A stretch of DNA of 29,989 bases from Nannocystis pusilla (GTDB lineage Bacteria > Myxococcota_A > Polyangia > Nannocystales > Nannocystaceae). Both the position numbers and the translations under genes were made by a program. Where the stretch lies: positions 1 to 29,989 of the forward strand of contig NZ_JAIRAU010000047.1 of NCBI RefSeq assembly GCF_020073745.1. The letters run 5' to 3'. This document shows positions 1-29,989 of this stretch, in pieces. A model generated the notes under the pieces. The model ran no database searches and was not told the DNA's origin. It was given only the letters and a program-made list of their open reading frames with translations. How positions within the stretch are numbered: position 1 is the first letter of the stretch; each line of letters opens with the position of its first letter.

Positions 1-909
1 GTCTGGCTGTACGATCGCGGCACGATCCTCTACCGCGGCCACGCCCGCCGCGGCGACCTCGGGACCCTGCGCTCGGCCTATCTCGAGACCACGATCTACC
101 GCAACGGCCTGTCCGGCCAGGGCCCCGGCACCGCCATCGGCGTGCCCGGCAAGACCGGCGACGCCAAGTACTATTATACGCAGAACATGGCGCTCCATTA
201 CCTCATGACCGGCGACGACCGCTTCCGCGAGAGCGCCGAGGACGTCGCCGAGGCCTACGACGCGCTGTGGAACCCCGGCTACGACGGCGGCGACGGCTTC
301 TGGACCGAGCGCCACGCCGGCTTCGGCCTGCTCGCCTACGTCTGGGCGATGAACGTCTCCGACGATCAGGCCGACCAGTTCCGCGGCCTCGCCGAGGCGG
401 CCGTCGCCGCCTACATCGACGTGCAGGACAGCTATCCGCCCGGCTACGACGATCCCGACGCCCGCTGCTTCGCCCACACCGACGCCGCCGCCGACGAGGA
501 CTTCGGGTTCTGGGGCTGCTCGCCGTGGCTCAGCGCCATCCTGGCCGACGGCCTCGATCAGTTCGCCACCGACTCCGACGGCCCCGTCGCCGACGCCGCC
601 CGCGCCTCGCTCGTCAAGCTCGGCCGCGTCGTCGCCCGCGACGGCCTCGACGCCGACGGCAAGCCGTTCTACTGGATGGGCGTCGGCGACGGCAACGGCG
701 CCGTCGACGACTACGACGAGCACTGGGGCGAGAGCGCCTACGTCGTCGCCCTCGCCTACTACCACGACGGCTCGAGCGACCCCGAGCTCAAGCAGACCGC
801 CGAGGACCTGGCCCAGGGCCTGGCCGACTTCGGCGAGGTCCCGCACATGCGCAGCTTCAACTGGCAGTGCCGCTCCGCCGTCGCCACCTCGTGGTTCCTG
901 TCGCAATGA
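1..909 (+). CDS. Hypothetical protein, 5'-partial; the frame is open from base 1 and stops with TGA at 907-909. Possibly a secreted glycan-acting enzyme.
   Basis: Frame 1 is open from the window edge. GC3 is strongly biased and the composition is not low-complexity (YYYTQNMALHY, FWTERHAGFG, YYHDG). I do not recognise the family. Confidence 0.6.
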   Translation, partial: VWLYDRGTILYRGHARRGDLGTLRSAYLETTIYRNGLSGQGPGTAIGVPGKTGDAKYYYTQNMALHYLMTGDDRFRESAEDVAEAYDALWNPGYDGGDGFWTERHAGFGLLAYVWAMNVSDDQADQFRGLAEAAVAAYIDVQDSYPPGYDDPDARCFAHTDAAADEDFGFWGCSPWLSAILADGLDQFATDSDGPVADAARASLVKLGRVVARDGLDADGKPFYWMGVGDGNGAVDDYDEHWGESAYVVALAYYHDGSSDPELKQTAEDLAQGLADFGEVPHMRSFNWQCRSAVATSWFLSQ

Positions 910-910
910 C

Positions 911-985
911 CGGACATGTCCGAAACGACAGTGCCCGATCGGGCATGATCTTATGGACCTGTCCGACCGGGCATTGTCCGATCAG
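911..985. repeat. CATG-palindrome repeat cluster: CGGACATGTCCG (911-922), GCCCGATCGGGCATG (933-947), GGACCTGTCCG (955-965), GGGCATTGTCCG (969-980).
   Basis: A perfect 12-bp palindrome plus degenerate copies lie between convergent gene ends (909 and 982). The same word family recurs throughout the window. Confidence 0.7.
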
Positions 986-1334
986 CCGAGGTACACCCCG
1001 CCGTTCGGGGCCGCCCGCGCCAGGCGGACCGCCTCGAGGATGTTGAGCAGGCGGAAGCGCAGCTCGTCGAGGCTGATCGCCGGCCAGCGCCCGGTGTTGG
1101 CCAGCAGCAGCCGGACCTCGCGCTCGAGCACGTCGAGCTGCGGGCCCTCGGCGAAGATGTCCTGCGCCGTCAGCGTCGGCAGCAGCGTCAACCCGAGCGC
1201 GCGTGCCACCTCCGAGCCGTAGACCGTCACGCGCCAGCGCTCGGGCCCGGCGAGGTCGTTGCGCGGTGGTTCGGCGGGCAGCTCCTGCGTCCCGCCGTCG
1301 GGCGCGCGCACGTAGGCGTGGGTGACGAGGGACA
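982..1334 (-). CDS. Hypothetical protein, about 117 aa.
   Basis: The ATG at 1334 is preceded by GGAGG. Downstream of this Met the ORF has normal composition (LDELRFRLLNILEAV); upstream it reads as Arg-rich junk. The start lies 80 bp from the divergent gene at 1415. Confidence 0.5.
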
Positions 1335-1414
1335 TCGAGCCTCCGGCGCGTAGTCTCGCGCATCTCGTGGCCGCGCGCATCCCCGCGCGGCGCGCCCGCG
1401 GTACCATCGCCGGC

Positions 1415-1795
1415 ATGGACGTCCTCGATCTCGTCGGCCCTGCCTGGCAGCTCATCCCCCTGCGGATCCCCGGCGGCTGGGGCGTGCGCCACAACGGCCT
1501 CGACGCCCGCCGCCTCGCCGACGGCCGCCTCGACGCCAACGACAGCGAGGACCTGCTGTGGCTCGTCAAGCTGCCGCCGGTCGGCGGCGAGTACCGCCCG
1601 GGCCCGGACAGCCCCTGGCGCGAGGTCCACCTCGACGCCGGCTTCTACCGCACCGGCTACCGCGTCGTGCTCCTCGATCCGGACTGGGACCACATCCTCG
1701 CGTCGTTCAGCACCGAGAGCCTCGCCGAGCTGATCGCCTGCGTCGAGAAGTGGCTGATGAACGCGCCGACCGGCGACCTCTCGCCGCCCGCATGA
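1415..1795 (+). CDS. Hypothetical protein, about 126 aa; possibly an immunity-protein-like fold.
   Basis: The ATG at 1415 falls inside the longer ORF 1322..1795. Codon bias is good from the Met onward (MDVLDLVGPAWQLIPLRIPGGWGV..SEDLLWLV). The function is not recognised. Confidence 0.5.
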   Translation: MDVLDLVGPAWQLIPLRIPGGWGVRHNGLDARRLADGRLDANDSEDLLWLVKLPPVGGEYRPGPDSPWREVHLDAGFYRTGYRVVLLDPDWDHILASFSTESLAELIACVEKWLMNAPTGDLSPPA

Positions 1796-1923
1796 ACTCG
1801 AGATCGTGTGCTCACCGATGCACGGACCGCGCTCGCGGAGGTCGTCGCCGCCGCTGCGCTCCACCGGGCGGCGCCACCACGCGCCGTGATCAGGTACCCT
1901 CGGCGCCTTCGGAGGAGGCTGCG

Positions 1924-3342
1924 ATGGTGAGGCGAGGGATCGGCGGATTGTGCATGAGCGTGGGCGTGTTGCTCGGCGGCTGCGGTGACGACGGCGGGCG
2001 CACCAGCGAGAGCGGGACCGCGACGATGGCGACGACCACGACGATGACCGGCCCGACGAGCACCGGCGGCGTCACCGACGAGCCGACCACCACCGCGCCG
2101 ACCGGCACCGGCACCGAGTCGATGACCGGCACCACCGACGTCCCCGGCACCACCACCGACGCTGTCACCGACGCCACCGCGACCACCGCCGTGGGCCCCA
2201 ATCAACCGCCGGAGTGGGACTCCGAGCCGGCCACCGAGATCGTGATCGAGGAGCTGTTCCAGTCGAACTTCGAACCCGGGCAGATCTTCATCTCGTCGTC
2301 GCGCACCGACGAGGTCCGGGTGTACGACGGCAACAGCCTCGCGTTCGTGCAGGCCTTCACCCACCCGGCGTTCAGCACGGTCGCCTCGGATCTCTACACC
2401 TACGGCCCGAACGGCGCGGCCTTCAACTCGCGCGGCAACCTCGTCGTCGCCGGCTACGACACCTTCGTCGAGTTCAGCGACTACGGCGTCGAGTACGCGA
2501 CCTACCCGAAGATCGCCGCCGAGGCGACCGAGAACGTCATCTTCGACCCGCGCGGCAACCTCTACACCACCACGGCCACCGGCGGCACCGACAAGCTCAA
2601 CCAGTACGACGCCGAGGATTACGCGTTCATGCAGCAGATCCCGCTGCCGGCCGGCGCGGGTCAGCTGACGGGCATCACGTTCGACGGCAAGGGCCGCCTC
2701 TACCTCGCCAGCCAGACCGACAACACCATCCACGTCGCCGACTTTGAGAACTTCGAGCAGTTCCCGTGGACGGGGACCCTCAGCGGCGCCGGCAACCCCG
2801 GCAACTTCGAGGGCCTGCAGTTCAACGCCAACGGCGAGCTGGTCGCGGCCGCCGGCGACCTCGTGCGTTACGACGTGCTCGGCGGCACCAAGCTCGGCAC
2901 GTTCGACCAGCCCGACGACGCCTTCCCGGTGCCGCTGCGCGTCGACAACGAGGGCAACATCTACACGTCGGACTACGAGAACGGCCAGGGCACGCTCGCG
3001 GCCGACATCTTCAAGTTCGCGCCCGACGGCCAGCCGCTGACCGCCAGCAACGACCCGGGCCTGTTCGGCCCGTTCGGCCTCGCCATCTCCGGGACGGTGC
3101 TGGCGGGCGACCCGCCCGTGGCGTGGTTCTACCAGCTCGTCGCCACCGACCCAGACGGCGACCCGCTGACCTACACCCTGGTCTCCGGCCCGCCCGACAT
3201 GGTCCTCGATCCGAACAACAACGTGCTCTCGTGGTCCGTGACGAGCGAGGACATCGGCGAGCACCCGGTCGTCCTCAGCGTCGACGACGGCCAGGGCGGC
3301 GTGACCGAGCAGATGTTCGTGCTCATCGTGAAGTCGGCCTGA
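1924..3342 (+). CDS. Lipoprotein with a Thr/Gly-rich linker, a beta-propeller-like (NHL/SMP-30-like) region and a C-terminal cadherin-like/Ig-like domain.
   Basis: GGAGGAGG at 1911-1918 lies 5 nt upstream of the ATG at 1924. The signal peptide MVRRGIGGLCMSVGVLLGGC has an LGGC lipobox. Repeated YDxxGNLY-type blades are present. The C-terminus ATDPDGDPLTYTLVSGPP..VVLSVDDGQGG is typical of cadherin-like domains. Confidence 0.75.
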   Translation: MVRRGIGGLCMSVGVLLGGCGDDGGRTSESGTATMATTTTMTGPTSTGGVTDEPTTTAPTGTGTESMTGTTDVPGTTTDAVTDATATTAVGPNQPPEWDSEPATEIVIEELFQSNFEPGQIFISSSRTDEVRVYDGNSLAFVQAFTHPAFSTVASDLYTYGPNGAAFNSRGNLVVAGYDTFVEFSDYGVEYATYPKIAAEATENVIFDPRGNLYTTTATGGTDKLNQYDAEDYAFMQQIPLPAGAGQLTGITFDGKGRLYLASQTDNTIHVADFENFEQFPWTGTLSGAGNPGNFEGLQFNANGELVAAAGDLVRYDVLGGTKLGTFDQPDDAFPVPLRVDNEGNIYTSDYENGQGTLAADIFKFAPDGQPLTASNDPGLFGPFGLAISGTVLAGDPPVAWFYQLVATDPDGDPLTYTLVSGPPDMVLDPNNNVLSWSVTSEDIGEHPVVLSVDDGQGGVTEQMFVLIVKSA

Positions 3343-3402
3343 GCGTGTCCGGCTTGAGCGCGTCCGGCTTGAGCGTGTCCGGCTTGAGCGTGTTCGGGGG
3401 CG
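3343..3402. repeat. 15-bp tandem repeat, 4 copies (GAGCGYGTCCGGCTT; the last copy is degenerate).
   Basis: It is directly visible immediately after the stop codon at 3342. Confidence 0.85.
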
Positions 3403-3479
3403 CGGGGCCCGGAAGAACCGGGTGACGGCGGGCACGGGGCGGCGGATTTGGGCCCCTCGCTCGGCGGGCCCCTACCGGT

Positions 3480-3530
3480 TCACGTGCTCGGCGCTGTCTC
3501 TTCGGACAGGATGGTCTTTCGGACATACCC
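3480..3530. repeat. Hairpin-type members of the repeat family: CTGTCTCTTCGGACAG (3496-3511) and GGTCTTTCGGACATACC (3514-3530).
   Basis: CTGTC/GACAG arms flank a TCTTCG loop, which is UUCG-type. The same unit recurs at 5187-5202, 21372-21397 and 29073-29158. Confidence 0.6.
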
Positions 3531-3674
3531 GCCGCGCGTGCCCGGGACTTTGCGCCTGCGCGCGCTGAACCGCGTCTCCGTCCCACCGGCGTCCCAAATC
3601 CGCCGCCCCGCGCCCGCCTGCGACGACCGTCTCGGGCCCCGCTCGTCGCCAGGTGGTCCAGACGGCGAGAACAT

Positions 3675-3745
3675 TCGGTCATGCCCTCAAGGACATGTCC
3701 TCATCAACATGCTTTTTTCGGCATGTTCGTTCGAGCATGTCCTGC
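3675..3745. repeat. Cluster of five RRRCATGYYY-type decamers: GGTCATGCCC 3677-3686, GGACATGTCC 3691-3700, CAACATGCTT 3705-3714, CGGCATGTTCG 3719-3729, GAGCATGTCC 3733-3742.
   Basis: It is directly visible. ACATGC-TTTTTTCG-GCATGT (3707-3726) is an additional inverted repeat with a T-run. Confidence 0.7.
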
Positions 3746-3761
3746 TCGCGGCGACGGACGG

Positions 3762-4142
3762 TCAGCGCTCTTTCTGCGGCAGCCCGTCGGCGATGTCGTA
3801 GTAATCGCCCTTGCCGGCCACGTGGATGTGCATCCCCAGCCGGATCCCGGTCTGCCCGTCGAGCGCGCCCATGGCGACGGCGATCGAGTCGCGCTCGATC
3901 GGGTCCCAGAACAGGAAGGACCCGCACGTCGAACAGAAGCCGCGCCGCACCTTCGCCGACGAGCGGAACCACGTGAGGTGCTCGGCGCCGCGGACGGTCA
4001 GGGCGGCCCGGGGGATGTCCGTGGACGCCCAGTAATGCCCCGACTGCTTGCGGCACATCGAGCAGTGGCAGGCGTCGGGCGGGTGCAGCTCGCCGGTGAT
4101 CTCGAAGCTCACGGCTCCGCAGAGGCAGGATCCCTTGTGCAT
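3762..4142 (-). CDS. GFA-family (glutathione-dependent formaldehyde-activating enzyme / CENP-V-like) zinc-binding protein, 126 aa.
   Basis: MHKGSCLCGAVSF..CHCSMCRK..CSTCGSFLFW shows the characteristic Cys spacing of the GFA domain. The ATG at 4142 has GGAG 8 nt upstream. Confidence 0.85.
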   Translation of the reverse strand: MHKGSCLCGAVSFEITGELHPPDACHCSMCRKQSGHYWASTDIPRAALTVRGAEHLTWFRSSAKVRRGFCSTCGSFLFWDPIERDSIAVAMGALDGQTGIRLGMHIHVAGKGDYYDIADGLPQKER

Positions 4143-4355
4143 CGTTCGCTCCGGGTGGTTGCAGCGACGTGTAGCACGCGCCGCGCGCTCGCGGACATTC
4201 CGGCGAGGACCTGGCCACGTGCTGCGCGCCTGCGCCCTGACAGGCCGACCCCGATATCGTCCCCGAGGACAGGTTCGTCGTCCGTCGCTCGGCGTCGACG
4301 AAGAGTCCGCCTGACTTGCTGGCTGCGGCGGCCTCGTGCTCTCCTCGCCGCCGCC

Positions 4356-5168
4356 GTGCCGAGTTTCGCCGCCGCCGAGCCCACCGCCTTCGCCCACAAG
4401 TACGGTCCCTGGGCCGTCGTCGCCGGCGCCTCCGAGGGCCTCGGGGCCGCGTTCGCCCGGGCCCTCGCCGATCGCGGCCTCAACCTCCTGTTGCTCGCGC
4501 GGCGGGCCGACGTGCTCGAGTCGGTCGCCGCCCCGCTGCGCGCCCGGGTCGACGTGCGCACCGCAGCCCTCGACCTCGGCGACCCCGACCTGGCCGCGCG
4601 CCTCGACGCGCTGACCCGCGACCTCGACGTCGGCCTCTGCGTCTACAACGCCGCTCTGTCGCGGATCGGCCCCTTCCTCGACGTCCCGCTCGCCGACAAG
4701 CTGAAGATCGTCGACGTCAATTGCCGCGGCCCCTTGCTCGCCGCGCACGTGTTCGGCGAGCGGCTGGTCCGCCGCGGCCGCGGCGGCCTCCTGCTCATGT
4801 CCTCGCTCACCGCCTTCTGGGGTTCGCCGCTGGTCGCCACCTACGGCGCCACCAAGGCGTTCAACCTCTCGCTCGGAGAGGCCCTCTGGTACGAGCTCGG
4901 CCCGCGCGGCGTCGACGTGCTCGTGTGCTGCGCCGGCGCCACCCGCACCCCCGGCTTCGAGCGCTCGAGCGGCCCCGACGGCCCGCGCGCCATGACCCCC
5001 GACGCCGTCGTCGCCGAGGCCCTGCACGCCCTCGGCGGCCCGCCGAGCGCCGTGCCCGGCCGCCTCAACCGGTTCGCCGCGTTCCTGCTCAACCGCCTGT
5101 TCCCGCGCAGCGGCGCCGTCGCCCTCATGGGCTCGCAGACCGCCCGCCTGAGCAAGCCCTCGACCTGA
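4356..5168 (+). CDS. Short-chain dehydrogenase/reductase (SDR) family oxidoreductase.
   Basis: It has the Rossmann motif VVAGASEGLGAAFARALADRG and the catalytic YGATKAF (YxxxK). The GTG start at 4356 is inferred, since there is no in-frame ATG. The overlapping frame 4316..5254 is an Arg-rich shadow. Confidence 0.75.
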   Translation: MPSFAAAEPTAFAHKYGPWAVVAGASEGLGAAFARALADRGLNLLLLARRADVLESVAAPLRARVDVRTAALDLGDPDLAARLDALTRDLDVGLCVYNAALSRIGPFLDVPLADKLKIVDVNCRGPLLAAHVFGERLVRRGRGGLLLMSSLTAFWGSPLVATYGATKAFNLSLGEALWYELGPRGVDVLVCCAGATRTPGFERSSGPDGPRAMTPDAVVAEALHALGGPPSAVPGRLNRFAAFLLNRLFPRSGAVALMGSQTARLSKPST

Positions 5169-5183
5169 GCGTCCGCGATTCCT

Positions 5184-5210
5184 CGTACATGGCCGAAGAG
5201 ACAGCTCTCA
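5184..5210. repeat. Repeat family copy CGTACATGGCCGAAGAGACAGCTCTCA.
   Basis: It nearly matches 28912-28937 (GGACATGTCCTGCGAGACAGCTCTTA) and the reverse complement of 3496-3507. It sits in the convergent junction between the SDR and the sterol reductase. Confidence 0.6.
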
Positions 5211-5234
5211 TCCCGGCCGGCGACGCCCCCGGAT

Positions 5235-6386
5235 TCAATACACCCCGGGGATGATCCGCCAGCGCACCCGCCGCTCGTACTGCTGCCACAGCGCCCCGTA
5301 CTTGGCGCGGCAGCGGCGGTCGTCGTCGATCTGCCGCGGCACCAGCAGCACCACGTAGTACAGCGGATACAGCCACGGCCCCGGCTCGCCCGGGTAGCCG
5401 AGCGACAGCGCCAGCGCGGTCGCCATCGTCATCTCGCCCAGATAGTTGATGTGCCGCGACAGCCCCCAGAAGCCGCTCACCAGGATCTTCTTCTCGCCGT
5501 CGGTCAGCACCTCGGGCGCGATCGACCCGAACGCCAATTTCTCCGGCTGCGTCTTGAACCAGAACTTCTGCATGTTGGCCCCGCGCGCCAGCATCCACCC
5601 GGCGAAGAACAGCGCCGCGCACAGCCCCAGCAGCGGCGCCGGCGTGTGCGGATTGGCCAGCTCCGCCGTCGTCCACAGGCCAACCGCGTAGAAGAACGGG
5701 TAGAACGTCAGGCAGCCCCAGCCGAGCTTGAAGCCGACGCGCTCGGCCACGAAGTCGTAGGTGTAGAGGTGCACCTCCTCGAAGTTGAGGTACTCCCACA
5801 GGAAGAACGAGAACAGCGCCACGTGCAGCAGCACGCCCGGCGACGGGTCGCCAGGGTACGCGAGCAGGTGATGGGCCGCGAACGACAGCAGGTTCAGCTG
5901 CAGCATCACCGCCCCGATCAGGTACAGAAACATCTTGGCGTCGACGTGGCCGTCGAGCCACTGCGGATTGGCCAGGCGTCCGAGGTACAGGTCCGCCAGA
6001 AAGCCGCGCCGCGGCGCCGCCGGCAGCACGATCGCCAGCGTGAACAGCAGCCCCAGCCCGCACGCCGTCGCCAGCGTCGCCTCGCGGTGCACGTACAGCC
6101 AGTCCCACGGCGCCAGCCCGGTCGCCCCGGCGACGAAGTACAGCGCCACCGTCAGCGCCATCACTCGCAGCCCGTTGAGCCGGTAGCGCAGCGGCGCTCC
6201 GCTGGCCTCGTCGCGCACGTAGCCGGTCACGCGGCGGCCCGGCACGATCAGGTGGAGCACGAACACCAGCCCGTAGAGGGCGATCAGCGCGAATGCGGGC
6301 GACACGGCCCAGGCTACGAGACCGCGGCCGCGCCTGTAAAGCCTCGGCGCGTGCGCTCCGGCTCGACCCGTGCCAAGCTCGGGCAT
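5235..6386 (-). CDS. Sterol reductase of the DHCR7/ERG4/ERG24 family (7-dehydrocholesterol reductase-like).
   Basis: The C-terminal signature LVSGFWGLSRHINYLGEM..YYVVLLVPRQIDDDRRCRAKYGALWQQY aligns by eye to the human DHCR7 C-terminus (LLVSGFWGVARHFNYVGDL..RDEHRCASKYGRDWERY). It has multiple TM helices. The ATG at 6386 (MPELGTGRAG) is preceded by GAGGA; an alternative GTG lies at 6305. Confidence 0.8.
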   Translation of the reverse strand: MPELGTGRAGAHAPRLYRRGRGLVAWAVSPAFALIALYGLVFVLHLIVPGRRVTGYVRDEASGAPLRYRLNGLRVMALTVALYFVAGATGLAPWDWLYVHREATLATACGLGLLFTLAIVLPAAPRRGFLADLYLGRLANPQWLDGHVDAKMFLYLIGAVMLQLNLLSFAAHHLLAYPGDPSPGVLLHVALFSFFLWEYLNFEEVHLYTYDFVAERVGFKLGWGCLTFYPFFYAVGLWTTAELANPHTPAPLLGLCAALFFAGWMLARGANMQKFWFKTQPEKLAFGSIAPEVLTDGEKKILVSGFWGLSRHINYLGEMTMATALALSLGYPGEPGPWLYPLYYVVLLVPRQIDDDRRCRAKYGALWQQYERRVRWRIIPGVY

Positions 6387-6891
6387 GCCCCGTCCTCGCG
6401 CCGCCCTCGTGCTGTCCGCCTGCCTGTTCGTTTGCGCATGCTCCAAGGGCCAGGTAGAGCCGACCGACCCCGGCGGCGGCGGCAAGGTGTGCACCGAGAT
6501 CGGCTGCATCGGCGGCCTGCGCGTCGAGCTCCAGTCGGCCAGCGGCTGGGCGCCGGGCGAGTACACGTTCAGCTTCGCGCTCGACGGCGCGCCCGTCACC
6601 TGCACCGGCTCGCTGCCGCTGCGCGCCTGCGACGCGGGCCCCTCGCTCGCCTGCGACGTCCCGGACCGCGTGCAGATCGGCGAATCCGGCTGCGCCTTGC
6701 CGCCCGAGCAACATGGCTTCGCGGACATCCTGGTGCCGAGCAGTCCCGCCAGGCTCGATCTGGCGATCCGCCGCGACGGCCAGCAGCTGTGGGCCGGCGA
6801 GCTCGCCCCGACCTACGTCGAATCGCAGCCCAACGGGCCCGGGTGCGAGCCGATCTGCCGCGGCGCGACCGCCCAGGTGGCGCTCCCGTGA
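6385..6891 (+). CDS. Small Cys-rich secreted lipoprotein, 168 aa.
   Basis: MPRPRAALVLSACLFVCAC is a signal peptide with a lipobox. GC3 is excellent through to the stop at 6889-6891. The ATG at 6385-6387 overlaps the CAT (6384-6386) that gives the ATG of the divergent sterol reductase, inside GGGCATGCCC. Confidence 0.7.
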   Translation: MPRPRAALVLSACLFVCACSKGQVEPTDPGGGGKVCTEIGCIGGLRVELQSASGWAPGEYTFSFALDGAPVTCTGSLPLRACDAGPSLACDVPDRVQIGESGCALPPEQHGFADILVPSSPARLDLAIRRDGQQLWAGELAPTYVESQPNGPGCEPICRGATAQVALP

Positions 6892-6908
6892 CCTGTCCCC
6901 CGGGACAG
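6892..6908. terminator. Inverted repeat CTGTCCCCCGGGACAG between convergent genes; a possible bidirectional terminator-like hairpin with no U-run.
   Basis: A perfect 6-7 bp stem follows the stop at 6891, 60 bp before the convergent stop at 6969. It carries the TGTCC/GGACA half-sites of the repeat family. Confidence 0.35.
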
Positions 6909-6968
6909 CTTACGGCCACCGGCGGATGACCCCGCCTGTGACCGGCGAGGCCGCGGAGCGCTCGTCGA

Positions 6969-9494
6969 TCAGTACGAAGCGTTGCGGAACAGCGAGAAGT
7001 GGGTGCGCGTGTAGCCGCCCTCGCTGCCGATCACGACATCGGGGAGATCGTCGTGATCGACGTCTCCGACGGCGAACGAGCGCGGGAGTAACAGCTGATA
7101 GACGAGCGGCTCGCCGAAGCCGCCGCCGGCGAGCCCGGCCCGGGCCACCACCTGGCCGTTGGTCGGCGCGTAGAACACATCCGGCCGCTGGTCGTTGTTG
7201 AAGTCGGCGACGACCATGGTCGACTCGCCGAGGAAGAAGCTCCCGGGGACGTCGACGGGCGGCCCGAAGCTGCCGTCGCCGAGGCCGGGATGGATCGCCA
7301 GACCAGCCGTGACCTGCTGCGAGAACACCGCCAGCATCAGGTCGACGATCCCGTCGTCGGTGAAGTCGCCGGCTTCGACGCGCCACGGCGTCAGCGCGCT
7401 GGGGATCGTCGAGACCTGCGGGCTGAAGCTACCATCGCCCTCGCCCCGGAACAGCACGATCTCCTTTGTTTGATAGCTCGGCGCGGCGGCGTCGAGATCG
7501 CCGTCTCCGTCGAAGTCGGCCACCGCGATGTTGTAAAGGCCCTGACCCGCGGGGATCTGCGCCCCCGGGGTGAGCGCCCCGCTGCCGTCGCCGAGCATCG
7601 GCAAGAGGAAGTCATAGCCGGCGGTGAGCACGTCGAGGTGGCCGTCCTCGTCGAGGTCGGCCACCGCCAGCCGCCACGGGCCGGGATACGACGCCGGCGC
7701 CTCGAAGTGACCGGTGCCGTCCCCGAAGTGGATCACCAGCGTCTTGTCGGGGCCGAGGCCGTGGATCGACGCCAGCAAGTCCAGGTGACCGTCCTCGTCG
7801 ATGTCGGCGGCGATGAGGTCGCGCGGCTCGGCCGTCACCGGCAACGACGGCTCGATCGGGTCGGCGAAGGTGAGGTCGCCGTTGCCGCGAAACACGACGA
7901 TCTCCTCCGAGTCCTCGAACCCGGCGACGACATCGGCGTGCCCGTCCTCGTCGAAGTCGGCGATCACCGACTCGGACGGACGCAGCCCGCCGATCAGCGC
8001 CGGGGCGGCGGTGAAGCGGCCGTCTCCGCGATTCTTGGCCACGCCGAGGCCGGCGCAGCCGAGCATCAGGTCGGCGACCCCGTCGGCGTCGACATCACCG
8101 GCCTCGACCCGATTGCAGCGGGCAGAGTCGTACAGCACCGGCGGCTCGGAGAATGTCCCGTCACCGGCGCCGTAGCGGACGTAGAGCAGCGTGTCGTCGC
8201 CGCTGGTGCTGGCGAGATCGAGGACGCCGTCGCCGTCCCAGTCGCCGACAGCCGCGTGCGCGCCCTCTTTGCCCGTGCGGTAGCGCGCGACGTAATCGAG
8301 CGCGCCGTCGGGTCCACCGAGGAGAACGCCGATGCCCTCGCGATCGACGGCCAGGACGTCGCCGTGCCCGTCGGCGTCGACGTCGGCGACGACGACCTGC
8401 GTGGTGAACTCGACGGCGATACCCCCCATCGGCGGGACGTCGACGACCGGCTGCAGCGCAAAGCCGCCGTCGCCGAGAGACAGCCCGATCTGCACCTTGG
8501 GGTCGTTGGAGTCGTGCAGGAGCACCAGATCGGCGAGGCCGTCGCCGTCGATGTCGCCGCTGCCGAGCCACTTGGTGGCGACGTTGGCCATGAACGACGA
8601 CTCCGGGCCGAAGCCGCCGGCGCCGTCGCCGAGGTGGACGGCCACGCTCGTCGGATCTTTCGCGAGCATCAGGTCGAGGTCGCCGTCATCGTCGATGTCG
8701 GCGAACGTCGGGCCCGTGCGCTGCTTCACCGCGGGGAGAGCCACCGGCGCCTGGAACGTGCCGTCGCCGTTGCCGAGCAGCAGCCGCGCGCCGATGTCGC
8801 TGCTGGTGGTGACGAGGATGTCGAATTGCGCGTCGCCGTTCACGTCGCCGAGCGCGAGGCGCCACACCTGCGGCACGGCGTGGACCTCTCCCGGGGTGTA
8901 ATACCCGTCGGCGCCGGCGAGCACCACGACCACCTCGTTGTCGACCTCGTCGAGCGTGACCGCGTCGGTGCGGCCGTCCCCGTCGAGGTCGGCGACCACG
9001 TATTCGTGGCCGCCGAAGTAGCCCTTCGAATAGGTCTTGATGGCGTCGAAATCGAGCACACCCTGCAGCGGCGGCTCGCCCGTGTCGTCGGTATCGGTGC
9101 CCGTCGTGTCGGTGCCCGTCGTGCCGGTGCCCGTCGTGCCGGTGCCCGTCGTGCCGGTGGTAGACGCGGCCGTCGGGTCGACGCCGCTCGTCGCGGTCGT
9201 ATCGGTCGTATCGGTCGTGTCGGTCGTCTCGTCGGGCCGCGTCGTCGTGGGCGCCGCGGTGGGGTCGCCCGTCGTGCTCGACAGGCTCGCCGAGCCCTGT
9301 GTCGGCGGATCGCCGGCGCTCGTGTCGGACGTGCTCGCGCCGCTGGTGGTCGTCGAGCTCGCCGAGTCCGTCTGTCCTTGACTGGTATCGTCGCCGCACG
9401 CCGCAAACCCGAGGTGCCCGGTCAACAAGGTGAGGGTCGCGCGATCGGTGAACGCGCGTGAGAAGCGAGCAGGATGGACCACGCGCGCCAACAT
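6969..9494 (-). CDS. FG-GAP repeat (integrin-alpha-like beta-propeller) lipoprotein with a Thr/Ser/Asp-rich linker, 841 aa.
   Basis: It has at least 14 copies of the D-x-D/N-x-D-G-x-x-D calcium-binding FG-GAP motif (DLDGDGRTD, DVNGDAQFD, DIDDDGDLD, DIDEDGHLD and others). The N-terminus ..LTGHLGFAACGDD is lipoprotein-like. Confidence 0.8.
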   Translation of the reverse strand: MLARVVHPARFSRAFTDRATLTLLTGHLGFAACGDDTSQGQTDSASSTTTSGASTSDTSAGDPPTQGSASLSSTTGDPTAAPTTTRPDETTDTTDTTDTTATSGVDPTAASTTGTTGTGTTGTGTTGTDTTGTDTDDTGEPPLQGVLDFDAIKTYSKGYFGGHEYVVADLDGDGRTDAVTLDEVDNEVVVVLAGADGYYTPGEVHAVPQVWRLALGDVNGDAQFDILVTTSSDIGARLLLGNGDGTFQAPVALPAVKQRTGPTFADIDDDGDLDLMLAKDPTSVAVHLGDGAGGFGPESSFMANVATKWLGSGDIDGDGLADLVLLHDSNDPKVQIGLSLGDGGFALQPVVDVPPMGGIAVEFTTQVVVADVDADGHGDVLAVDREGIGVLLGGPDGALDYVARYRTGKEGAHAAVGDWDGDGVLDLASTSGDDTLLYVRYGAGDGTFSEPPVLYDSARCNRVEAGDVDADGVADLMLGCAGLGVAKNRGDGRFTAAPALIGGLRPSESVIADFDEDGHADVVAGFEDSEEIVVFRGNGDLTFADPIEPSLPVTAEPRDLIAADIDEDGHLDLLASIHGLGPDKTLVIHFGDGTGHFEAPASYPGPWRLAVADLDEDGHLDVLTAGYDFLLPMLGDGSGALTPGAQIPAGQGLYNIAVADFDGDGDLDAAAPSYQTKEIVLFRGEGDGSFSPQVSTIPSALTPWRVEAGDFTDDGIVDLMLAVFSQQVTAGLAIHPGLGDGSFGPPVDVPGSFFLGESTMVVADFNNDQRPDVFYAPTNGQVVARAGLAGGGFGEPLVYQLLLPRSFAVGDVDHDDLPDVVIGSEGGYTRTHFSLFRNASY

Positions 9495-9602
9495 ACCATA
9501 CGCCCGTGCGGCCGCGAATCGGTGGACGTGCGCACGCCCGGCTCTCCCCGACGCGGCGCCGACCTCCTGGCGTTTTCAGCCCCGCTGCCCTAGCGTCTCG
9601 TC

Positions 9603-10877
9603 GTGGACCCGCGTCCCCTGCTCGAAGATCTCGCGCGATCGTACCGCGCTGCCGGCCCCGAGGTCGACGGCGAGCTGTACGACAACCGCCTGATCCGCGG
9701 CGACAACCTGCCCGCCCTGCTCGCGCTCGAGCCCGAGTTCGCCGGCAAGATCCGCTGCGTCTACATCGATCCGCCGTACAACACCGGCCGCGCCTTCGCC
9801 CACTACGACGACGGGGTCGAGCACGCCCGCTGGCTCGCCGACATCCGCGCGCGCCTCGAGGTGTTGCGCCGCCTGCTCGCCGCCGACGGCACCCTGTTCG
9901 TGCACATCGACGACAACGAGCTCGGCTACCTCATCGTCCTGCTCGACGAGGTGTTCGGGCGCGCCAACCGGGCCTCGGTCGTCACCTTCAAGCAAGGCGC
10001 GCCGACCGGCCACAAGGCGATCAACCCCGGCTGCGTCACCACCTCCAACTTCGTCCTCGTCTACGCGAAGGACCGCGCGCGCTGGAGCCCGCCGCGGCTG
10101 TTCACCGCCCGCGAGCGCGACCCACGCTACGCGCAGTTCATCGTCAATCGCGGCGAGCCGCACGAGGCGTGGCGGATCGTCACCCTGCTGCGGGCCTTCG
10201 CCGACGCCGAGGGCCTGGGCGAGCGGGCGGCCCGGCAGCTCGCGCGCGACGAGCCCGCGCGGCTCGACCGCTTCGTCCTCGACCACGCCGACGCCGTCGT
10301 CCGCCTCGCGCGGCCCGACTACAACGCCGTCAGCGCCGCCGCGCGGGCCATGATCGACCGCTCGAAGGCCGCGCCCGGGCAGGTCCTCCGGCTGGAGCGC
10401 GACGACCACGACGACTTCTACTTCGTCCGCGGCGAGCGGATCCTCTTCTACGCCGCCAAGCTCAAGCACATCGACGGCGAGCGGGTCGCCGGCGAGCCGC
10501 TCACCACCATCTGGGACGACCTGCTGTCCAACAACCTGCACAACGAGGGCGGCGTCGCCTTCCCCAAGGGCAAGAAGCCCGAGGCCCTGCTGAAGCGCGT
10601 GCTCGAGCTGTCGACCCGCCCCGGCGACTGGGTCCTCGACGTCTACGCCGGCTCGGGCACCACCGGCGCCGTCGCCCACAAGCTGCGGCGGCGGTGGATC
10701 CTCGTCGAGCGCGGCGACCACTGCGACGGCCTCGTCGCCGCCCGCCTGCGCGCCGTCGTCGACGGGCGCGACCCCAGCGGCGTCACCGCGGCGGTCGGCT
10801 GGCGCGGCGGCGGCGGCTTCCGCTACTTCCGCGTCGCGGATGTCGTTTCAGACATGTCCTCGGAGCCATGTCCATGA
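9603..10877 (+). CDS. Site-specific DNA methyltransferase, beta-class (N6-adenine or N4-cytosine; Type III Mod-like), apparently orphan.
   Basis: Motif IV VYIDPPYN precedes motif I VLDVYAGSGTTGAVAHKLRRRWILVE, with a KPEALLKRVLELS helix. The GTG start at 9603 is the first start after the stop at 9591. No restriction or helicase gene is adjacent. Confidence 0.85.
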   Translation: MDPRPLLEDLARSYRAAGPEVDGELYDNRLIRGDNLPALLALEPEFAGKIRCVYIDPPYNTGRAFAHYDDGVEHARWLADIRARLEVLRRLLAADGTLFVHIDDNELGYLIVLLDEVFGRANRASVVTFKQGAPTGHKAINPGCVTTSNFVLVYAKDRARWSPPRLFTARERDPRYAQFIVNRGEPHEAWRIVTLLRAFADAEGLGERAARQLARDEPARLDRFVLDHADAVVRLARPDYNAVSAAARAMIDRSKAAPGQVLRLERDDHDDFYFVRGERILFYAAKLKHIDGERVAGEPLTTIWDDLLSNNLHNEGGVAFPKGKKPEALLKRVLELSTRPGDWVLDVYAGSGTTGAVAHKLRRRWILVERGDHCDGLVAARLRAVVDGRDPSGVTAAVGWRGGGGFRYFRVADVVSDMSSEPCP

Positions 10878-10912
10878 GCACAGGTTCTCGGGGGCATGTC
10901 CCTTCAGCCACT
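10850..10912. repeat. Repeat cluster AGACATGTCC (10850-10859), GCCATGTCC (10866-10874), GGGGCATGTCCC (10891-10902).
   Basis: It spans the convergent junction and provides the last ~10 codons and stop of the methyltransferase, and the stop of the minus-strand gene. Confidence 0.7.
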
Positions 10913-11529
10913 CAACACGGCTCGGACGCGCCGACCTCGCCCCACTCCGCGGCGCACGGCGTGCTGCCCGGGTTGTAGGCGTCGGGGTTCCACTCGCCGC
11001 AGTCGAGCTCCGACATGCAGGCCCCGAAGCCGTCGAGCGCGGCCTTGCGCGACGGGCAGTCGCCCCAGTAGTCGTAGGTCGCCTGCAGGCACTCCTGCTG
11101 GTCGCCGTAGTAGGTCCCGCCGCACTCCTTGTAGCGGCGGCAGAACGCGTCCATGCCGTCCTCTCCGGGCAGCACGCCCGGCCCGTCGGTCGGCGCCGGC
11201 TCGGTCGTCGCCGTGCTCGTCGTGTCGGCGCCCATCGTCGTGCCGAGCGTCGGCTCGCCCGACGTCGGCGCGGTCTCGGTGCCGTCGCCCTCGGTCGCGC
11301 CGCTCGTGTCGGTGGCCGGGCCGCTGTCGTCGGTCGCGGTGGCGTCGGCGGTGTCGTCGCTGGCGTTGCCGGAGTTGCTGGCGTTGCTGCCGTTCGACGC
11401 GGCCGTCGGGTTGGCCGACGCCGCCGTCACATTCGTCGCGGAGTCGAGCGGGTCCTTGTCGTCGGAGCAGGCCAGGCCCAGGCACGCGGCCAGAGCGATG
11501 ATCGGGGGGTACAGGTCACGGAGGGTCAC
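10912..11529 (-). CDS. Secreted lipoprotein with an Asp/Thr/Ser/Asn-rich linker and a C-terminal 8-Cys domain.
   Basis: The GTG start at 11529 gives MTLRDLYPPIIALAAC (lipobox LAAC). The C-terminus is FCRRYKECGG..CLQATYDYWGDCP..CMSELDCGEW..PCAAEWG. An AT-richer promoter region lies upstream at 11535-11600. Confidence 0.6.
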   Translation of the reverse strand: MTLRDLYPPIIALAACLGLACSDDKDPLDSATNVTAASANPTAASNGSNASNSGNASDDTADATATDDSGPATDTSGATEGDGTETAPTSGEPTLGTTMGADTTSTATTEPAPTDGPGVLPGEDGMDAFCRRYKECGGTYYGDQQECLQATYDYWGDCPSRKAALDGFGACMSELDCGEWNPDAYNPGSTPCAAEWGEVGASEPC

Positions 11530-11621
11530 GCGGCGCGGAACATAGGAAAACAGCGCCTGCTTTTCCAGCCGCGCAATACACGCTTTCGCCTGTGCCACTG
11601 GCCGCGAACGATTCGCTCCGC

Positions 11622-12263
11622 TCACCACGACCACGGCGGGTCGTCGCCGACGATCACCACGTCGGCCGGGCGGCGCGCGAACAGCCCCACGCTCACCACC
11701 CCGGCGATCTGATCGATCGCCGACTCGAGCGCCTCCGGCTCGTCGATCACGAGCCCGTGGACGTCGAGGATCCACCCGCCGTTGTCGGTCACCACGTCCT
11801 CGCGCCACACGGGGGTGCCGCCGGTCATGCGGGCGATCGTGCGGGCCACCAGCTCGCGCGCCATCGGGATCACCTCGACCGGCAGCGGGGACCGTCCCAG
11901 CCGCTCGACGCGCTTGCTCGGGTCGACGATGCACACGAACCGCTCCGACGCCGCCGCCACGATCTTCTCGCGGGTCAGCGCCGCGCCGCCGCCCTTGACC
12001 AGGCGGCGGCGTGGGTCGCACGCGTCGGCGCCGTCGACGTACAGCGGCAGCGTCCCGGTCGCGTTGAGGTCGAGCACCGCGATCCCGCGCGCGCGCAGGC
12101 GGGCGGCCGTCTGCTCGGAGCTGGCGACCGCGCCGGCGATCCGCGCCGCCGGCAGCGCGTCGATGAAGTGGGCCACCGTCGAGCCGGTGCCCACCCCGAT
12201 GACTGTCCCTGCGGACACGTGAGCCAGCGCCGCCGCTGCCGCTCGCTGCTTCGCGTCCGTCAT
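11622..12263 (-). CDS. rpiA: Ribose-5-phosphate isomerase A.
   Basis: The full-length RpiA signature is present ([43 protein letters not shown]). Confidence 0.9.
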
Positions 12264-12270
12264 CGGCGGC

Positions 12271-13446
<1,176 letters not shown>

Positions 13447-13633
13447 GGACGGCAGAATAACCCGCCGACGCCTGCATGCGGGGCGGTCGGCGCCGGTCGC
13501 ACCGGAGGTCTCTCATCGCCTCCGACCTCGGGCCCGCGCGCGCGGGCGGCGGACCCGACGTGCGTCGACGCGCGCCGCCGGGACCTCGTGCCCTGTCCGG
13601 ACTCATGCACAGCGCTGGTAGCCTGCGGTCGCC

Positions 13634-14500
13634 TTGACCACGGCAGTCGAAGATACCCTCCCTCCGCCGGCCACTGACTCGCCCGCCATCGGCGGTCTCA
13701 TGTGGAGTCACGTGATTGGCGCCGGCCTCATGCACCTGGCGTGCGTCGCGGCCCCGTTCACCTTCTCGTGGAGCGGCCTCGGGGTCGCGCTCTTCTTCTG
13801 GTGGCTCGCCGGCGGCGTCGGCATCTGCCTCGGCTATCACCGCCTGCTGTGCCACCGCAGCTTCCGCGTCTCGCCGTGGCTCGCCCGCGCCATCACCCTG
13901 TTCGGCACCCTGAGCTGGCAAGGCAGCCCGGTGCTGTGGGTCGGCAAGCACCGCCTGCATCACCGCTGGTCCGATCAAGAGCACGACCCCCACTCGCCGC
14001 GGCGCGGCCTGCTGTGGGCCCACATGTTGTGGGTCTTCATGCGCGCCGACGAGGACGCCGAGCGCGCGTTCGCCCGCGACCTCCTGCGCGACCCGGTCAT
14101 GCGGTGGTTCGACCGCTGGCACTACATCCCGCAGTTCGTGCTCGCCGTCCTCCTCTACGGCGTCGGCGAGGCGTGGTTCGGCCAGGGCTGGAGCTGGGTC
14201 GTATGGGGCGTCCCGGTGCGCCTCGTTTTCACGTATCACGCCACCTGGCTCGTCAACTCGGCCGCGCACCGCTGGGGTTACCGCAATTACGAGACCCGCG
14301 ACGACTCGCGCAACAATTGGTGGGTGGCCGTTTTGACCTTCGGCGAGGGCTGGCACAACAATCACCACGCTCACCAGCGCGCCGCGGCGCACGGCCGGCG
14401 ATGGTTCGAGGTCGACCCGACCTACCTCCTGATCCGCGCCCTCGCCCTCGTCGGCCTCGCGCGCGACATCGTCGACCCGCGCGAGCCGCTGAACTCCTGA
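13634..14500 (+). CDS. Acyl-lipid/acyl-CoA delta-9 fatty-acid desaturase (stearoyl-CoA desaturase family).
   Basis: Three His boxes are present (HRLLCH, HRLHH/HRWSD, HNNHH) with hydrophobic TM segments. The TTG start at 13634 is upstream-most; the ATG at 13700 (MWSHVIG) is an alternative. Confidence 0.85.
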   Translation: MTTAVEDTLPPPATDSPAIGGLMWSHVIGAGLMHLACVAAPFTFSWSGLGVALFFWWLAGGVGICLGYHRLLCHRSFRVSPWLARAITLFGTLSWQGSPVLWVGKHRLHHRWSDQEHDPHSPRRGLLWAHMLWVFMRADEDAERAFARDLLRDPVMRWFDRWHYIPQFVLAVLLYGVGEAWFGQGWSWVVWGVPVRLVFTYHATWLVNSAAHRWGYRNYETRDDSRNNWWVAVLTFGEGWHNNHHAHQRAAAHGRRWFEVDPTYLLIRALALVGLARDIVDPREPLNS

Positions 14501-14520
14501 GCCCAGCGCTCGCGCCTGCA

Positions 14521-14546
14521 CGGACATGTCCCCGGGGACATGTCCG
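14521..14546. repeat. Perfect 26-bp palindrome CGGACATGTCCCCGGGGACATGTCCG, containing two GGACATGTCC decamers.
   Basis: It is directly visible and lies between the convergent stops at 14500 and 14565. Confidence 0.9.
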
Positions 14547-14564
14547 AATCAACACGCGACGCCA

Positions 14565-15692
14565 CTACAGCCCCGCGGCGGACGCCATGGCGGCCGCCGT
14601 CGCCTTCATCACGTCGGCGGCGAACACCGCGTCGAGCCTGTCCGGCGTGTCGAGCCCGCTCGTGCAGTGATAACCCGGGTAGCGGAACACCCCGGTGTCG
14701 AACACGTGCAGCGCCGGGATGTCCCGCTCCCAGAAGCTGCGGTGGTCCGACAGCGTCAGCACCCCGAAGTCGTCCTCGTCGAGCTTCTCCGCGGCCGTCA
14801 GCGCCATCACCCCCGTCAGTCGGCCGAGGCTCTCCGCCAGCCCCTCGAGCTCGCGCGCGAACGCCTCCGCCGGCCCGTCGGCGACCACGGCGATGAAGTT
14901 GGCGCGCCCGCGGTTGGCCACCAGCTCCGCCTGCAGCTCGGGGAAGCGCTCCGCCAGCGGCCCCGGGAACACCTGTGAATCGTCCGCCTCGCTCGCCACC
15001 CCGATCATGTCGAAGTTGAACGCGACCACCGGCATCGGCCCCGTCAGCCCCTGCGCGAACGCCCGCGACCCGCGGAGGCCCAGCTCTTCCTCGTCCCAGC
15101 AGGCCACCACCACCGTGCGTGGCAGCGCCGCCTGGCCGAGCACGCGGGCCACCTCGAGCGCGCCCGCCACCCCGCTCGCGTTGTCGTCCGCGCCCGGGCA
15201 CCCGCCGATGTGATCGTAGTGCGCCGCCAGCAGCACCACCTCGTCGGGCGAGGTCGTCCCGGGCAGCGTCCCGACCACGTTGACCCCGCTGGCGTACGCC
15301 TGCCGCTGCACCGTGAACCCCGCCTGCTCGAGCGCCGCCGCGCAGCGGTCCTGCACCATCTGCCAGTGCGGCGAGCCGGGCGGACGCGAGTGAGCGATGA
15401 GCGCCACGTCCTCGCTCCAGCGCCTCGTCTCGACGCACCCCATCAACGCCTCCGGCGTGTCGTGGCCACAACCGCCGCCGTCCGGCGCCGCCCCCGTGGT
15501 GGTCACCGGCTCCGGACTCTGCCCCGAGGTCGACGTCGTGCTCGTCGACCCGCCCGTCGAGCTCGTGCTGCTCGACCCGCCCGACTCGCTCGCCGTCGCC
15601 GCCTCGTCGCTCGCCGCCGGCGTCGGACACGCGCACAGCCCGAGCCACACCACCCCGAGGACCCGTCGGCTCGCTCGCATCCGGCTCACCAT
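14565..15692 (-). CDS. M28-family zinc aminopeptidase, secreted/lipoprotein.
   Basis: HYDHIG, GADDNASGVAG, WDEEELGLRGS and SDHRSFW are M28 metal-ligand motifs. The signal MRASRRVLGVVWLGLCAC is present. The start is at 15692 or 15680. Confidence 0.85.
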   Translation of the reverse strand: MVSRMRASRRVLGVVWLGLCACPTPAASDEAATASESGGSSSTSSTGGSTSTTSTSGQSPEPVTTTGAAPDGGGCGHDTPEALMGCVETRRWSEDVALIAHSRPPGSPHWQMVQDRCAAALEQAGFTVQRQAYASGVNVVGTLPGTTSPDEVVLLAAHYDHIGGCPGADDNASGVAGALEVARVLGQAALPRTVVVACWDEEELGLRGSRAFAQGLTGPMPVVAFNFDMIGVASEADDSQVFPGPLAERFPELQAELVANRGRANFIAVVADGPAEAFARELEGLAESLGRLTGVMALTAAEKLDEDDFGVLTLSDHRSFWERDIPALHVFDTGVFRYPGYHCTSGLDTPDRLDAVFAADVMKATAAAMASAAGL

Positions 15693-15740
15693 AGCACCGC
15701 GGTCGCGGATGGCCGGTAGATCACGCGCCGTCGATGGCCT

Positions 15741-16196
15741 ATGACAGGTGCCATGCCGCACCCCCTCACCGAACTCGCTGGCTCATGGACCGGCCCCGCG
15801 CGCACCTGGCTCGGCCCCGAACCCGAGGTCAGCACCTGGCGCGTCGAGATCGAGTCGCTGCTCGACGGCCGCTACGCGCGCCTCCGCTACGAGGGCGTGT
15901 GCGCCGGCAAGCCGCACCGCGGCGAGATGACCCTCGGGGTCGACGACCACGAGCACACCATGTACTGGATCGACACCTTCCACACCGGCGCCTCCGCCCT
16001 GTGGTCGACCGGGCCCGCGGGCCCCGCCATCTCGGTCCTCGGCAGCTACCGCGCCGGCCCCGAGCGCTGGGGCTGGCGCACCGCCCTCCGCCGCGACGGC
16101 GACCTCCTCGTGATCGAGGCCACCAACATCCACCCCAACGGCCACGAGGACCGCGCGATCGAGGTCCGCCTCACCCGCGCCGCCGCGGCTGCCTGA
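15741..16196 (+). CDS. Hypothetical protein, 151 aa (DUF1579-like by eye).
   Basis: GC3 is good and an ATG lies at 15741 (alternative at 15753). It is divergent from the peptidase. Confidence 0.55.
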   Translation: MTGAMPHPLTELAGSWTGPARTWLGPEPEVSTWRVEIESLLDGRYARLRYEGVCAGKPHRGEMTLGVDDHEHTMYWIDTFHTGASALWSTGPAGPAISVLGSYRAGPERWGWRTALRRDGDLLVIEATNIHPNGHEDRAIEVRLTRAAAAA

Positions 16197-16198
16197 TC

Positions 16199-16252
16199 GA
16201 CCATGCCCCGGAGGGCATGCCCGAACGAACATGCCCTTTCAAGCATGCCTCA
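16199..16252. repeat. Four decamers: GACCATGCCCC, GGGCATGCCC (16213-16222), GAACATGCCC (16227-16236), AAGCATGCCT (16241-16250).
   Basis: It lies between the convergent stops at 16196 and 16250. Confidence 0.7.
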
Positions 16253-17380
16253 AGGGCAAGCCACGACCTGCACCTCGTAGCTGAACGGCTGGGGCACCCC
16301 GTCCACCTGCACCGTGTAGGTCTTGCCGGCCTCGCTGACCCAGCCCTGCGGCGTCATGGCGATCGCGCTGCTCGAGCCGAACCCGCCCTGCAGGGTCGTC
16401 AGCTTGACCGGCTTCTCGACCCCGTTCTCGCGGATCGTCACCTGGGCCGCGCCGACGTCGATCTCGTCGCTCTGGATCGTCCACCCCGTCTCGTCGACGT
16501 CGGCCCACGGCACCTCGGGCACGTGGATGGCCGCCAGCGGCACGATCCCCGGGGGCGGCCACGCCGTCCACTCGGCGCCCGCGCCGGCCTGGCCGCCGAT
16601 CACCCACATGCACGAGTTGACCGACGTCGAGCCGAGCCCGATCGGCCCCAGCGACCGCGAGAGGATCCACCGCCGGTGGCCGAACGTCGTCGCGTTGCCC
16701 GGGTCGACCATGTAGAGGTCGACCGCGACCACCCCGGGCGTCGCCGAGATGTTGCTGTTCATCGCCGCCTGCGCCCCCTCGGCCGTGTAGCAGGCCCACA
16801 TCACGTCCGGGTCGTGCGACAGCATCCCCTCGGCGTGCATCATCAGCGCGCACTGCTGCGCCTTCGCGTTCAGCCCGGCGTCGTGGCCGACCGGCGGCAG
16901 CCCGGCCAGCCAGCGGTACAGGTTGACCAGCCGCAGCGCGTTGTCGCGGCCGGGCGCCCCGGTGTCGCCGGCCGTGCAGCCCGCCACCGCCCCGCTCCAT
17001 GTCCCCTCGGACATGTCCGATCGGTCCGCCGCCCAGCGCTCGCACACCGCCGCGACCGGGTCGACCGGCTCGCCCGTGGTCTCGCCCGCCGTGCCGGTGC
17101 TGTCCGGCGGCCCGGTGTCGATCGGCCCCGTCGACGTCGACGGCGCGTCCGGCCCCGTGGCGGTCGGCTCCGGCAAGCTCGTGGCGGTCGGCGCCGGCGC
17201 GTCGCCCGTGCTCGTCGTCGCCGCCGTCGTCGTCGGCCCGCTCGCCGCCGTCGCCTCGCTCGCCGCCGTCGCCGTCGAATCTGTACTTTCGGCCATCCCC
17301 GATCCGCGGTAGCAGCTCACCACGAACACGGACGCGAGCGCGACGGCCGCGCGACGATCGACACGACGAGACGGCGACAT
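16250..17380 (-). CDS. CAP/SCP (cysteine-rich secretory protein / PR-1-like) domain lipoprotein with a Thr/Ala/Pro-rich linker and a C-terminal beta domain.
   Basis: The ATG at 17380 gives MSPSRRVDRRAAVALASVFVVSC (lipobox). The CAP core is NALRLVNLYRWLAGLPPV..AQQCALMMHAEGMLSHD. Confidence 0.8.
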   Translation of the reverse strand: MSPSRRVDRRAAVALASVFVVSCYRGSGMAESTDSTATAASEATAASGPTTTAATTSTGDAPAPTATSLPEPTATGPDAPSTSTGPIDTGPPDSTGTAGETTGEPVDPVAAVCERWAADRSDMSEGTWSGAVAGCTAGDTGAPGRDNALRLVNLYRWLAGLPPVGHDAGLNAKAQQCALMMHAEGMLSHDPDVMWACYTAEGAQAAMNSNISATPGVVAVDLYMVDPGNATTFGHRRWILSRSLGPIGLGSTSVNSCMWVIGGQAGAGAEWTAWPPPGIVPLAAIHVPEVPWADVDETGWTIQSDEIDVGAAQVTIRENGVEKPVKLTTLQGGFGSSSAIAMTPQGWVSEAGKTYTVQVDGVPQPFSYEVQVVACP

Positions 17381-17412
17381 CTCGCCCCGAATACGACCGG
17401 CCGGCGCGCCCG

Positions 17413-19740
17413 TCAACCCGGCGCCGGCGCGGTCTTGCGGCTCTCGGCGACGATCCGCACCAGGTCGGCCTCGTCCTCGCACAGCGCGACGATGAGGTCG
17501 CCCGGCGCCACCGCCTCGTCGGGCCGCGGGTTGACGATGAGCCGTCGGCGCAGCTCCGCGTGCGACGACCCGCCCGCCGGCACCTTCCCGCCCGGATCCG
17601 CCGCGCGGTACAGCCCCAGGGGCACCGCGCCCCCGCGCCCTTGCACCTCGAGCAGCGCGCGCCGGACCTTGCGCCACGGCTGTCCGATCAGCCAGGTGGG
17701 CGCCGGCGCCGTGTACACCTCGGCGTTGTCGTCGGCGAACGCGACCACCCGGTTGAACAGCTCCGCGAACGCGCGGTCGCGGCAGGCCATCACCAGCCAG
17801 CGGTGCGCCAGCGCCTGGCAGTCGACCGGCACCAGCCAGCCCGCGAACGGCGAGAACACCTCCTCGCGCTCCGCGTCGGACGTCTCCACCAGCGTCACCG
17901 GCAGCGCCGGCGCGGTGCGGGCGATCTCGACCGACGTCGCCGCCACCCCCAGCGTGCGCGCGCGCTGACCTCCGCCCACCGGATCGCGCGCGCACGCCTG
18001 ATGGACCGCGCGGGCGATCCGCAGCGGATCGTAGCCCTCGCCGCCCGCGTCGCCGTCGCCGAGCACGATCACCCGCGCCGCCCGCGGCAGCCGCAGCCCG
18101 GCCAGGTCCTCCGGCACCTCGGGGTTCGAGTGGTGGATCGTCAGCGCCTTGACCCGCGCCAACTGCAGCCGCACGCGCCGCGGCAGCGCGTCCGAGACCA
18201 CCACGTGCAGCGCCCGCGTGCGCGTCGGCCCCGGGCTGCGCAGCAGGCGGATCAGCGGCAGCATGTCCTCGCGGAAGTTGAGCACCACCAGGTGGTGCTT
18301 CAGCCGCCGCCACAGCCGCGTCTGCTCCTGCGCGAAGATGTTGGTCAGCGTCGCCGTGAACCACGCGAGCAGGCCGAGCCCGAGGATCGTCGCCGCCGCC
18401 CCGACCAGCCGCGCCGTCGGCGTCTTCAGCGTGTCGGTGGTGAAGTTGCCGGTGGCGAACGTGTTCATCTCCCAGAACGAGTCGTTCAGCGTCCGCAACC
18501 TGGCGTTCGAGTCATGTTCTAGAGACCAGACGATGAACGTCGACAGCGTCACCACGCAGGCGAACGCCGCGAACGGCACCAGCGGGTTCGACAGCTGGCT
18601 CTCGAGCCCGGCCCCCGGGACCCGGCGGCGGCGCAGCGCCCGGCGGATCAGGTACAGCGCCAGCCCGAGCGCCGCCGCCGACGCCCCCGCCTGCAGCCAC
18701 GCCGTCCGGCGCTCGCTGGTCTCGTGGATCTCCGCCACCGGGTGGAGCGGGATCGGCTCGCGCTCGGCGAAGCCGCGCCACTCGACGTTCACCCCGAGGC
18801 CCGCGTACTGCTCGTCGCGCTCGAGCTTGCGCAGCCCGTGGATCATCGCCTCCACCGCCAGCCGGCGGTCGGCCAGGAACGCCTCGTCCGCCAGACGCTC
18901 GCGCGGCGTCGCCATCAGCACCACCGAGCTCACGCACACCGTCGGCAGGCTGAACTCGAGGCCCGGATAGGTCCCGGTCTCGATCGGGCAGATCCGGTAG
19001 TACGGGTAGCCGTCGATCAGCCGGTTCAGCACCGCCTCGGGCAGCGGGTTCAGCGTCGCCAGCCCCGACGCCAGCACGTCGCGGATCTCCGCGTGTCCGA
19101 GCTCGGTGGTGCGCAGCATCGTCAGCACCTCGCGGCGGCTCATCGCCACCAGCGCCTCCTGGGCGCTGCCCATGAACAGCGGCAGCGACTCCGCCGTGTG
19201 CCCCGCCGCGCCGAGGATCACCTTCGCCGTCTCGTAGCTGCCCGAGCCGTCCTTGCCCATGAACAGCGCCTCGCGGCCGATGTCGGTGAAGTCGTCGAGC
19301 CGGACCGGCCGGCGCACCAGCACGTGGACCGCCGCGTCGGTGACCGCCGCCACCACCTGCAGTTCGGCCTTGTCGGCCTCCTCCGGCGACAGCTTGCACA
19401 TCCACCCGCCCTTCGGCGTCGCGCCGCCGCCCGCGCCGGCGTCGGCCTGCCCGGCCTTGTACGCCTCCGCGGCCACGTCGTACTGCACCAGCGCCACGTC
19501 GAGCTCGCCCGACAGCAGCTTGTGCACGTTCTCGCACGACCCCTTGGTCGTCTCCGGAACCACCGTCACGCGGCCCTCGCCGCGGACCGCCTCGGCCAGC
19601 GCCCGGACCATCGCGTCGAACCCGCCGCCCTTGCTGCCCGAGCCGAAGCGGACCTCGATCGCCTCGCCGGCCCGCGCGCTGCCTGCCTGAAAGAGCATGC
19701 CCACGAGGACAGGCCCGAACAGCCATGTCCGCTTGAACAT
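17413..19740 (-). CDS. Fusion protein: TAXI-family (TRAP-associated) solute-binding domain, then transmembrane pore module, then tandem RCK-like domains; a putative ligand-gated ion channel.
   Basis: Signal MFKRTWLFGPVLVGMLFQAGSARA. TAXI-like RFGSGSKGGGFDAMVRALAEAV. TM helices flank a pore-helix-like FWEMNTFATGNFTTDT (compare K-channel FWxxxTxTTVGYGD). Rossmann-like HLVVLNF.. and HVVVSD.. domains follow. The first ATG is at 19740; a TTG at 19770 is an alternative. Confidence 0.8.
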   Translation of the reverse strand: MFKRTWLFGPVLVGMLFQAGSARAGEAIEVRFGSGSKGGGFDAMVRALAEAVRGEGRVTVVPETTKGSCENVHKLLSGELDVALVQYDVAAEAYKAGQADAGAGGGATPKGGWMCKLSPEEADKAELQVVAAVTDAAVHVLVRRPVRLDDFTDIGREALFMGKDGSGSYETAKVILGAAGHTAESLPLFMGSAQEALVAMSRREVLTMLRTTELGHAEIRDVLASGLATLNPLPEAVLNRLIDGYPYYRICPIETGTYPGLEFSLPTVCVSSVVLMATPRERLADEAFLADRRLAVEAMIHGLRKLERDEQYAGLGVNVEWRGFAEREPIPLHPVAEIHETSERRTAWLQAGASAAALGLALYLIRRALRRRRVPGAGLESQLSNPLVPFAAFACVVTLSTFIVWSLEHDSNARLRTLNDSFWEMNTFATGNFTTDTLKTPTARLVGAAATILGLGLLAWFTATLTNIFAQEQTRLWRRLKHHLVVLNFREDMLPLIRLLRSPGPTRTRALHVVVSDALPRRVRLQLARVKALTIHHSNPEVPEDLAGLRLPRAARVIVLGDGDAGGEGYDPLRIARAVHQACARDPVGGGQRARTLGVAATSVEIARTAPALPVTLVETSDAEREEVFSPFAGWLVPVDCQALAHRWLVMACRDRAFAELFNRVVAFADDNAEVYTAPAPTWLIGQPWRKVRRALLEVQGRGGAVPLGLYRAADPGGKVPAGGSSHAELRRRLIVNPRPDEAVAPGDLIVALCEDEADLVRIVAESRKTAPAPG

Positions 19741-19765
19741 GCCCTTGGGGGCAGGCCCGCTCCGC
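19686..19765. repeat. Decamer cluster GAGCATGCCC (19693-19702), AGCCATGTCC (19721-19730), GAACATGCCC (19736-19745) plus GGGGGCAGGCCC; it overlaps the start and signal-peptide codons of the channel gene.
   Basis: It is directly visible. The codons in this segment include several rare ones (CCT, ACA, TTT, GCA). Confidence 0.6.
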
Positions 19766-19921
19766 CTCAACCTCCCACCTCCGCGCCCTCGTCCCGGCGC
19801 TGCCGACCCCGCGCGGGTCCCCTGCGCGTCGAGGCTGCCGCGCGCCTGCGGGCTCGCGCGCCCGTCGCGTGCCCGATCGGCCGTGTCCTCGCCGACACGC
19901 TCTGCGAAGCCCTGCGCCCCG

Positions 19922-20635
19922 TCACTCCGCCTCTCCCGTCAGCACCAGCAGCGCGCTGGCGTCGCGCAGGGGCCGGCCCGGGGCCGGGCTCAGCAGCATC
20001 GCCGGCTCTGCCCCCTCACCCGGCGCGAACAGCCCGATCAGCGTCACCGGGCGCCCGCAGCGGTCGACCTCGATCTCGAGGCAGGCCTCGCGGAACGTCC
20101 GCGCGCGCAGCTCCGGCGGCACCGGCCAGGTCTCGGCGCGCAGGCGGCCGGACAGCAGCGCCAGCATGAAGCGGAACGCCCCGAGGTCGACGCACGCGTG
20201 GGCCAGCAGGGCCGCGCGCAGGAAGCCCGGGTAGAAGATCGTCGCCACCCCGAGCCCCTCGAACTCGTGGGTCGCCTCCGGGTCCTCGACCGCCACCACC
20301 ACGTGCGGCGGCCCGCCCTTGCACGCCCGCTGGATCGCCGTGCACACCAGGCGCGAGAACGCGTCGGTCTCGCCGTGCCCGCGCAGCGGCAGCACCACGA
20401 TCGCGTCGGCGGCCGGCAGGTCGGCCGTGTCGGCGAAGAAGCGCGCCAGCGCCTCGACCCCGCCGCTCGCCGATCCCTGCCAGTACCTTTCGACATGTCC
20501 TTCGGGCAAGCTCGCCAGCGCCGGCGCCACCGCCTCCGCCGGCGCCGGCCCGATCAGCGTCAGCGCCGGGCGCGGCTCCGCGGCCGCGATCGCGCGCACC
20601 AGCCCCAGCGCCTCCGGCGTCCAGTGAATCACCAC
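19922..20635 (-). CDS. Stand-alone RCK/TrkA-like regulatory domain protein, paralogous to the C-terminal part of the adjacent channel.
   Basis: VVIHWTPEALGLVRAIAAA..HVVVAVEDPEATHEF resembles the RCK regions of the 17413-19740 gene. The GTG start at 20635 is inferred; the ORF is open to 20947, but the upstream part is Ala/Gly-rich low complexity. The stop at 19922 is clear. Confidence 0.5.
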   Translation of the reverse strand: MVIHWTPEALGLVRAIAAAEPRPALTLIGPAPAEAVAPALASLPEGHVERYWQGSASGGVEALARFFADTADLPAADAIVVLPLRGHGETDAFSRLVCTAIQRACKGGPPHVVVAVEDPEATHEFEGLGVATIFYPGFLRAALLAHACVDLGAFRFMLALLSGRLRAETWPVPPELRARTFREACLEIEVDRCGRPVTLIGLFAPGEGAEPAMLLSPAPGRPLRDASALLVLTGEAE

Positions 20636-21075
20636 CCAGCGCGGCCGAGACGGCCCTGCAGGCGCCGTGGCGAGCTCCTCCGCCGCAGCCGCCGTGTCCC
20701 CGCGATCCGTCACGCCGGCGCGAGCGTCCGCCCGCGCGCCGCCGCCTGTCAAGCCGCCCGCGCCTTTCGCCGTCGACACCATGTCCGCCCGGACAGCCGC
20801 CCAGCGTGCGCGGTGCATCGGCGCGACTTCCGTCGGCCGCCGCTCGCCGCCTGAAGGTGAATTCACCGCACCGCCGAGTCTCCGTCTCTTCGCGGGCGAC
20901 CGCGCTGCCGCCCCGCGGACGGCAGCGGCCGCGCCCCGCTCGGTCACGCCCTGCCTCGCGTGCCTGCTCGGCCGCGTGCTAGCGTCGCCGCCTGCGTTCC
21001 ACCGAGCTCCTCGCGCTGGCGCTCATCGCGCTGGTCTCTTTCGGCCTCAGCTACATCGGCGCCACCGTCGGCCTC

Positions 21076-21783
21076 GTGCTCGGCCAGCTGCGGGTGGCCC
21101 TCCTCGTCTACGTCCTCGGCAGCCCGGTGATCGGCGCCGCCACCAGCCTCGCCATCTCGACCGCGGGCACCCTCACCGGCACCCTGCGGCACGCCCGCGA
21201 GGGCCGCGTCAGCCCGTGGCTGCTCGCCACCGTCGGCGCGCCCTCGGCCCTGGCCGCCTTCCTCACCGCGCGCTGGGCCGGCAGCATCGACGCCCGCGCG
21301 CTCAAGGCCGCGATCGCCGTCGTCCTGCTGCTGACCGGCCTGAGCATGTCACGTCGCCGGCCCGAGCCCACCGGTCCTTCGGAACATGTCTCTTCACGCA
21401 GCTTCGCCGTCGCCGCCGAGGTCGTCGTCGGCACCGCTCTCGGCGCGATCTCGGGCCTCGTCGGCCTCCTCCTCGGCAGCCTGCGCCTGCCGGCGATGAT
21501 CCGCTACGCCCGCGTCCCGCCGCCCGTGGCCGTCGGCACCAACATGGCGATCGGCGCCGTCACCGGGCTGTCGGCGGGCGTCGCCACCTTCCTCGAGGGA
21601 CAGGTCCACTTCGGCGCCTTCGCGGTCGTCACCCCGCTCACCCTGCTCGGCGCCAACCTCGGCGCCCGCCGCACCGGCCGCCTCGACGAGGCCAGCCTGC
21701 GCCGCTGGATCGCCTGGATCCTCCTGCTCTCCGCCGCCCTCATGCTCGGCGAGCTGGGCGTGGCCCTCTACCGCGCCGGCTGA
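21076..21783 (+). CDS. TauE/SafE-family (DUF81) membrane exporter.
   Basis: It is a multi-TM protein with the conserved glycine-rich first helix IGATVGLVLG and the paired motif in the second half (VAVGTNMAIGAVTGL). The first canonical start is the GTG at 21076, but the conserved helix is encoded upstream in the same frame (open from 20983), so the true N-terminus is uncertain. Confidence 0.65.
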   Translation: MLGQLRVALLVYVLGSPVIGAATSLAISTAGTLTGTLRHAREGRVSPWLLATVGAPSALAAFLTARWAGSIDARALKAAIAVVLLLTGLSMSRRRPEPTGPSEHVSSRSFAVAAEVVVGTALGAISGLVGLLLGSLRLPAMIRYARVPPPVAVGTNMAIGAVTGLSAGVATFLEGQVHFGAFAVVTPLTLLGANLGARRTGRLDEASLRRWIAWILLLSAALMLGELGVALYRAG

Positions 21784-21841
21784 GCCAATGCGGCGCGTTG
21801 ACCGCCCATGCCCGAGGCGGTAAGACAACCTGCAGAAGCTC

Positions 21842-22981
21842 ATGGCCCCGAATTGGAAGGCGCTGGCCCCTCACCGTCCGCTCGATCCGGGCGAGGCCGG
21901 CTACGTCTCCCCGCCCTCCGGCTACGCCGAGCGAGTCGCCCGCCTCGTCGAGACGGGAACTTCGACCGTCCTGGTCGGCGGCCCGGTCGGTGTCGGCAAG
22001 AGCACCGAGCTCGCACGGATCGCCTCGCTCCTCCGAGACACGCGCGTCGCCTGCCTGGTGCAGCTCGACCGTTATGAAAACATCCGTCGCCTCACCGCCG
22101 ATCAGATGCTCCTTCGGCTGGCCGGAAAAATTGTCGAGTACGCCAGCGCCACGCTCCGGATCCGCCCCTCGATGTCGCTCGTCGCCGCATTGAGCGGCGC
22201 GGGTGTGGCCTCCCCGAGCGTCCTCGGTGGCATGCAAATGCCAGCCGCGCCGTTCACGGGCAGTCCGCTCTCGCTCCTGCAGGCGGCCCGCGACGAAGTC
22301 ACACGCCGCGCGCATGGTCTTCGGCTCGCGGTGATTTGCGACGGGCTCGAGAAGATGCCCGAATCAGCCCAATCGCTGGAGGTGCTTGCGACCCTCGGCC
22401 AGCTCGGCGACGACATCGACATCATCGCTGCCGTGCCATGGTTCGTCGCCTTCGGAGCCGCGGAAGACATCATCCGTCCCGGCGCTTTGTTCGCGCCCGT
22501 GCCCGTGTGCGAAGTCGATGGCCCGCAGGGGCCGCGTGGCTGCCGATTCCTCGCAGACATCCTGGCAGAGCGGCTCGGGATGACCCCAGGAGCGTTGGCC
22601 GCGGCCGAGAGAGCCAGACCGGGGCTCGCGCAGGTCGTGGAGCTCGCACGATGGAGCGGCGGGCTTCCGCGCACATTCCTACAACTCGCGGCGGACGCCG
22701 CTCAGTACGCCCAGATCCGCCGCGGTGACGACTGGCCGGACGAGCGAGACCTCGCCGACGCCGTCTCTGACCAGAGAGACAGCTTCCGGCGCGCCCTGCT
22801 ACCGGGCGACACGGACGCGATCCGTGCCGTGCAGGGCACCGATGGGCGAGAGATGGAGTTGGACCGCAAGATCCGCCTGCTCGCGCGCGGCATCATCCTC
22901 GAGCGCCAACGCGGCGACCGCTGGGTGATGGACGTCCACCCGCTCGTCCTCCAACTCCTCGGGGGCTCGCGCGGTGCGTGA
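21842..22981 (+). CDS. P-loop NTPase, 379 aa.
   Basis: Walker A is VLVGGPVGVGKSTE and Walker B is LRLAVICDGLE. The N-terminal NWKALAPHRPLDPGE..Y resembles the N-termini of STAND / archaeal-ATPase-type AAA proteins. It is the first gene of the coupled operon. Confidence 0.8.
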   Translation: MAPNWKALAPHRPLDPGEAGYVSPPSGYAERVARLVETGTSTVLVGGPVGVGKSTELARIASLLRDTRVACLVQLDRYENIRRLTADQMLLRLAGKIVEYASATLRIRPSMSLVAALSGAGVASPSVLGGMQMPAAPFTGSPLSLLQAARDEVTRRAHGLRLAVICDGLEKMPESAQSLEVLATLGQLGDDIDIIAAVPWFVAFGAAEDIIRPGALFAPVPVCEVDGPQGPRGCRFLADILAERLGMTPGALAAAERARPGLAQVVELARWSGGLPRTFLQLAADAAQYAQIRRGDDWPDERDLADAVSDQRDSFRRALLPGDTDAIRAVQGTDGREMELDRKIRLLARGIILERQRGDRWVMDVHPLVLQLLGGSRGA

Positions 22982-23516
22982 ACCCGGCGTCGCCCTCGCC
23001 GGCGCGCTCGCGCGCGACGAGGGCGGCCTCGCCATCGTCACGTGCCCCGATCTCGACCTGCGCGACTGGCTCGTCCGCGAGGTCGAGAGCCTCGCGCCCA
23101 CCGACGCCGACCCCTTTCGCACGAGCTCCGTCGCCGACGCGCTGCGCGAACCGAACCGCATGGCCTTGCTCGTCCCGAACGACGAGGCCGAGGTCGTGCG
23201 CGACCTCGACGCCTGCCGCGACCAGGCGCTGAACCCTCCGCGCACCCAGCCGATCGTCCTCTTCTTGCTCCGTCAGGGGGACGGCCACCGCGTCCTCGCC
23301 ACCGAGGCGCCGAGCGCCTGGAGCTGGGCCAGCGGCAGCGACGTCGACCCCGAGAAGCTCGCCGAGCTCGACATCGACGCCGAGCGCGCGGCCTTCGAGC
23401 AGGACACCGGCAGCGCCCCCGAGGCGTGGCTCGTGCCCTGGCGCGCAGGCCGGCTCCCGCGCACCCAGGAGAACTACACGCAGGCGTTCTGGGCCATGAC
23501 GCTGGAGCGGTCATGA
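22974..23516 (+). CDS. Hypothetical protein, 180 aa; its start overlaps the upstream stop.
   Basis: The GTG at 22974 overlaps the TGA at 22979-22981. Codon bias is excellent throughout. Confidence 0.7.
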   Translation: MREPGVALAGALARDEGGLAIVTCPDLDLRDWLVREVESLAPTDADPFRTSSVADALREPNRMALLVPNDEAEVVRDLDACRDQALNPPRTQPIVLFLLRQGDGHRVLATEAPSAWSWASGSDVDPEKLAELDIDAERAAFEQDTGSAPEAWLVPWRAGRLPRTQENYTQAFWAMTLERS

Positions 23517-24136
23517 AAGCCTGGGCGGAGCTCTACCGCCAGCACCAGGCTTTGCGGGCGATGAGCGACCGCGAGGCCGCCAACGACGTCCGCAAGGTCC
23601 TGCGCAAGCTGTCCGAAAAGCCTTATGCCGTCCTCCGCCGCGACGCCCAGGCCCGGCTGGTCGAGGCTCGAGTGCCGCACAGCGCCTCGGTCCAGTACAC
23701 CCTCGGCCGCGAGCGCGCCGGCGAGGAGCTCGAGCTCGACACCTTACCCGACGTACTCCGCGACGTCGTCGCTCTCCGCTGCGCCAGGCTCGCCGTCCTC
23801 CTGCGCTTCGATCGCCGGGCCGAGCGCCTGCAGGAGCTCAACATCATGCTCCGCGGCCTGCGGCACGACGGCTCGCCGTGGGCCGTGGCCGTCCACCTCC
23901 CCCACGACAGCGACGCGAGGCCGCAAGGCGACCGCGACGGCCTCGGCGCTTGCGGTCACGCCGCCTTGCATTGCCACGTCGGGCCGACCCTCGACATCGC
24001 GCCCAAGGTCCGTGTGCCGTTCCCGCCGCTGGCACCGGCGCAGATCGTCGAGTGGGCAGTATCACAGGTCGTCCCCACCGCCGAGTTCGAGCCCGCCCCC
24101 TGGTCCGCCGTCGCGGCCATGCTTCGCCCATCGTGA
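23513..24136 (+). CDS. Hypothetical protein, 207 aa; ATGA start/stop overlap.
   Basis: The ATG at 23513 overlaps the TGA at 23514-23516. Codon bias is good. Confidence 0.7.
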   Translation: MKAWAELYRQHQALRAMSDREAANDVRKVLRKLSEKPYAVLRRDAQARLVEARVPHSASVQYTLGRERAGEELELDTLPDVLRDVVALRCARLAVLLRFDRRAERLQELNIMLRGLRHDGSPWAVAVHLPHDSDARPQGDRDGLGACGHAALHCHVGPTLDIAPKVRVPFPPLAPAQIVEWAVSQVVPTAEFEPAPWSAVAAMLRPS

Positions 24137-25934
24137 TCGTGACCGAGCTCGAGCGCTTCCTCGCCTTCGCCGGGCGGGCCGTCCCTGCCGCGTTCGGCGC
24201 CGGCCTCGAACCCGCCGCGCTCCGCGCCCACTGGCGCCGCGCCGGCCAAGCGATCGGCGCCCGGCTCGTCCTCGCCTGCGCGCGCGAGCGGCTCGTCGAG
24301 AGTGACCTGCAGGACATGTCCCTTCAGACATGCTCATTGAGCCTCCCGCTGCGGCGCCTGCGGGCCTTCGAGTTGCACGCCGCCGACCTCGACGCCAGCG
24401 ACCTCCCCGAGCTCGCCGAGCTGCTCCCGCGCCTGCTCCCCGCCCTCGCCCCGCCGGTGCGCGCCCGCCTCGCGCGCGAGCTCGGCGACAGCCGCTGGAA
24501 CCTCGCCCTCGCCCGGGTCGCCGCCGACCTGCGCGAACGGACATGCTCCATGGGACACCTCTGGCGCGGCCCGCTCGACCCCGAGAACCTGGTCGTCGAC
24601 GGCCACCCCTGGCACCCCATGAGCAAGACCCGGCTCGGCCTGCGCGCCTGGGAGGACCTGCGCCACGGCCCCGATCAGCTGGCCCAGGCGCCCGTCCACG
24701 CCGTCGACCTCGCCCGCGGCGACGCCCTGCTCGCCGCCGAGGCGGTCTTTGCCGACATCTCGCGCGAGCTGTTCCCCGCCCCCGCGCCCGGGTACGTCCG
24801 CCTGCCCGTCCACGCGCTCCAGCTGCGCCGGCTGCCGCGCCTGCTCGGCCCGCTGTGGGGCGACCGCGTGCGGCCCGTCGCCGTCGCGCCGCGGTCGGCG
24901 CGGGCCCTGCTCAGCCTGCGCACCGTCGCCCTCGCCGTTCCCGCGCTGCACCTCAAGCTCGCCGTCGACATCCACACCACCAGCGCGCGGCGGCAGGTCT
25001 CGCCCGCCTCCGTCCACAACGGCCCGCCGATCGCCGCGCTGCTGCGCCGGATCCAGGCCGCCGATCCGCACACCCGCCGCGGCCTGCGGATCCAGCCCGA
25101 CCTCGCCGCCGCCGGCCTCGACCCGCGCCATGGGCCCGTCGCCGGCCAGCTCGGCGTGGTCGTCCGCCCCGACCTCGCCCCGCTCGCCCGCGAGGTCGCC
25201 CGCGACCCGGCCCCTCCTCTGGGACATGCTCCCAGCGACATGTCCCCGAGCACATTCCCCGTCGAACATGTCCCCGAGGTCATCGTCTGCGCCGCCCTCG
25301 GCGAGCGCCGGCCGGGCGGCGACCTGCTGCTGCGCGAGCTCGCGGCCGCCTACCCGGGCGACCTGCGCGTCCGCCTCGCCGCCTTCTTCGCCGACTACCT
25401 CGACCAGCTCGTCCCGCCGCTGCTGCGCCTCCTCACCGCCCACGGCGTCGCCCTCGAGGCCCACCTGCAGAACGCCCTGCTCGTGCACGCAGGCGGCCGC
25501 CCGCGGGGCTTCCTCGTCCGCGACCTCGGGGGCGTGCGGCTCCACCGCGGCCGCCTCGCCGCCGGCGGTCACGCGCCCGCGCTCGCGTCCGACTCGTTCG
25601 TGATCACGCACGAGCTCGCCGAGGCCCAGGGCAAGCTGATGCACACGCTGGTGCACGCACACCTCGCGGCGGTGATCGGCTGGGTCGACGACGCCGGCGG
25701 CCCCGACCCGGCGCAGCTGTGGCCGGAGGTGCGGCGGATCTTCCAGCACCACCTCGAGCGCTGGTCGACCGAGCCCGCGCTGGCGCGCGCGTGCGCCGAC
25801 GATCGCGCGTTCTTCGGCGCGGCCACCTGCCGCAGCAAGGCGCTGCTCGCCATGCGCATCGACGAGCGCGTCAGCGATTACGCCTATACCGAGGTCGCCA
25901 ACGCGCTCGCCGCCGGGTACTCTTCCCCCGCCGC

Positions 25935-25938
<4 letters not shown>
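24133..25938 (+). CDS. IucA/IucC-family (NRPS-independent siderophore synthetase-like) adenylating amide/ester ligase.
   Basis: [21 protein letters not shown] (compare PVHPWQ), [34 protein letters not shown] and RDLGGVRL match the family motifs as I remember them. GTGA overlaps the upstream stop. Three in-frame repeat-motif segments lie at 24312-24335, 24538-24557 and 25221-25277. Confidence 0.8.
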
Positions 25939-26866
<928 letters not shown>

Positions 26867-26882
<16 letters not shown>

Positions 26883-26903
26883 ACCCTGTCCCAGGAGACA
26901 TTG
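26867..26903. repeat. GGACATGTCC (26867-26876) plus ACCCTGTCCCAGGAGACATTG; the second part contains the AGGAGA ribosome-binding site for nadE.
   Basis: It is directly visible and spans the Prs-like stop and the 22-bp gap before nadE. Confidence 0.6.
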
Positions 26904-26904
26904 A

Positions 26905-28887
26905 ATGCACCTCGTCCGCGTCGCCGCCGCCGCCCTCAACCAGACGCCGCTCGACTGGGACGGCAACCAGGCCCGGATCCTCGAGGCGATCCGCCTGGCC
27001 CGCCAGCAGGGCGTCGCCGTCCTGGTCCTGCCCGAGCTGTGCATCCCCGGCTACGGCTGCGAGGACGCGTTCTTCGGCCGCGGCACGATCCTCGAGTCGT
27101 GGCGCGTGCTGCAGGAGCTGCTGCCGGAGACGCAGGGCATCGTCGTCGCGCTCGGCCTGCCGATCATGCACCGCGCCGCCAACTACAACGCGGTGTGCCT
27201 GGTCGCCGACGGCCACATCGTCGGCCTGGTCGGCAAGCGCTTCCTCGCCGGCGACGGCATCCACTACGAGCCGCGGTGGTTCAAGGGCTGGCCGGCCGGC
27301 AAGTTCGTGCAGTGGGAGCACGACGGCCACAGCTACCCGCTCGGCGACCAGATCTTCGAGGTCGGCGGCCTGCGGATCGGCTTCGAGATCTGCGAGGACG
27401 CGTGGGTCCCGAACCGCCCCGGCGTCGAGCTCGCCAGCCAGGGCGTCGACTTCATCTGCAACCCGAGCGCCAGCCACTTCGCCTTCGGCAAGCACGAGGT
27501 GCGCAAGCAGATCGTCCTCAACGCCTCGCGCAGCTTCCGCGCCACCTACGTCTACTCCAACTTCATCGGCAACGAGTCCGGCCGCGTCATCTACGACGGC
27601 GAGTGCATGATCGCCTCGATCGGCCACCTGATCGCCGAGGGCCCGCGGCTCGGCTACGACGACGTGTACCTCACCAGCGCCGTGGTCGACGTCGACCTCG
27701 CGCGCATGCTCCACGCCCGCACCACCTACGCGCCCACCGTCGACGACAACGTCCGCCGGATCACCCGCTTCGACATGAAGCTCCCGGGCGCCGACCTGCC
27801 GCCGCACACCGTCGACCCCGACGACGAGCTGCGCAACGACAAGCGTGAGGAGTTCTCGCGGGCCGTCGCGCTCGGCCTGTTCGACTACCTGCGCAAGAGC
27901 CGGTCGCGCGGCTTCGTCGTCTCGCTCAGCGGCGGCGCCGACTCGGCCGCCGTCGCCTACCTCGTGCACGTCATGGTCATGCTCGCGGTCCAGGAGCTCG
28001 GCGTCGAGGCCACCTGCGCCCGCCTGGGCCTGCCCGAGGGCGTGTGCACCACCCCGCGCGCGATCGTCCGCTCGCTCCTCACCTGCGTCTACCAGTCGAC
28101 CGCCAACAGCTCCGACACCACGCGCAACGCCGCCGCCGCGGTCGCCGAGGCCGTCGGCGCCGAGTTCATCGAGTTCGACGTCGACCCGCTGGTGCGCACC
28201 TACGTGAGCAACGTCGAGGCCGCGATCGGCCGCGAGCTGTCGTGGCAGCGCGACGACATCGCCCTGCAGAACATCCAGGCCCGCGCCCGCGCCCCCGGCG
28301 TGTGGCTGCTGGCCAACCTGCGCGGCGCCCTCCTGCTCGCCACCAGCAACCGCAGCGAGGCCGCCGTCGGCTACGCCACCATGGACGGCGACACCTGCGG
28401 CGGCCTGTCGCCGATCGCCGGCATCGACAAGGCCTTCCTGCGCGAGTGGCTGCGGTGGGTCGAGGCCGAGGGCCCCGCGGGCGTCGGCCCCATGCCCGCC
28501 CTGCGCGCCGTCAACGTCCAGGCCCCGACCGCCGAGCTGAGGCCCTCCGGCGCCCACCAGACCGACGAGGGCGACCTGATGCCCTACCCGATCCTCGACG
28601 CCATCGAGCGCGCGGCGATCCGCGACAAGCTGGCGCCGAAGGAGGTCTACCGGGTGCTCGCCAGCCGCTTCCCGCAGCGATCCCGCGACCAGCTGCTGCT
28701 GTGGGTCAAGCGCTTCTTCCGCCTGTGGAGCCAGAACCAGTGGAAGCGCGAGCGCTACGCGCCGAGCTTCCACCTCGACGACGAGAACCTCGACCCCAAG
28801 ACGTGGTGCCGCTTCCCGATCCTCTCGGGCGGCTTCGCGCACGAGCTCGCCGAGCTCGAGGCCTTCGTCAAGCACGACGACGACTGA
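26905..28887 (+). CDS. nadE: Glutamine-dependent NAD+ synthetase (N-terminal CN-hydrolase/nitrilase domain plus C-terminal NAD synthetase domain), 660 aa.
   Basis: The nitrilase-like domain has catalytic-region motifs (LPELCIPGY, FEICED). The PP-loop is SGGADSA. The length matches the long glutamine-dependent form. AGGAGA lies 6 nt upstream of the ATG. Confidence 0.9.
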   Translation: MHLVRVAAAALNQTPLDWDGNQARILEAIRLARQQGVAVLVLPELCIPGYGCEDAFFGRGTILESWRVLQELLPETQGIVVALGLPIMHRAANYNAVCLVADGHIVGLVGKRFLAGDGIHYEPRWFKGWPAGKFVQWEHDGHSYPLGDQIFEVGGLRIGFEICEDAWVPNRPGVELASQGVDFICNPSASHFAFGKHEVRKQIVLNASRSFRATYVYSNFIGNESGRVIYDGECMIASIGHLIAEGPRLGYDDVYLTSAVVDVDLARMLHARTTYAPTVDDNVRRITRFDMKLPGADLPPHTVDPDDELRNDKREEFSRAVALGLFDYLRKSRSRGFVVSLSGGADSAAVAYLVHVMVMLAVQELGVEATCARLGLPEGVCTTPRAIVRSLLTCVYQSTANSSDTTRNAAAAVAEAVGAEFIEFDVDPLVRTYVSNVEAAIGRELSWQRDDIALQNIQARARAPGVWLLANLRGALLLATSNRSEAAVGYATMDGDTCGGLSPIAGIDKAFLREWLRWVEAEGPAGVGPMPALRAVNVQAPTAELRPSGAHQTDEGDLMPYPILDAIERAAIRDKLAPKEVYRVLASRFPQRSRDQLLLWVKRFFRLWSQNQWKRERYAPSFHLDDENLDPKTWCRFPILSGGFAHELAELEAFVKHDDD

Positions 28888-28897
28888 GCCCGGCGCA

Positions 28898-28937
28898 GGA
28901 TGTGTCCGGATGGACATGTCCTGCGAGACAGCTCTTA
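28898..28937. repeat. GGATGTGTCCGG, GGACATGTCC (28912-28921), GAGACAGCTCTTA.
   Basis: It nearly matches 5184-5210 and lies immediately after the nadE stop. Confidence 0.65.
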
Positions 28938-29030
28938 CGCACCCCGGCCCGCTGGGTCCCCTGCGCTCGCGGCGACCGTCCGCGCCCGAACGCTCCGCCC
29001 CGCCGGGCCCGGTGCGTCCGGCGCCGTCTC

Positions 29031-29158
29031 ACATGTCTCTCGGGCCAGGCCACTCCCGGCGCCGGGCTCGACGGATGTCTCTTCGGACAGCCCCCCGTCG
29101 CCCACCCACGCCCGGCCGAGCCCGCCGCCCGCATCGACCTGTCCTTTCGGACATGCGC
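29031..29158. repeat. Three spaced hairpin-type units: CACATGTCTCTCGGGCCAGG (29031-29050), GGATGTCTCTTCGGACAGCC (29073-29092), CTGTCCTTTCGGACATGCGCC (29135-29158).
   Basis: The shared core is ATGTCTCTTCGGACAG, with UUCG-type loops, in the 5' leader of the downstream methyltransferase gene. Confidence 0.6.
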
Positions 29159-29226
29159 CATCCGACGGTCGAGCCCGCCGCAGCGCCCGCGCGGGCGCCC
29201 GTCCGGGCCCGCGCTATGCTGCCGTC

Positions 29227-29934
29227 ATGCGCCGGTCGAGCTTACTCCTGTGTACGCTCGTGGCCTGCGCCGCCGCCATGGACGAGCCCACCCAAGCCCG
29301 CAGCCGCATGGTCGAGCAACAGCTGGCCGGCCGCGACATCACCGACGAGCATGTCCTTTCGGCCATGCGCCGGGTCCCGCGCGAGCGGTTCGTCCCGCCC
29401 GAGGATCAGCGCTTCGCCTACGGCGATCATCCGCTGCCGATCGGCCACGGCGCCACCATCAGCCAGCCGTACATCGTCGCGCTCATGACCCAGCTCGCGC
29501 GCGTGCAGCCGGGCGACCGCGTGCTCGACGTCGGCACCGGCTCCGGCTACCAGGCCGCCGTGCTGGCCGAGATGGGCGCCGAGGTCTACAGCATCGAGGT
29601 CGTGACCGCGCTGGCCGAGCAGGCCGCCAGCCTGCTGGAGGAGCTCGACTACGACAACGTCCACGTGCGCGCCGGCGACGGCTACCGCGGCTGGCCGGAG
29701 GCCGCGCCGTTCGCCGCCATCATCGTCGCCGCCGCCGCCCCGACGATCCCGCGCCCGCTCACCGAGCAGCTCGCCGTCGGCGGCCGCCTCGTGATCCCCG
29801 TCGGCGAGTTCGTCCAGGACCTGCAGGTGCTCGAGAAGCGCCCGAGCGGCGACCTCCACCTCGAGACCGTCCTGCCGGTGCGCTTCGTGCCGATGGTCGG
29901 CGAGGTCGAGTCGCAGCCGCGCTCGCGCTACTGA
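29227..29934 (+). CDS. pcm: Protein-L-isoaspartate (D-aspartate) O-methyltransferase with an N-terminal lipoprotein-type signal peptide.
   Basis: TISQPYIVALMTQLA, VLDVGTGSGYQAAVLAE and VRFVPMVG align to E. coli Pcm. The N-terminus MRRSSLLLCTLVACAAA has an LVAC lipobox. Confidence 0.85.
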   Translation: MRRSSLLLCTLVACAAAMDEPTQARSRMVEQQLAGRDITDEHVLSAMRRVPRERFVPPEDQRFAYGDHPLPIGHGATISQPYIVALMTQLARVQPGDRVLDVGTGSGYQAAVLAEMGAEVYSIEVVTALAEQAASLLEELDYDNVHVRAGDGYRGWPEAAPFAAIIVAAAAPTIPRPLTEQLAVGGRLVIPVGEFVQDLQVLEKRPSGDLHLETVLPVRFVPMVGEVESQPRSRY

Positions 29935-29989
29935 GCCGCGACCGCTCGCATGACGTGTCCGTCACACCCGGCCCCCGGCCCCCGACGCG

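Follow-up and report, generated by a model that had tools for sequence, protein, structure and literature searches.

The clusters of a short CATG-centred palindrome that recur along the chromosomal DNA of Nannocystis pusilla raise the question of what kind of element they represent and what role they might play at the ends of genes. The stretch analysed here, referred to as the window, is 29,989 nucleotides long. The decamer RRRCATGYYY was found 23 times in the window compared with 1.09 ± 0.98 times in dinucleotide shuffles of it (maximum 4), which confirms the enrichment claimed by the original prediction. The window contains about 21 members of a genus-specific, very short, hairpin-forming interspersed repeat family, whose abundance of about 0.3-1 copies per kb extrapolates to thousands of copies in a 12-Mb Nannocystis genome. 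When 185,579 species' genomes were searched, 100 of the 103 perfect pairs came from Nannocystaceae; the repeats are limited to Nannocystis and its near relatives among the Nannocystaceae, syntenic outgroups showing no more than chance numbers. The view that the copies form a dispersed repeat family, rather than a set of independent binding sites, is borne out, and the family is lineage-specific. A viral origin was rejected, as a lone isolated pair was detected among 2.9 million viral contigs. Rfam gave no matches at gathering thresholds over the whole window, and no publication covering the element was found in the literature on Nannocystis palindromic repeats, the decamer itself, myxobacterial REPs, or RAYT/REPIN together with the term Myxococc. 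The family is previously undescribed and represents a small new form of the REP-type repeats known from other bacteria.

The decamer is only part of the real element, which is a 14-bp-phased hairpin. The building block is the 7-nt half-site C-M-T-G-Y-C-C and its complement (GGRCA-K-G). Each half-site is inverted relative to the one before and the gaps are fixed at 0 and 4 nt, which results in a strict array period of 14 bp. The variable spacing of 3-15 bp originally described was therefore wrong. In 889 kb of Nannocystis DNA, the dyad TGYCC-N4-GGRCA occurred 301 times versus about 4 times at any other spacing, and in the window 13 times versus 0-1. The 14-bp periodicity is visible out to ±42, and the characteristic distances are the 4-nt arm gap plus multiples of 14, with no second distance seen. 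The register is exemplified by the units at 3677/3691/3705/3719/3733 and at 16199/16213/16227/16241; gaps of 28 and 42 bp between units arise because degenerate units stay in phase. Arrays hold 1-6 units, the unit being 14-28 bp in size, and often end in half-units of either type. The spacers carry no information and the loops are heterogeneous. Alignment beyond the decamer, which had been suggested as a check, revealed the phased half-sites and 1-4 extra stem pairs, after which the profile dies out. The "extended similarity" reported for the longer copies did not hold up, since GAGACAGCTCT is present in 0 of 110 loci and a 98 % relative carries GAGACATCTCT at the orthologous site; a longer composite element, deduced from this 24-mer similarity, was rejected because conservation fades outside the phased half-sites. 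The analogy with MITEs also failed: the elements lack target-site duplications and have no body bounded by terminal inverted repeats, and the unit is only of the size given above.

Structurally, the unit is a stem-loop with arms of the form (n)GGACATGTCC(n) and the 4-nt spacer as its loop. Because the arm is a palindrome in its own right, the hairpin stem is identical on both strands and neighbouring arms are simultaneously inverted and direct repeats. When the 103 perfect pairs were centred on the spacer, their flanks were Watson-Crick complementary in 61 % versus 30 % (z = 7.3), and a second flank figure was 50 % versus 31 % (z = 4.3); centred on CATG, complementarity was at background (26 % versus 27 %). 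The CATG decamer was discarded as the structural centre because the two spacers flanking a unit do not co-vary. The formal match of the decamer to a p53 half-site is coincidental, as had been assumed: the host is a myxobacterium and the real unit is a spacer-centred, 14-bp-phased hairpin, which does not make a p53 response element. Intergenic arrays fold into stems of 10-14 bp (-17 to -40 kcal/mol, z -3.3 to -4.8), and in-gene copies fold poorly. Stem pairing quality decreases from convergent (75 %) through co-directional (68 %) and divergent (63 %) to in-gene copies (60 %). Bases of the conserved stem co-vary only weakly (odds ratio 2.5, p = 0.04), indicating that sequence identity counts for more than pairing alone. 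On the sense strand of co-directional junctions, G.U pairs outnumber A.C pairs (114 versus 81, p = 0.02), with no such excess elsewhere; this may be a hint of selection at the RNA level, is marginal, and could stem from strand composition. Stable tetraloops (GNRA/UNCG) showed no bias on the sense strand (13 versus 7, p = 0.26). No U-tract was found 3' of the stems (1.26-1.27 T per 8 nt versus 1.12 in the background, without sense/antisense asymmetry), and a consensus terminator scan picked up only 3-4 arrays. Because of this lack of a U-tract, the elements were rejected as canonical intrinsic terminators.

Genes in the loci were called with a crude GC3-based caller. All seven convergent junctions are occupied, but the claim that most loci sit between convergent stop codons was overstated: about 7 of 21 do so, about 5 lie at co-directional or 5' junctions, and about 8, an overlooked third, lie within coding sequence (three in IucA/IucC, and CAP, a hypothetical gene, TauE and PCMT, plus the Prs 3' end). 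About five degenerate units fill the convergent gap at 910..985 between a + gene (stop 909) and a - gene (stop 982), with a core hairpin at about 927-977 and an RNA fold of -37.8 kcal/mol (z = -4.3). Two degenerate units at 5183..5210, in the convergent gap between the SDR (stop 5168) and ERG4/ERG24 (stop 5235) genes, fold weakly (z = -1.4). At 6886..6915, the spacer-centred hairpin CCTGTCC-CCCG-GGACAG, its stem extended to 12 bp (-16.8 kcal/mol, z = -4.75), overlaps the stop at 6891 in a convergent gap with an FG-GAP gene (stop 6969). The perfect pair GGACATGTCC-CCGG-GGACATGTCC with flanking half-sites (14513..14554; 11-bp stem, -25.7 kcal/mol, z = -4.4) occupies the convergent gap between a desaturase gene (stop 14500) and an M28 peptidase gene (stop 14565). 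DUF1579 (stop 16196) and CAP (stop 16250) converge on a gap that a four-unit array at 16190..16252 exactly fills, and the orthologous array in Na p29 (L112 9434-9494) has an equal number of units and unrelated spacers. An array of 4-5 units at 10841..10910 (z = -3.25) forms the 3' end of a Type III Mod-like methylase gene (stop 10877) and extends to the stop (10912) of a convergent - gene. This neighbouring methylase is an orphan, and CATG outside the elements is not avoided. Type III Mod-like methylases belong to a class that recognises asymmetric sites. A link between the repeats and the methylase is unsupported.

At other junctions, two small spacer-centred hairpins, TGTCT-CTTC-GGACA and TGGTC-TTTC-GGACA, lie 17 nt apart in intergenic DNA (3495..3525), and a five-unit array in strict 14-bp register (3675..3744; fold z = -3.6) lies in the intergenic region upstream of the SDR gene. 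A single unit, GGGCATGCCC, is located at 6379..6392 in the 5' region between ERG4/ERG24 and a + ORF. A five-unit array (19684..19760; -40.3 kcal/mol, z = -3.5) overlaps the gene ends at the junction of a hypothetical gene and NMT1_3, both on the - strand; its orthologues have 5 units (L112), 3 (L105), 1 (L106) and 1 (L107). The spacer-centred hairpin CATGTCC-GCCC-GGACAG (20777..20796) is in the divergent gap between this hypothetical gene and TauE. Three degenerate units span the Prs/NadE junction (26859..26904): the final 5 codons of Prs, its stop and the AGGAG that precedes the NadE ATG all come from them, and a remnant is retained in L106 and L107. A hairpin with a 14-bp stem lies 7 nt past the NadE stop and is followed by a degenerate unit (28894..28937; -25.4 kcal/mol, z = -3.9), with an orthologue in L104. 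The long NadE-PCMT spacer carries three degenerate spacer-centred hairpins (29027-29050, 29072-29090 and 29136-29158, together 29027..29158), in a region missing in L105.

Within genes, 1.5 units lie in the CAP-domain gene (16995..17020), with a counterpart copy in L105, L106, L107 and L112. The single unit CGACATGTCC in the - strand hypothetical gene (20489..20502) is present in L112 too, and a half-unit, unit and half-unit in TauE (21373..21400) have orthologous copies in L105 (4463) and L112 (4195). The IucA/IucC-FhuF gene contains two units with a poor fold (24303..24335, codons ...QDMSLQTCS...; z = -0.25), common to L105 and L112 and missing in L106 and L107; a unit with half-units (24530..24557), whose motif is retained in L105 despite different encoded residues; and an array of 4-5 units (25220..25282), situated in a lineage-specific insertion that separates the two domains. 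Two units in the PCMT gene (29345..29372) have an orthologue in L104 (3148). The locus list of the original prediction had missed this last site. Family sequence was nevertheless present at every locus that it did contain, with two corrections: the single copy placed at 6384-6393 is actually at 6381-6390, and the loci at 3495-3525, 6892-6908, 20777-20796 and 29027-29158 are not CATG decamers but the other dyad, TGYCC-N4-GGRCA.

Across the wider sample, density per kb was 2.79 in convergent gaps, 1.05 in co-directional gaps, 0.61 in divergent gaps and 0.15 in genes, and intergenic density was 4-19-fold above genic density. Perfect pairs were distributed even more unevenly (58 convergent, 29 co-directional, 6 in-gene and 2 divergent, n = 95). 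Unselected convergent junctions were occupied in 42 of 79 cases, compared with 0 of 8 in outgroups, and one quarter of the elements lie no more than 19 nt from a stop codon. The comparison with REPs, as first proposed, is apt in view of hairpin formation, the strong enrichment at 3' junctions and the near absence of perfect pairs from divergent gaps. These distributions also bear on the ideas that a transcription factor regulon uses the copies as operators, or that they are an artefact of base composition or chance. The inverted repeat, with half-sites 9 bp apart centre to centre, does resemble helix-turn-helix operators, but the elements are depleted in divergent promoter regions and concentrated past stop codons, they number in the thousands, and their enrichment over shuffles is at least 20-fold, which makes either version scarcely credible.

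The genic share amounts to about 36 % of non-seed arrays. Under codon shuffling, in-gene copies remained enriched, both for GGRCATGYCC (40 versus 4.6) and for the N4 hairpin (61 versus 1.6), and they are found in variable or inserted protein segments and retained across species. A role of RNA at gene 3' ends does not account for these enriched, retained but poorly folding copies. Two other explanations give them a place. The first is a DNA uptake signal like the Neisseria DUS or Pasteurellaceae USS, in which a motif read by a competence receptor would accumulate genome-wide and its inverted pairs would double as 3' hairpins. A genus-specific motif at the density given above, present within genes, preferentially in tolerant segments, conserved between species and found as inverted pairs downstream of genes, would be expected of such a signal; strict 14-bp phased arrays with a fixed 4-nt loop are not known from uptake sequences, and an intergenic density about 19-fold the genic one is a far stronger bias than that of USS, so that this explanation is very improbable.

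The second is an array of protein-binding sites on duplex or cruciform DNA. TGTCC-N4-GGACA and/or GGACATGTCC would be read by a dimeric protein specific to Nannocystis, or by gyrase or a nucleoid-associated protein as happens at BIMEs of E. coli. This protein would oligomerise every 14 bp (three units being 42 bp, or four helical turns), and the array would mark or relax zones between convergent transcription units. Half-site identity and fixed spacing are indeed far better conserved than pairing, strict phase is kept even in degenerate units, single in-gene units without a stable hairpin are still enriched and retained across species, and the preference for convergent junctions suits a topological role. 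However, arbitrary flanks co-vary as Watson-Crick pairs around the spacer centre, which points to strand extrusion rather than duplex read-out; moreover, the spacers are information-free, array ends are frequently half-units of either type, and no candidate protein was identified. A DNA-level array is thus considered a minor possibility, on the unlikely side.

Arrays occupy the same junctions, with spacers that bear no relation to each other, in species whose orthologous NadE and M28 peptidase share only 74-84 % identity, and at orthologous sites core identity is 78 % compared with 60 % for spacers. The original argument for a copied element fares poorly here: the elements look old and kept by vertical descent at orthologous sites across species, not recently copied, and a minority of arrays carry a fresh 14/28-bp tandem duplication. 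Of 70 adjacent spacer pairs, 5 were identical, versus 1 % by chance (e.g., L068, ×4), and the unit number at one orthologous junction was 5, 5, 3, 1 and 1. The array geometry would permit growth and shrinkage by slipped-strand mispairing of 14- or 28-bp units, which is partly shown. No target-site duplications were found, direct repeats abutting the elements being at chance level, and the orthologue index and seed gene gave no 98 %-identical genome across the window centre. A selfish REPIN-like replicator without host function, in which a single-copy RAYT/IS200-type (HUH) enzyme would copy the single-stranded hairpin and the junction bias would reflect insertion tolerance, has to be weighed against these data. 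The family has REP hallmarks, being short, palindromic, of high copy number, mainly extragenic and clustered (following the definitions in PMC3116915); in-gene copies are in variable or inserted protein segments, hairpin flanks co-vary, and REPINs are described as likewise long-lived and vertically inherited. On the other hand, the best tblastn hit of E. coli RayT had an E value of 0.49 (a weak test: the Nannocystis DNA searched, 0.95 Mb, represents about 1 % of the genomes), neither target-site duplications nor a conserved head sequence outside the stem were seen, and the unit is far below any REPIN in size. Tolerance alone does not account for the excess of elements in convergent over divergent gaps, which is 4.6-fold, and about 50-fold for perfect pairs, and conserved cores beside saturated spacers at orthologous sites indicate selection or conversion, not neutral decay after insertion. 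We regard the replicator as unlikely.

The reading that we favour, tentatively, is that the elements may well act as REP-like, strand-symmetric 3'-end hairpins, expanded by slippage and probably served by a sequence-specific partner. Situated mostly just past stop codons, above all convergent ones, they would be transcribed into the 3' UTRs of both transcripts. There, the GC-rich RNA hairpins of 10-14 bp could block 3'-5' exonucleases, or could pause RNA polymerase or help to terminate it in either direction. A putative sequence-specific partner is suggested by the conserved stem sequence, and might be a host factor that uses the repeats or a RAYT-like enzyme that propagates them. A stronger version, speculative and rather improbable, is that the repeats would be a strand-symmetric, sequence-coded end-of-gene signal peculiar to Nannocystis: a dedicated factor recognising the GGACATGTCC stem, as RNA or extruded DNA, would terminate or process transcripts bidirectionally, replace U-tract terminators in this high-GC genus and maintain the isolated in-gene copies.

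Myxobacterial genomes are huge and rich in natural-product genes, and their non-coding architecture is nearly unstudied. A repeat at half or more of the convergent junctions is of use in Nannocystis for annotating gene ends, predicting operons and typing strains, and bidirectional terminators or mRNA stabilisers, if that is what the repeats are, would be useful genetic parts in a genus with scarce tools. The self-palindromic arm gives a strand-identical, intrinsically expandable hairpin, a minimal design that could show how REP-like families originate and survive. A further question that it poses is what holds a 10-nt core constant over long divergence, even within genes.

Several known systems share features with the family. 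The TRIT motif of M. tuberculosis is a terminator-like palindrome with a conserved stem sequence. Like TRIT and intrinsic terminators, the Nannocystis elements are GC-rich stem-loops just past stops, often common to convergent genes, but they are without a U-tract on either side, form multi-unit phased arrays and have in-gene copies. A CRISPR array was rejected, as it has direct repeats of 24-48 bp and unique spacers of similar length, versus 10-bp repeats, 4-nt spacers and 1-6 units here. The words of the Neisseria DUS and Pasteurellaceae USS are not palindromic, have no fixed loop or phased arrays, and function with a competence receptor; the Nannocystis word is likewise genus-specific, short, over-represented in coding and non-coding DNA and arranged in inverted pairs that form hairpins downstream of genes, but it is palindromic, with a fixed loop and phased arrays. 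HIP1 (GCGATCGC) of cyanobacteria, the function of which is not established, is also a highly iterated palindrome kept at orthologous sites inside and outside genes; it is a solitary octamer, whereas the Nannocystis repeats have a hairpin partner, 14-bp arrays and a strong preference for 3' junctions. Rickettsia palindromic elements are 100-150 bp long and encode a recognisable peptide family. They too can be inserted in frame within genes and add peptide, comparable to the linker insertions in IucA/IucC, but the insertions in Nannocystis consist of 14-bp-phased arrays, and the majority of copies lie between genes.

REPs, like the Nannocystis repeats, accumulate at the 3' ends of genes and in the gaps of convergent gene pairs. 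The REP/BIME elements of enterobacteria and the REPIN-RAYT system of Pseudomonas resemble the present family in their clusters of alternating orientation, ssDNA or mRNA hairpins, lineage-specific sequence and long vertical persistence. In contrast to REPINs, in which tens of bp lie between two REPs, the Nannocystis arms are exactly 4 nt apart; the arm is self-palindromic and the hairpin strand-symmetric, the 14-bp phase is strict, and there is no conserved head tetranucleotide. As defined in PMC3116915, REPs are short (about 20-60 bp) imperfect palindromes, of high copy number (hundreds per genome) and mostly extragenic, and the Nannocystis family agrees with them as a short, palindromic, high-copy interspersed repeat denser between genes than within them. 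It differs in scale and placement: arms of 7-10 nt make up hairpins of 14-28 nt in total, compared with 20-60 nt for REPs, and over a third of its non-seed arrays are genic, compared with 14 of 1,067 REPs in P. fluorescens (PMC3116915).

The palindromic decamer RRRCATGYYY is over-represented in the window, as originally predicted, with 23 copies in 29,989 bp against 1.09 ± 0.98 (maximum 4) in dinucleotide-preserving shuffles; the sequence has a G+C content of 72 % and a GC skew that is negative throughout. Listing of every CATG with its context revealed that the cores within clusters keep a strict 14-bp register (e.g. 3677/3691/3705/3719/3733 and 16199/16213/16227/16241), and that gaps of 28 or 42 bp between cores hold a degenerate unit in phase. 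The spacer is a fixed 4 nt instead of the 3-15 bp of the original prediction. All of the loci listed in that prediction contain family sequence, including a copy assigned to 6384-6393 that truly lies 3 nt away at 6381-6390, and one locus, 29345-29372, had been overlooked.

The family is lineage-restricted. A scan of one genome per species (185,579 species) for GGACATGTCC-N4-GGACATGTCC, with about 0.5 matches per scan expected by chance, found 103 stretches, of which 100 belong to Nannocystis, Nannocystaceae or Myxococcales MAGs; the three outliers are single pairs with no further family sequence. The window encodes an NAD synthase that matches a Nannocystis pusilla protein at 100 % identity. 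Decamers and N4 hairpins (TGYCC-N4-GGRCA) together number 12.0 per 10 kb in the window and 7.9, 5.3, 4.1 and 3.6 in the syntenic loci L104, L105, L106 and L107, respectively. Three outgroups, which have the IucA/IucC-Prs-NadE synteny in common with the window and a NadE about 65 % identical, show 0.9 per 10 kb, the chance level, and their only hairpins are unique and GC-rich. Operators or chance are effectively excluded as explanations of the family. The sole viral-contig match, a perfect pair at 8908-8965 of L111 (IMG/VR UViG_3300005675_000065; 66 % G+C, without further copies), has a stem reaching 17 bp, TCCTCTCGGACATGTCC-TCTC-GGACATGTCCGAGAGGA, and could be fortuitous or derive from a phage that infects a related host. 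No description of the element was found in the literature searched, and no Rfam family covers it.

A perfect pair (two perfect decamers 4 nt apart) was the criterion by which the 103 pattern-derived loci were chosen, and these seeds were masked or separated where relevant; the DNA covered amounts to about 1 % of each genome. In the per-column information computed from 201 non-seed decamers, the 14-bp period extends to ±42, the 4-nt spacers are enriched in A and T, and neighbouring units are better conserved in their proximal than in their distal half, which indicates that arrays start and stop on either half-site type. Half-sites read C-M-TGYCC, with CCTG or CAGG frequently in place of "CATG". 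In a spacing scan of 889 kb, TGYCC-N4-GGRCA occurred 301 times, against about 4 at other spacings, and GGRCA-N0-TGYCC 335 times; masking of the seeds left 170 N4 arrangements, 119 of them standing alone, against 109 CATG-centred palindromes. The complementarity of arbitrary bases beside the elements was compared with a partner-shuffle control. Bases flanking the spacer-centred dyad were Watson-Crick complementary at 0.61 vs 0.30 (z = 7.3) and 0.50 vs 0.31 (z = 4.3), and pairing continued for as many as 9 additional base pairs, whereas the spacers on either side of the CATG unit were non-complementary (0.26 vs 0.27). Since flanks pair around the spacer and not around CATG, the CATG dyad was rejected as the structural centre, and the structural entity is a stem-loop of arm, 4-nt loop and arm. 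The arm is itself palindromic, and therefore the stem is the same on both strands and adjacent arms form inverted as well as direct repeats. Folding is strong for intergenic arrays (z from -3.3 to -4.8), for example with stems of 14 bp (28894-28925), 12 bp (6886-6915) and 11 bp (14521-14546), and weak for arrays inside genes (z = -0.25 and -0.7).

The hairpins are concentrated at gene 3' junctions. With a GC3-based caller (stops exact, starts crude; calls checked against Pfam matches in the window and heuristic beyond it), array density was 2.79 per kb in convergent gaps, 1.05 in co-directional gaps, 0.61 in divergent gaps and 0.15 in genes, and perfect pairs numbered 58, 29, 2 and 6 in these contexts. 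An element is present at 42 of 79 unselected convergent junctions, at about 20 % of other junction types and at 0/8 in the outgroups; in the window all seven convergent junctions carry one. One quarter of the elements lie within 19 nt of a stop codon, and gene ends can be overlapped: Prs takes its final five codons and its stop from the array at 26859-26904, which also contains the AGGAG that precedes the NadE ATG. L106 and L107 retain only a degenerate remnant of this array, and their Prs is five codons shorter.

At co-directional junctions, where a single strand is transcribed, sense-strand stem mismatches favour G.U over A.C (114 vs 81, p = 0.02). The two are symmetric elsewhere (convergent 130/136, divergent 34/34, genic 152/172), and the co-directional excess is a modest hint of RNA-level selection. 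Three results speak against a simple terminator: the U-tract is missing after stems (1.27 T in 8 nt vs 1.12), loops have no tetraloop bias, and the variable Y/R position of the stem covaries weakly (odds ratio 2.5, p = 0.04). Arm sequence identity therefore matters at least as much as pairing, which points to a putative sequence-specific partner of the arm. It also leaves room for a rival explanation, in which the arrays are protein-binding sites in duplex or cruciform DNA and have a topological role, as do the gyrase and IHF sites of E. coli BIMEs.

Even between species with only 74-84 % identity in orthologous proteins (NadE, M28 peptidase), arrays persist at orthologous junctions. The hypothetical gene/NMT1_3 junction carries five units in the window and in L112 (Na p29), and 3, 1 and 1 in the others; the CAP/DUF1579 convergent gap holds 4-5 units in the window and L112, with unrelated spacers. 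Between the window and L105, cores are 78 % and spacers 60 % identical (82 % over the whole, mostly coding, aligned region). Among 41 arrays of at least three units, spacers within an array are nearly random (Hamming distance 2.5 vs 2.9), and adjacent spacers are identical in 5/70 cases vs 1 % by chance, e.g. GCACATGCCC-cgaa x4 in locus L068. A minority of arrays are fresh tandem duplications. Arrays thus grow by duplication of 14/28 bp, after which spacers drift, whereas selection or conversion keeps the cores constant. One rival reading is a REPIN-like replicator that is purely selfish; no target-site duplications were found, and no RAYT homologue was detected in 0.95 Mb, an underpowered search at about 1 % of each genome. 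The NadE-PCMT spacer (28938-29226 region) is only 52 bp long in L105 but about 340 bp in L104 and the window; the additional DNA is packed with degenerate hairpins and looks like an accumulation of decayed elements.

Copies inside genes are also enriched, as confirmed by codon shuffling of 658 predicted genes: GGRCATGYCC occurs 40 times (shuffled mean 4.6) and TGYCC-N4-GGRCA 61 times (1.6), and the N5 control, TGYCC-N5-GGRCA, 4 times (4.7). A motif resembling an uptake signal is another rival explanation of the family. All six in-gene copies recur in L112. A frame plot places 24303-35, 24530-57 and 25220-82 within the IucA/IucC-FhuF gene, in protein segments that vary among orthologues; two of the three equal in length the motif-less sequence of L106 and L107, and the remaining one sits between the two domains as a lineage-specific insertion. 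L106 (8310-8420) and L107 (8285-8390) have their own insertion of about 38 residues at a different site, which is independent of that in the window and has its own motif copies (…SSDMSLSP… = GAC ATG TCC). The window and L105 share the motif even where their amino acids differ (RTCSMGH vs EACLQGQ). In-gene spacers consist of AT-rich codons, atypical of a gene with GC3 >0.9; the L105 arrays at 7423-7446 and 8310-8372 have markedly AT-rich spacers (TCTAAAAA, TTTAAA, CATAGA) in a gene whose third positions are otherwise >90 % G+C.

Several other features of the window were recorded. A Type III Mod-like DNA methyltransferase gene (9603-10877, + strand; PADLOC MTase_III E = 9e-106, Pfam N6_N4_Mtase), whose final codons and stop lie within a repeat array, looks like an orphan because no Res subunit adjoins; no connection to the CATG motif is demonstrable. 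A three-gene block between TauE and IucA/IucC (21842-24136, + strand), comprising an AAA_16/STAND-like NTPase and two ORFs without family match, occurs in the window, L105 and L112, is missing from L106 and L107, has no PADLOC or NCBIfam match, and may be a variable island. Tandem repeats unrelated to the hairpin family occur across the stop of a beta-propeller/NHL gene (3335-3397, 15-bp unit CGGCTTGAGCGTGTC x4.2), near the 5' end of an FG-GAP gene (9095-9159, 15-bp unit CGGTGCCCGTCGTGC x4.3, 98 % identity) and in an unannotated ORF (13111-13235, 6/18/48-bp CGTGCT repeats). An ERG4/ERG24-family sterol reductase gene (5235-6305, - strand; Pfam E = 2e-47) is of a type rare in bacteria; Nannocystis produces steroids.

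The evidence best supports a REP-like family of hairpins that are strand-symmetric and lie at the 3' junctions of genes. The hairpins would be transcribed into 3' UTRs and, probably with a partner protein, may in either direction block exonucleases, pause transcription or terminate it with the help of a factor. Such a mode of action would be like that of REP/BIME elements, although the element is smaller than the usual REP range and its architecture is not that of a REPIN; it is neither a MITE, nor a CRISPR array, nor a canonical terminator. The family is distinguished from these by a self-palindromic arm of 7-10 nt, a loop fixed at 4 nt, phasing at exactly 14 bp, a very high share of convergent junctions occupied and conserved in-gene copies.

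What the first reader, a model, noticed from the sequence alone, without database searches (positions are those of the whole stretch)
4356..6386. DHCR7-family sterol reductase with a convergent SDR: bacterial sterol modification genes
The reductase C-terminus aligns residue-by-residue with the human DHCR7 signature region. Bacterial members of this family are rare and are linked to sterol-producing lineages (some Myxococcota, Methylococcales, Planctomycetes). The convergent SDR (NAD(P)-binding motif VVAGASEGLG, catalytic YxxxK) could be a sterol 3-ketoreductase-type partner, but that is speculative. No cyclase or demethylase is in this window.
Basis: partly seen in the sequence, partly recalled or inferred. 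Interest (0 to 1): 0.5.

Follow-up and report, generated by a model that had tools for sequence, protein, structure and literature searches.

The report
Atypical sterol-reductase paralog with SDR partner
A Nannocystis (sterol-making soil myxobacterium) gene for a membrane enzyme of the sterol double-bond-reductase family sits beside a small NADPH dehydrogenase; the pair recurs across many bacteria, but it is not a human-type DHCR7 and it lacks the tyrosine that all studied sterol reductases keep, so its substrate is still unknown.

Summary
A 356-aa ERG4/ERG24-family membrane reductase (5235-6305, minus strand; the ORF runs to 6386) lies convergent to a 270-aa classical SDR (4356-5168, plus strand). 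The window is from Nannocystis, a known sterol producer.

The "DHCR7" label is not supported. The protein falls in a separate clade (100% NJ bootstrap) with uncharacterised choanoflagellate and chytrid proteins. This clade is distinct from DHCR7 and from the canonical bacterial delta-14 reductase, which sits in an SE-CYP51-SdmA-EBP sterol cluster and is only 33% identical.

All 120 closest homologs carry Phe where delta-14 reductases have their predicted catalytic Tyr, and Cys where they have the "WGD" Asp. All 120 canonical bacterial enzymes keep Tyr, and 118 of them keep Asp. NADPH-binding residues are intact.

An SDR ortholog is adjacent in 42 of 62 loci with enough flanking DNA, in all four orientations. 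It is the only conserved neighbour, and no sterol-pathway gene was detected at any of about 110 loci.

Best reading: a conserved two-enzyme module, a C=C reductase plus an NADPH ketoreductase, acting on a sterol-like lipid whose identity is unknown. I could not determine whether Nannocystis also has a canonical delta-14 reductase.

The parts
5235..6305 (-). CDS of an ERG4/ERG24-fold membrane NADPH-dependent C=C reductase, 356 aa, 'FC-type' clade. An alternative upstream ATG lies at 6386.
   Evidence: PF01222 E 2e-47. Best solved relative is 4QUV MaSR1, E 5e-38. The AF2 model has pLDDT 88.9 and TM-score 0.85 to 4QUV. The start is inferred from 356-aa homologs.
5802..5804 (-). Codon for Phe168, at the position of the predicted catalytic Tyr of delta-14 reductases (MaSR1 Y241, ScERG24 Y257).
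   Evidence: Alignment mapping. Phe in 120/120 family members against Tyr in 120/120 canonical bacterial C14 reductases. The catalytic role of the Tyr is taken from PMC12489058.
5712..5714 (-). Codon for Cys198, which replaces the Asp of the 'WGD' motif (MaSR1 D271, ScERG24 D287).
   Evidence: Cys in 120/120 family members against Asp in 118/120 canonical enzymes. In docking, ScERG24 D287 lies near sterol ring A and its 3-OH (PMC12489058).
5433..5477 (-). SGFWGLSRHINYLGE signature. It contains N287 (equivalent to the NADPH-binding MaSR1 N359) and E291 (equivalent to MaSR1 D363).
   Evidence: The role of N359 is taken from PMC4951196.
5238..5345 (-). C-terminal signature LVPRQIDDDRRCRAKYG...RIIPGVY. 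It contains R324 (equivalent to the NADPH-binding MaSR1 R395), and Pro323 replaces the usual His.
   Evidence: PMC4951196.
5169..5234 (.). 66-bp spacer between the two convergent stop codons.
   Evidence: No consensus terminator was found in it.
4356..5168 (+). CDS of a classical short-chain dehydrogenase/reductase, 270 aa, GTG start, with a conserved basic/hydrophobic C-terminal tail.
   Evidence: PF00106 E 1e-25. Best solved relative is the 7beta-HSDH 5FYD, E 8e-31. Orthologs sit next to reductase orthologs in 42/62 loci.
4425..4445 (+). GASEGLG dinucleotide-binding motif of the SDR.
   Evidence: Invariant across 19 orthologs; coordinates checked.
4497..4505 (+). Invariant Ala-Arg-Arg after beta-strand 2, the motif that in classical SDRs marks NADP(H) preference.
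   Evidence: The preference rule itself comes from general SDR knowledge, not from a tool.
4842..4856 (+). Catalytic YGATK (Tyr163, Lys167). Asn122 and Ser150 complete the tetrad.
   Evidence: Invariant in 19 orthologs; coordinates checked.

Best explanation
The two genes form a conserved two-enzyme module. The first enzyme is a membrane-embedded, NADPH-dependent C=C reductase with the sterol-reductase (ERG4/ERG24, MaSR1-like) fold. It belongs to a separate 'FC-type' clade that is neither DHCR7 nor the canonical delta-14 reductase. The second is an NADPH-preferring classical SDR that probably binds the membrane surface through its conserved C-terminal tail. I propose that both act on the same sterol-like lipid: the reductase saturates a ring double bond and the SDR reduces a keto group, at C-3 or near the reduced bond. 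In other words, an 'ene-reduction then keto-reduction' pair, and in Nannocystis the substrates would be its own sterol intermediates. Shown here: the family, the fold, the intact NADPH site, the distinct clade, the active-site switch, and the conserved pairing. Inferred: that the substrate is a sterol, which bond is reduced, the order of the two steps, and the role of the keto group.
For: Fold and cofactor site: PF01222 match; TM-score 0.85 to MaSR1; the equivalents of NADPH residues N359 and R395 are conserved.
Distinct clade: the query family plus a eukaryote-like clade (Monosiga A9VAA6, Salpingoeca, chytrids) groups at 100% bootstrap, and canonical bacterial enzymes form their own 100% clade.
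Active-site switch: Tyr to Phe and Asp to Cys in 120/120 family members, against Y in 120/120 and D in 118/120 canonical enzymes. According to PMC12489058, the Tyr is the predicted proton donor and the Asp lies near the sterol 3-OH. Losing both fits a substrate with a different polar head, such as a ketone, or a different protonation geometry.
Partner: an SDR ortholog is adjacent in 42/62 loci and is the only conserved neighbour. All four orientations occur (22 convergent, 22+18 tandem, 9 divergent), the median gap is 33 bp, and the two proteins' identities co-vary with r=0.92. The SDR keeps its catalytic tetrad and an invariant ARR motif. Its nearest solved relative is a steroid 7beta-HSDH.
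Paralogy: canonical YD-type enzymes occur in Minicystis rosea and in a Sandaracinaceae MAG. FC-type genes also occur in a Minicystis sp. MAG and a Sandaracinaceae MAG. The canonical type sits in a sterol cluster, whereas no sterol gene lies next to any FC-type locus.
Against: No experiment exists for any member of this clade.
The catalytic role of the Tyr rests on modelling and on the MaSR1 paper as cited in PMC12489058. A conserved Tyr one helical turn away (Y172, equivalent to MaSR1 Y245) could substitute.
Published surveys list only one ERG24/DHCR7/ERG4 hit in N. pusilla. The N. exedens 'C-14 reductase', gene number 7995, lies roughly where this locus would fall. If this is the only family member in Nannocystis, it must be the delta-14 reductase.
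A P450 whose best solved relatives are CYP51 (weakly, E 8e-36) sits directly upstream in two loci.
Adjacency shows a functional link but does not identify the chemistry.
Confidence: 0.45

Rival explanations
1. The gene is simply the working delta-14 sterol reductase of Nannocystis (ERG24/FK function), reducing the 14,15 double bond left by CYP51. The SDR would be a linked sterol-pathway ketoreductase, for example the 3-keto reduction of C-4 demethylation.
For: The nearest characterised relatives are all delta-14 reductases: MaSR1 at E 5e-38 and TM 0.85, plant FK, and Naegleria. Nannocystis makes 14-demethylated delta-8 and delta-7 sterols and so needs this step (PMC4919349). Akone 2023 lists a single gene for the ERG24, DHCR7 and ERG4 queries in N. 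pusilla. In Lee 2023 the N. exedens C-14 reductase is gene 7995 of the large scaffold, which fits this locus at 10.06 of 11.27 Mb if genes average about 1.26 kb (the gene density comes from my own knowledge). Sterol genes are scattered in Nannocystaceae genomes. A weakly CYP51-like P450 lies upstream in L078 and L081.
Against: The predicted catalytic Tyr and the ring-A Asp are replaced throughout the clade. The delta-14 reductase embedded in a real sterol cluster is a different clade at 33% identity. Both types occur in Minicystis and Sandaracinaceae lineages. The family also occurs in Treponema, Gammaproteobacteria and Bacteroidota MAGs, which are not known to make sterols. Wei 2016 and Lee 2023 name different N. 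exedens genes, which hints at two homologs.
Confidence: 0.3
2. The pair acts on a non-sterol lipid such as a polyprenol, another isoprenoid or a long-chain keto-lipid. Its presence in a sterol producer would then be incidental. It could work like the eukaryotic SRD5A3 plus DHRSX pair that makes dolichol.
For: None of about 110 loci of this family carries a homolog of SE, CYP51, SdmA or EBP. Family members are found in MAGs labelled Treponema, Gammaproteobacteria, Bacteroidota and Archangiaceae. The active-site residues that contact the sterol in models are changed. The second-best NCBIfam match of the SDR is mycolate reductase, a lipid beta-keto reductase. The fold is shared with steroid 5-alpha-reductase and ICMT.
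Against: Every characterised member of PF01222 acts on sterols. The named cultured hosts are sterol producers (Nannocystis), and related lineages (Minicystis, Sandaracinaceae) make cholesterol. MAG taxonomy and the sterol capacity of those MAGs were not checked. The nearest solved SDR is a steroid dehydrogenase.
Confidence: 0.15
3. One reading: a DHCR7-type delta-7 sterol reductase that converts 5,7-dienes to delta-5 sterols.
For: It shares the family and the C-terminal signature. In L029 and L030 an FA_hydroxylase-family gene (the family that contains C-5 desaturases) lies directly upstream of a family member.
Against: Grouping with DHCR7 has 0% bootstrap support, and similarity to human DHCR7 is 1e-26 at 28%, weaker than to FK or ERG24 (memory-typed reference). 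No DHCR7-named protein appears among the best 150 representatives. The true DHCR7 homolog of E. salina is about 439 aa and scores 1e-87 at 36% to human DHCR7. Lee 2023 lists no 7-dehydroreductase for N. exedens, and the reported Nannocystis sterols are delta-7 and delta-8 monoenes.
Confidence: 0.04
4. The two genes are neighbours by descent only and have no functional link.
For: In Nannocystis they are convergent rather than co-transcribed. In four of the six Nannocystis genomes, 0.9-3.2 kb of other DNA lies between them.
Against: The pairing persists over wide divergence (reductase identity to the query down to 55%, SDR down to 41%) with repeated rearrangement into all four orientations and a median gap of 33 bp. 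It is the only conserved neighbour.
Confidence: 0.03

Closest known systems
Delta-14 sterol reductases (MaSR1 of Methylotuvimicrobium alcaliphilum, PDB 4QUV; plant FACKEL; fungal ERG24; TM7SF2/LBR)
   Same: Same Pfam family and same fold (TM-score 0.85, 30% identity). The NADPH-binding Asn and Arg and both C-terminal signatures are conserved. The short N-terminus resembles the 369-aa plant FK.
   Different: Separate clade. Phe replaces the predicted catalytic Tyr and Cys replaces the 'WGD' Asp. The His after QK becomes Phe or Tyr, and the His before the conserved Arg becomes Pro.
Canonical bacterial C-14 reductase embedded in sterol gene clusters (P0371 type; SE-CYP51-SdmA-C14R-SdmA-EBP in L033)
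   Same: Similar length (370 aa against 356 aa). Both have Glu at the MaSR1 D363 position. Both occur in Myxococcota.
   Different: Only 33% identical. The P0371 type keeps Tyr and Asp, sits among sterol genes and has no SDR neighbour. The window's type never sits among sterol genes and usually has the SDR neighbour.
Uncharacterised eukaryotic ERG4/ERG24 paralogs (Monosiga brevicollis A9VAA6, Salpingoeca rosetta F2U813, chytrid proteins)
   Same: They are the closest relatives outside the bacterial family (about 41-43% identity over the full length for Monosiga and Podochytrium; 49% over a partial alignment for Salpingoeca), with the same Phe/Cys signature and 100% bootstrap for the joint clade.
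   Different: They are about 400 aa with an insertion. No function is known. Whether they have an SDR partner was not tested. The Salpingoeca gene model runs into an epimerase/3beta-HSD-like domain.
DHCR7 (7-dehydrocholesterol reductase)
   Same: Same superfamily and same C-terminal NADPH signature.
   Different: DHCR7 is longer, keeps Tyr and Asp, and is more distant than FK or ERG24.
Collinsella aerofaciens 7beta-hydroxysteroid dehydrogenase (PDB 5FYD/5GT9; NCBIfam NF050024)
   Same: It is the best solved and best NCBIfam relative of the SDR. Both are classical NADP(H)-type SDRs.
   Different: The SDR scores 117 bits against a cut-off of 300, so it is not a member. It also has an extra conserved C-terminal tail and a fixed membrane-reductase partner.
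SRD5A-type membrane reductase plus SDR pairs (SRD5A3 with DHRSX in dolichol synthesis; 5-alpha-reductase with 3-ketoreductase in stanol formation)
   Same: The working logic is the same: a polytopic NADPH reductase of the related fold (Foldseek hits 7C83 and 7BW1) teamed with an SDR acting on a carbonyl of the same lipid.
   Different: These belong to a different Pfam family (PF02544). The analogy comes from my own knowledge, not from a test. No enone substrate has been shown here.

Membership tests
ERG4/ERG24 sterol-reductase family (PF01222) | Profile match above the Pfam gathering score | tested here: met
   162 bits against a cut-off of 27, E 2e-47.
ERG4/ERG24 sterol-reductase family (PF01222) | MaSR1-like polytopic fold | tested here: met
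   AF2 model pLDDT 88.9; Foldseek against 4QUV gives E 6e-18 and TM 0.85.
ERG4/ERG24 sterol-reductase family (PF01222) | NADPH-binding residues (MaSR1 N359 and R395, equivalent to LBR N547 and R583) and the C-terminal signatures | tested here: met
   N287 and R324 are invariant. Their roles are taken from PMC4951196.
Canonical delta-14 sterol reductase (ERG24/FK/TM7SF2/MaSR1) | Predicted catalytic Tyr (MaSR1 Y241, ScERG24 Y257) | tested here: not met
   Phe168 here and in 120/120 family members; Tyr in 120/120 canonical enzymes.
Canonical delta-14 sterol reductase (ERG24/FK/TM7SF2/MaSR1) | Acidic partner residue (MaSR1 D363) | tested here: met
   Glu291, which is also Glu in the canonical bacterial type.
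Canonical delta-14 sterol reductase (ERG24/FK/TM7SF2/MaSR1) | 'GD' Asp near sterol ring A (ScERG24 D287) | tested here: not met
   Cys198 in 120/120 family members.
Canonical delta-14 sterol reductase (ERG24/FK/TM7SF2/MaSR1) | Phylogenetic placement inside the clade of characterised or cluster-embedded enzymes | tested here: not met
   Separate clade with 100% NJ bootstrap. Its sister relation to the FK group is weakly supported, 34-48%.
Canonical delta-14 sterol reductase (ERG24/FK/TM7SF2/MaSR1) | Reduction of the 14,15 double bond of 8,14-diene sterols | not testable with these tools
   Needs expression in a lanosterol+CYP51 host followed by GC-MS.
Canonical delta-14 sterol reductase (ERG24/FK/TM7SF2/MaSR1) | Genomic association with CYP51, OSC, SdmAB or EBP (bacterial members) | tested here: not met
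   None in the window and none at about 110 family loci. The canonical type does show this association.
DHCR7 (delta-7 sterol reductase) | Orthology to DHCR7/DWF5 in a family tree | tested here: not met
   0% bootstrap with DHCR7. E 1e-26 at 28% identity, weaker than to FK at 3e-46.
Classical SDR (PF00106) | Gly-rich motif, NAA motif, and the Asn-Ser-Tyr-Lys tetrad | tested here: met
   GASEGLG, NAA, N122, S150, Y163 and K167 are all invariant in 19 orthologs.
7beta-hydroxysteroid dehydrogenase (NCBIfam NF050024) | Score above the curated cut-off | tested here: not met
   117 bits against a cut-off of 300.
SdmB/SdmC (bacterial C-4 demethylation reductases) | Extended-SDR / 3beta-HSD-type domain. 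That SdmB is of this type, at about 350 aa, is from my own knowledge; Lee 2023 calls it only an SDR-type reductase. | tested here: not met
   The protein is 270 aa and matches only adh_short, adh_short_C2 and KR. There is no 3Beta_HSD or Epimerase hit.
ERG27 / HSD17B7 3-ketosteroid reductase | Orthology or 3-ketosteroid reductase activity | not tested
Activity needs an assay.

The most novel reading that the evidence does not exclude
The Phe/Cys-type ERG4/ERG24 proteins and their SDR partner form a previously unrecognised, widespread two-enzyme lipid-saturation system, shared by many bacterial phyla and, for the reductase, by choanoflagellates and chytrids. It would use a different proton-donor geometry from all studied sterol reductases. 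It would perform a step not yet assigned to any gene, such as saturating a sterol ring bond through a keto intermediate (stanol-type or 15-oxygenated products like the Nannocystis nannosterols) or saturating a non-sterol isoprenoid.
Probability: 0.35. Interest if true: 0.7.

Novelty: new variant of a known kind. Interest (0 to 1): 0.5.

Why it matters
Myxobacterial sterol genes are central to two debates: where eukaryotic sterol synthesis came from, and how sterane fossils should be read.

Genome surveys currently assign ERG4/ERG24 homologs to pathway steps by BLAST alone. This analysis shows that at least two deeply separated types exist in Myxococcota. Only one of them sits in sterol clusters and keeps the residues thought to do the chemistry.

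If the Phe/Cys type turns out to be the delta-14 reductase of Nannocystis, the accepted catalytic model (Tyr as proton donor) needs revising. If it is not, then a conserved reductase-plus-SDR module with eukaryotic relatives is an unassigned lipid-modifying step, and published pathway tables for Nannocystaceae may name the wrong gene. Either outcome can be tested directly with the existing E. coli lanosterol expression system.

Tried and rejected
- **Sterol genes near the pair.** I found none in the window and none at about 110 related loci when searching with SE, CYP51, SdmA and EBP from a real cluster.
- **Rieske oxygenase near the pair in L116.** It is GbcA/carnitine-monooxygenase-like, not SdmA.
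- **FA_hydroxylase and a 3beta-HSD-like gene in L029.** They are seen only in that lineage, and the 3beta-HSD-like gene sits with UbiA and cupin genes.
- **P450 upstream in L078 and L081.** Its best PDB hits are CYP51, but only at E 8e-36, too weak to call it CYP51.
- **'ERG27 analog' from the literature.** It is an aldehyde-dehydrogenase-type protein, not this SDR.
- **The 2026 8,14-Bsr sterol reductase.** It is an NTF2-family protein and unrelated.
- **Search for a canonical paralog in Nannocystis.** A search with P0371 showed no protein named Nannocystis, and no hit on a contig of a length matching the Nannocystis contigs seen, among the top 120 hits, which is inconclusive.
- **Type of the E. 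salina C-14 reductase.** I tried to infer it from published E-values. The hints conflict, and its listed neighbours include no SDR.
- **AFDB fold search.** It was unavailable.
- **Rfam, tandem-repeat and promoter/terminator scans.** They added nothing to the finding.
- **First bootstrap script.** It timed out and was rewritten.
Full report
**Observation.** The region holds two convergent genes. On the minus strand, ORF 5235-6386 (383 aa from its ATG) matches Pfam ERG4_ERG24 (PF01222) with E 2e-47 over profile positions 73-432. Its homologs are almost all 355-359 aa and start at the residue matching a GTG at 6305. I therefore take 5235-6305 (356 aa) as the CDS. This also removes an overlap with the divergent lipoprotein gene at 6370-6891. 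On the plus strand, 4356-5168 (GTG start, 270 aa) is a classical SDR (PF00106, E 1e-25) with GASEGLG and YGATK motifs. Third-position GC profiles support both frames. The stop codons are 66 bp apart. The rest of the 30-kb window has no cyclase, epoxidase, CYP51 or C-4 demethylation gene.

**Organism and literature.** The reductase is 98% identical to a locus in Nannocystis radixulma and 87-90% identical to five other Nannocystis genomes. Nannocystis makes cholest-8-enol and lathosterol (PMC4919349) and the nannosterols (PMC10152446). Its sterol genes are scattered around the genome. Published surveys have already noted an ERG4/ERG24 homolog in this genus. In N. pusilla the queries LBR, DHCR7 and ERG4 all hit one gene, K7C98_12900. 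Lee et al. 2023 list a 'C-14 reductase' for N. exedens and no 7-dehydroreductase. Wei et al. 2016 name a different N. exedens gene for ERG24, but the table concerned also disagrees with the same paper's own OSC assignment. None of these assignments rests on an experiment.

**Family and fold.** The best solved relative is the delta-14 sterol reductase MaSR1 (4QUV, E 5e-38), followed by another delta-14 reductase (9L5R). No DHCR7 entry matched. An AlphaFold model built on 33 homologs (pLDDT 88.9) superposes on 4QUV with TM-score 0.85. The next structural hits are steroid 5-alpha-reductases and ICMT. The equivalents of the NADPH-binding residues MaSR1 N359 and R395 (LBR N547 and R583; PMC4951196) are invariant (N287 and R324). 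This is a cofactor-competent member of the sterol-reductase fold.

**Clade placement.** A search of 1.8 billion cluster representatives gave three tiers.
- A bacterial family of about 356 aa.
- A large set of roughly 400-aa proteins at 42-48% identity.
- Canonical delta-14 reductases at 29-37% identity.

Exact-sequence look-ups named members of the second tier as Monosiga brevicollis A9VAA6, Salpingoeca rosetta F2U813 and chytrid proteins, all uncharacterised. Members of the third tier were named as Apium and Naegleria delta-14 reductases. No DHCR7- or ERG4-named protein was among the roughly 30 of the best 150 representatives whose names I looked up. In a neighbour-joining analysis (200 bootstraps), the query family plus the eukaryote-like set form a clade at 100%. 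The bacterial family alone has 79% support, canonical bacterial enzymes 100%, and any grouping with DHCR7 0%. The FK recall was 75% identical to the database Apium FK. Against these references the query scores FK 3e-46, ERG24 2e-30, DHCR7 1e-26 and ERG4 9e-16. The DHCR7 label is not supported.

**The canonical bacterial enzyme is a different protein.** Representative P0371 (370 aa, 33% identical to the query) lies in a metagenomic cluster ordered squalene epoxidase, P450, Rieske, ERG4/ERG24, Rieske, EBP. Its Rieske protein is SdmA-like by NCBIfam. P0371-type proteins at 54-62% identity are also abundant. They include Minicystis rosea and a Sandaracinaceae MAG. Both of those lineages also carry the query's type: a Minicystis sp. 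MAG at 66% and a Sandaracinaceae MAG at 60%. The two types are therefore paralogs that can occur in the same lineages.

**Active-site switch.** PMC12489058 names Tyr241 and Asp363 of MaSR1 (Tyr257 and Asp374 in yeast ERG24) as the predicted catalytic residues. It places yeast Asp287, the 'GD' Asp, near sterol ring A and its 3-OH in docking poses. Mapping these residues onto alignments gives the following.
- The Tyr position is Phe168 in the query.
- The 'GD' Asp is Cys198.
- Asp363 is Glu291, as in the canonical bacterial type.
- A second Tyr one helical turn away (Y172, equivalent to MaSR1 Y245) is retained.

In a 332-sequence alignment, all 120 closest homologs of the query have Phe and Cys. 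All 120 P0371-type proteins have Tyr, and 118 of them have Asp. The eukaryote-like sister set is also Phe/Cys almost without exception. Two further positions switch with the clade: the His after QK becomes Phe or Tyr, and the His before the conserved Arg becomes Pro. This is a fixed, clade-wide change at residues that models place at the reaction centre. It argues for a changed substrate head group or a changed protonation geometry.

**The SDR partner.** tblastn with the window's SDR found an ortholog beside the reductase ortholog in distant genomes. After adding 80 metagenomic loci, 42 of 62 non-redundant loci with at least 1 kb on both sides carry it. All-against-all clustering of neighbouring ORFs found no other widely conserved neighbour. 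Among 71 pairs (a broader tally that also counts pairs at loci with shorter flanks) the arrangement is convergent in 22, tandem reductase-then-SDR in 22, tandem SDR-then-reductase in 18, and divergent in 9. The median gap is 33 bp. The identities of the two proteins to the window's copies co-vary (r = 0.92, or 0.82 without Nannocystis). Independent look-ups show the same pairing on contigs of 0.7 and 3.7 Mb. Keeping a pair together through repeated rearrangement is strong evidence of a functional link.

The SDR keeps the Asn-Ser-Tyr-Lys tetrad and an invariant Ala-Arg-Arg after strand 2. By general SDR knowledge, this motif marks NADP(H) use and therefore a reductive role. It also has a conserved basic/hydrophobic C-terminal tail suited to membrane association. 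Its nearest solved and NCBIfam relative is the 7beta-hydroxysteroid dehydrogenase of Collinsella, but it scores far below that family's cut-off. It is not SdmB/SdmC-like, because it has no 3beta-HSD or epimerase domain.

**Context and distribution.** No homolog of squalene epoxidase, CYP51, SdmA or EBP occurs at any of about 110 loci of this family. There are three local exceptions of interest.
- A P450 directly upstream in L078 and L081. Its best solved relatives are M. capsulatus CYP51, but only at E 8e-36.
- An FA_hydroxylase-family gene upstream in L029 and L030.
- A GbcA-like Rieske oxygenase near L116.

Named hosts outside Myxococcota include Bacteroidota (Saprospiraceae, Ferruginibacter), Gammaproteobacteria and Treponema MAGs. 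One member lies on a 2-Mb contig with nuclear-receptor, LIM and Sec7 domains, which looks like an animal genome. I could not test whether these organisms make sterols.

**What it most likely does.** Shown here: an NADPH-competent sterol-reductase fold, a distinct clade with an altered reaction centre, and an obligate-looking NADPH ketoreductase partner. Inferred: the pair acts in sequence on one membrane lipid, saturating a C=C and reducing a C=O. Every characterised family member acts on sterols, and the cultured hosts make sterols, so a sterol-like substrate is the best guess. Loss of the Asp that models place at the 3-OH, together with a ketoreductase partner, fits a keto-sterol intermediate. 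This would resemble the 5-alpha-reductase plus 3-ketoreductase logic, or the SRD5A3/DHRSX logic of dolichol synthesis (both from my own knowledge). I give this 0.45.

The main rival (0.30) is that this is simply the Nannocystis delta-14 reductase. That must be true if the genus has no Tyr/Asp-type paralog. In its favour are the single hit listed for N. pusilla and the rough agreement between gene number 7995 and this locus's position at 10.06 of 11.27 Mb. Against it are the active-site switch, the co-occurrence with canonical enzymes in related lineages, and the distribution beyond known sterol producers. A non-sterol substrate gets 0.15, DHCR7 function 0.04, and a meaningless adjacency 0.03.

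**Unresolved.** The top 120 hits to P0371 included nothing named Nannocystis and nothing on a contig of a length matching the Nannocystis contigs seen, which is inconclusive. The published similarity of the E. salina C-14 reductase to yeast ERG24 (2e-41, 29%) resembles the canonical type (8e-44) more than this family (2e-30). My earlier calibration against other references had pointed the other way. Its listed neighbours include no SDR. The paralog question is the decisive next computation.

**Novelty.** The gene as a 'homolog of ERG24/DHCR7/ERG4 in Nannocystis' is already in the literature. Three things were absent from the papers I could search: recognition that it belongs to a separate Phe/Cys clade with eukaryotic relatives, that this clade lacks the predicted catalytic Tyr, and that it is tied to a dedicated SDR. 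I rate it a new variant of a known kind, of moderate interest.

Noticed in passing
L033:5902-12936: A metagenomic contig (55.6% GC) carries a compact bacterial sterol cluster: squalene epoxidase, P450 (CYP51-like), SdmA-like Rieske, a Tyr/Asp-type C-14 reductase (P0371), a second Rieske, and EBP. It served as the reference for the canonical type.
   Followed up: partly
L035:10001-11065: A 354-aa member of the family (47% identical to the query, uninterrupted ORF) lies on a 2.0-Mb contig. Its neighbours carry zf-C4 nuclear-receptor, LIM, Sec7 and PH domains, so the contig looks like an animal genome. This could be horizontal transfer into a metazoan.
   Followed up: no
P0297 (Salpingoeca rosetta F2U813, 785 aa): This gene model joins an ERG4/ERG24 domain truncated at its C-terminus to an epimerase/3beta-HSD-type domain truncated at its N-terminus. 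It is probably two adjacent genes merged. That would place a Rossmann-fold dehydrogenase next to the eukaryotic sister-clade reductase as well.
   Followed up: partly
L078:1469-2788 and L081:2730-3902: A P450 sits 38 bp upstream of the family's reductase on the same strand. Its best solved relatives are M. capsulatus CYP51 (E 8e-36), only slightly ahead of CYP120. These two loci have no adjacent SDR.
   Followed up: partly
L029:8761-9837 (same gene in L030): An FA_hydroxylase-family protein (358 aa) has a C-terminal half that looks like a Rossmann-type domain. It lies directly upstream of the reductase-SDR tandem and is seen only in this lineage.
   Followed up: partly
Literature: PMC4919349 Table 4 versus PMC10202945 Supplementary Data 1: For the same N. 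exedens ATCC 25963 annotation the two papers name different genes for the C-14 reductase (Ga0008035_01127 against Ga0008035_05937) and for the cyclase (04852 against 02275). Either the genome has two homologs or one table is in error.
   Followed up: partly
window:3762-4190 (-): A GFA-family (glutathione-dependent formaldehyde-activating-like) gene lies just upstream of the SDR. It has the same relative position in N. radixulma but lies on the other side of the reductase in the other Nannocystis genomes, so it is not part of the module.
   Followed up: yes
window:13634-14500 (+): A membrane fatty-acid desaturase (PF00487) lies 7 kb from the pair and is syntenic in all six Nannocystis genomes. 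It belongs to the acyl-lipid desaturase family, not the sterol desaturase (FA_hydroxylase) family.
   Followed up: partly
window:9603-10877 (+): An N6/N4 DNA methyltransferase (PF01555, 424 aa) has no obvious restriction partner nearby. It is conserved in position across Nannocystis genomes.
   Followed up: no
window:23878-25938 (+): An IucA/IucC plus FhuF-like siderophore synthetase gene. The neighbouring ORFs were not characterised.
   Followed up: no
window:3335-3397 and 9095-9159: Two 15-bp tandem repeats of about 4 copies each. The first overlaps the last 8 bases of the NHL/beta-propeller lipoprotein gene (stop codon ends at 3342) and continues into the intergenic DNA. The second encodes part of the Thr/Gly-rich linker of the FG-GAP repeat protein.
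   Followed up: no
window:6370-6891 (+): A 173-aa predicted lipoprotein with no Pfam or NCBIfam match lies divergent from the reductase. It is conserved only within Nannocystis.
   Followed up: partly

What the first reader, a model, noticed from the sequence alone, without database searches (positions are those of the whole stretch)
17413..20635. TAXI-type solute-binding domain fused to a pore module with a TGNF filter and RCK domains, plus a stand-alone RCK-like partner: candidate ligand-gated channel
The 775-aa protein has, in order, a signal peptide, a TAXI-family periplasmic binding domain, an anchoring TM, an outer helix, a re-entrant segment FWEMNTFATGNFTTDT (resembling a K-channel pore helix and filter, but with TGNF in place of TVGYG), an inner helix, and two Rossmann-like RCK-type domains. 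The gene immediately upstream on the same strand (19922-20635) encodes a free-standing paralog of the RCK region. Fusions of a binding protein to a pore are known for glutamate-receptor-type channels (GluR0). I am not aware of a TAXI-type equivalent, and the filter sequence suggests non-K+ selectivity.
Basis: inference. Interest (0 to 1): 0.7.

Follow-up and report, generated by a model that had tools for sequence, protein, structure and literature searches.

The report
Binding-protein-capped MthK-like channel with partner
A myxobacterial gene annotated only as a transporter's solute-binding subunit most likely encodes an ion-channel subunit with an outward-facing nutrient-type sensor and an inward-facing regulatory domain, and the gene just upstream supplies a free copy of that regulatory domain; this combination does not appear in the literature I could search.

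Summary

The upstream gene (19922-20635, probably starting at 20713) is a free-standing RCK paralogue, detectable only by profile comparison (E 4.8e-9 and 8e-20). It sits directly upstream in every clade locus with enough flank, often overlapping the channel start by 1-4 nt.

Best model: a tetrameric channel whose eight-RCK gating ring combines four tethered and four partner RCKs, as MthK does through an internal start codon. Four tethered TAXI domains would act as the external ligand sensor.

The TGNF clade is confined to Nannocystaceae. Relatives with recognisable Ion_trans_2, Slo-like_RCK and Castor_Poll_mid domains occur in Acidobacteriota and Planctomycetota. All are annotated as TAXI subunits or hypothetical. 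Ligand, selectivity and gating are untested.

The parts
19669..19740 (-). Start codon (ATG 19740) and predicted Sec signal peptide, residues 1-24 (MFKRTWLFGPVLVGMLFQAGSARA|GE)
   Evidence: Read from the sequence: K/R n-region, hydrophobic core, A-R-A motif. No signal-peptide predictor was run. The 775-aa start matches NCBI protein P0001.
18727..19668 (-). Periplasmic TAXI-family solute-binding domain, residues ~25-338
   Evidence: TIGR02122 88.6 bits against cut-off 84.35. PF16868 E 2.5e-22. 1us4 and 8u79 phmmer E ~1e-16. Foldseek 1us4 E 1.6e-18, target-normalised TM-score 0.78. pLDDT above 90.
18628..18720 (-). TM0 anchoring helix, residues 341-371 (hydrophobic core 348-364), followed by the basic cytoplasmic loop IRRALRRRR
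   Evidence: Helix 2-32 of the C-terminal model. Hydropathy peak, and 6 K/R in the TM0-M1 loop.
18517..18582 (-). M1 outer helix, residues 387-408
   Evidence: Helix 48-69 of the model with pLDDT about 92. Kyte-Doolittle peak 2.13. Aligns to MthK and KcsA M1.
18421..18489 (-). Pore helix (residues 418-429) and filter loop (430-440) carrying the invariant FWEMNxFATGNF motif and a conserved acidic residue (D436)
   Evidence: F422, W423, M425, F428, A429, T430, G431, N432 and F433 are invariant in 33 homologues. Helix 79-90 plus loop 91-101 in the model. Weak sequence hits to KvAP (E 0.02) and Lig_chan (E 0.061).
18307..18420 (-). M2 inner helix, residues 441-478
   Evidence: Helix 102-139 of the model. 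Kyte-Doolittle peak 1.89. GLGLLAWFTA is invariant.
17413..18303 (-). Single cytoplasmic MthK/CASTOR-type RCK domain (Rossmann N-lobe, helix crossover, C-lobe), residues 480-775, plus the stop codon
19922..20713 (-). Partner gene: soluble free-standing RCK-type paralogue. The conserved core is 19922-20635 (237 aa); the probable start is the GTG at 20713 (263 aa).
   Evidence: GC3 0.96. About 100 homologues, none with a Pfam domain. hhalign against the channel C-terminus: 96%, E 4.8e-9, 228 columns. hhalign against distant relatives' RCK region: 99.2%, E 8.3e-20. Top PDB profile hit is the DMI1 RCK domain, E 0.0027. Directly upstream of the channel gene in every clade locus with enough flank. 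The N-terminus matches P0121.
21076..21783 (+). Divergently transcribed TauE/SafE-family anion transporter gene. It is a conserved neighbour; its functional link to the channel is unknown.
   Evidence: PF01925 E 1.1e-33. Found upstream and divergent in about 30 of 39 genome loci, and in L001 and L006.

Best explanation
Architecture (shown by computation). The 775-aa protein is a subunit of a tetrameric P-loop (MthK/KcsA-fold) cation channel. A cleavable signal peptide exports a TAXI Venus-flytrap binding domain to the periplasm. TM0 brings the chain back into the cytoplasm. M1, the pore helix, the TGNF loop and M2 then form a pore in normal K-channel orientation. A single MthK/CASTOR-type RCK domain hangs below the pore.

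Partner (homology and linkage shown; assembly inferred). The upstream gene encodes a soluble, diverged copy of that RCK domain and is often translationally coupled to the channel gene. I infer that four partner RCKs join the four tethered RCKs in a hetero-octameric gating ring. MthK builds the same ring with soluble RCKs made from an internal start codon (Met107).

Gating (inferred). An intracellular ligand of the RCK ring opens the inner M2 gate. That ligand is unlikely to be NAD: the dinucleotide glycine motif is replaced by N-F/W, where MthK and DMI1 have G-W. The four tethered TAXI domains bind an unidentified periplasmic small molecule and modulate the pore from outside, probably by docking on the turret and outer mouth. 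Only one tether links each TAXI domain to the membrane, so an iGluR-style pull on the gate helices is unlikely.

Output (inferred). Ion flux or a change in membrane potential in response to an external solute, conditional on the internal state. Selectivity is unknown. The filter lacks the K+ signature.
For: TAXI membership.

Topology: three hydrophobic spans and positive-inside loops.

Channel fold:
- C-terminal AlphaFold model with pLDDT 86.7 and pTM 0.74.
- Foldseek top hits are full-length MthK, E ~2e-12 over ~390-417 columns.
- Weak direct sequence hits to KvAP/KCNQ pores and Lig_chan.
- Transitive homology: distant relatives found with the C-terminal profile carry Ion_trans_2 (14 of 63), Slo-like_RCK (54), Castor_Poll_mid (43) and TrkA_N (34).

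Selection on the pore: the pore-helix/filter motif is invariant across homologues that are 45-90% identical overall.

Partner:
- Profile homology to the whole RCK region and to the DMI1/CASTOR RCK domain.
- Adjacent on the same strand in every TGNF-clade locus with enough upstream sequence.
- Overlaps the channel start by 1-4 nt in L001, L003 and L006.
- Absent from four loci of non-TGNF relatives. One of these, L048, encodes a ~1000-aa form, and those forms appear to carry additional (tandem) RCK regions: they give three matched stretches, and P0237 hits several RCK-type Pfam families.

MthK precedent for four soluble RCKs: PMC2154359.

No TRAP membrane gene in the window.
Against: - Nothing here is experimental. 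Conduction, selectivity, both ligands and the stoichiometry with the partner are all inferred.
- The protein's own pore and RCK regions fall below every curated Pfam and NCBIfam threshold. The channel call therefore rests on a predicted structure and on transitive homology.
- The filter lacks both glycines of GYG, so a conducting filter of known geometry cannot be assumed.
- AlphaFold may impose a familiar channel fold on a three-helix membrane segment. The first, shallower alignment gave pLDDT of only 40-50 in this region.
- Only a monomer was modelled. Neither the tetramer nor the ring with the partner was tested.
- A single tether between TAXI and the pore gives no obvious mechanical coupling.
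- Single-RCK relatives without a partner gene exist (L005, L046, L047), so a partner is not universally required.
Confidence: 0.6

Rival explanations
1. It is an RCK-gated channel only. The TAXI domain is not a gate; it serves another purpose, such as periplasmic localisation, assembly, capturing a solute for another system, or slow modulation. Opening would be controlled solely by the cytoplasmic RCK ring.
For: Only one polypeptide link (TAXI C-terminus to TM0) connects sensor and pore, unlike the multi-linker iGluR design. Pore+RCK relatives without any detectable TAXI domain exist (for example P0243 at 357 aa and P0276 at 365 aa), so the module works without it.
Against: TAXI is retained in 55 of 63 distant relatives across phyla and is duplicated in tandem in some genera. 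Residues that align to ligand-contacting S75 and Q93 of VcGluP are invariant here as S68 and Q86, which argues for a working binding site that is functionally tied to the pore.
Confidence: 0.2
2. It is a non-conducting receptor. The pore module has degenerated (TGNF replaces the filter) and serves only as a tetramerising membrane scaffold. It would pass TAXI ligand occupancy to the RCK/partner assembly, which signals to an unknown cytoplasmic target.
For: The filter lacks the K+ signature. The protein's pore and RCK regions are too diverged for Pfam. The partner protein could act as a releasable output.
Against: The pore helix and filter loop are the most strictly conserved stretch of the protein, which fits a functional permeation path better than a scaffold. 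No output domain is present in the channel or the partner. RCK domains are known as regulators of transport proteins (established knowledge).
Confidence: 0.12
3. It is a binding-protein-dependent solute uptake system. The tethered TAXI domain would hand its organic ligand to the fused membrane module for translocation, by analogy with TAXI-TRAP and the recently proposed TAXI-GltS systems.
For: All characterised TAXI proteins serve transporters. TAXI-transporter fusions exist (TAXI-GltS). A TauE anion transporter gene is a conserved neighbour.
Against: The membrane module models as a 2-TM P-loop channel with an RCK domain, not an elevator-type or other carrier fold. No DctQ/DctM or GltS gene is in the window. 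A P-loop pore is not known to carry organic acids or amino acids (established knowledge).
Confidence: 0.06

Closest known systems
MthK (Ca2+-gated K+ channel of Methanothermobacter; RCK-gated 2-TM channels such as Kch and GsuK)
   Different: MthK has a TVGYG filter and no extracellular domain, and it makes its soluble RCK from an internal start codon of the same gene. Here the filter is TGNF. A TAXI domain and TM0 precede the pore. The soluble RCK is a separate, strongly diverged gene that BLASTP cannot detect.
CASTOR / POLLUX / DMI1 plant nuclear-envelope channels
   Different: The plant channels have four predicted TM segments, tandem RCK1-RCK2 in one chain and no extracellular binding domain. 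The filter Asp proposed to be critical in CASTOR (D265) has no equivalent here (Ala). The register of the two filters was not established.
GluR0 / ionotropic glutamate receptors
   Same: A periplasmic-binding-protein-fold sensor fused to a tetrameric P-loop pore. There is a weak Lig_chan hit here (E 0.061) and significant Lig_chan hits in 3 of 63 relatives. The nearest TAXI structure, 1us4, was deposited as 'putative GluR0 ligand binding core'.
   Different: iGluR binding domains are SBP_bac_3-type, are split (S1/S2) around the pore, and sit on an inverted pore (established knowledge). Here the TAXI domain is contiguous, joined by a single tether through an extra TM0, the pore has K-channel orientation, and an RCK ring is present.
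TAXI-TRAP transporters and TAXI-GltS
   Same: The same family of binding domain. S68 and Q86 align with ligand-contacting S75 and Q93 of glutamate-binding VcGluP.
   Different: No DctQM or GltS partner is present. The fused membrane module is a channel fold. The key Tyr (VcGluP Y45) is Phe here, and four invariant Cys residues plus an insertion are specific to this family.

Membership tests
TAXI family solute-binding protein (TIGR02122 / PF16868) | Score above the curated family thresholds | tested here: met
   TIGR02122 88.6 bits against 84.35. PF16868 80.3 bits against 27.
TAXI family solute-binding protein (TIGR02122 / PF16868) | Two-lobe Venus-flytrap fold matching solved TAXI structures | tested here: met
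   Foldseek against 1us4, 8u79, 9ibo and 8s4j: E 1e-16 to 1e-18, target-normalised TM-score 0.75-0.78. pLDDT above 90.
TAXI family solute-binding protein (TIGR02122 / PF16868) | Works with a TRAP (DctQM-type) membrane component | tested here: not met
   No DctQ/DctM gene in the 30-kb window. The domain is fused to a channel-fold module instead.
Tetrameric P-loop cation channel (KcsA/MthK fold; Ion_trans_2 superfamily) | M1, re-entrant pore helix, loop and M2 fold, with the P-loop entering from the outer face | tested here: met
Tetrameric P-loop cation channel (KcsA/MthK fold; Ion_trans_2 superfamily) | Significant sequence match to a curated channel model | tested here: inconclusive
   The protein itself gives only Lig_chan E 0.061 and KvAP E 0.02. 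Relatives reached with its profile hit Ion_trans_2 (14 of 63) and Lig_chan (3 of 63).
Tetrameric P-loop cation channel (KcsA/MthK fold; Ion_trans_2 superfamily) | Four-fold assembly and ion conduction | not testable with these tools
   Only monomer prediction was available. There is no electrophysiology.
K+-selective channel | T-V/I-G-Y/F-G signature filter | tested here: not met
   The filter is F-A-T-G-N-F-x-x-D/E, invariant in the clade. Distant relatives have S-G-L/F-E-D.
RCK domain (MthK / Slo / CASTOR type) | Rossmann N-lobe, helix crossover and C-lobe fold directly after the inner helix | tested here: met
RCK domain (MthK / Slo / CASTOR type) | Assembly into an octameric gating ring | not testable with these tools
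   Inferred from one RCK per subunit plus a strictly co-located free RCK paralogue and from the MthK precedent.
KTN/TrkA-N nucleotide-binding RCK | GxGxxG dinucleotide-binding motif after beta1 | tested here: not met
   The channel has VVLNFREDM and the partner has VV(I/V)NWxPEA at that position. This parallels the G-W-S-D/E of DMI1 in the alignment.
CASTOR/POLLUX/DMI1 channels | Tandem RCK1-RCK2 in one polypeptide and an ADS(A)GNHA filter | tested here: not met
   Single RCK: about 290 of 505 CASTOR ring residues align. The filter is ATGNF without the Asp.
Ionotropic glutamate receptor / GluR0 | SBP_bac_3-type ligand-binding domain split as S1-M1-P-M2-S2, with an inverted pore | tested here: not met
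   The TAXI domain is contiguous at residues 25-338. TM0 restores K-channel orientation. No SBP_bac_3 hit.

The most novel reading that the evidence does not exclude
This would be an independent invention of a binding-protein-gated ion channel, unrelated in design to iGluRs. A TAXI sensor tethered through an extra helix controls a non-K+-signature P-loop pore from outside. A hetero-octameric RCK ring, built from tethered domains and separately encoded partner domains, controls the same pore from inside. The channel would then act as a coincidence detector, converting an extracellular metabolite signal into ion flux or a membrane-potential change in myxobacteria. It may be functionally paired with the conserved divergent TauE anion transporter.
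Probability: 0.35. Interest if true: 0.8.

Novelty: new variant of a known kind. Interest (0 to 1): 0.62.

Why it matters
If confirmed, this extends ligand-gated tetrameric channels to a second, structurally different way of attaching a periplasmic binding protein to a pore. The sensor is contiguous, has a single tether and sits on a non-inverted pore. That bears directly on how iGluR-type gating could have evolved.

It also adds a new partner class for TAXI proteins. The current literature treats them as transporter subunits and calls even a TAXI-GltS fusion unprecedented.

It would also be a natural example of an RCK ring assembled from two different genes on a 2-TM channel.

On the practical side, hundreds of database entries across Myxococcota, Acidobacteriota and Planctomycetota are annotated as 'TAXI family TRAP transporter solute-binding subunit' or 'hypothetical protein', and they probably need re-annotation. 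The proteins are small, modular targets for cryo-EM and for engineering ligand-gated channels.

Tried and rejected
- BLASTP of the upstream protein against the channel found nothing significant (best E 0.42). Only profile-profile comparison revealed the relationship.
- Pfam and NCBIfam on the channel's pore and RCK regions, and on the partner, gave no hits above threshold.
- The first full-length AlphaFold run with 33 close homologues gave an unusable membrane region (pLDDT 40-50). A Foldseek search with that model was swamped by binding-protein hits. Re-modelling the C-terminal 436 residues with 67 sequences, including distant relatives, fixed this.
- I first suspected that the ~1100-aa homologues were fusions with the partner. 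They are tandem double-TAXI forms.
- I considered filing the protein as a CASTOR/POLLUX family member on the basis of the G-N filter resemblance and the PDB hits. I rejected this because there is one RCK, not two, and the filter Asp is absent.
- Six literature searches for a TAXI-channel or SBP-RCK fusion found nothing relevant. Ger et al. 2010 (PMC2950845) mentions neither TAXI nor RCK.
- The listing of cluster members returned almost no names or organisms for the distant relatives.
- A context look-up for P0014 found no record.
- My regex-based filter census over the 150 representative hits was too crude: 97 were unclassified. I used it only qualitatively.
Full report
1. WHAT IS THERE

The window is high-GC (about 72%) and comes from Nannocystis pusilla or a very close relative. 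The target protein is 100% identical to NCBI protein P0001. The ORF 17413-19770 (-) is present. Its ATG at 19740 gives the 775-aa product that NCBI annotates. GC by codon position is 0.73/0.50/0.97, the pattern of a real gene in this genome. The upstream ORF also has coding composition from about 20650 downwards (GC3 0.96 for 19922-20635). Comparison with the sister-strain protein P0121 (MTERGDTAAAEDFATGLPGPTRPRWVVIHW...) indicates that the real start is the in-frame GTG at 20713, giving 263 aa.

2. THE N-TERMINAL HALF IS A TAXI BINDING DOMAIN

- Residues 13-336 score 88.6 bits on TIGR02122, above its curated cut-off of 84.35.
- Residues 33-336 hit PF16868 at E 2.5e-22.
- The nearest solved relatives are the glutamate-binding TAXI proteins of Thermus (1us4, 8u79) and Vibrio (9ibo, 8s4j), by sequence (E about 1e-16) and by fold (E 1.6e-18, target-normalised TM-score 0.78).
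- The domain is modelled with pLDDT above 90.
- The first 24 residues look like a Sec signal peptide ending in A-R-A. This is read from the sequence; no predictor was run.

I aligned the domain to 1us4. The VcGluP paper describes the 1us4 binding site as almost identical to that of VcGluP. On that alignment:
- ligand-contacting S75 and Q93 of VcGluP correspond to S68 and Q86 here, and both are invariant in the family;
- the key Tyr45 is Phe41;
- the position of Tyr200 is Arg210.

Four Cys residues (C69, C115, C251, C269) are invariant. An insertion at roughly residues 97-120, ending in GGWMC, is absent from 1us4. The binding site therefore looks functional, but the ligand cannot be named.

3. 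THE MIDDLE IS A P-LOOP PORE IN K-CHANNEL ORIENTATION

Hydropathy shows three membrane spans: about 348-364, 387-408 and 441-470. There are 6 K/R in the loop after the first span and 4 after the last. Since the TAXI domain is exported, TM0 runs out-to-in, M1 in-to-out and M2 out-to-in. The segment between M1 and M2 therefore enters from the outside, as in KcsA and MthK, and opposite to iGluRs.

Direct sequence evidence for a channel is weak: Lig_chan E 0.061, and KvAP and KCNQ pores at E 0.02-0.1.

A model of the C-terminal 436 residues, built on 67 sequences, is confident (mean pLDDT 86.7, pTM 0.74, membrane region 85-94). In protein numbering it shows:
- TM0, residues 341-371;
- M1, residues 387-408;
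- a 12-residue pore helix, residues 418-429;
- an 11-residue loop, residues 430-440;
- a long M2, residues 441-478.

The stretch F422-W-E-M-N-x-F-A-T-G-N-F433 is invariant across homologues that are otherwise only 45-90% identical. An acidic residue always follows at position 436. The loop has the same length as a K+ channel P-loop but lacks both GYG glycines. The K+-selectivity signature is therefore not met, and selectivity is open.

4. THE C-TERMINUS IS ONE RCK DOMAIN, NOT TWO

After M2 the model runs through six beta-alpha units, a helix-turn-helix crossover and a smaller alpha/beta lobe.

- The isolated single RCK domain of MthK (about 220 aa) aligns over the entire cytoplasmic region (target-normalised TM-score 0.64-0.73).
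- The dinucleotide motif GxGxxG is replaced by N-F-R-E in the channel and N-W-x-P-E in the partner, at the position where DMI1 has G-W-S-D.

5. THE UPSTREAM GENE IS A FREE RCK DOMAIN

BLASTP sees nothing (E 0.42), and neither Pfam nor NCBIfam hits it. A profile of 29 homologues gives much clearer results:
- it aligns over 228 columns with the whole cytoplasmic region of the channel family (96% probability, E 4.8e-9);
- it aligns over 231 columns with the RCK region of distant relatives (99.2%, E 8.3e-20);
- its best PDB hit is the RCK ring of DMI1 (E 0.0027). The channel's own profile gives the same top hit (E 0.019).

6. LINKAGE

In 39 loci from species-representative genomes plus metagenomic loci, every TGNF-type locus with enough upstream sequence has the partner gene directly upstream on the same strand. 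In L001, L003 and L006 the partner overlaps the channel start by 1-4 nt. In the Nannocystis genus the spacer is 33-184 nt. A TauE/SafE gene lies divergently upstream of the pair in about 30 of the 39 genome loci, and in L001 and L006.

7. WIDER FAMILY

An exhaustive profile search with the C-terminal module found 293 representatives at E <= 1e-3. Of 63 distant ones examined:
- 55 carry the TAXI domain;
- 54 carry Slo-like_RCK;
- 43 carry Castor_Poll_mid;
- 34 carry TrkA_N;
- 14 carry Ion_trans_2.

The architecture is therefore widespread, and the Nannocystaceae proteins are a divergent branch. Distant relatives have S-G-L/F-E-D in the filter position. They occur in Acidobacteriota and Planctomycetota MAGs. 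They are monocistronic with no partner gene (L005, L046, L047, L048). The ~1000-aa forms appear to carry extra RCK regions: they give three matched stretches, and P0237 hits several RCK-type Pfam families. Some short relatives lack TAXI altogether. The TGNF clade itself was found only in Nannocystaceae and related Myxococcota. Some marine genera have two TAXI domains in tandem.

8. MECHANISM

Shown by computation: the domain order, the topology, the fold assignments, the paralogy of the partner and its strict linkage to the channel gene.

Inferred: four subunits form the pore. Four tethered RCKs and four partner RCKs form an octameric gating ring. MthK does this with soluble RCK made from Met107 (PMC2154359), and Slo and CASTOR do it with tandem RCKs (PMC6697748). 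The ring gates M2 in response to an unidentified cytoplasmic ligand. The TAXI domains sense a periplasmic solute and modulate the pore from outside. With a single tether this is probably by docking, not by pulling. The rivals are an RCK-only gate, a non-conducting receptor and a solute uptake system; they are weighed in the rival section.

9. COMPARISON WITH KNOWN SYSTEMS AND NOVELTY

The protein works most like MthK with an added external sensor. It is related at superfamily level to CASTOR/POLLUX/DMI1 and to Slo. It is only analogous to GluR0. It fails defining features of K+-selective channels, of CASTOR-type channels, of iGluRs and of TAXI-TRAP systems (see the membership table).

I found no paper describing a TAXI-channel fusion. 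Recent TAXI papers treat TAXI proteins as transporter subunits. The searchable library omits much of the subscription literature, so prior description cannot be excluded. I rate this a new variant of a known kind. Its interest lies mainly in channel evolution and gating, and in correcting a systematic mis-annotation.

Noticed in passing
window 21076-21783 (+); L001 1708-2481; L006 2077-2853; L007-L043 upstream regions: A TauE/SafE (TSUP-family anion transporter) gene is divergently transcribed from the partner+channel pair in about 30 of 39 genome loci (41-96% identity). This suggests a shared regulatory region and possibly a functional link, for example a sulfonate- or sulfite-type ligand for the TAXI domain.
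   Followed up: partly
P0011-P0015, P0030 (Enhygromyxa, Plesiocystis, Pseudenhygromyxa); loci L031, L037, L044: Some marine Nannocystaceae carry a version of about 1100 aa with two TAXI domains in tandem ahead of the same pore and RCK, which would give eight binding domains per presumed tetramer.
   Followed up: partly
window 18727-19668 (-), protein residues C69, C115, C251, C269 and ~97-120: Four invariant cysteines (possibly two periplasmic disulfides) and a Gly/Ala-rich insertion ending in GGWMC are specific to this TAXI subfamily. They are absent from the solved glutamate-binding TAXI proteins. The insertion has low pLDDT.
   Followed up: no
window 19741-19921 (intergenic, - strand): In this genome, and in the Nannocystis genus generally, the partner and channel genes are separated by 33-184 nt. 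In other genera they overlap by 1-4 nt. Nothing was searched for in the spacer.
   Followed up: no
P0237, P0238, P0241, P0242 etc. (L048); P0243, P0276: The wider superfamily includes forms of about 1000 aa with additional RCK-like regions (three matched stretches). It also includes forms of about 360 aa that begin directly with the pore and lack TAXI. Together these form a natural series of modular variants.
   Followed up: partly
window 5235-6728 (-); L001 6410-6970; L003 1217-1999: A sterol-reductase-type gene (ERG4/ERG24, E 5.7e-47) lies in the window. ERG2/Sigma1R-like and Steroid_dh/DUF1295 genes lie near the channel in two other loci. This fits sterol metabolism in this bacterial group.
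   Followed up: no
window 16250-17350 (-): The gene immediately downstream of the channel encodes a CAP/cysteine-rich-secretory-family protein with a Thr/Pro/Ser-rich linker. The 704-aa ORF listed at 16250-18364 is an artefact of the long open frame overlapping the channel gene: GC3 drops to 0.52 upstream of about 17350.
   Followed up: partly
window 21842-23516 (+): An AAA_16/AAA_22-type ATPase gene (21842-22981) is followed by an overlapping Pfam-less 180-aa ORF (22974-23516). The function is unknown and there is no evident link to the channel.
   Followed up: no

Follow-up and report, generated by a model that had tools for sequence, protein, structure and literature searches.

The window analyzed here, i.e., the whole 29,989-nucleotide stretch of Nannocystis pusilla DNA (assembly GCF_020073745.1, contig NZ_JAIRAU010000047.1), carries six tightly packed forward-strand genes (g1-g6, 21842-28887), which we confirmed at the coordinates given in the initial annotation. 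The g1/g2 junction reads GTGCGTGA (22974/22981), g2/g3 and g4/g5 overlap by ATGA (23513/23516 and 25935/25938, respectively), g3/g4 overlap by GTGA (24133/24136), and the last gene, nadE, starts at 26905, separated from g5 by 22 bp that include an AGGAGA Shine-Dalgarno sequence. An independent GC-frame gene caller returned the identical six genes with identical start codons, and the N-termini of the called genes match those of their homologs. All six genes show the codon-position GC pattern of coding sequence, with GC3 values of 0.82, 0.94, 0.89, 0.95, 0.97, and 1.00 from g1 to g6, i.e., lower in g1 than in g2-g6. Overlaps of 4 nt are frequent in a genome with 72% GC, and overlap alone does not show shared function. 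Upstream lies a gene for a TauE/SafE-family membrane transporter (21076-21783, forward strand; Pfam TauE, 117 bits), which in the Nannocystis clade is the conserved upstream neighbor of the IucA/IucC-type gene g4 (Iuc; loci L003, L009, L026, L053, L054, L059, L063-L065, and L114). A promoter-like element, TTGACC-N17-TAAGAC (21798-21826, forward strand), is located 15 nt 5' of the g1 ATG; it is kept in all three Nannocystis genomes that carry g1-g3 in this position, whereas N. exedens, with its short spacer between TauE and Iuc, lacks it. A strict consensus scan left the element unscored, thus its promoter function is putative. Downstream and outside the unit, a gene for PCMT, protein-L-isoaspartate O-methyltransferase (29227-29934, forward strand; Pfam PCMT, 216 bits), is also a conserved neighbor, found after NadE in L003, L007, and L053.

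The first three forward-strand genes form a trio. The g1 gene (21842-22981) encodes a 379-aa protein assigned as an ORC/Cdc6-STAND-type AAA+ ATPase with a C-terminal winged-helix-like domain; the earlier P-loop ATPase call is in keeping with its AAA_16 score of 28.6 bits, slightly under the 32.6 cut-off. It is always followed by g2 (22974-23516; 180 aa), in which residues E71, L78, R82, R90, F97, G102, D133, F141, W152, and A174 are invariant. The third protein, g3 (23513-24136; 207 aa), contains an invariant G-x-G-x-C-x-H-x3-H-x-H motif with the Cys/His cluster C147, H149, H153, and H155, and has just 123 representatives among 1.84 billion proteins, every one of them standalone and about 190 aa long. 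As initially described, g2 and g3 have no recognizable domains: neither matches a Pfam or NCBIfam family, g2 shows no consistent similarity in Pfam, NCBIfam, PADLOC, PHROG, or PDB, and g3 none in PDB or Pfam (its AF2 model, with a pLDDT of 57, is unusable). None of the three proteins matched a PADLOC or PHROG model.

The order of the trio is kept in about 36 Myxococcota species-representative genomes, with the g2/g3 overlap of 4 nt retained in 19 of 26 loci, and the flanking genes are almost all unique to each locus. The trio is nearly confined to Myxococcota chromosomes; no copies were found on plasmids or viral contigs, and a search for flanking repeats at the trio loci found none. In five or six genomes it resides within type-2 BREX, between PglX and PglY, the arrangement being PglW-PglX-trio-PglY-PglZ-BrxD with 4-nt overlaps in L005, L008, L014, and L017. 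Only the trio-PglY-PglZ-BrxD portion is visible in L047, because the contig begins within g1, and L030 holds a decayed copy. These loci are mutually close (PglY 70-90% identical) and hence perhaps reflect just one or two independent events. Elsewhere, McrBC (L013), PLD-ResIII-DUF3427, i.e., PLD-helicase (L023), AAA_21/15 with DUF3226 (L012), or AAA_21/15 (L011) lie within two genes upstream of the trio, and many neighborhoods are of a housekeeping kind (AsmA/YhdP, acyl-CoA dehydrogenases). The closest relative of the trio, in a Nannocystis MAG (L010; g2 75% identity), has a different context, and N. punicea possesses two copies, one preceding Iuc (63% identity) and one within BREX-2 (45%). Between the window and N. 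punicea, g1 is 63% identical, Iuc 78%, and Prs (g5) 92%, so the trio evolves faster than its neighbors. There is no trio in N. exedens, which reads TauE-(43 bp)-Iuc-Prs-NadE-PCMT, nor in the TauE-Iuc interval of L053, L054, L063-L065, and L114 (Iuc 50-66% identity). A single unrelated minus-strand gene occupies this interval in L053. Hence, g1-g3 constitute a self-contained trio separable from Iuc-Prs-NadE.

Among known defense systems, type-2 BREX/Pgl (PglW, PglX, PglY, PglZ, BrxD, BrxHI) comes close to the trio in that its pglX-pglY interval can house relatives of g1-g3, joined by 4-nt overlaps, and BrxC and BrxD share the ORC/Cdc6-STAND ATPase fold with g1. However, the window contains no BREX gene, most trio copies lie outside BREX, and neither g2 nor g3 resembles the BrxA or BrxB families. 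BREX loci have been reported to carry auxiliary effector genes inside the operon, and the keyword-matched passages of that survey (PMC12839542) do not list the trio as a component. Unlike the STAND/ORC-Cdc6 ATPases of defense modules (Avs, RADAR RdrA, and the archaeal Walker-type ATPases PAB2304 and SSO1545), g1 is much smaller, has neither sensor repeats nor an effector domain fused to it, and is partnered by two novel small proteins; at the sequence level it belongs to no PADLOC model.

The g4 product (24133-25938, forward strand) is an NIS-synthetase-like ligase with an IucA/IucC domain and an FhuF-like C-terminal domain, an assignment that survived the profile search (IucA_IucC 112.5 bits, FhuF 101.8 bits; cut-offs about 25). 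Its motifs GHPxHP..K.R and HLQN/RD align with those of AcsD (phmmer, 44 bits), and its best NCBIfam match is the rhizoferrin synthetase FslA, at 80 bits against a cut-off of 1000. Thus, g4 shares the two-domain architecture and ATP-site motifs of the NIS siderophore synthetases (AcsD, AsbB, IucA/IucC, FslA/LbtA) but is very divergent, with Gly (RDLGG) in place of the glutamate of the AcsD RDFEG motif. The named proteins among its 118 homologs are nearly all from Nannocystaceae; the ligase belongs to a lineage-specific, Nannocystaceae-restricted clade. In rhizoferrin and legiobactin loci a stand-alone synthetase adjoins a transporter, as g4 does here, although its neighbor is of the TauE family and not MFS, and no receptor or precursor genes lie beside it. 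The triad of Iuc, Prs, and NadE singled out in the initial annotation is conserved in the Nannocystis subclade, the only lineage in which Iuc is linked to Prs-NadE, but not in Plesiocystis/Enhygromyxa-type genomes, where the Iuc orthologs have other neighbors.

The g5 gene (25935-26882, forward strand) encodes a Prs-family ribose-phosphate diphosphokinase (TIGR01251, 173.5 bits; cut-off 113). The replacement of the RQDR loop by ATMER noted earlier is real and invariant among orthologs: g5 reads YYGYATMER, with YGYATMER where ARQDR is expected, a variant that marks a broad clade, and it retains the KRR loop, the DLHA His, and the DDMIRTGGS ribose-5-phosphate loop. FPDGERY, a motif starting Y(Y/F)GY(A/S), and YDDM(I/V)RTGGS are common to g5 and its metagenome relatives (42-82% identity). 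The 660-aa g6 protein (26905-28887, forward strand) is a glutamine-dependent NAD+ synthetase, NadE, with CN_hydrolase and NAD_synthase above the Pfam threshold (TIGR00552, 93 bits vs. a 63.65 cut-off) and readable LPEL/GKR/EICED and SGGADS motifs; its counterparts in N. exedens, N. punicea, and N. pusilla Na p29 share 89-93% identity with it. NadE lies directly downstream of the TMER-type Prs in 27 of the 41 metagenome loci with enough sequence to be informative, and within 6 kb in two more. Upstream, a divergent NAPRTase-like protein occurs in 10 loci, a canonical NAPRTase in five, and Iuc in eight, so that Iuc fills the slot held by NAPRTase in other lineages. NadD, too, often precedes this Prs; NadD and NAPRTase were confirmed by Pfam. 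These neighborhoods point to an NAD-pathway PRPP synthase and not to an exotic enzyme. Dedicated prs paralogs in NAD operons are already documented (prs-nadV, NrtR regulon; Rodionov et al., 2008, PMC2330246), where they sit right next to genes for NAD synthesis or salvage and likewise imply a committed PRPP supply; g5 differs by its TMER motif and its partner, which is NadE (with NadD and NAPRTase elsewhere) and not NadV, and the window showed no NrtR gene.

The initial annotation read the six genes as one stoichiometrically co-expressed pathway, leading to a ribose/nucleotide-derived amide metabolite or serving NAD-linked signaling or defense. The gene block and the domain calls stood, and the overlaps at four of the five boundaries, the identical gene order in N. 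punicea and N. pusilla Na p29, and the three consecutive ATP-using carboxylate/phosphate-activating enzymes agree with this reading. Comparative genomics nevertheless resolved three modules: the parts occur independently in most genomes carrying them, the trio is found in unrelated contexts including BREX-2, NAD operons explain the Prs-NadE pair, and g1 differs in GC3. Given these neighborhood data, which largely refute it, we regard a single pathway as highly unlikely. It is less strained, but still quite improbable, that g4-g6, perhaps with TauE, genuinely work together as one functional unit within the Nannocystis clade. The ligase of such a unit would take a pyridine- or ribose-derived carboxylate as its substrate, or feed or use the NAD branch in some other way, in place of NAPRTase. 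TauE-Iuc-Prs-NadE synteny down to 50% Iuc identity, the Iuc/Prs ATGA overlap in Nannocystis, the position of Iuc in the NAPRTase slot, and the lack of PncB, NadD, and PncA within about 10 kb in Nannocystis-clade loci would fit such a unit. However, the Plesiocystis/Enhygromyxa-type orthologs have no Prs/NadE neighbor, the overlap gives way to a gap of 37 bp in L054 and roughly 100-190 bp in L063-L065 (from tblastn coordinates), synteny in one family-level clade may be mere inheritance, and we know of no NIS synthetase that acts on pyridine carboxylates.

Alternatively, the trio might have no defense role and instead be an ATPase system of Myxococcota chromosomes that is regulatory, assembly-related, or toxin-antitoxin-like, with BREX-2 as one historical insertion. 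Its near-confinement to Myxococcota chromosomes, the lack of PADLOC matches, the many housekeeping neighbors, and the close relationship among the BREX-2 loci favor this view; we consider it unlikely in light of the highly variable flanks, the recurrence of various defense genes directly upstream at unrelated loci, the two divergent copies in one genome, and the faster evolution of the trio. As for g5, Prs homologs can pyrophosphorylate ADP-ribose, as in phage NARP1 (Adps and Namat), and NARP1-like genes are perhaps housekeeping in some bacteria (bioRxiv 10.1101/2024.02.11.579819). Like Adps, g5 is of the Prs family and dedicated to supplying NAD; acting as Adps does, it would rebuild NAD from ADPR with NadE by a deamidated route, and linkage to NadE and nicotinate/nicotinamide PRTase-like genes fits ADPR-PP + nicotinate -> NaAD -> NAD. 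We find this extremely unlikely: phage Adps (AV124) keeps YARQDR and alters the ribose-5-phosphate loop to DDICDGGRT, the opposite of g5 with its TMER and intact DDMIRTGGS; identity to the phage homologs is 23-31%, by motif no closer than to E. coli Prs; Namat is absent, the partner PRTase-like protein has no BLASTP similarity to it, and NadD within the same operons completes an ordinary Preiss-Handler route.

We consider it fairly probable that the block in N. pusilla brings together three modules that are separable in evolution, lie tightly packed, and are probably co-transcribed. Several observations run counter to this view, among them that the g3/Iuc GTGA overlap is kept in N. punicea, that Iuc holds the NAPRTase slot, and that the TauE-Iuc-Prs-NadE synteny could represent a real Iuc/Prs/NadE link as well as inherited order. 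Moreover, the trio-Iuc-Prs-NadE order is kept across Nannocystis species at 63% ATPase identity, hence some functional integration is possible. Under the three-module reading, g5-g6 would be an NAD-biosynthesis pair: its embedding in NadD-NAPRTase-Prs-NadE operons elsewhere suggests that g5, a PRPP synthase from a separate clade whose regulatory-loop motif has changed from RQDR to TMER, supplies PRPP for pyridine nucleotides, and that g6 performs the last step of NAD synthesis. The g4 product would be a stand-alone NIS-type ATP-dependent carboxylate-amine/alcohol ligase which, together with the TauE-family transporter, may most simply make and export a polycarboxylate (rhizoferrin-like) compound. 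The trio (21842-24136) would be a cassette that moves between Myxococcota chromosomal sites, often landing in defense loci (the BREX-2 pglX/pglY interval and McrBC, PLD-helicase, and AAA_21 neighbors), and was presumably inserted between tauE and iuc in a Nannocystis sublineage, the promoter-like element occurring only in trio-bearing genomes. Under the likeliest mechanism, g1 would be an active ATPase serving as a nucleotide-dependent sensor or switch, g2 an adaptor, and g3 a metal-dependent effector, which jointly would form a defense or conflict module. We regard this trio of Myxococcota as an undescribed candidate defense-island module.

The locus at 21842-28887 is a composite of a mobile ATPase trio, a lineage-specific NIS ligase and an NAD-pathway Prs-NadE pair. 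The initial annotation had regarded its six genes as one stoichiometrically co-expressed unit that could lead to a new metabolite, a view that was not borne out, since the trio, the ligase and the Prs-NadE pair separate across genomes; gene-neighbourhood conservation, the check proposed in that same annotation, failed the single-pathway reading once it was run on relatives. Its hunches of a STAND-like ATPase, an NAD link and a defence role each fit one part of the locus. The gene models stand: six plus-strand ORFs, namely g1 (ATPase, 21842-22981), g2 (22974-23516), g3 (23513-24136), g4 (Iuc-like NIS-type ligase, 24133-25938), g5 (Prs-like, 25935-26882) and g6 (NadE, 26905-28887), were confirmed by translation and by an independent gene caller, which recovered the same genes and starts from codon-position GC alone, and their N-termini agree with those of homologues. 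On this strand the g1/g2 junction (22974/22981) reads GTGCGTGA, the g2/g3 (23513/23516) and g4/g5 (25935/25938) junctions read ATGA and the g3/g4 junction (24133/24136) GTGA, while the 22-bp spacer between g5 and nadE carries an AGGAGA ribosome-binding site before nadE. GC3 reaches 0.94-1.00 in g2 and g4-g6 (1.00 in g6), 0.89 in g3 and 0.82 in g1, and the lower value of g1 is an early warning sign against a uniform block. Scans of the locus for sigma-70 promoters, terminators and Rfam families returned nothing, which is uninformative at the 72% GC of the window. Profile searches upheld the domain calls for g1 (sub-threshold for AAA_16), g4, g5 and g6, and the description of g2 and g3 as lacking a recognisable domain agrees with Pfam and NCBIfam searches that gave nothing.

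The composite nature of the block is evident from its relatives. In N. exedens, a TauE-family transporter gene (21076-21783, plus strand, in the window) is followed by a 43-bp spacer, Iuc, Prs, NadE and PCMT (29227-29934, plus strand, in the window), and g1-g3 are traceless. The TauE-first, trio-less order is also found in two further loci, L053 (Iuc 66% identity), where a single unrelated minus-strand gene separates TauE from Iuc, and L054 (Iuc 50%), and the TauE-led order of metagenome contigs L059, L063-L065 and L114 is likewise without the trio. Since all of these lack g1-g3, the trio-less state is ancestral for the TauE/Iuc neighbourhood. The six-gene order of the window is common to N. 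punicea and N. pusilla Na p29, in both of which the TauE-g1 spacer conserves the element TTGACC-N17-TAAGA(C/A), promoter-like and present in the window as TTGACC-N17-TAAGAC at 21798-21826, upstream of g1; it is absent in N. exedens. Elements resembling a -10 box, GGTA(A/C)(A/G)A, were observed ahead of g1 in the unrelated loci L013, L020, L029 and L049. In N. pusilla Na p29 (L026, 10001-17156), g1, prs and nadE each appear split or truncated in the tblastn alignments, reflecting either assembly frameshifts or decay, and this should not be over-read.

Scanning one genome per GTDB species with the ATPase alignment yielded 44 loci, nearly throughout from Myxococcota. By tblastn, about 36 of the 44 have all three trio genes, collinear and on one strand, and of 26 loci 19 retain the 4-nt g2/g3 overlap. 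When the flanking genes of every locus were clustered, the flanks proved nearly always unique to a locus, with two recurrent contexts. One is the Nannocystis TauE/Iuc site (the window, L009 and L026); the other is type-2 BREX, where PglX precedes and PglY follows the trio, each overlapping it by 4 nt (Sorangium L005, plus L008, L014 and L017). A further contig, L047, begins inside g1 and its visible part reads trio-PglY-PglZ-BrxD, and L030 holds a decayed copy. N. punicea carries two trio copies, one at the TauE/Iuc site (63% identity) and one in BREX-2 (45%), and the nearest trio relative outside the Iuc site, in a Nannocystis MAG (L010; g2 75% identity), sits in yet another context. In other loci, the genes directly upstream of the trio include McrBC, a PLD-ResIII-DUF3427 helicase, and AAA_21/AAA_15 ATPases with a DUF3226 or uncharacterised partner, and also housekeeping genes, e.g., AsmA/YhdP or acyl-CoA dehydrogenases. 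An AAA_21/AAA_15 ATPase with a small partner (DUF4276, DUF3226 or uncharacterised) recurs beside the trio or beside the BREX-2 locus that hosts it (L005:2379-4168, L011:7089-9736, L012:598-2564, L014:5225-5782), inserted between pglW and pglX in Sorangium and elsewhere directly upstream of g1. No trio relatives were found in IMG/VR or among PLSDB plasmids, no convincing direct or inverted repeats flank the trio, and its recurrent neighbours include no integrase or transposase. An apparent enrichment of Ser/Thr kinases and PD-T4-6 matches nearby was discounted because kinases are abundant in Myxococcota. In the window, tblastn with the Sorangium and L008 proteins found no PglW, PglX, PglY/BrxC, PglZ or BrxD.

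The g1 product matches a Nannocystis pusilla protein at 100% identity. Its structure model (pLDDT 92.8) predicts an ORC/Cdc6-STAND-type AAA+ ATPase composed of an AAA+ core, a helical lid and a winged helix; its Walker A and Walker B motifs are invariant, it scores 28.6 bits against Pfam AAA_16 (gathering score 32.6), and PF13191 is listed among the precomputed matches of its homologues. Searched singly, member by member and as profiles against PDB sequences, g2 and g3 gave no consistent similarity in Pfam, NCBIfam, PADLOC, PHROGs or PDB sequences, and the g1, g2 and g3 profiles matched PDB sequences in the P-loop only or not at all. PADLOC 2.0 models identified no component among g1-g6, the E value of 0.037 for g3 being at chance level. 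A concatenated g2+g3 query returned 5 proteins, so that this search supplied a 5-sequence alignment for g3 and no alignment for g2; the g3 structure model reached a pLDDT of 57. Single-linkage clustering merged g2 and g3 as if they were paralogues, an artefact given that BLASTP finds no similarity between them. From their size and place before PglY, g2 and g3 were also considered as BrxA/BrxB analogues. We rejected this analogy because, at the sequence level, 24 members each of the g2 and g3 families gave no DUF1819 or DUF1788 match at E <= 1, and because type-2 BREX PglW, according to passages of a BREX survey, already holds BrxA/BrxB-like domains itself (PMC12839542). The same passages describe auxiliary effector genes inside BREX operons, and those searched mention neither the trio nor Myxococcota. 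We found no described system matching the trio.

We treat the trio as a candidate defence-island or BREX-2-associated module, in which g1 would act as a sensor or switch ATPase and its partners as an adaptor and a metal-dependent effector, housed in defence islands. That it is a new module of defence islands that stands alone and is functionally unconnected to the NAD genes is a tentative reading, to which we give somewhat less than an even chance. We consider it very improbable that the trio is a three-component anti-phage or conflict system, stand-alone or a BREX-2 add-on, that in Nannocystis is also wired to Iuc-Prs-NadE. Here, the ORC/Cdc6-STAND ATPase would be the switch, joined by an adaptor and by an effector with a Cys/His cluster, and all three would be linked to Iuc-Prs-NadE by their own promoter and by translational coupling, and firing of the module would also drive PRPP and NAD resupply; if true, an NAD-homeostasis arm would be built into an immune module.

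A tie between the ligase and the NAD genes has to be weighed as well. The IucA/IucC assignment of g4 survived the profile search, with IucA_IucC at 112.5 bits (cut-off 25; residues 151-352) and a FhuF-like C-terminal domain at 101.8 bits (cut-off 25.2; residues 417-579). The protein aligns with AcsD at GHPxHP..K.R (AcsD GHPSHPAPKAR), and its EAHLQN...VRDLGG corresponds to AcsD EPHLQN...LRDFEG, the Glu of RDFEG being Gly in g4; these AcsD-type motif residues may serve the ATP/Mg site. Overall the sequence is very divergent, scoring 44 bits against AcsD and 80 bits with the FslA model (cut-off 1000). Among 118 homologues, the named ones are Nannocystaceae or Myxococcales save a few very distant matches, and the closest belong to Nannocystis spp. 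The siderophore context is non-canonical, as had been noted from the start: the annotated 9603-29989 contains no decarboxylase, monooxygenase, acyltransferase or TonB receptor, and upstream of g4 there is only the TauE-family transporter. A functional tie of g4 to Prs-NadE would agree with the Iuc-Prs-NadE synteny, which holds down to 50% identity, and with Iuc filling the NAPRTase slot upstream of Prs; genomes of the Plesiocystis/Enhygromyxa type encode an 826-868-aa protein and a 1083-aa Tubulin_2 protein after their Iuc orthologue (43-44% identity), so that the Prs-NadE and TauE link is confined to the Nannocystis subclade. We judge such a tie unlikely, and the simplest reading is that g4 would be an NIS synthetase of the polycarboxylate type that stands alone, with an exporter next to it. 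The large genes after the Iuc orthologue (L001:11892-20579, L055:9889-17770) form a conserved set of three, encoding an uncharacterised protein of 826-868 aa, a Tubulin_2 protein of 1083-1084 aa and a third of ~900 aa (903 in L001; cut at the locus end in L055).

The Prs-like g5 exceeds the TIGR01251 cut-off (173.5 bits against 113) and falls under the equivalog NCBIfam cut-offs of PRK01259 (150.7 against 296), PRK00934 (139.4 against 297) and PRK07199 (126.6 against 322). Aligned to E. coli Prs, it keeps the catalytic K-R-R loop (E. coli DKRRPR), the DLHA histidine (LDLHAEGI for VDLHAEQI) and the ribose-5-phosphate loop DDMIxTGG(T/S) (E. coli VDDMIDTGGT). In the regulatory flexible loop (E. 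coli YFGYARQDRR), ARQDR is replaced by ATMER; this replacement, already pointed out in the initial annotation, is real, invariant in g5 orthologues and near-universal in the clade. The ARQD(R/K) motif is not absolute, since the Prs of T. thermophilus reads ARSDKK. With g5 orthologues as seeds, a metagenome scan delivered 62 loci (GC 0.46 to 0.78; 31-82% identity to g5), sharing the motifs FPDGERY and Y(Y/F)GY(A/S)TMER. NadE directly follows Prs in 27 of the 41 loci with enough downstream sequence and lies within 6 kb in 2 more; in the 40 with enough upstream sequence, the gene before Prs is a divergent NAPRTase-like gene (10), Iuc (8) or canonical NAPRTase (5), and the presence of NadD (CTP_transf_like) and NAPRTase in TMER-Prs operons was confirmed with Pfam. 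Given these NadE, NadD and NAPRTase neighbours, the TMER-Prs clade belongs to NAD biosynthesis/salvage operons. Around the Nannocystis-clade loci, no PncB, NadD or PncA was found within about 10 kb.

One 95-kb metagenome contig (Ga0163149_10000127; L087 and L109) carries two separate TMER-Prs and NadE sets ~24 kb apart, which argues against the pair being a single-copy housekeeping unit in every case. A Prs subclade with 59-63% identity to g5 (L068, L072, L074, L075, L084) is without NadE, carries the motif FGYQTMER (read in L068 and L072) and adjoins a purine-nucleoside-phosphorylase-like gene, DUF1846 and a GGDEF-like protein. Between NadD and TMER-Prs, in the place of canonical NAPRTase, the divergent NAPRTase-like protein forms a ~510-aa PRTase-like family (L097:6392-7945, L109:6373-7902; also L101-L104 and L092). 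It has no above-threshold Pfam match and only weak similarity to NAMPT_N (E 1e-3) and to the PDB NAPRT 1yir (E 9.5e-4); a type II pyridine phosphoribosyltransferase of divergent sequence is its probable identity.

Another Prs homologue is Adps, the phage enzyme of NARP1 (bioRxiv 10.1101/2024.02.11.579819). Adps keeps YARQDR and has an altered ribose-5-phosphate loop, whereas g5 exhibits the opposite pattern, and the Adps gene adjoins Namat, unlike the g5 locus, which is without it. On motif pattern and partner genes, we rejected g5 as an Adps. Identity between g5 and phage homologues is 23-31%, and BLASTP detected no similarity between the PRTase-like partner of g5-related loci and Namat.

Both domains of g6 are above cut-off (N-terminal glutaminase CN_hydrolase, 79.6 bits; C-terminal NAD_synthase, 107.1 bits), as is TIGR00552 (93.2 bits; cut-off 63.65). 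Its scores against the full-length equivalogs PRK13981 (257.4 bits, cut-off 479) and PRK02628 (231.4 bits, cut-off 473) remain below threshold, and hence g6 represents a divergent lineage of the NadE family. The nitrilase-type E-K-C triad (LVLPELC, VGKRFL, FEICED) and the ATP pyrophosphatase motif SGGxDS (LSGGADS) were assigned by eye against known motifs, and the proteins of N. exedens, N. punicea and N. pusilla Na p29 share 89-93% identity with g6. With the triad and SGGADS, this identity and a GC3 of 1.00 are consistent with g6 being a working and probably housekeeping NadE. In distant TMER-Prs operons, NadE has a ~250-aa C-terminal extension (L097:9113-12088, tail 11333-12085) with a sub-threshold isochorismatase/nicotinamidase match (22.9 bits against 27); relatives of the tail occur in 14 loci, and the extended protein may be a NadE-PncA fusion.

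Elsewhere in the window, ribose-5-phosphate isomerase A (11622-12263, minus strand), the source of the Prs substrate, is encoded about 14 kb upstream of prs and near an N6/N4 DNA methylase gene (9603-10877, plus strand). Divergently upstream of TauE, genes for a 775-aa NMT1_3-domain protein and a 237-aa family-less protein (17413-20635, minus strand) form a pair kept throughout the Nannocystis clade (L003, L053, L054).

Read as one operon, the locus would point to a new nucleotide-amide pathway; according to the comparative data, that reading is an artefact of dense gene packing at high GC. Two parts of it deserve further work, the trio and the TMER-Prs clade. The trio, a compact set of an ATPase and two family-less proteins, turns up repeatedly in defence loci of myxobacteria and also precisely between the pglX and pglY genes of type-2 BREX; should it serve defence or as a BREX accessory, a component would be added to that system. 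Dedicated prs paralogues beside NAD genes have already been described and left unexplained (Rodionov et al. 2008, PMC2330246). The TMER clade makes it testable why NAD synthesis should have a separate PRPP synthase, for which escape from purine-nucleotide feedback is a candidate answer.
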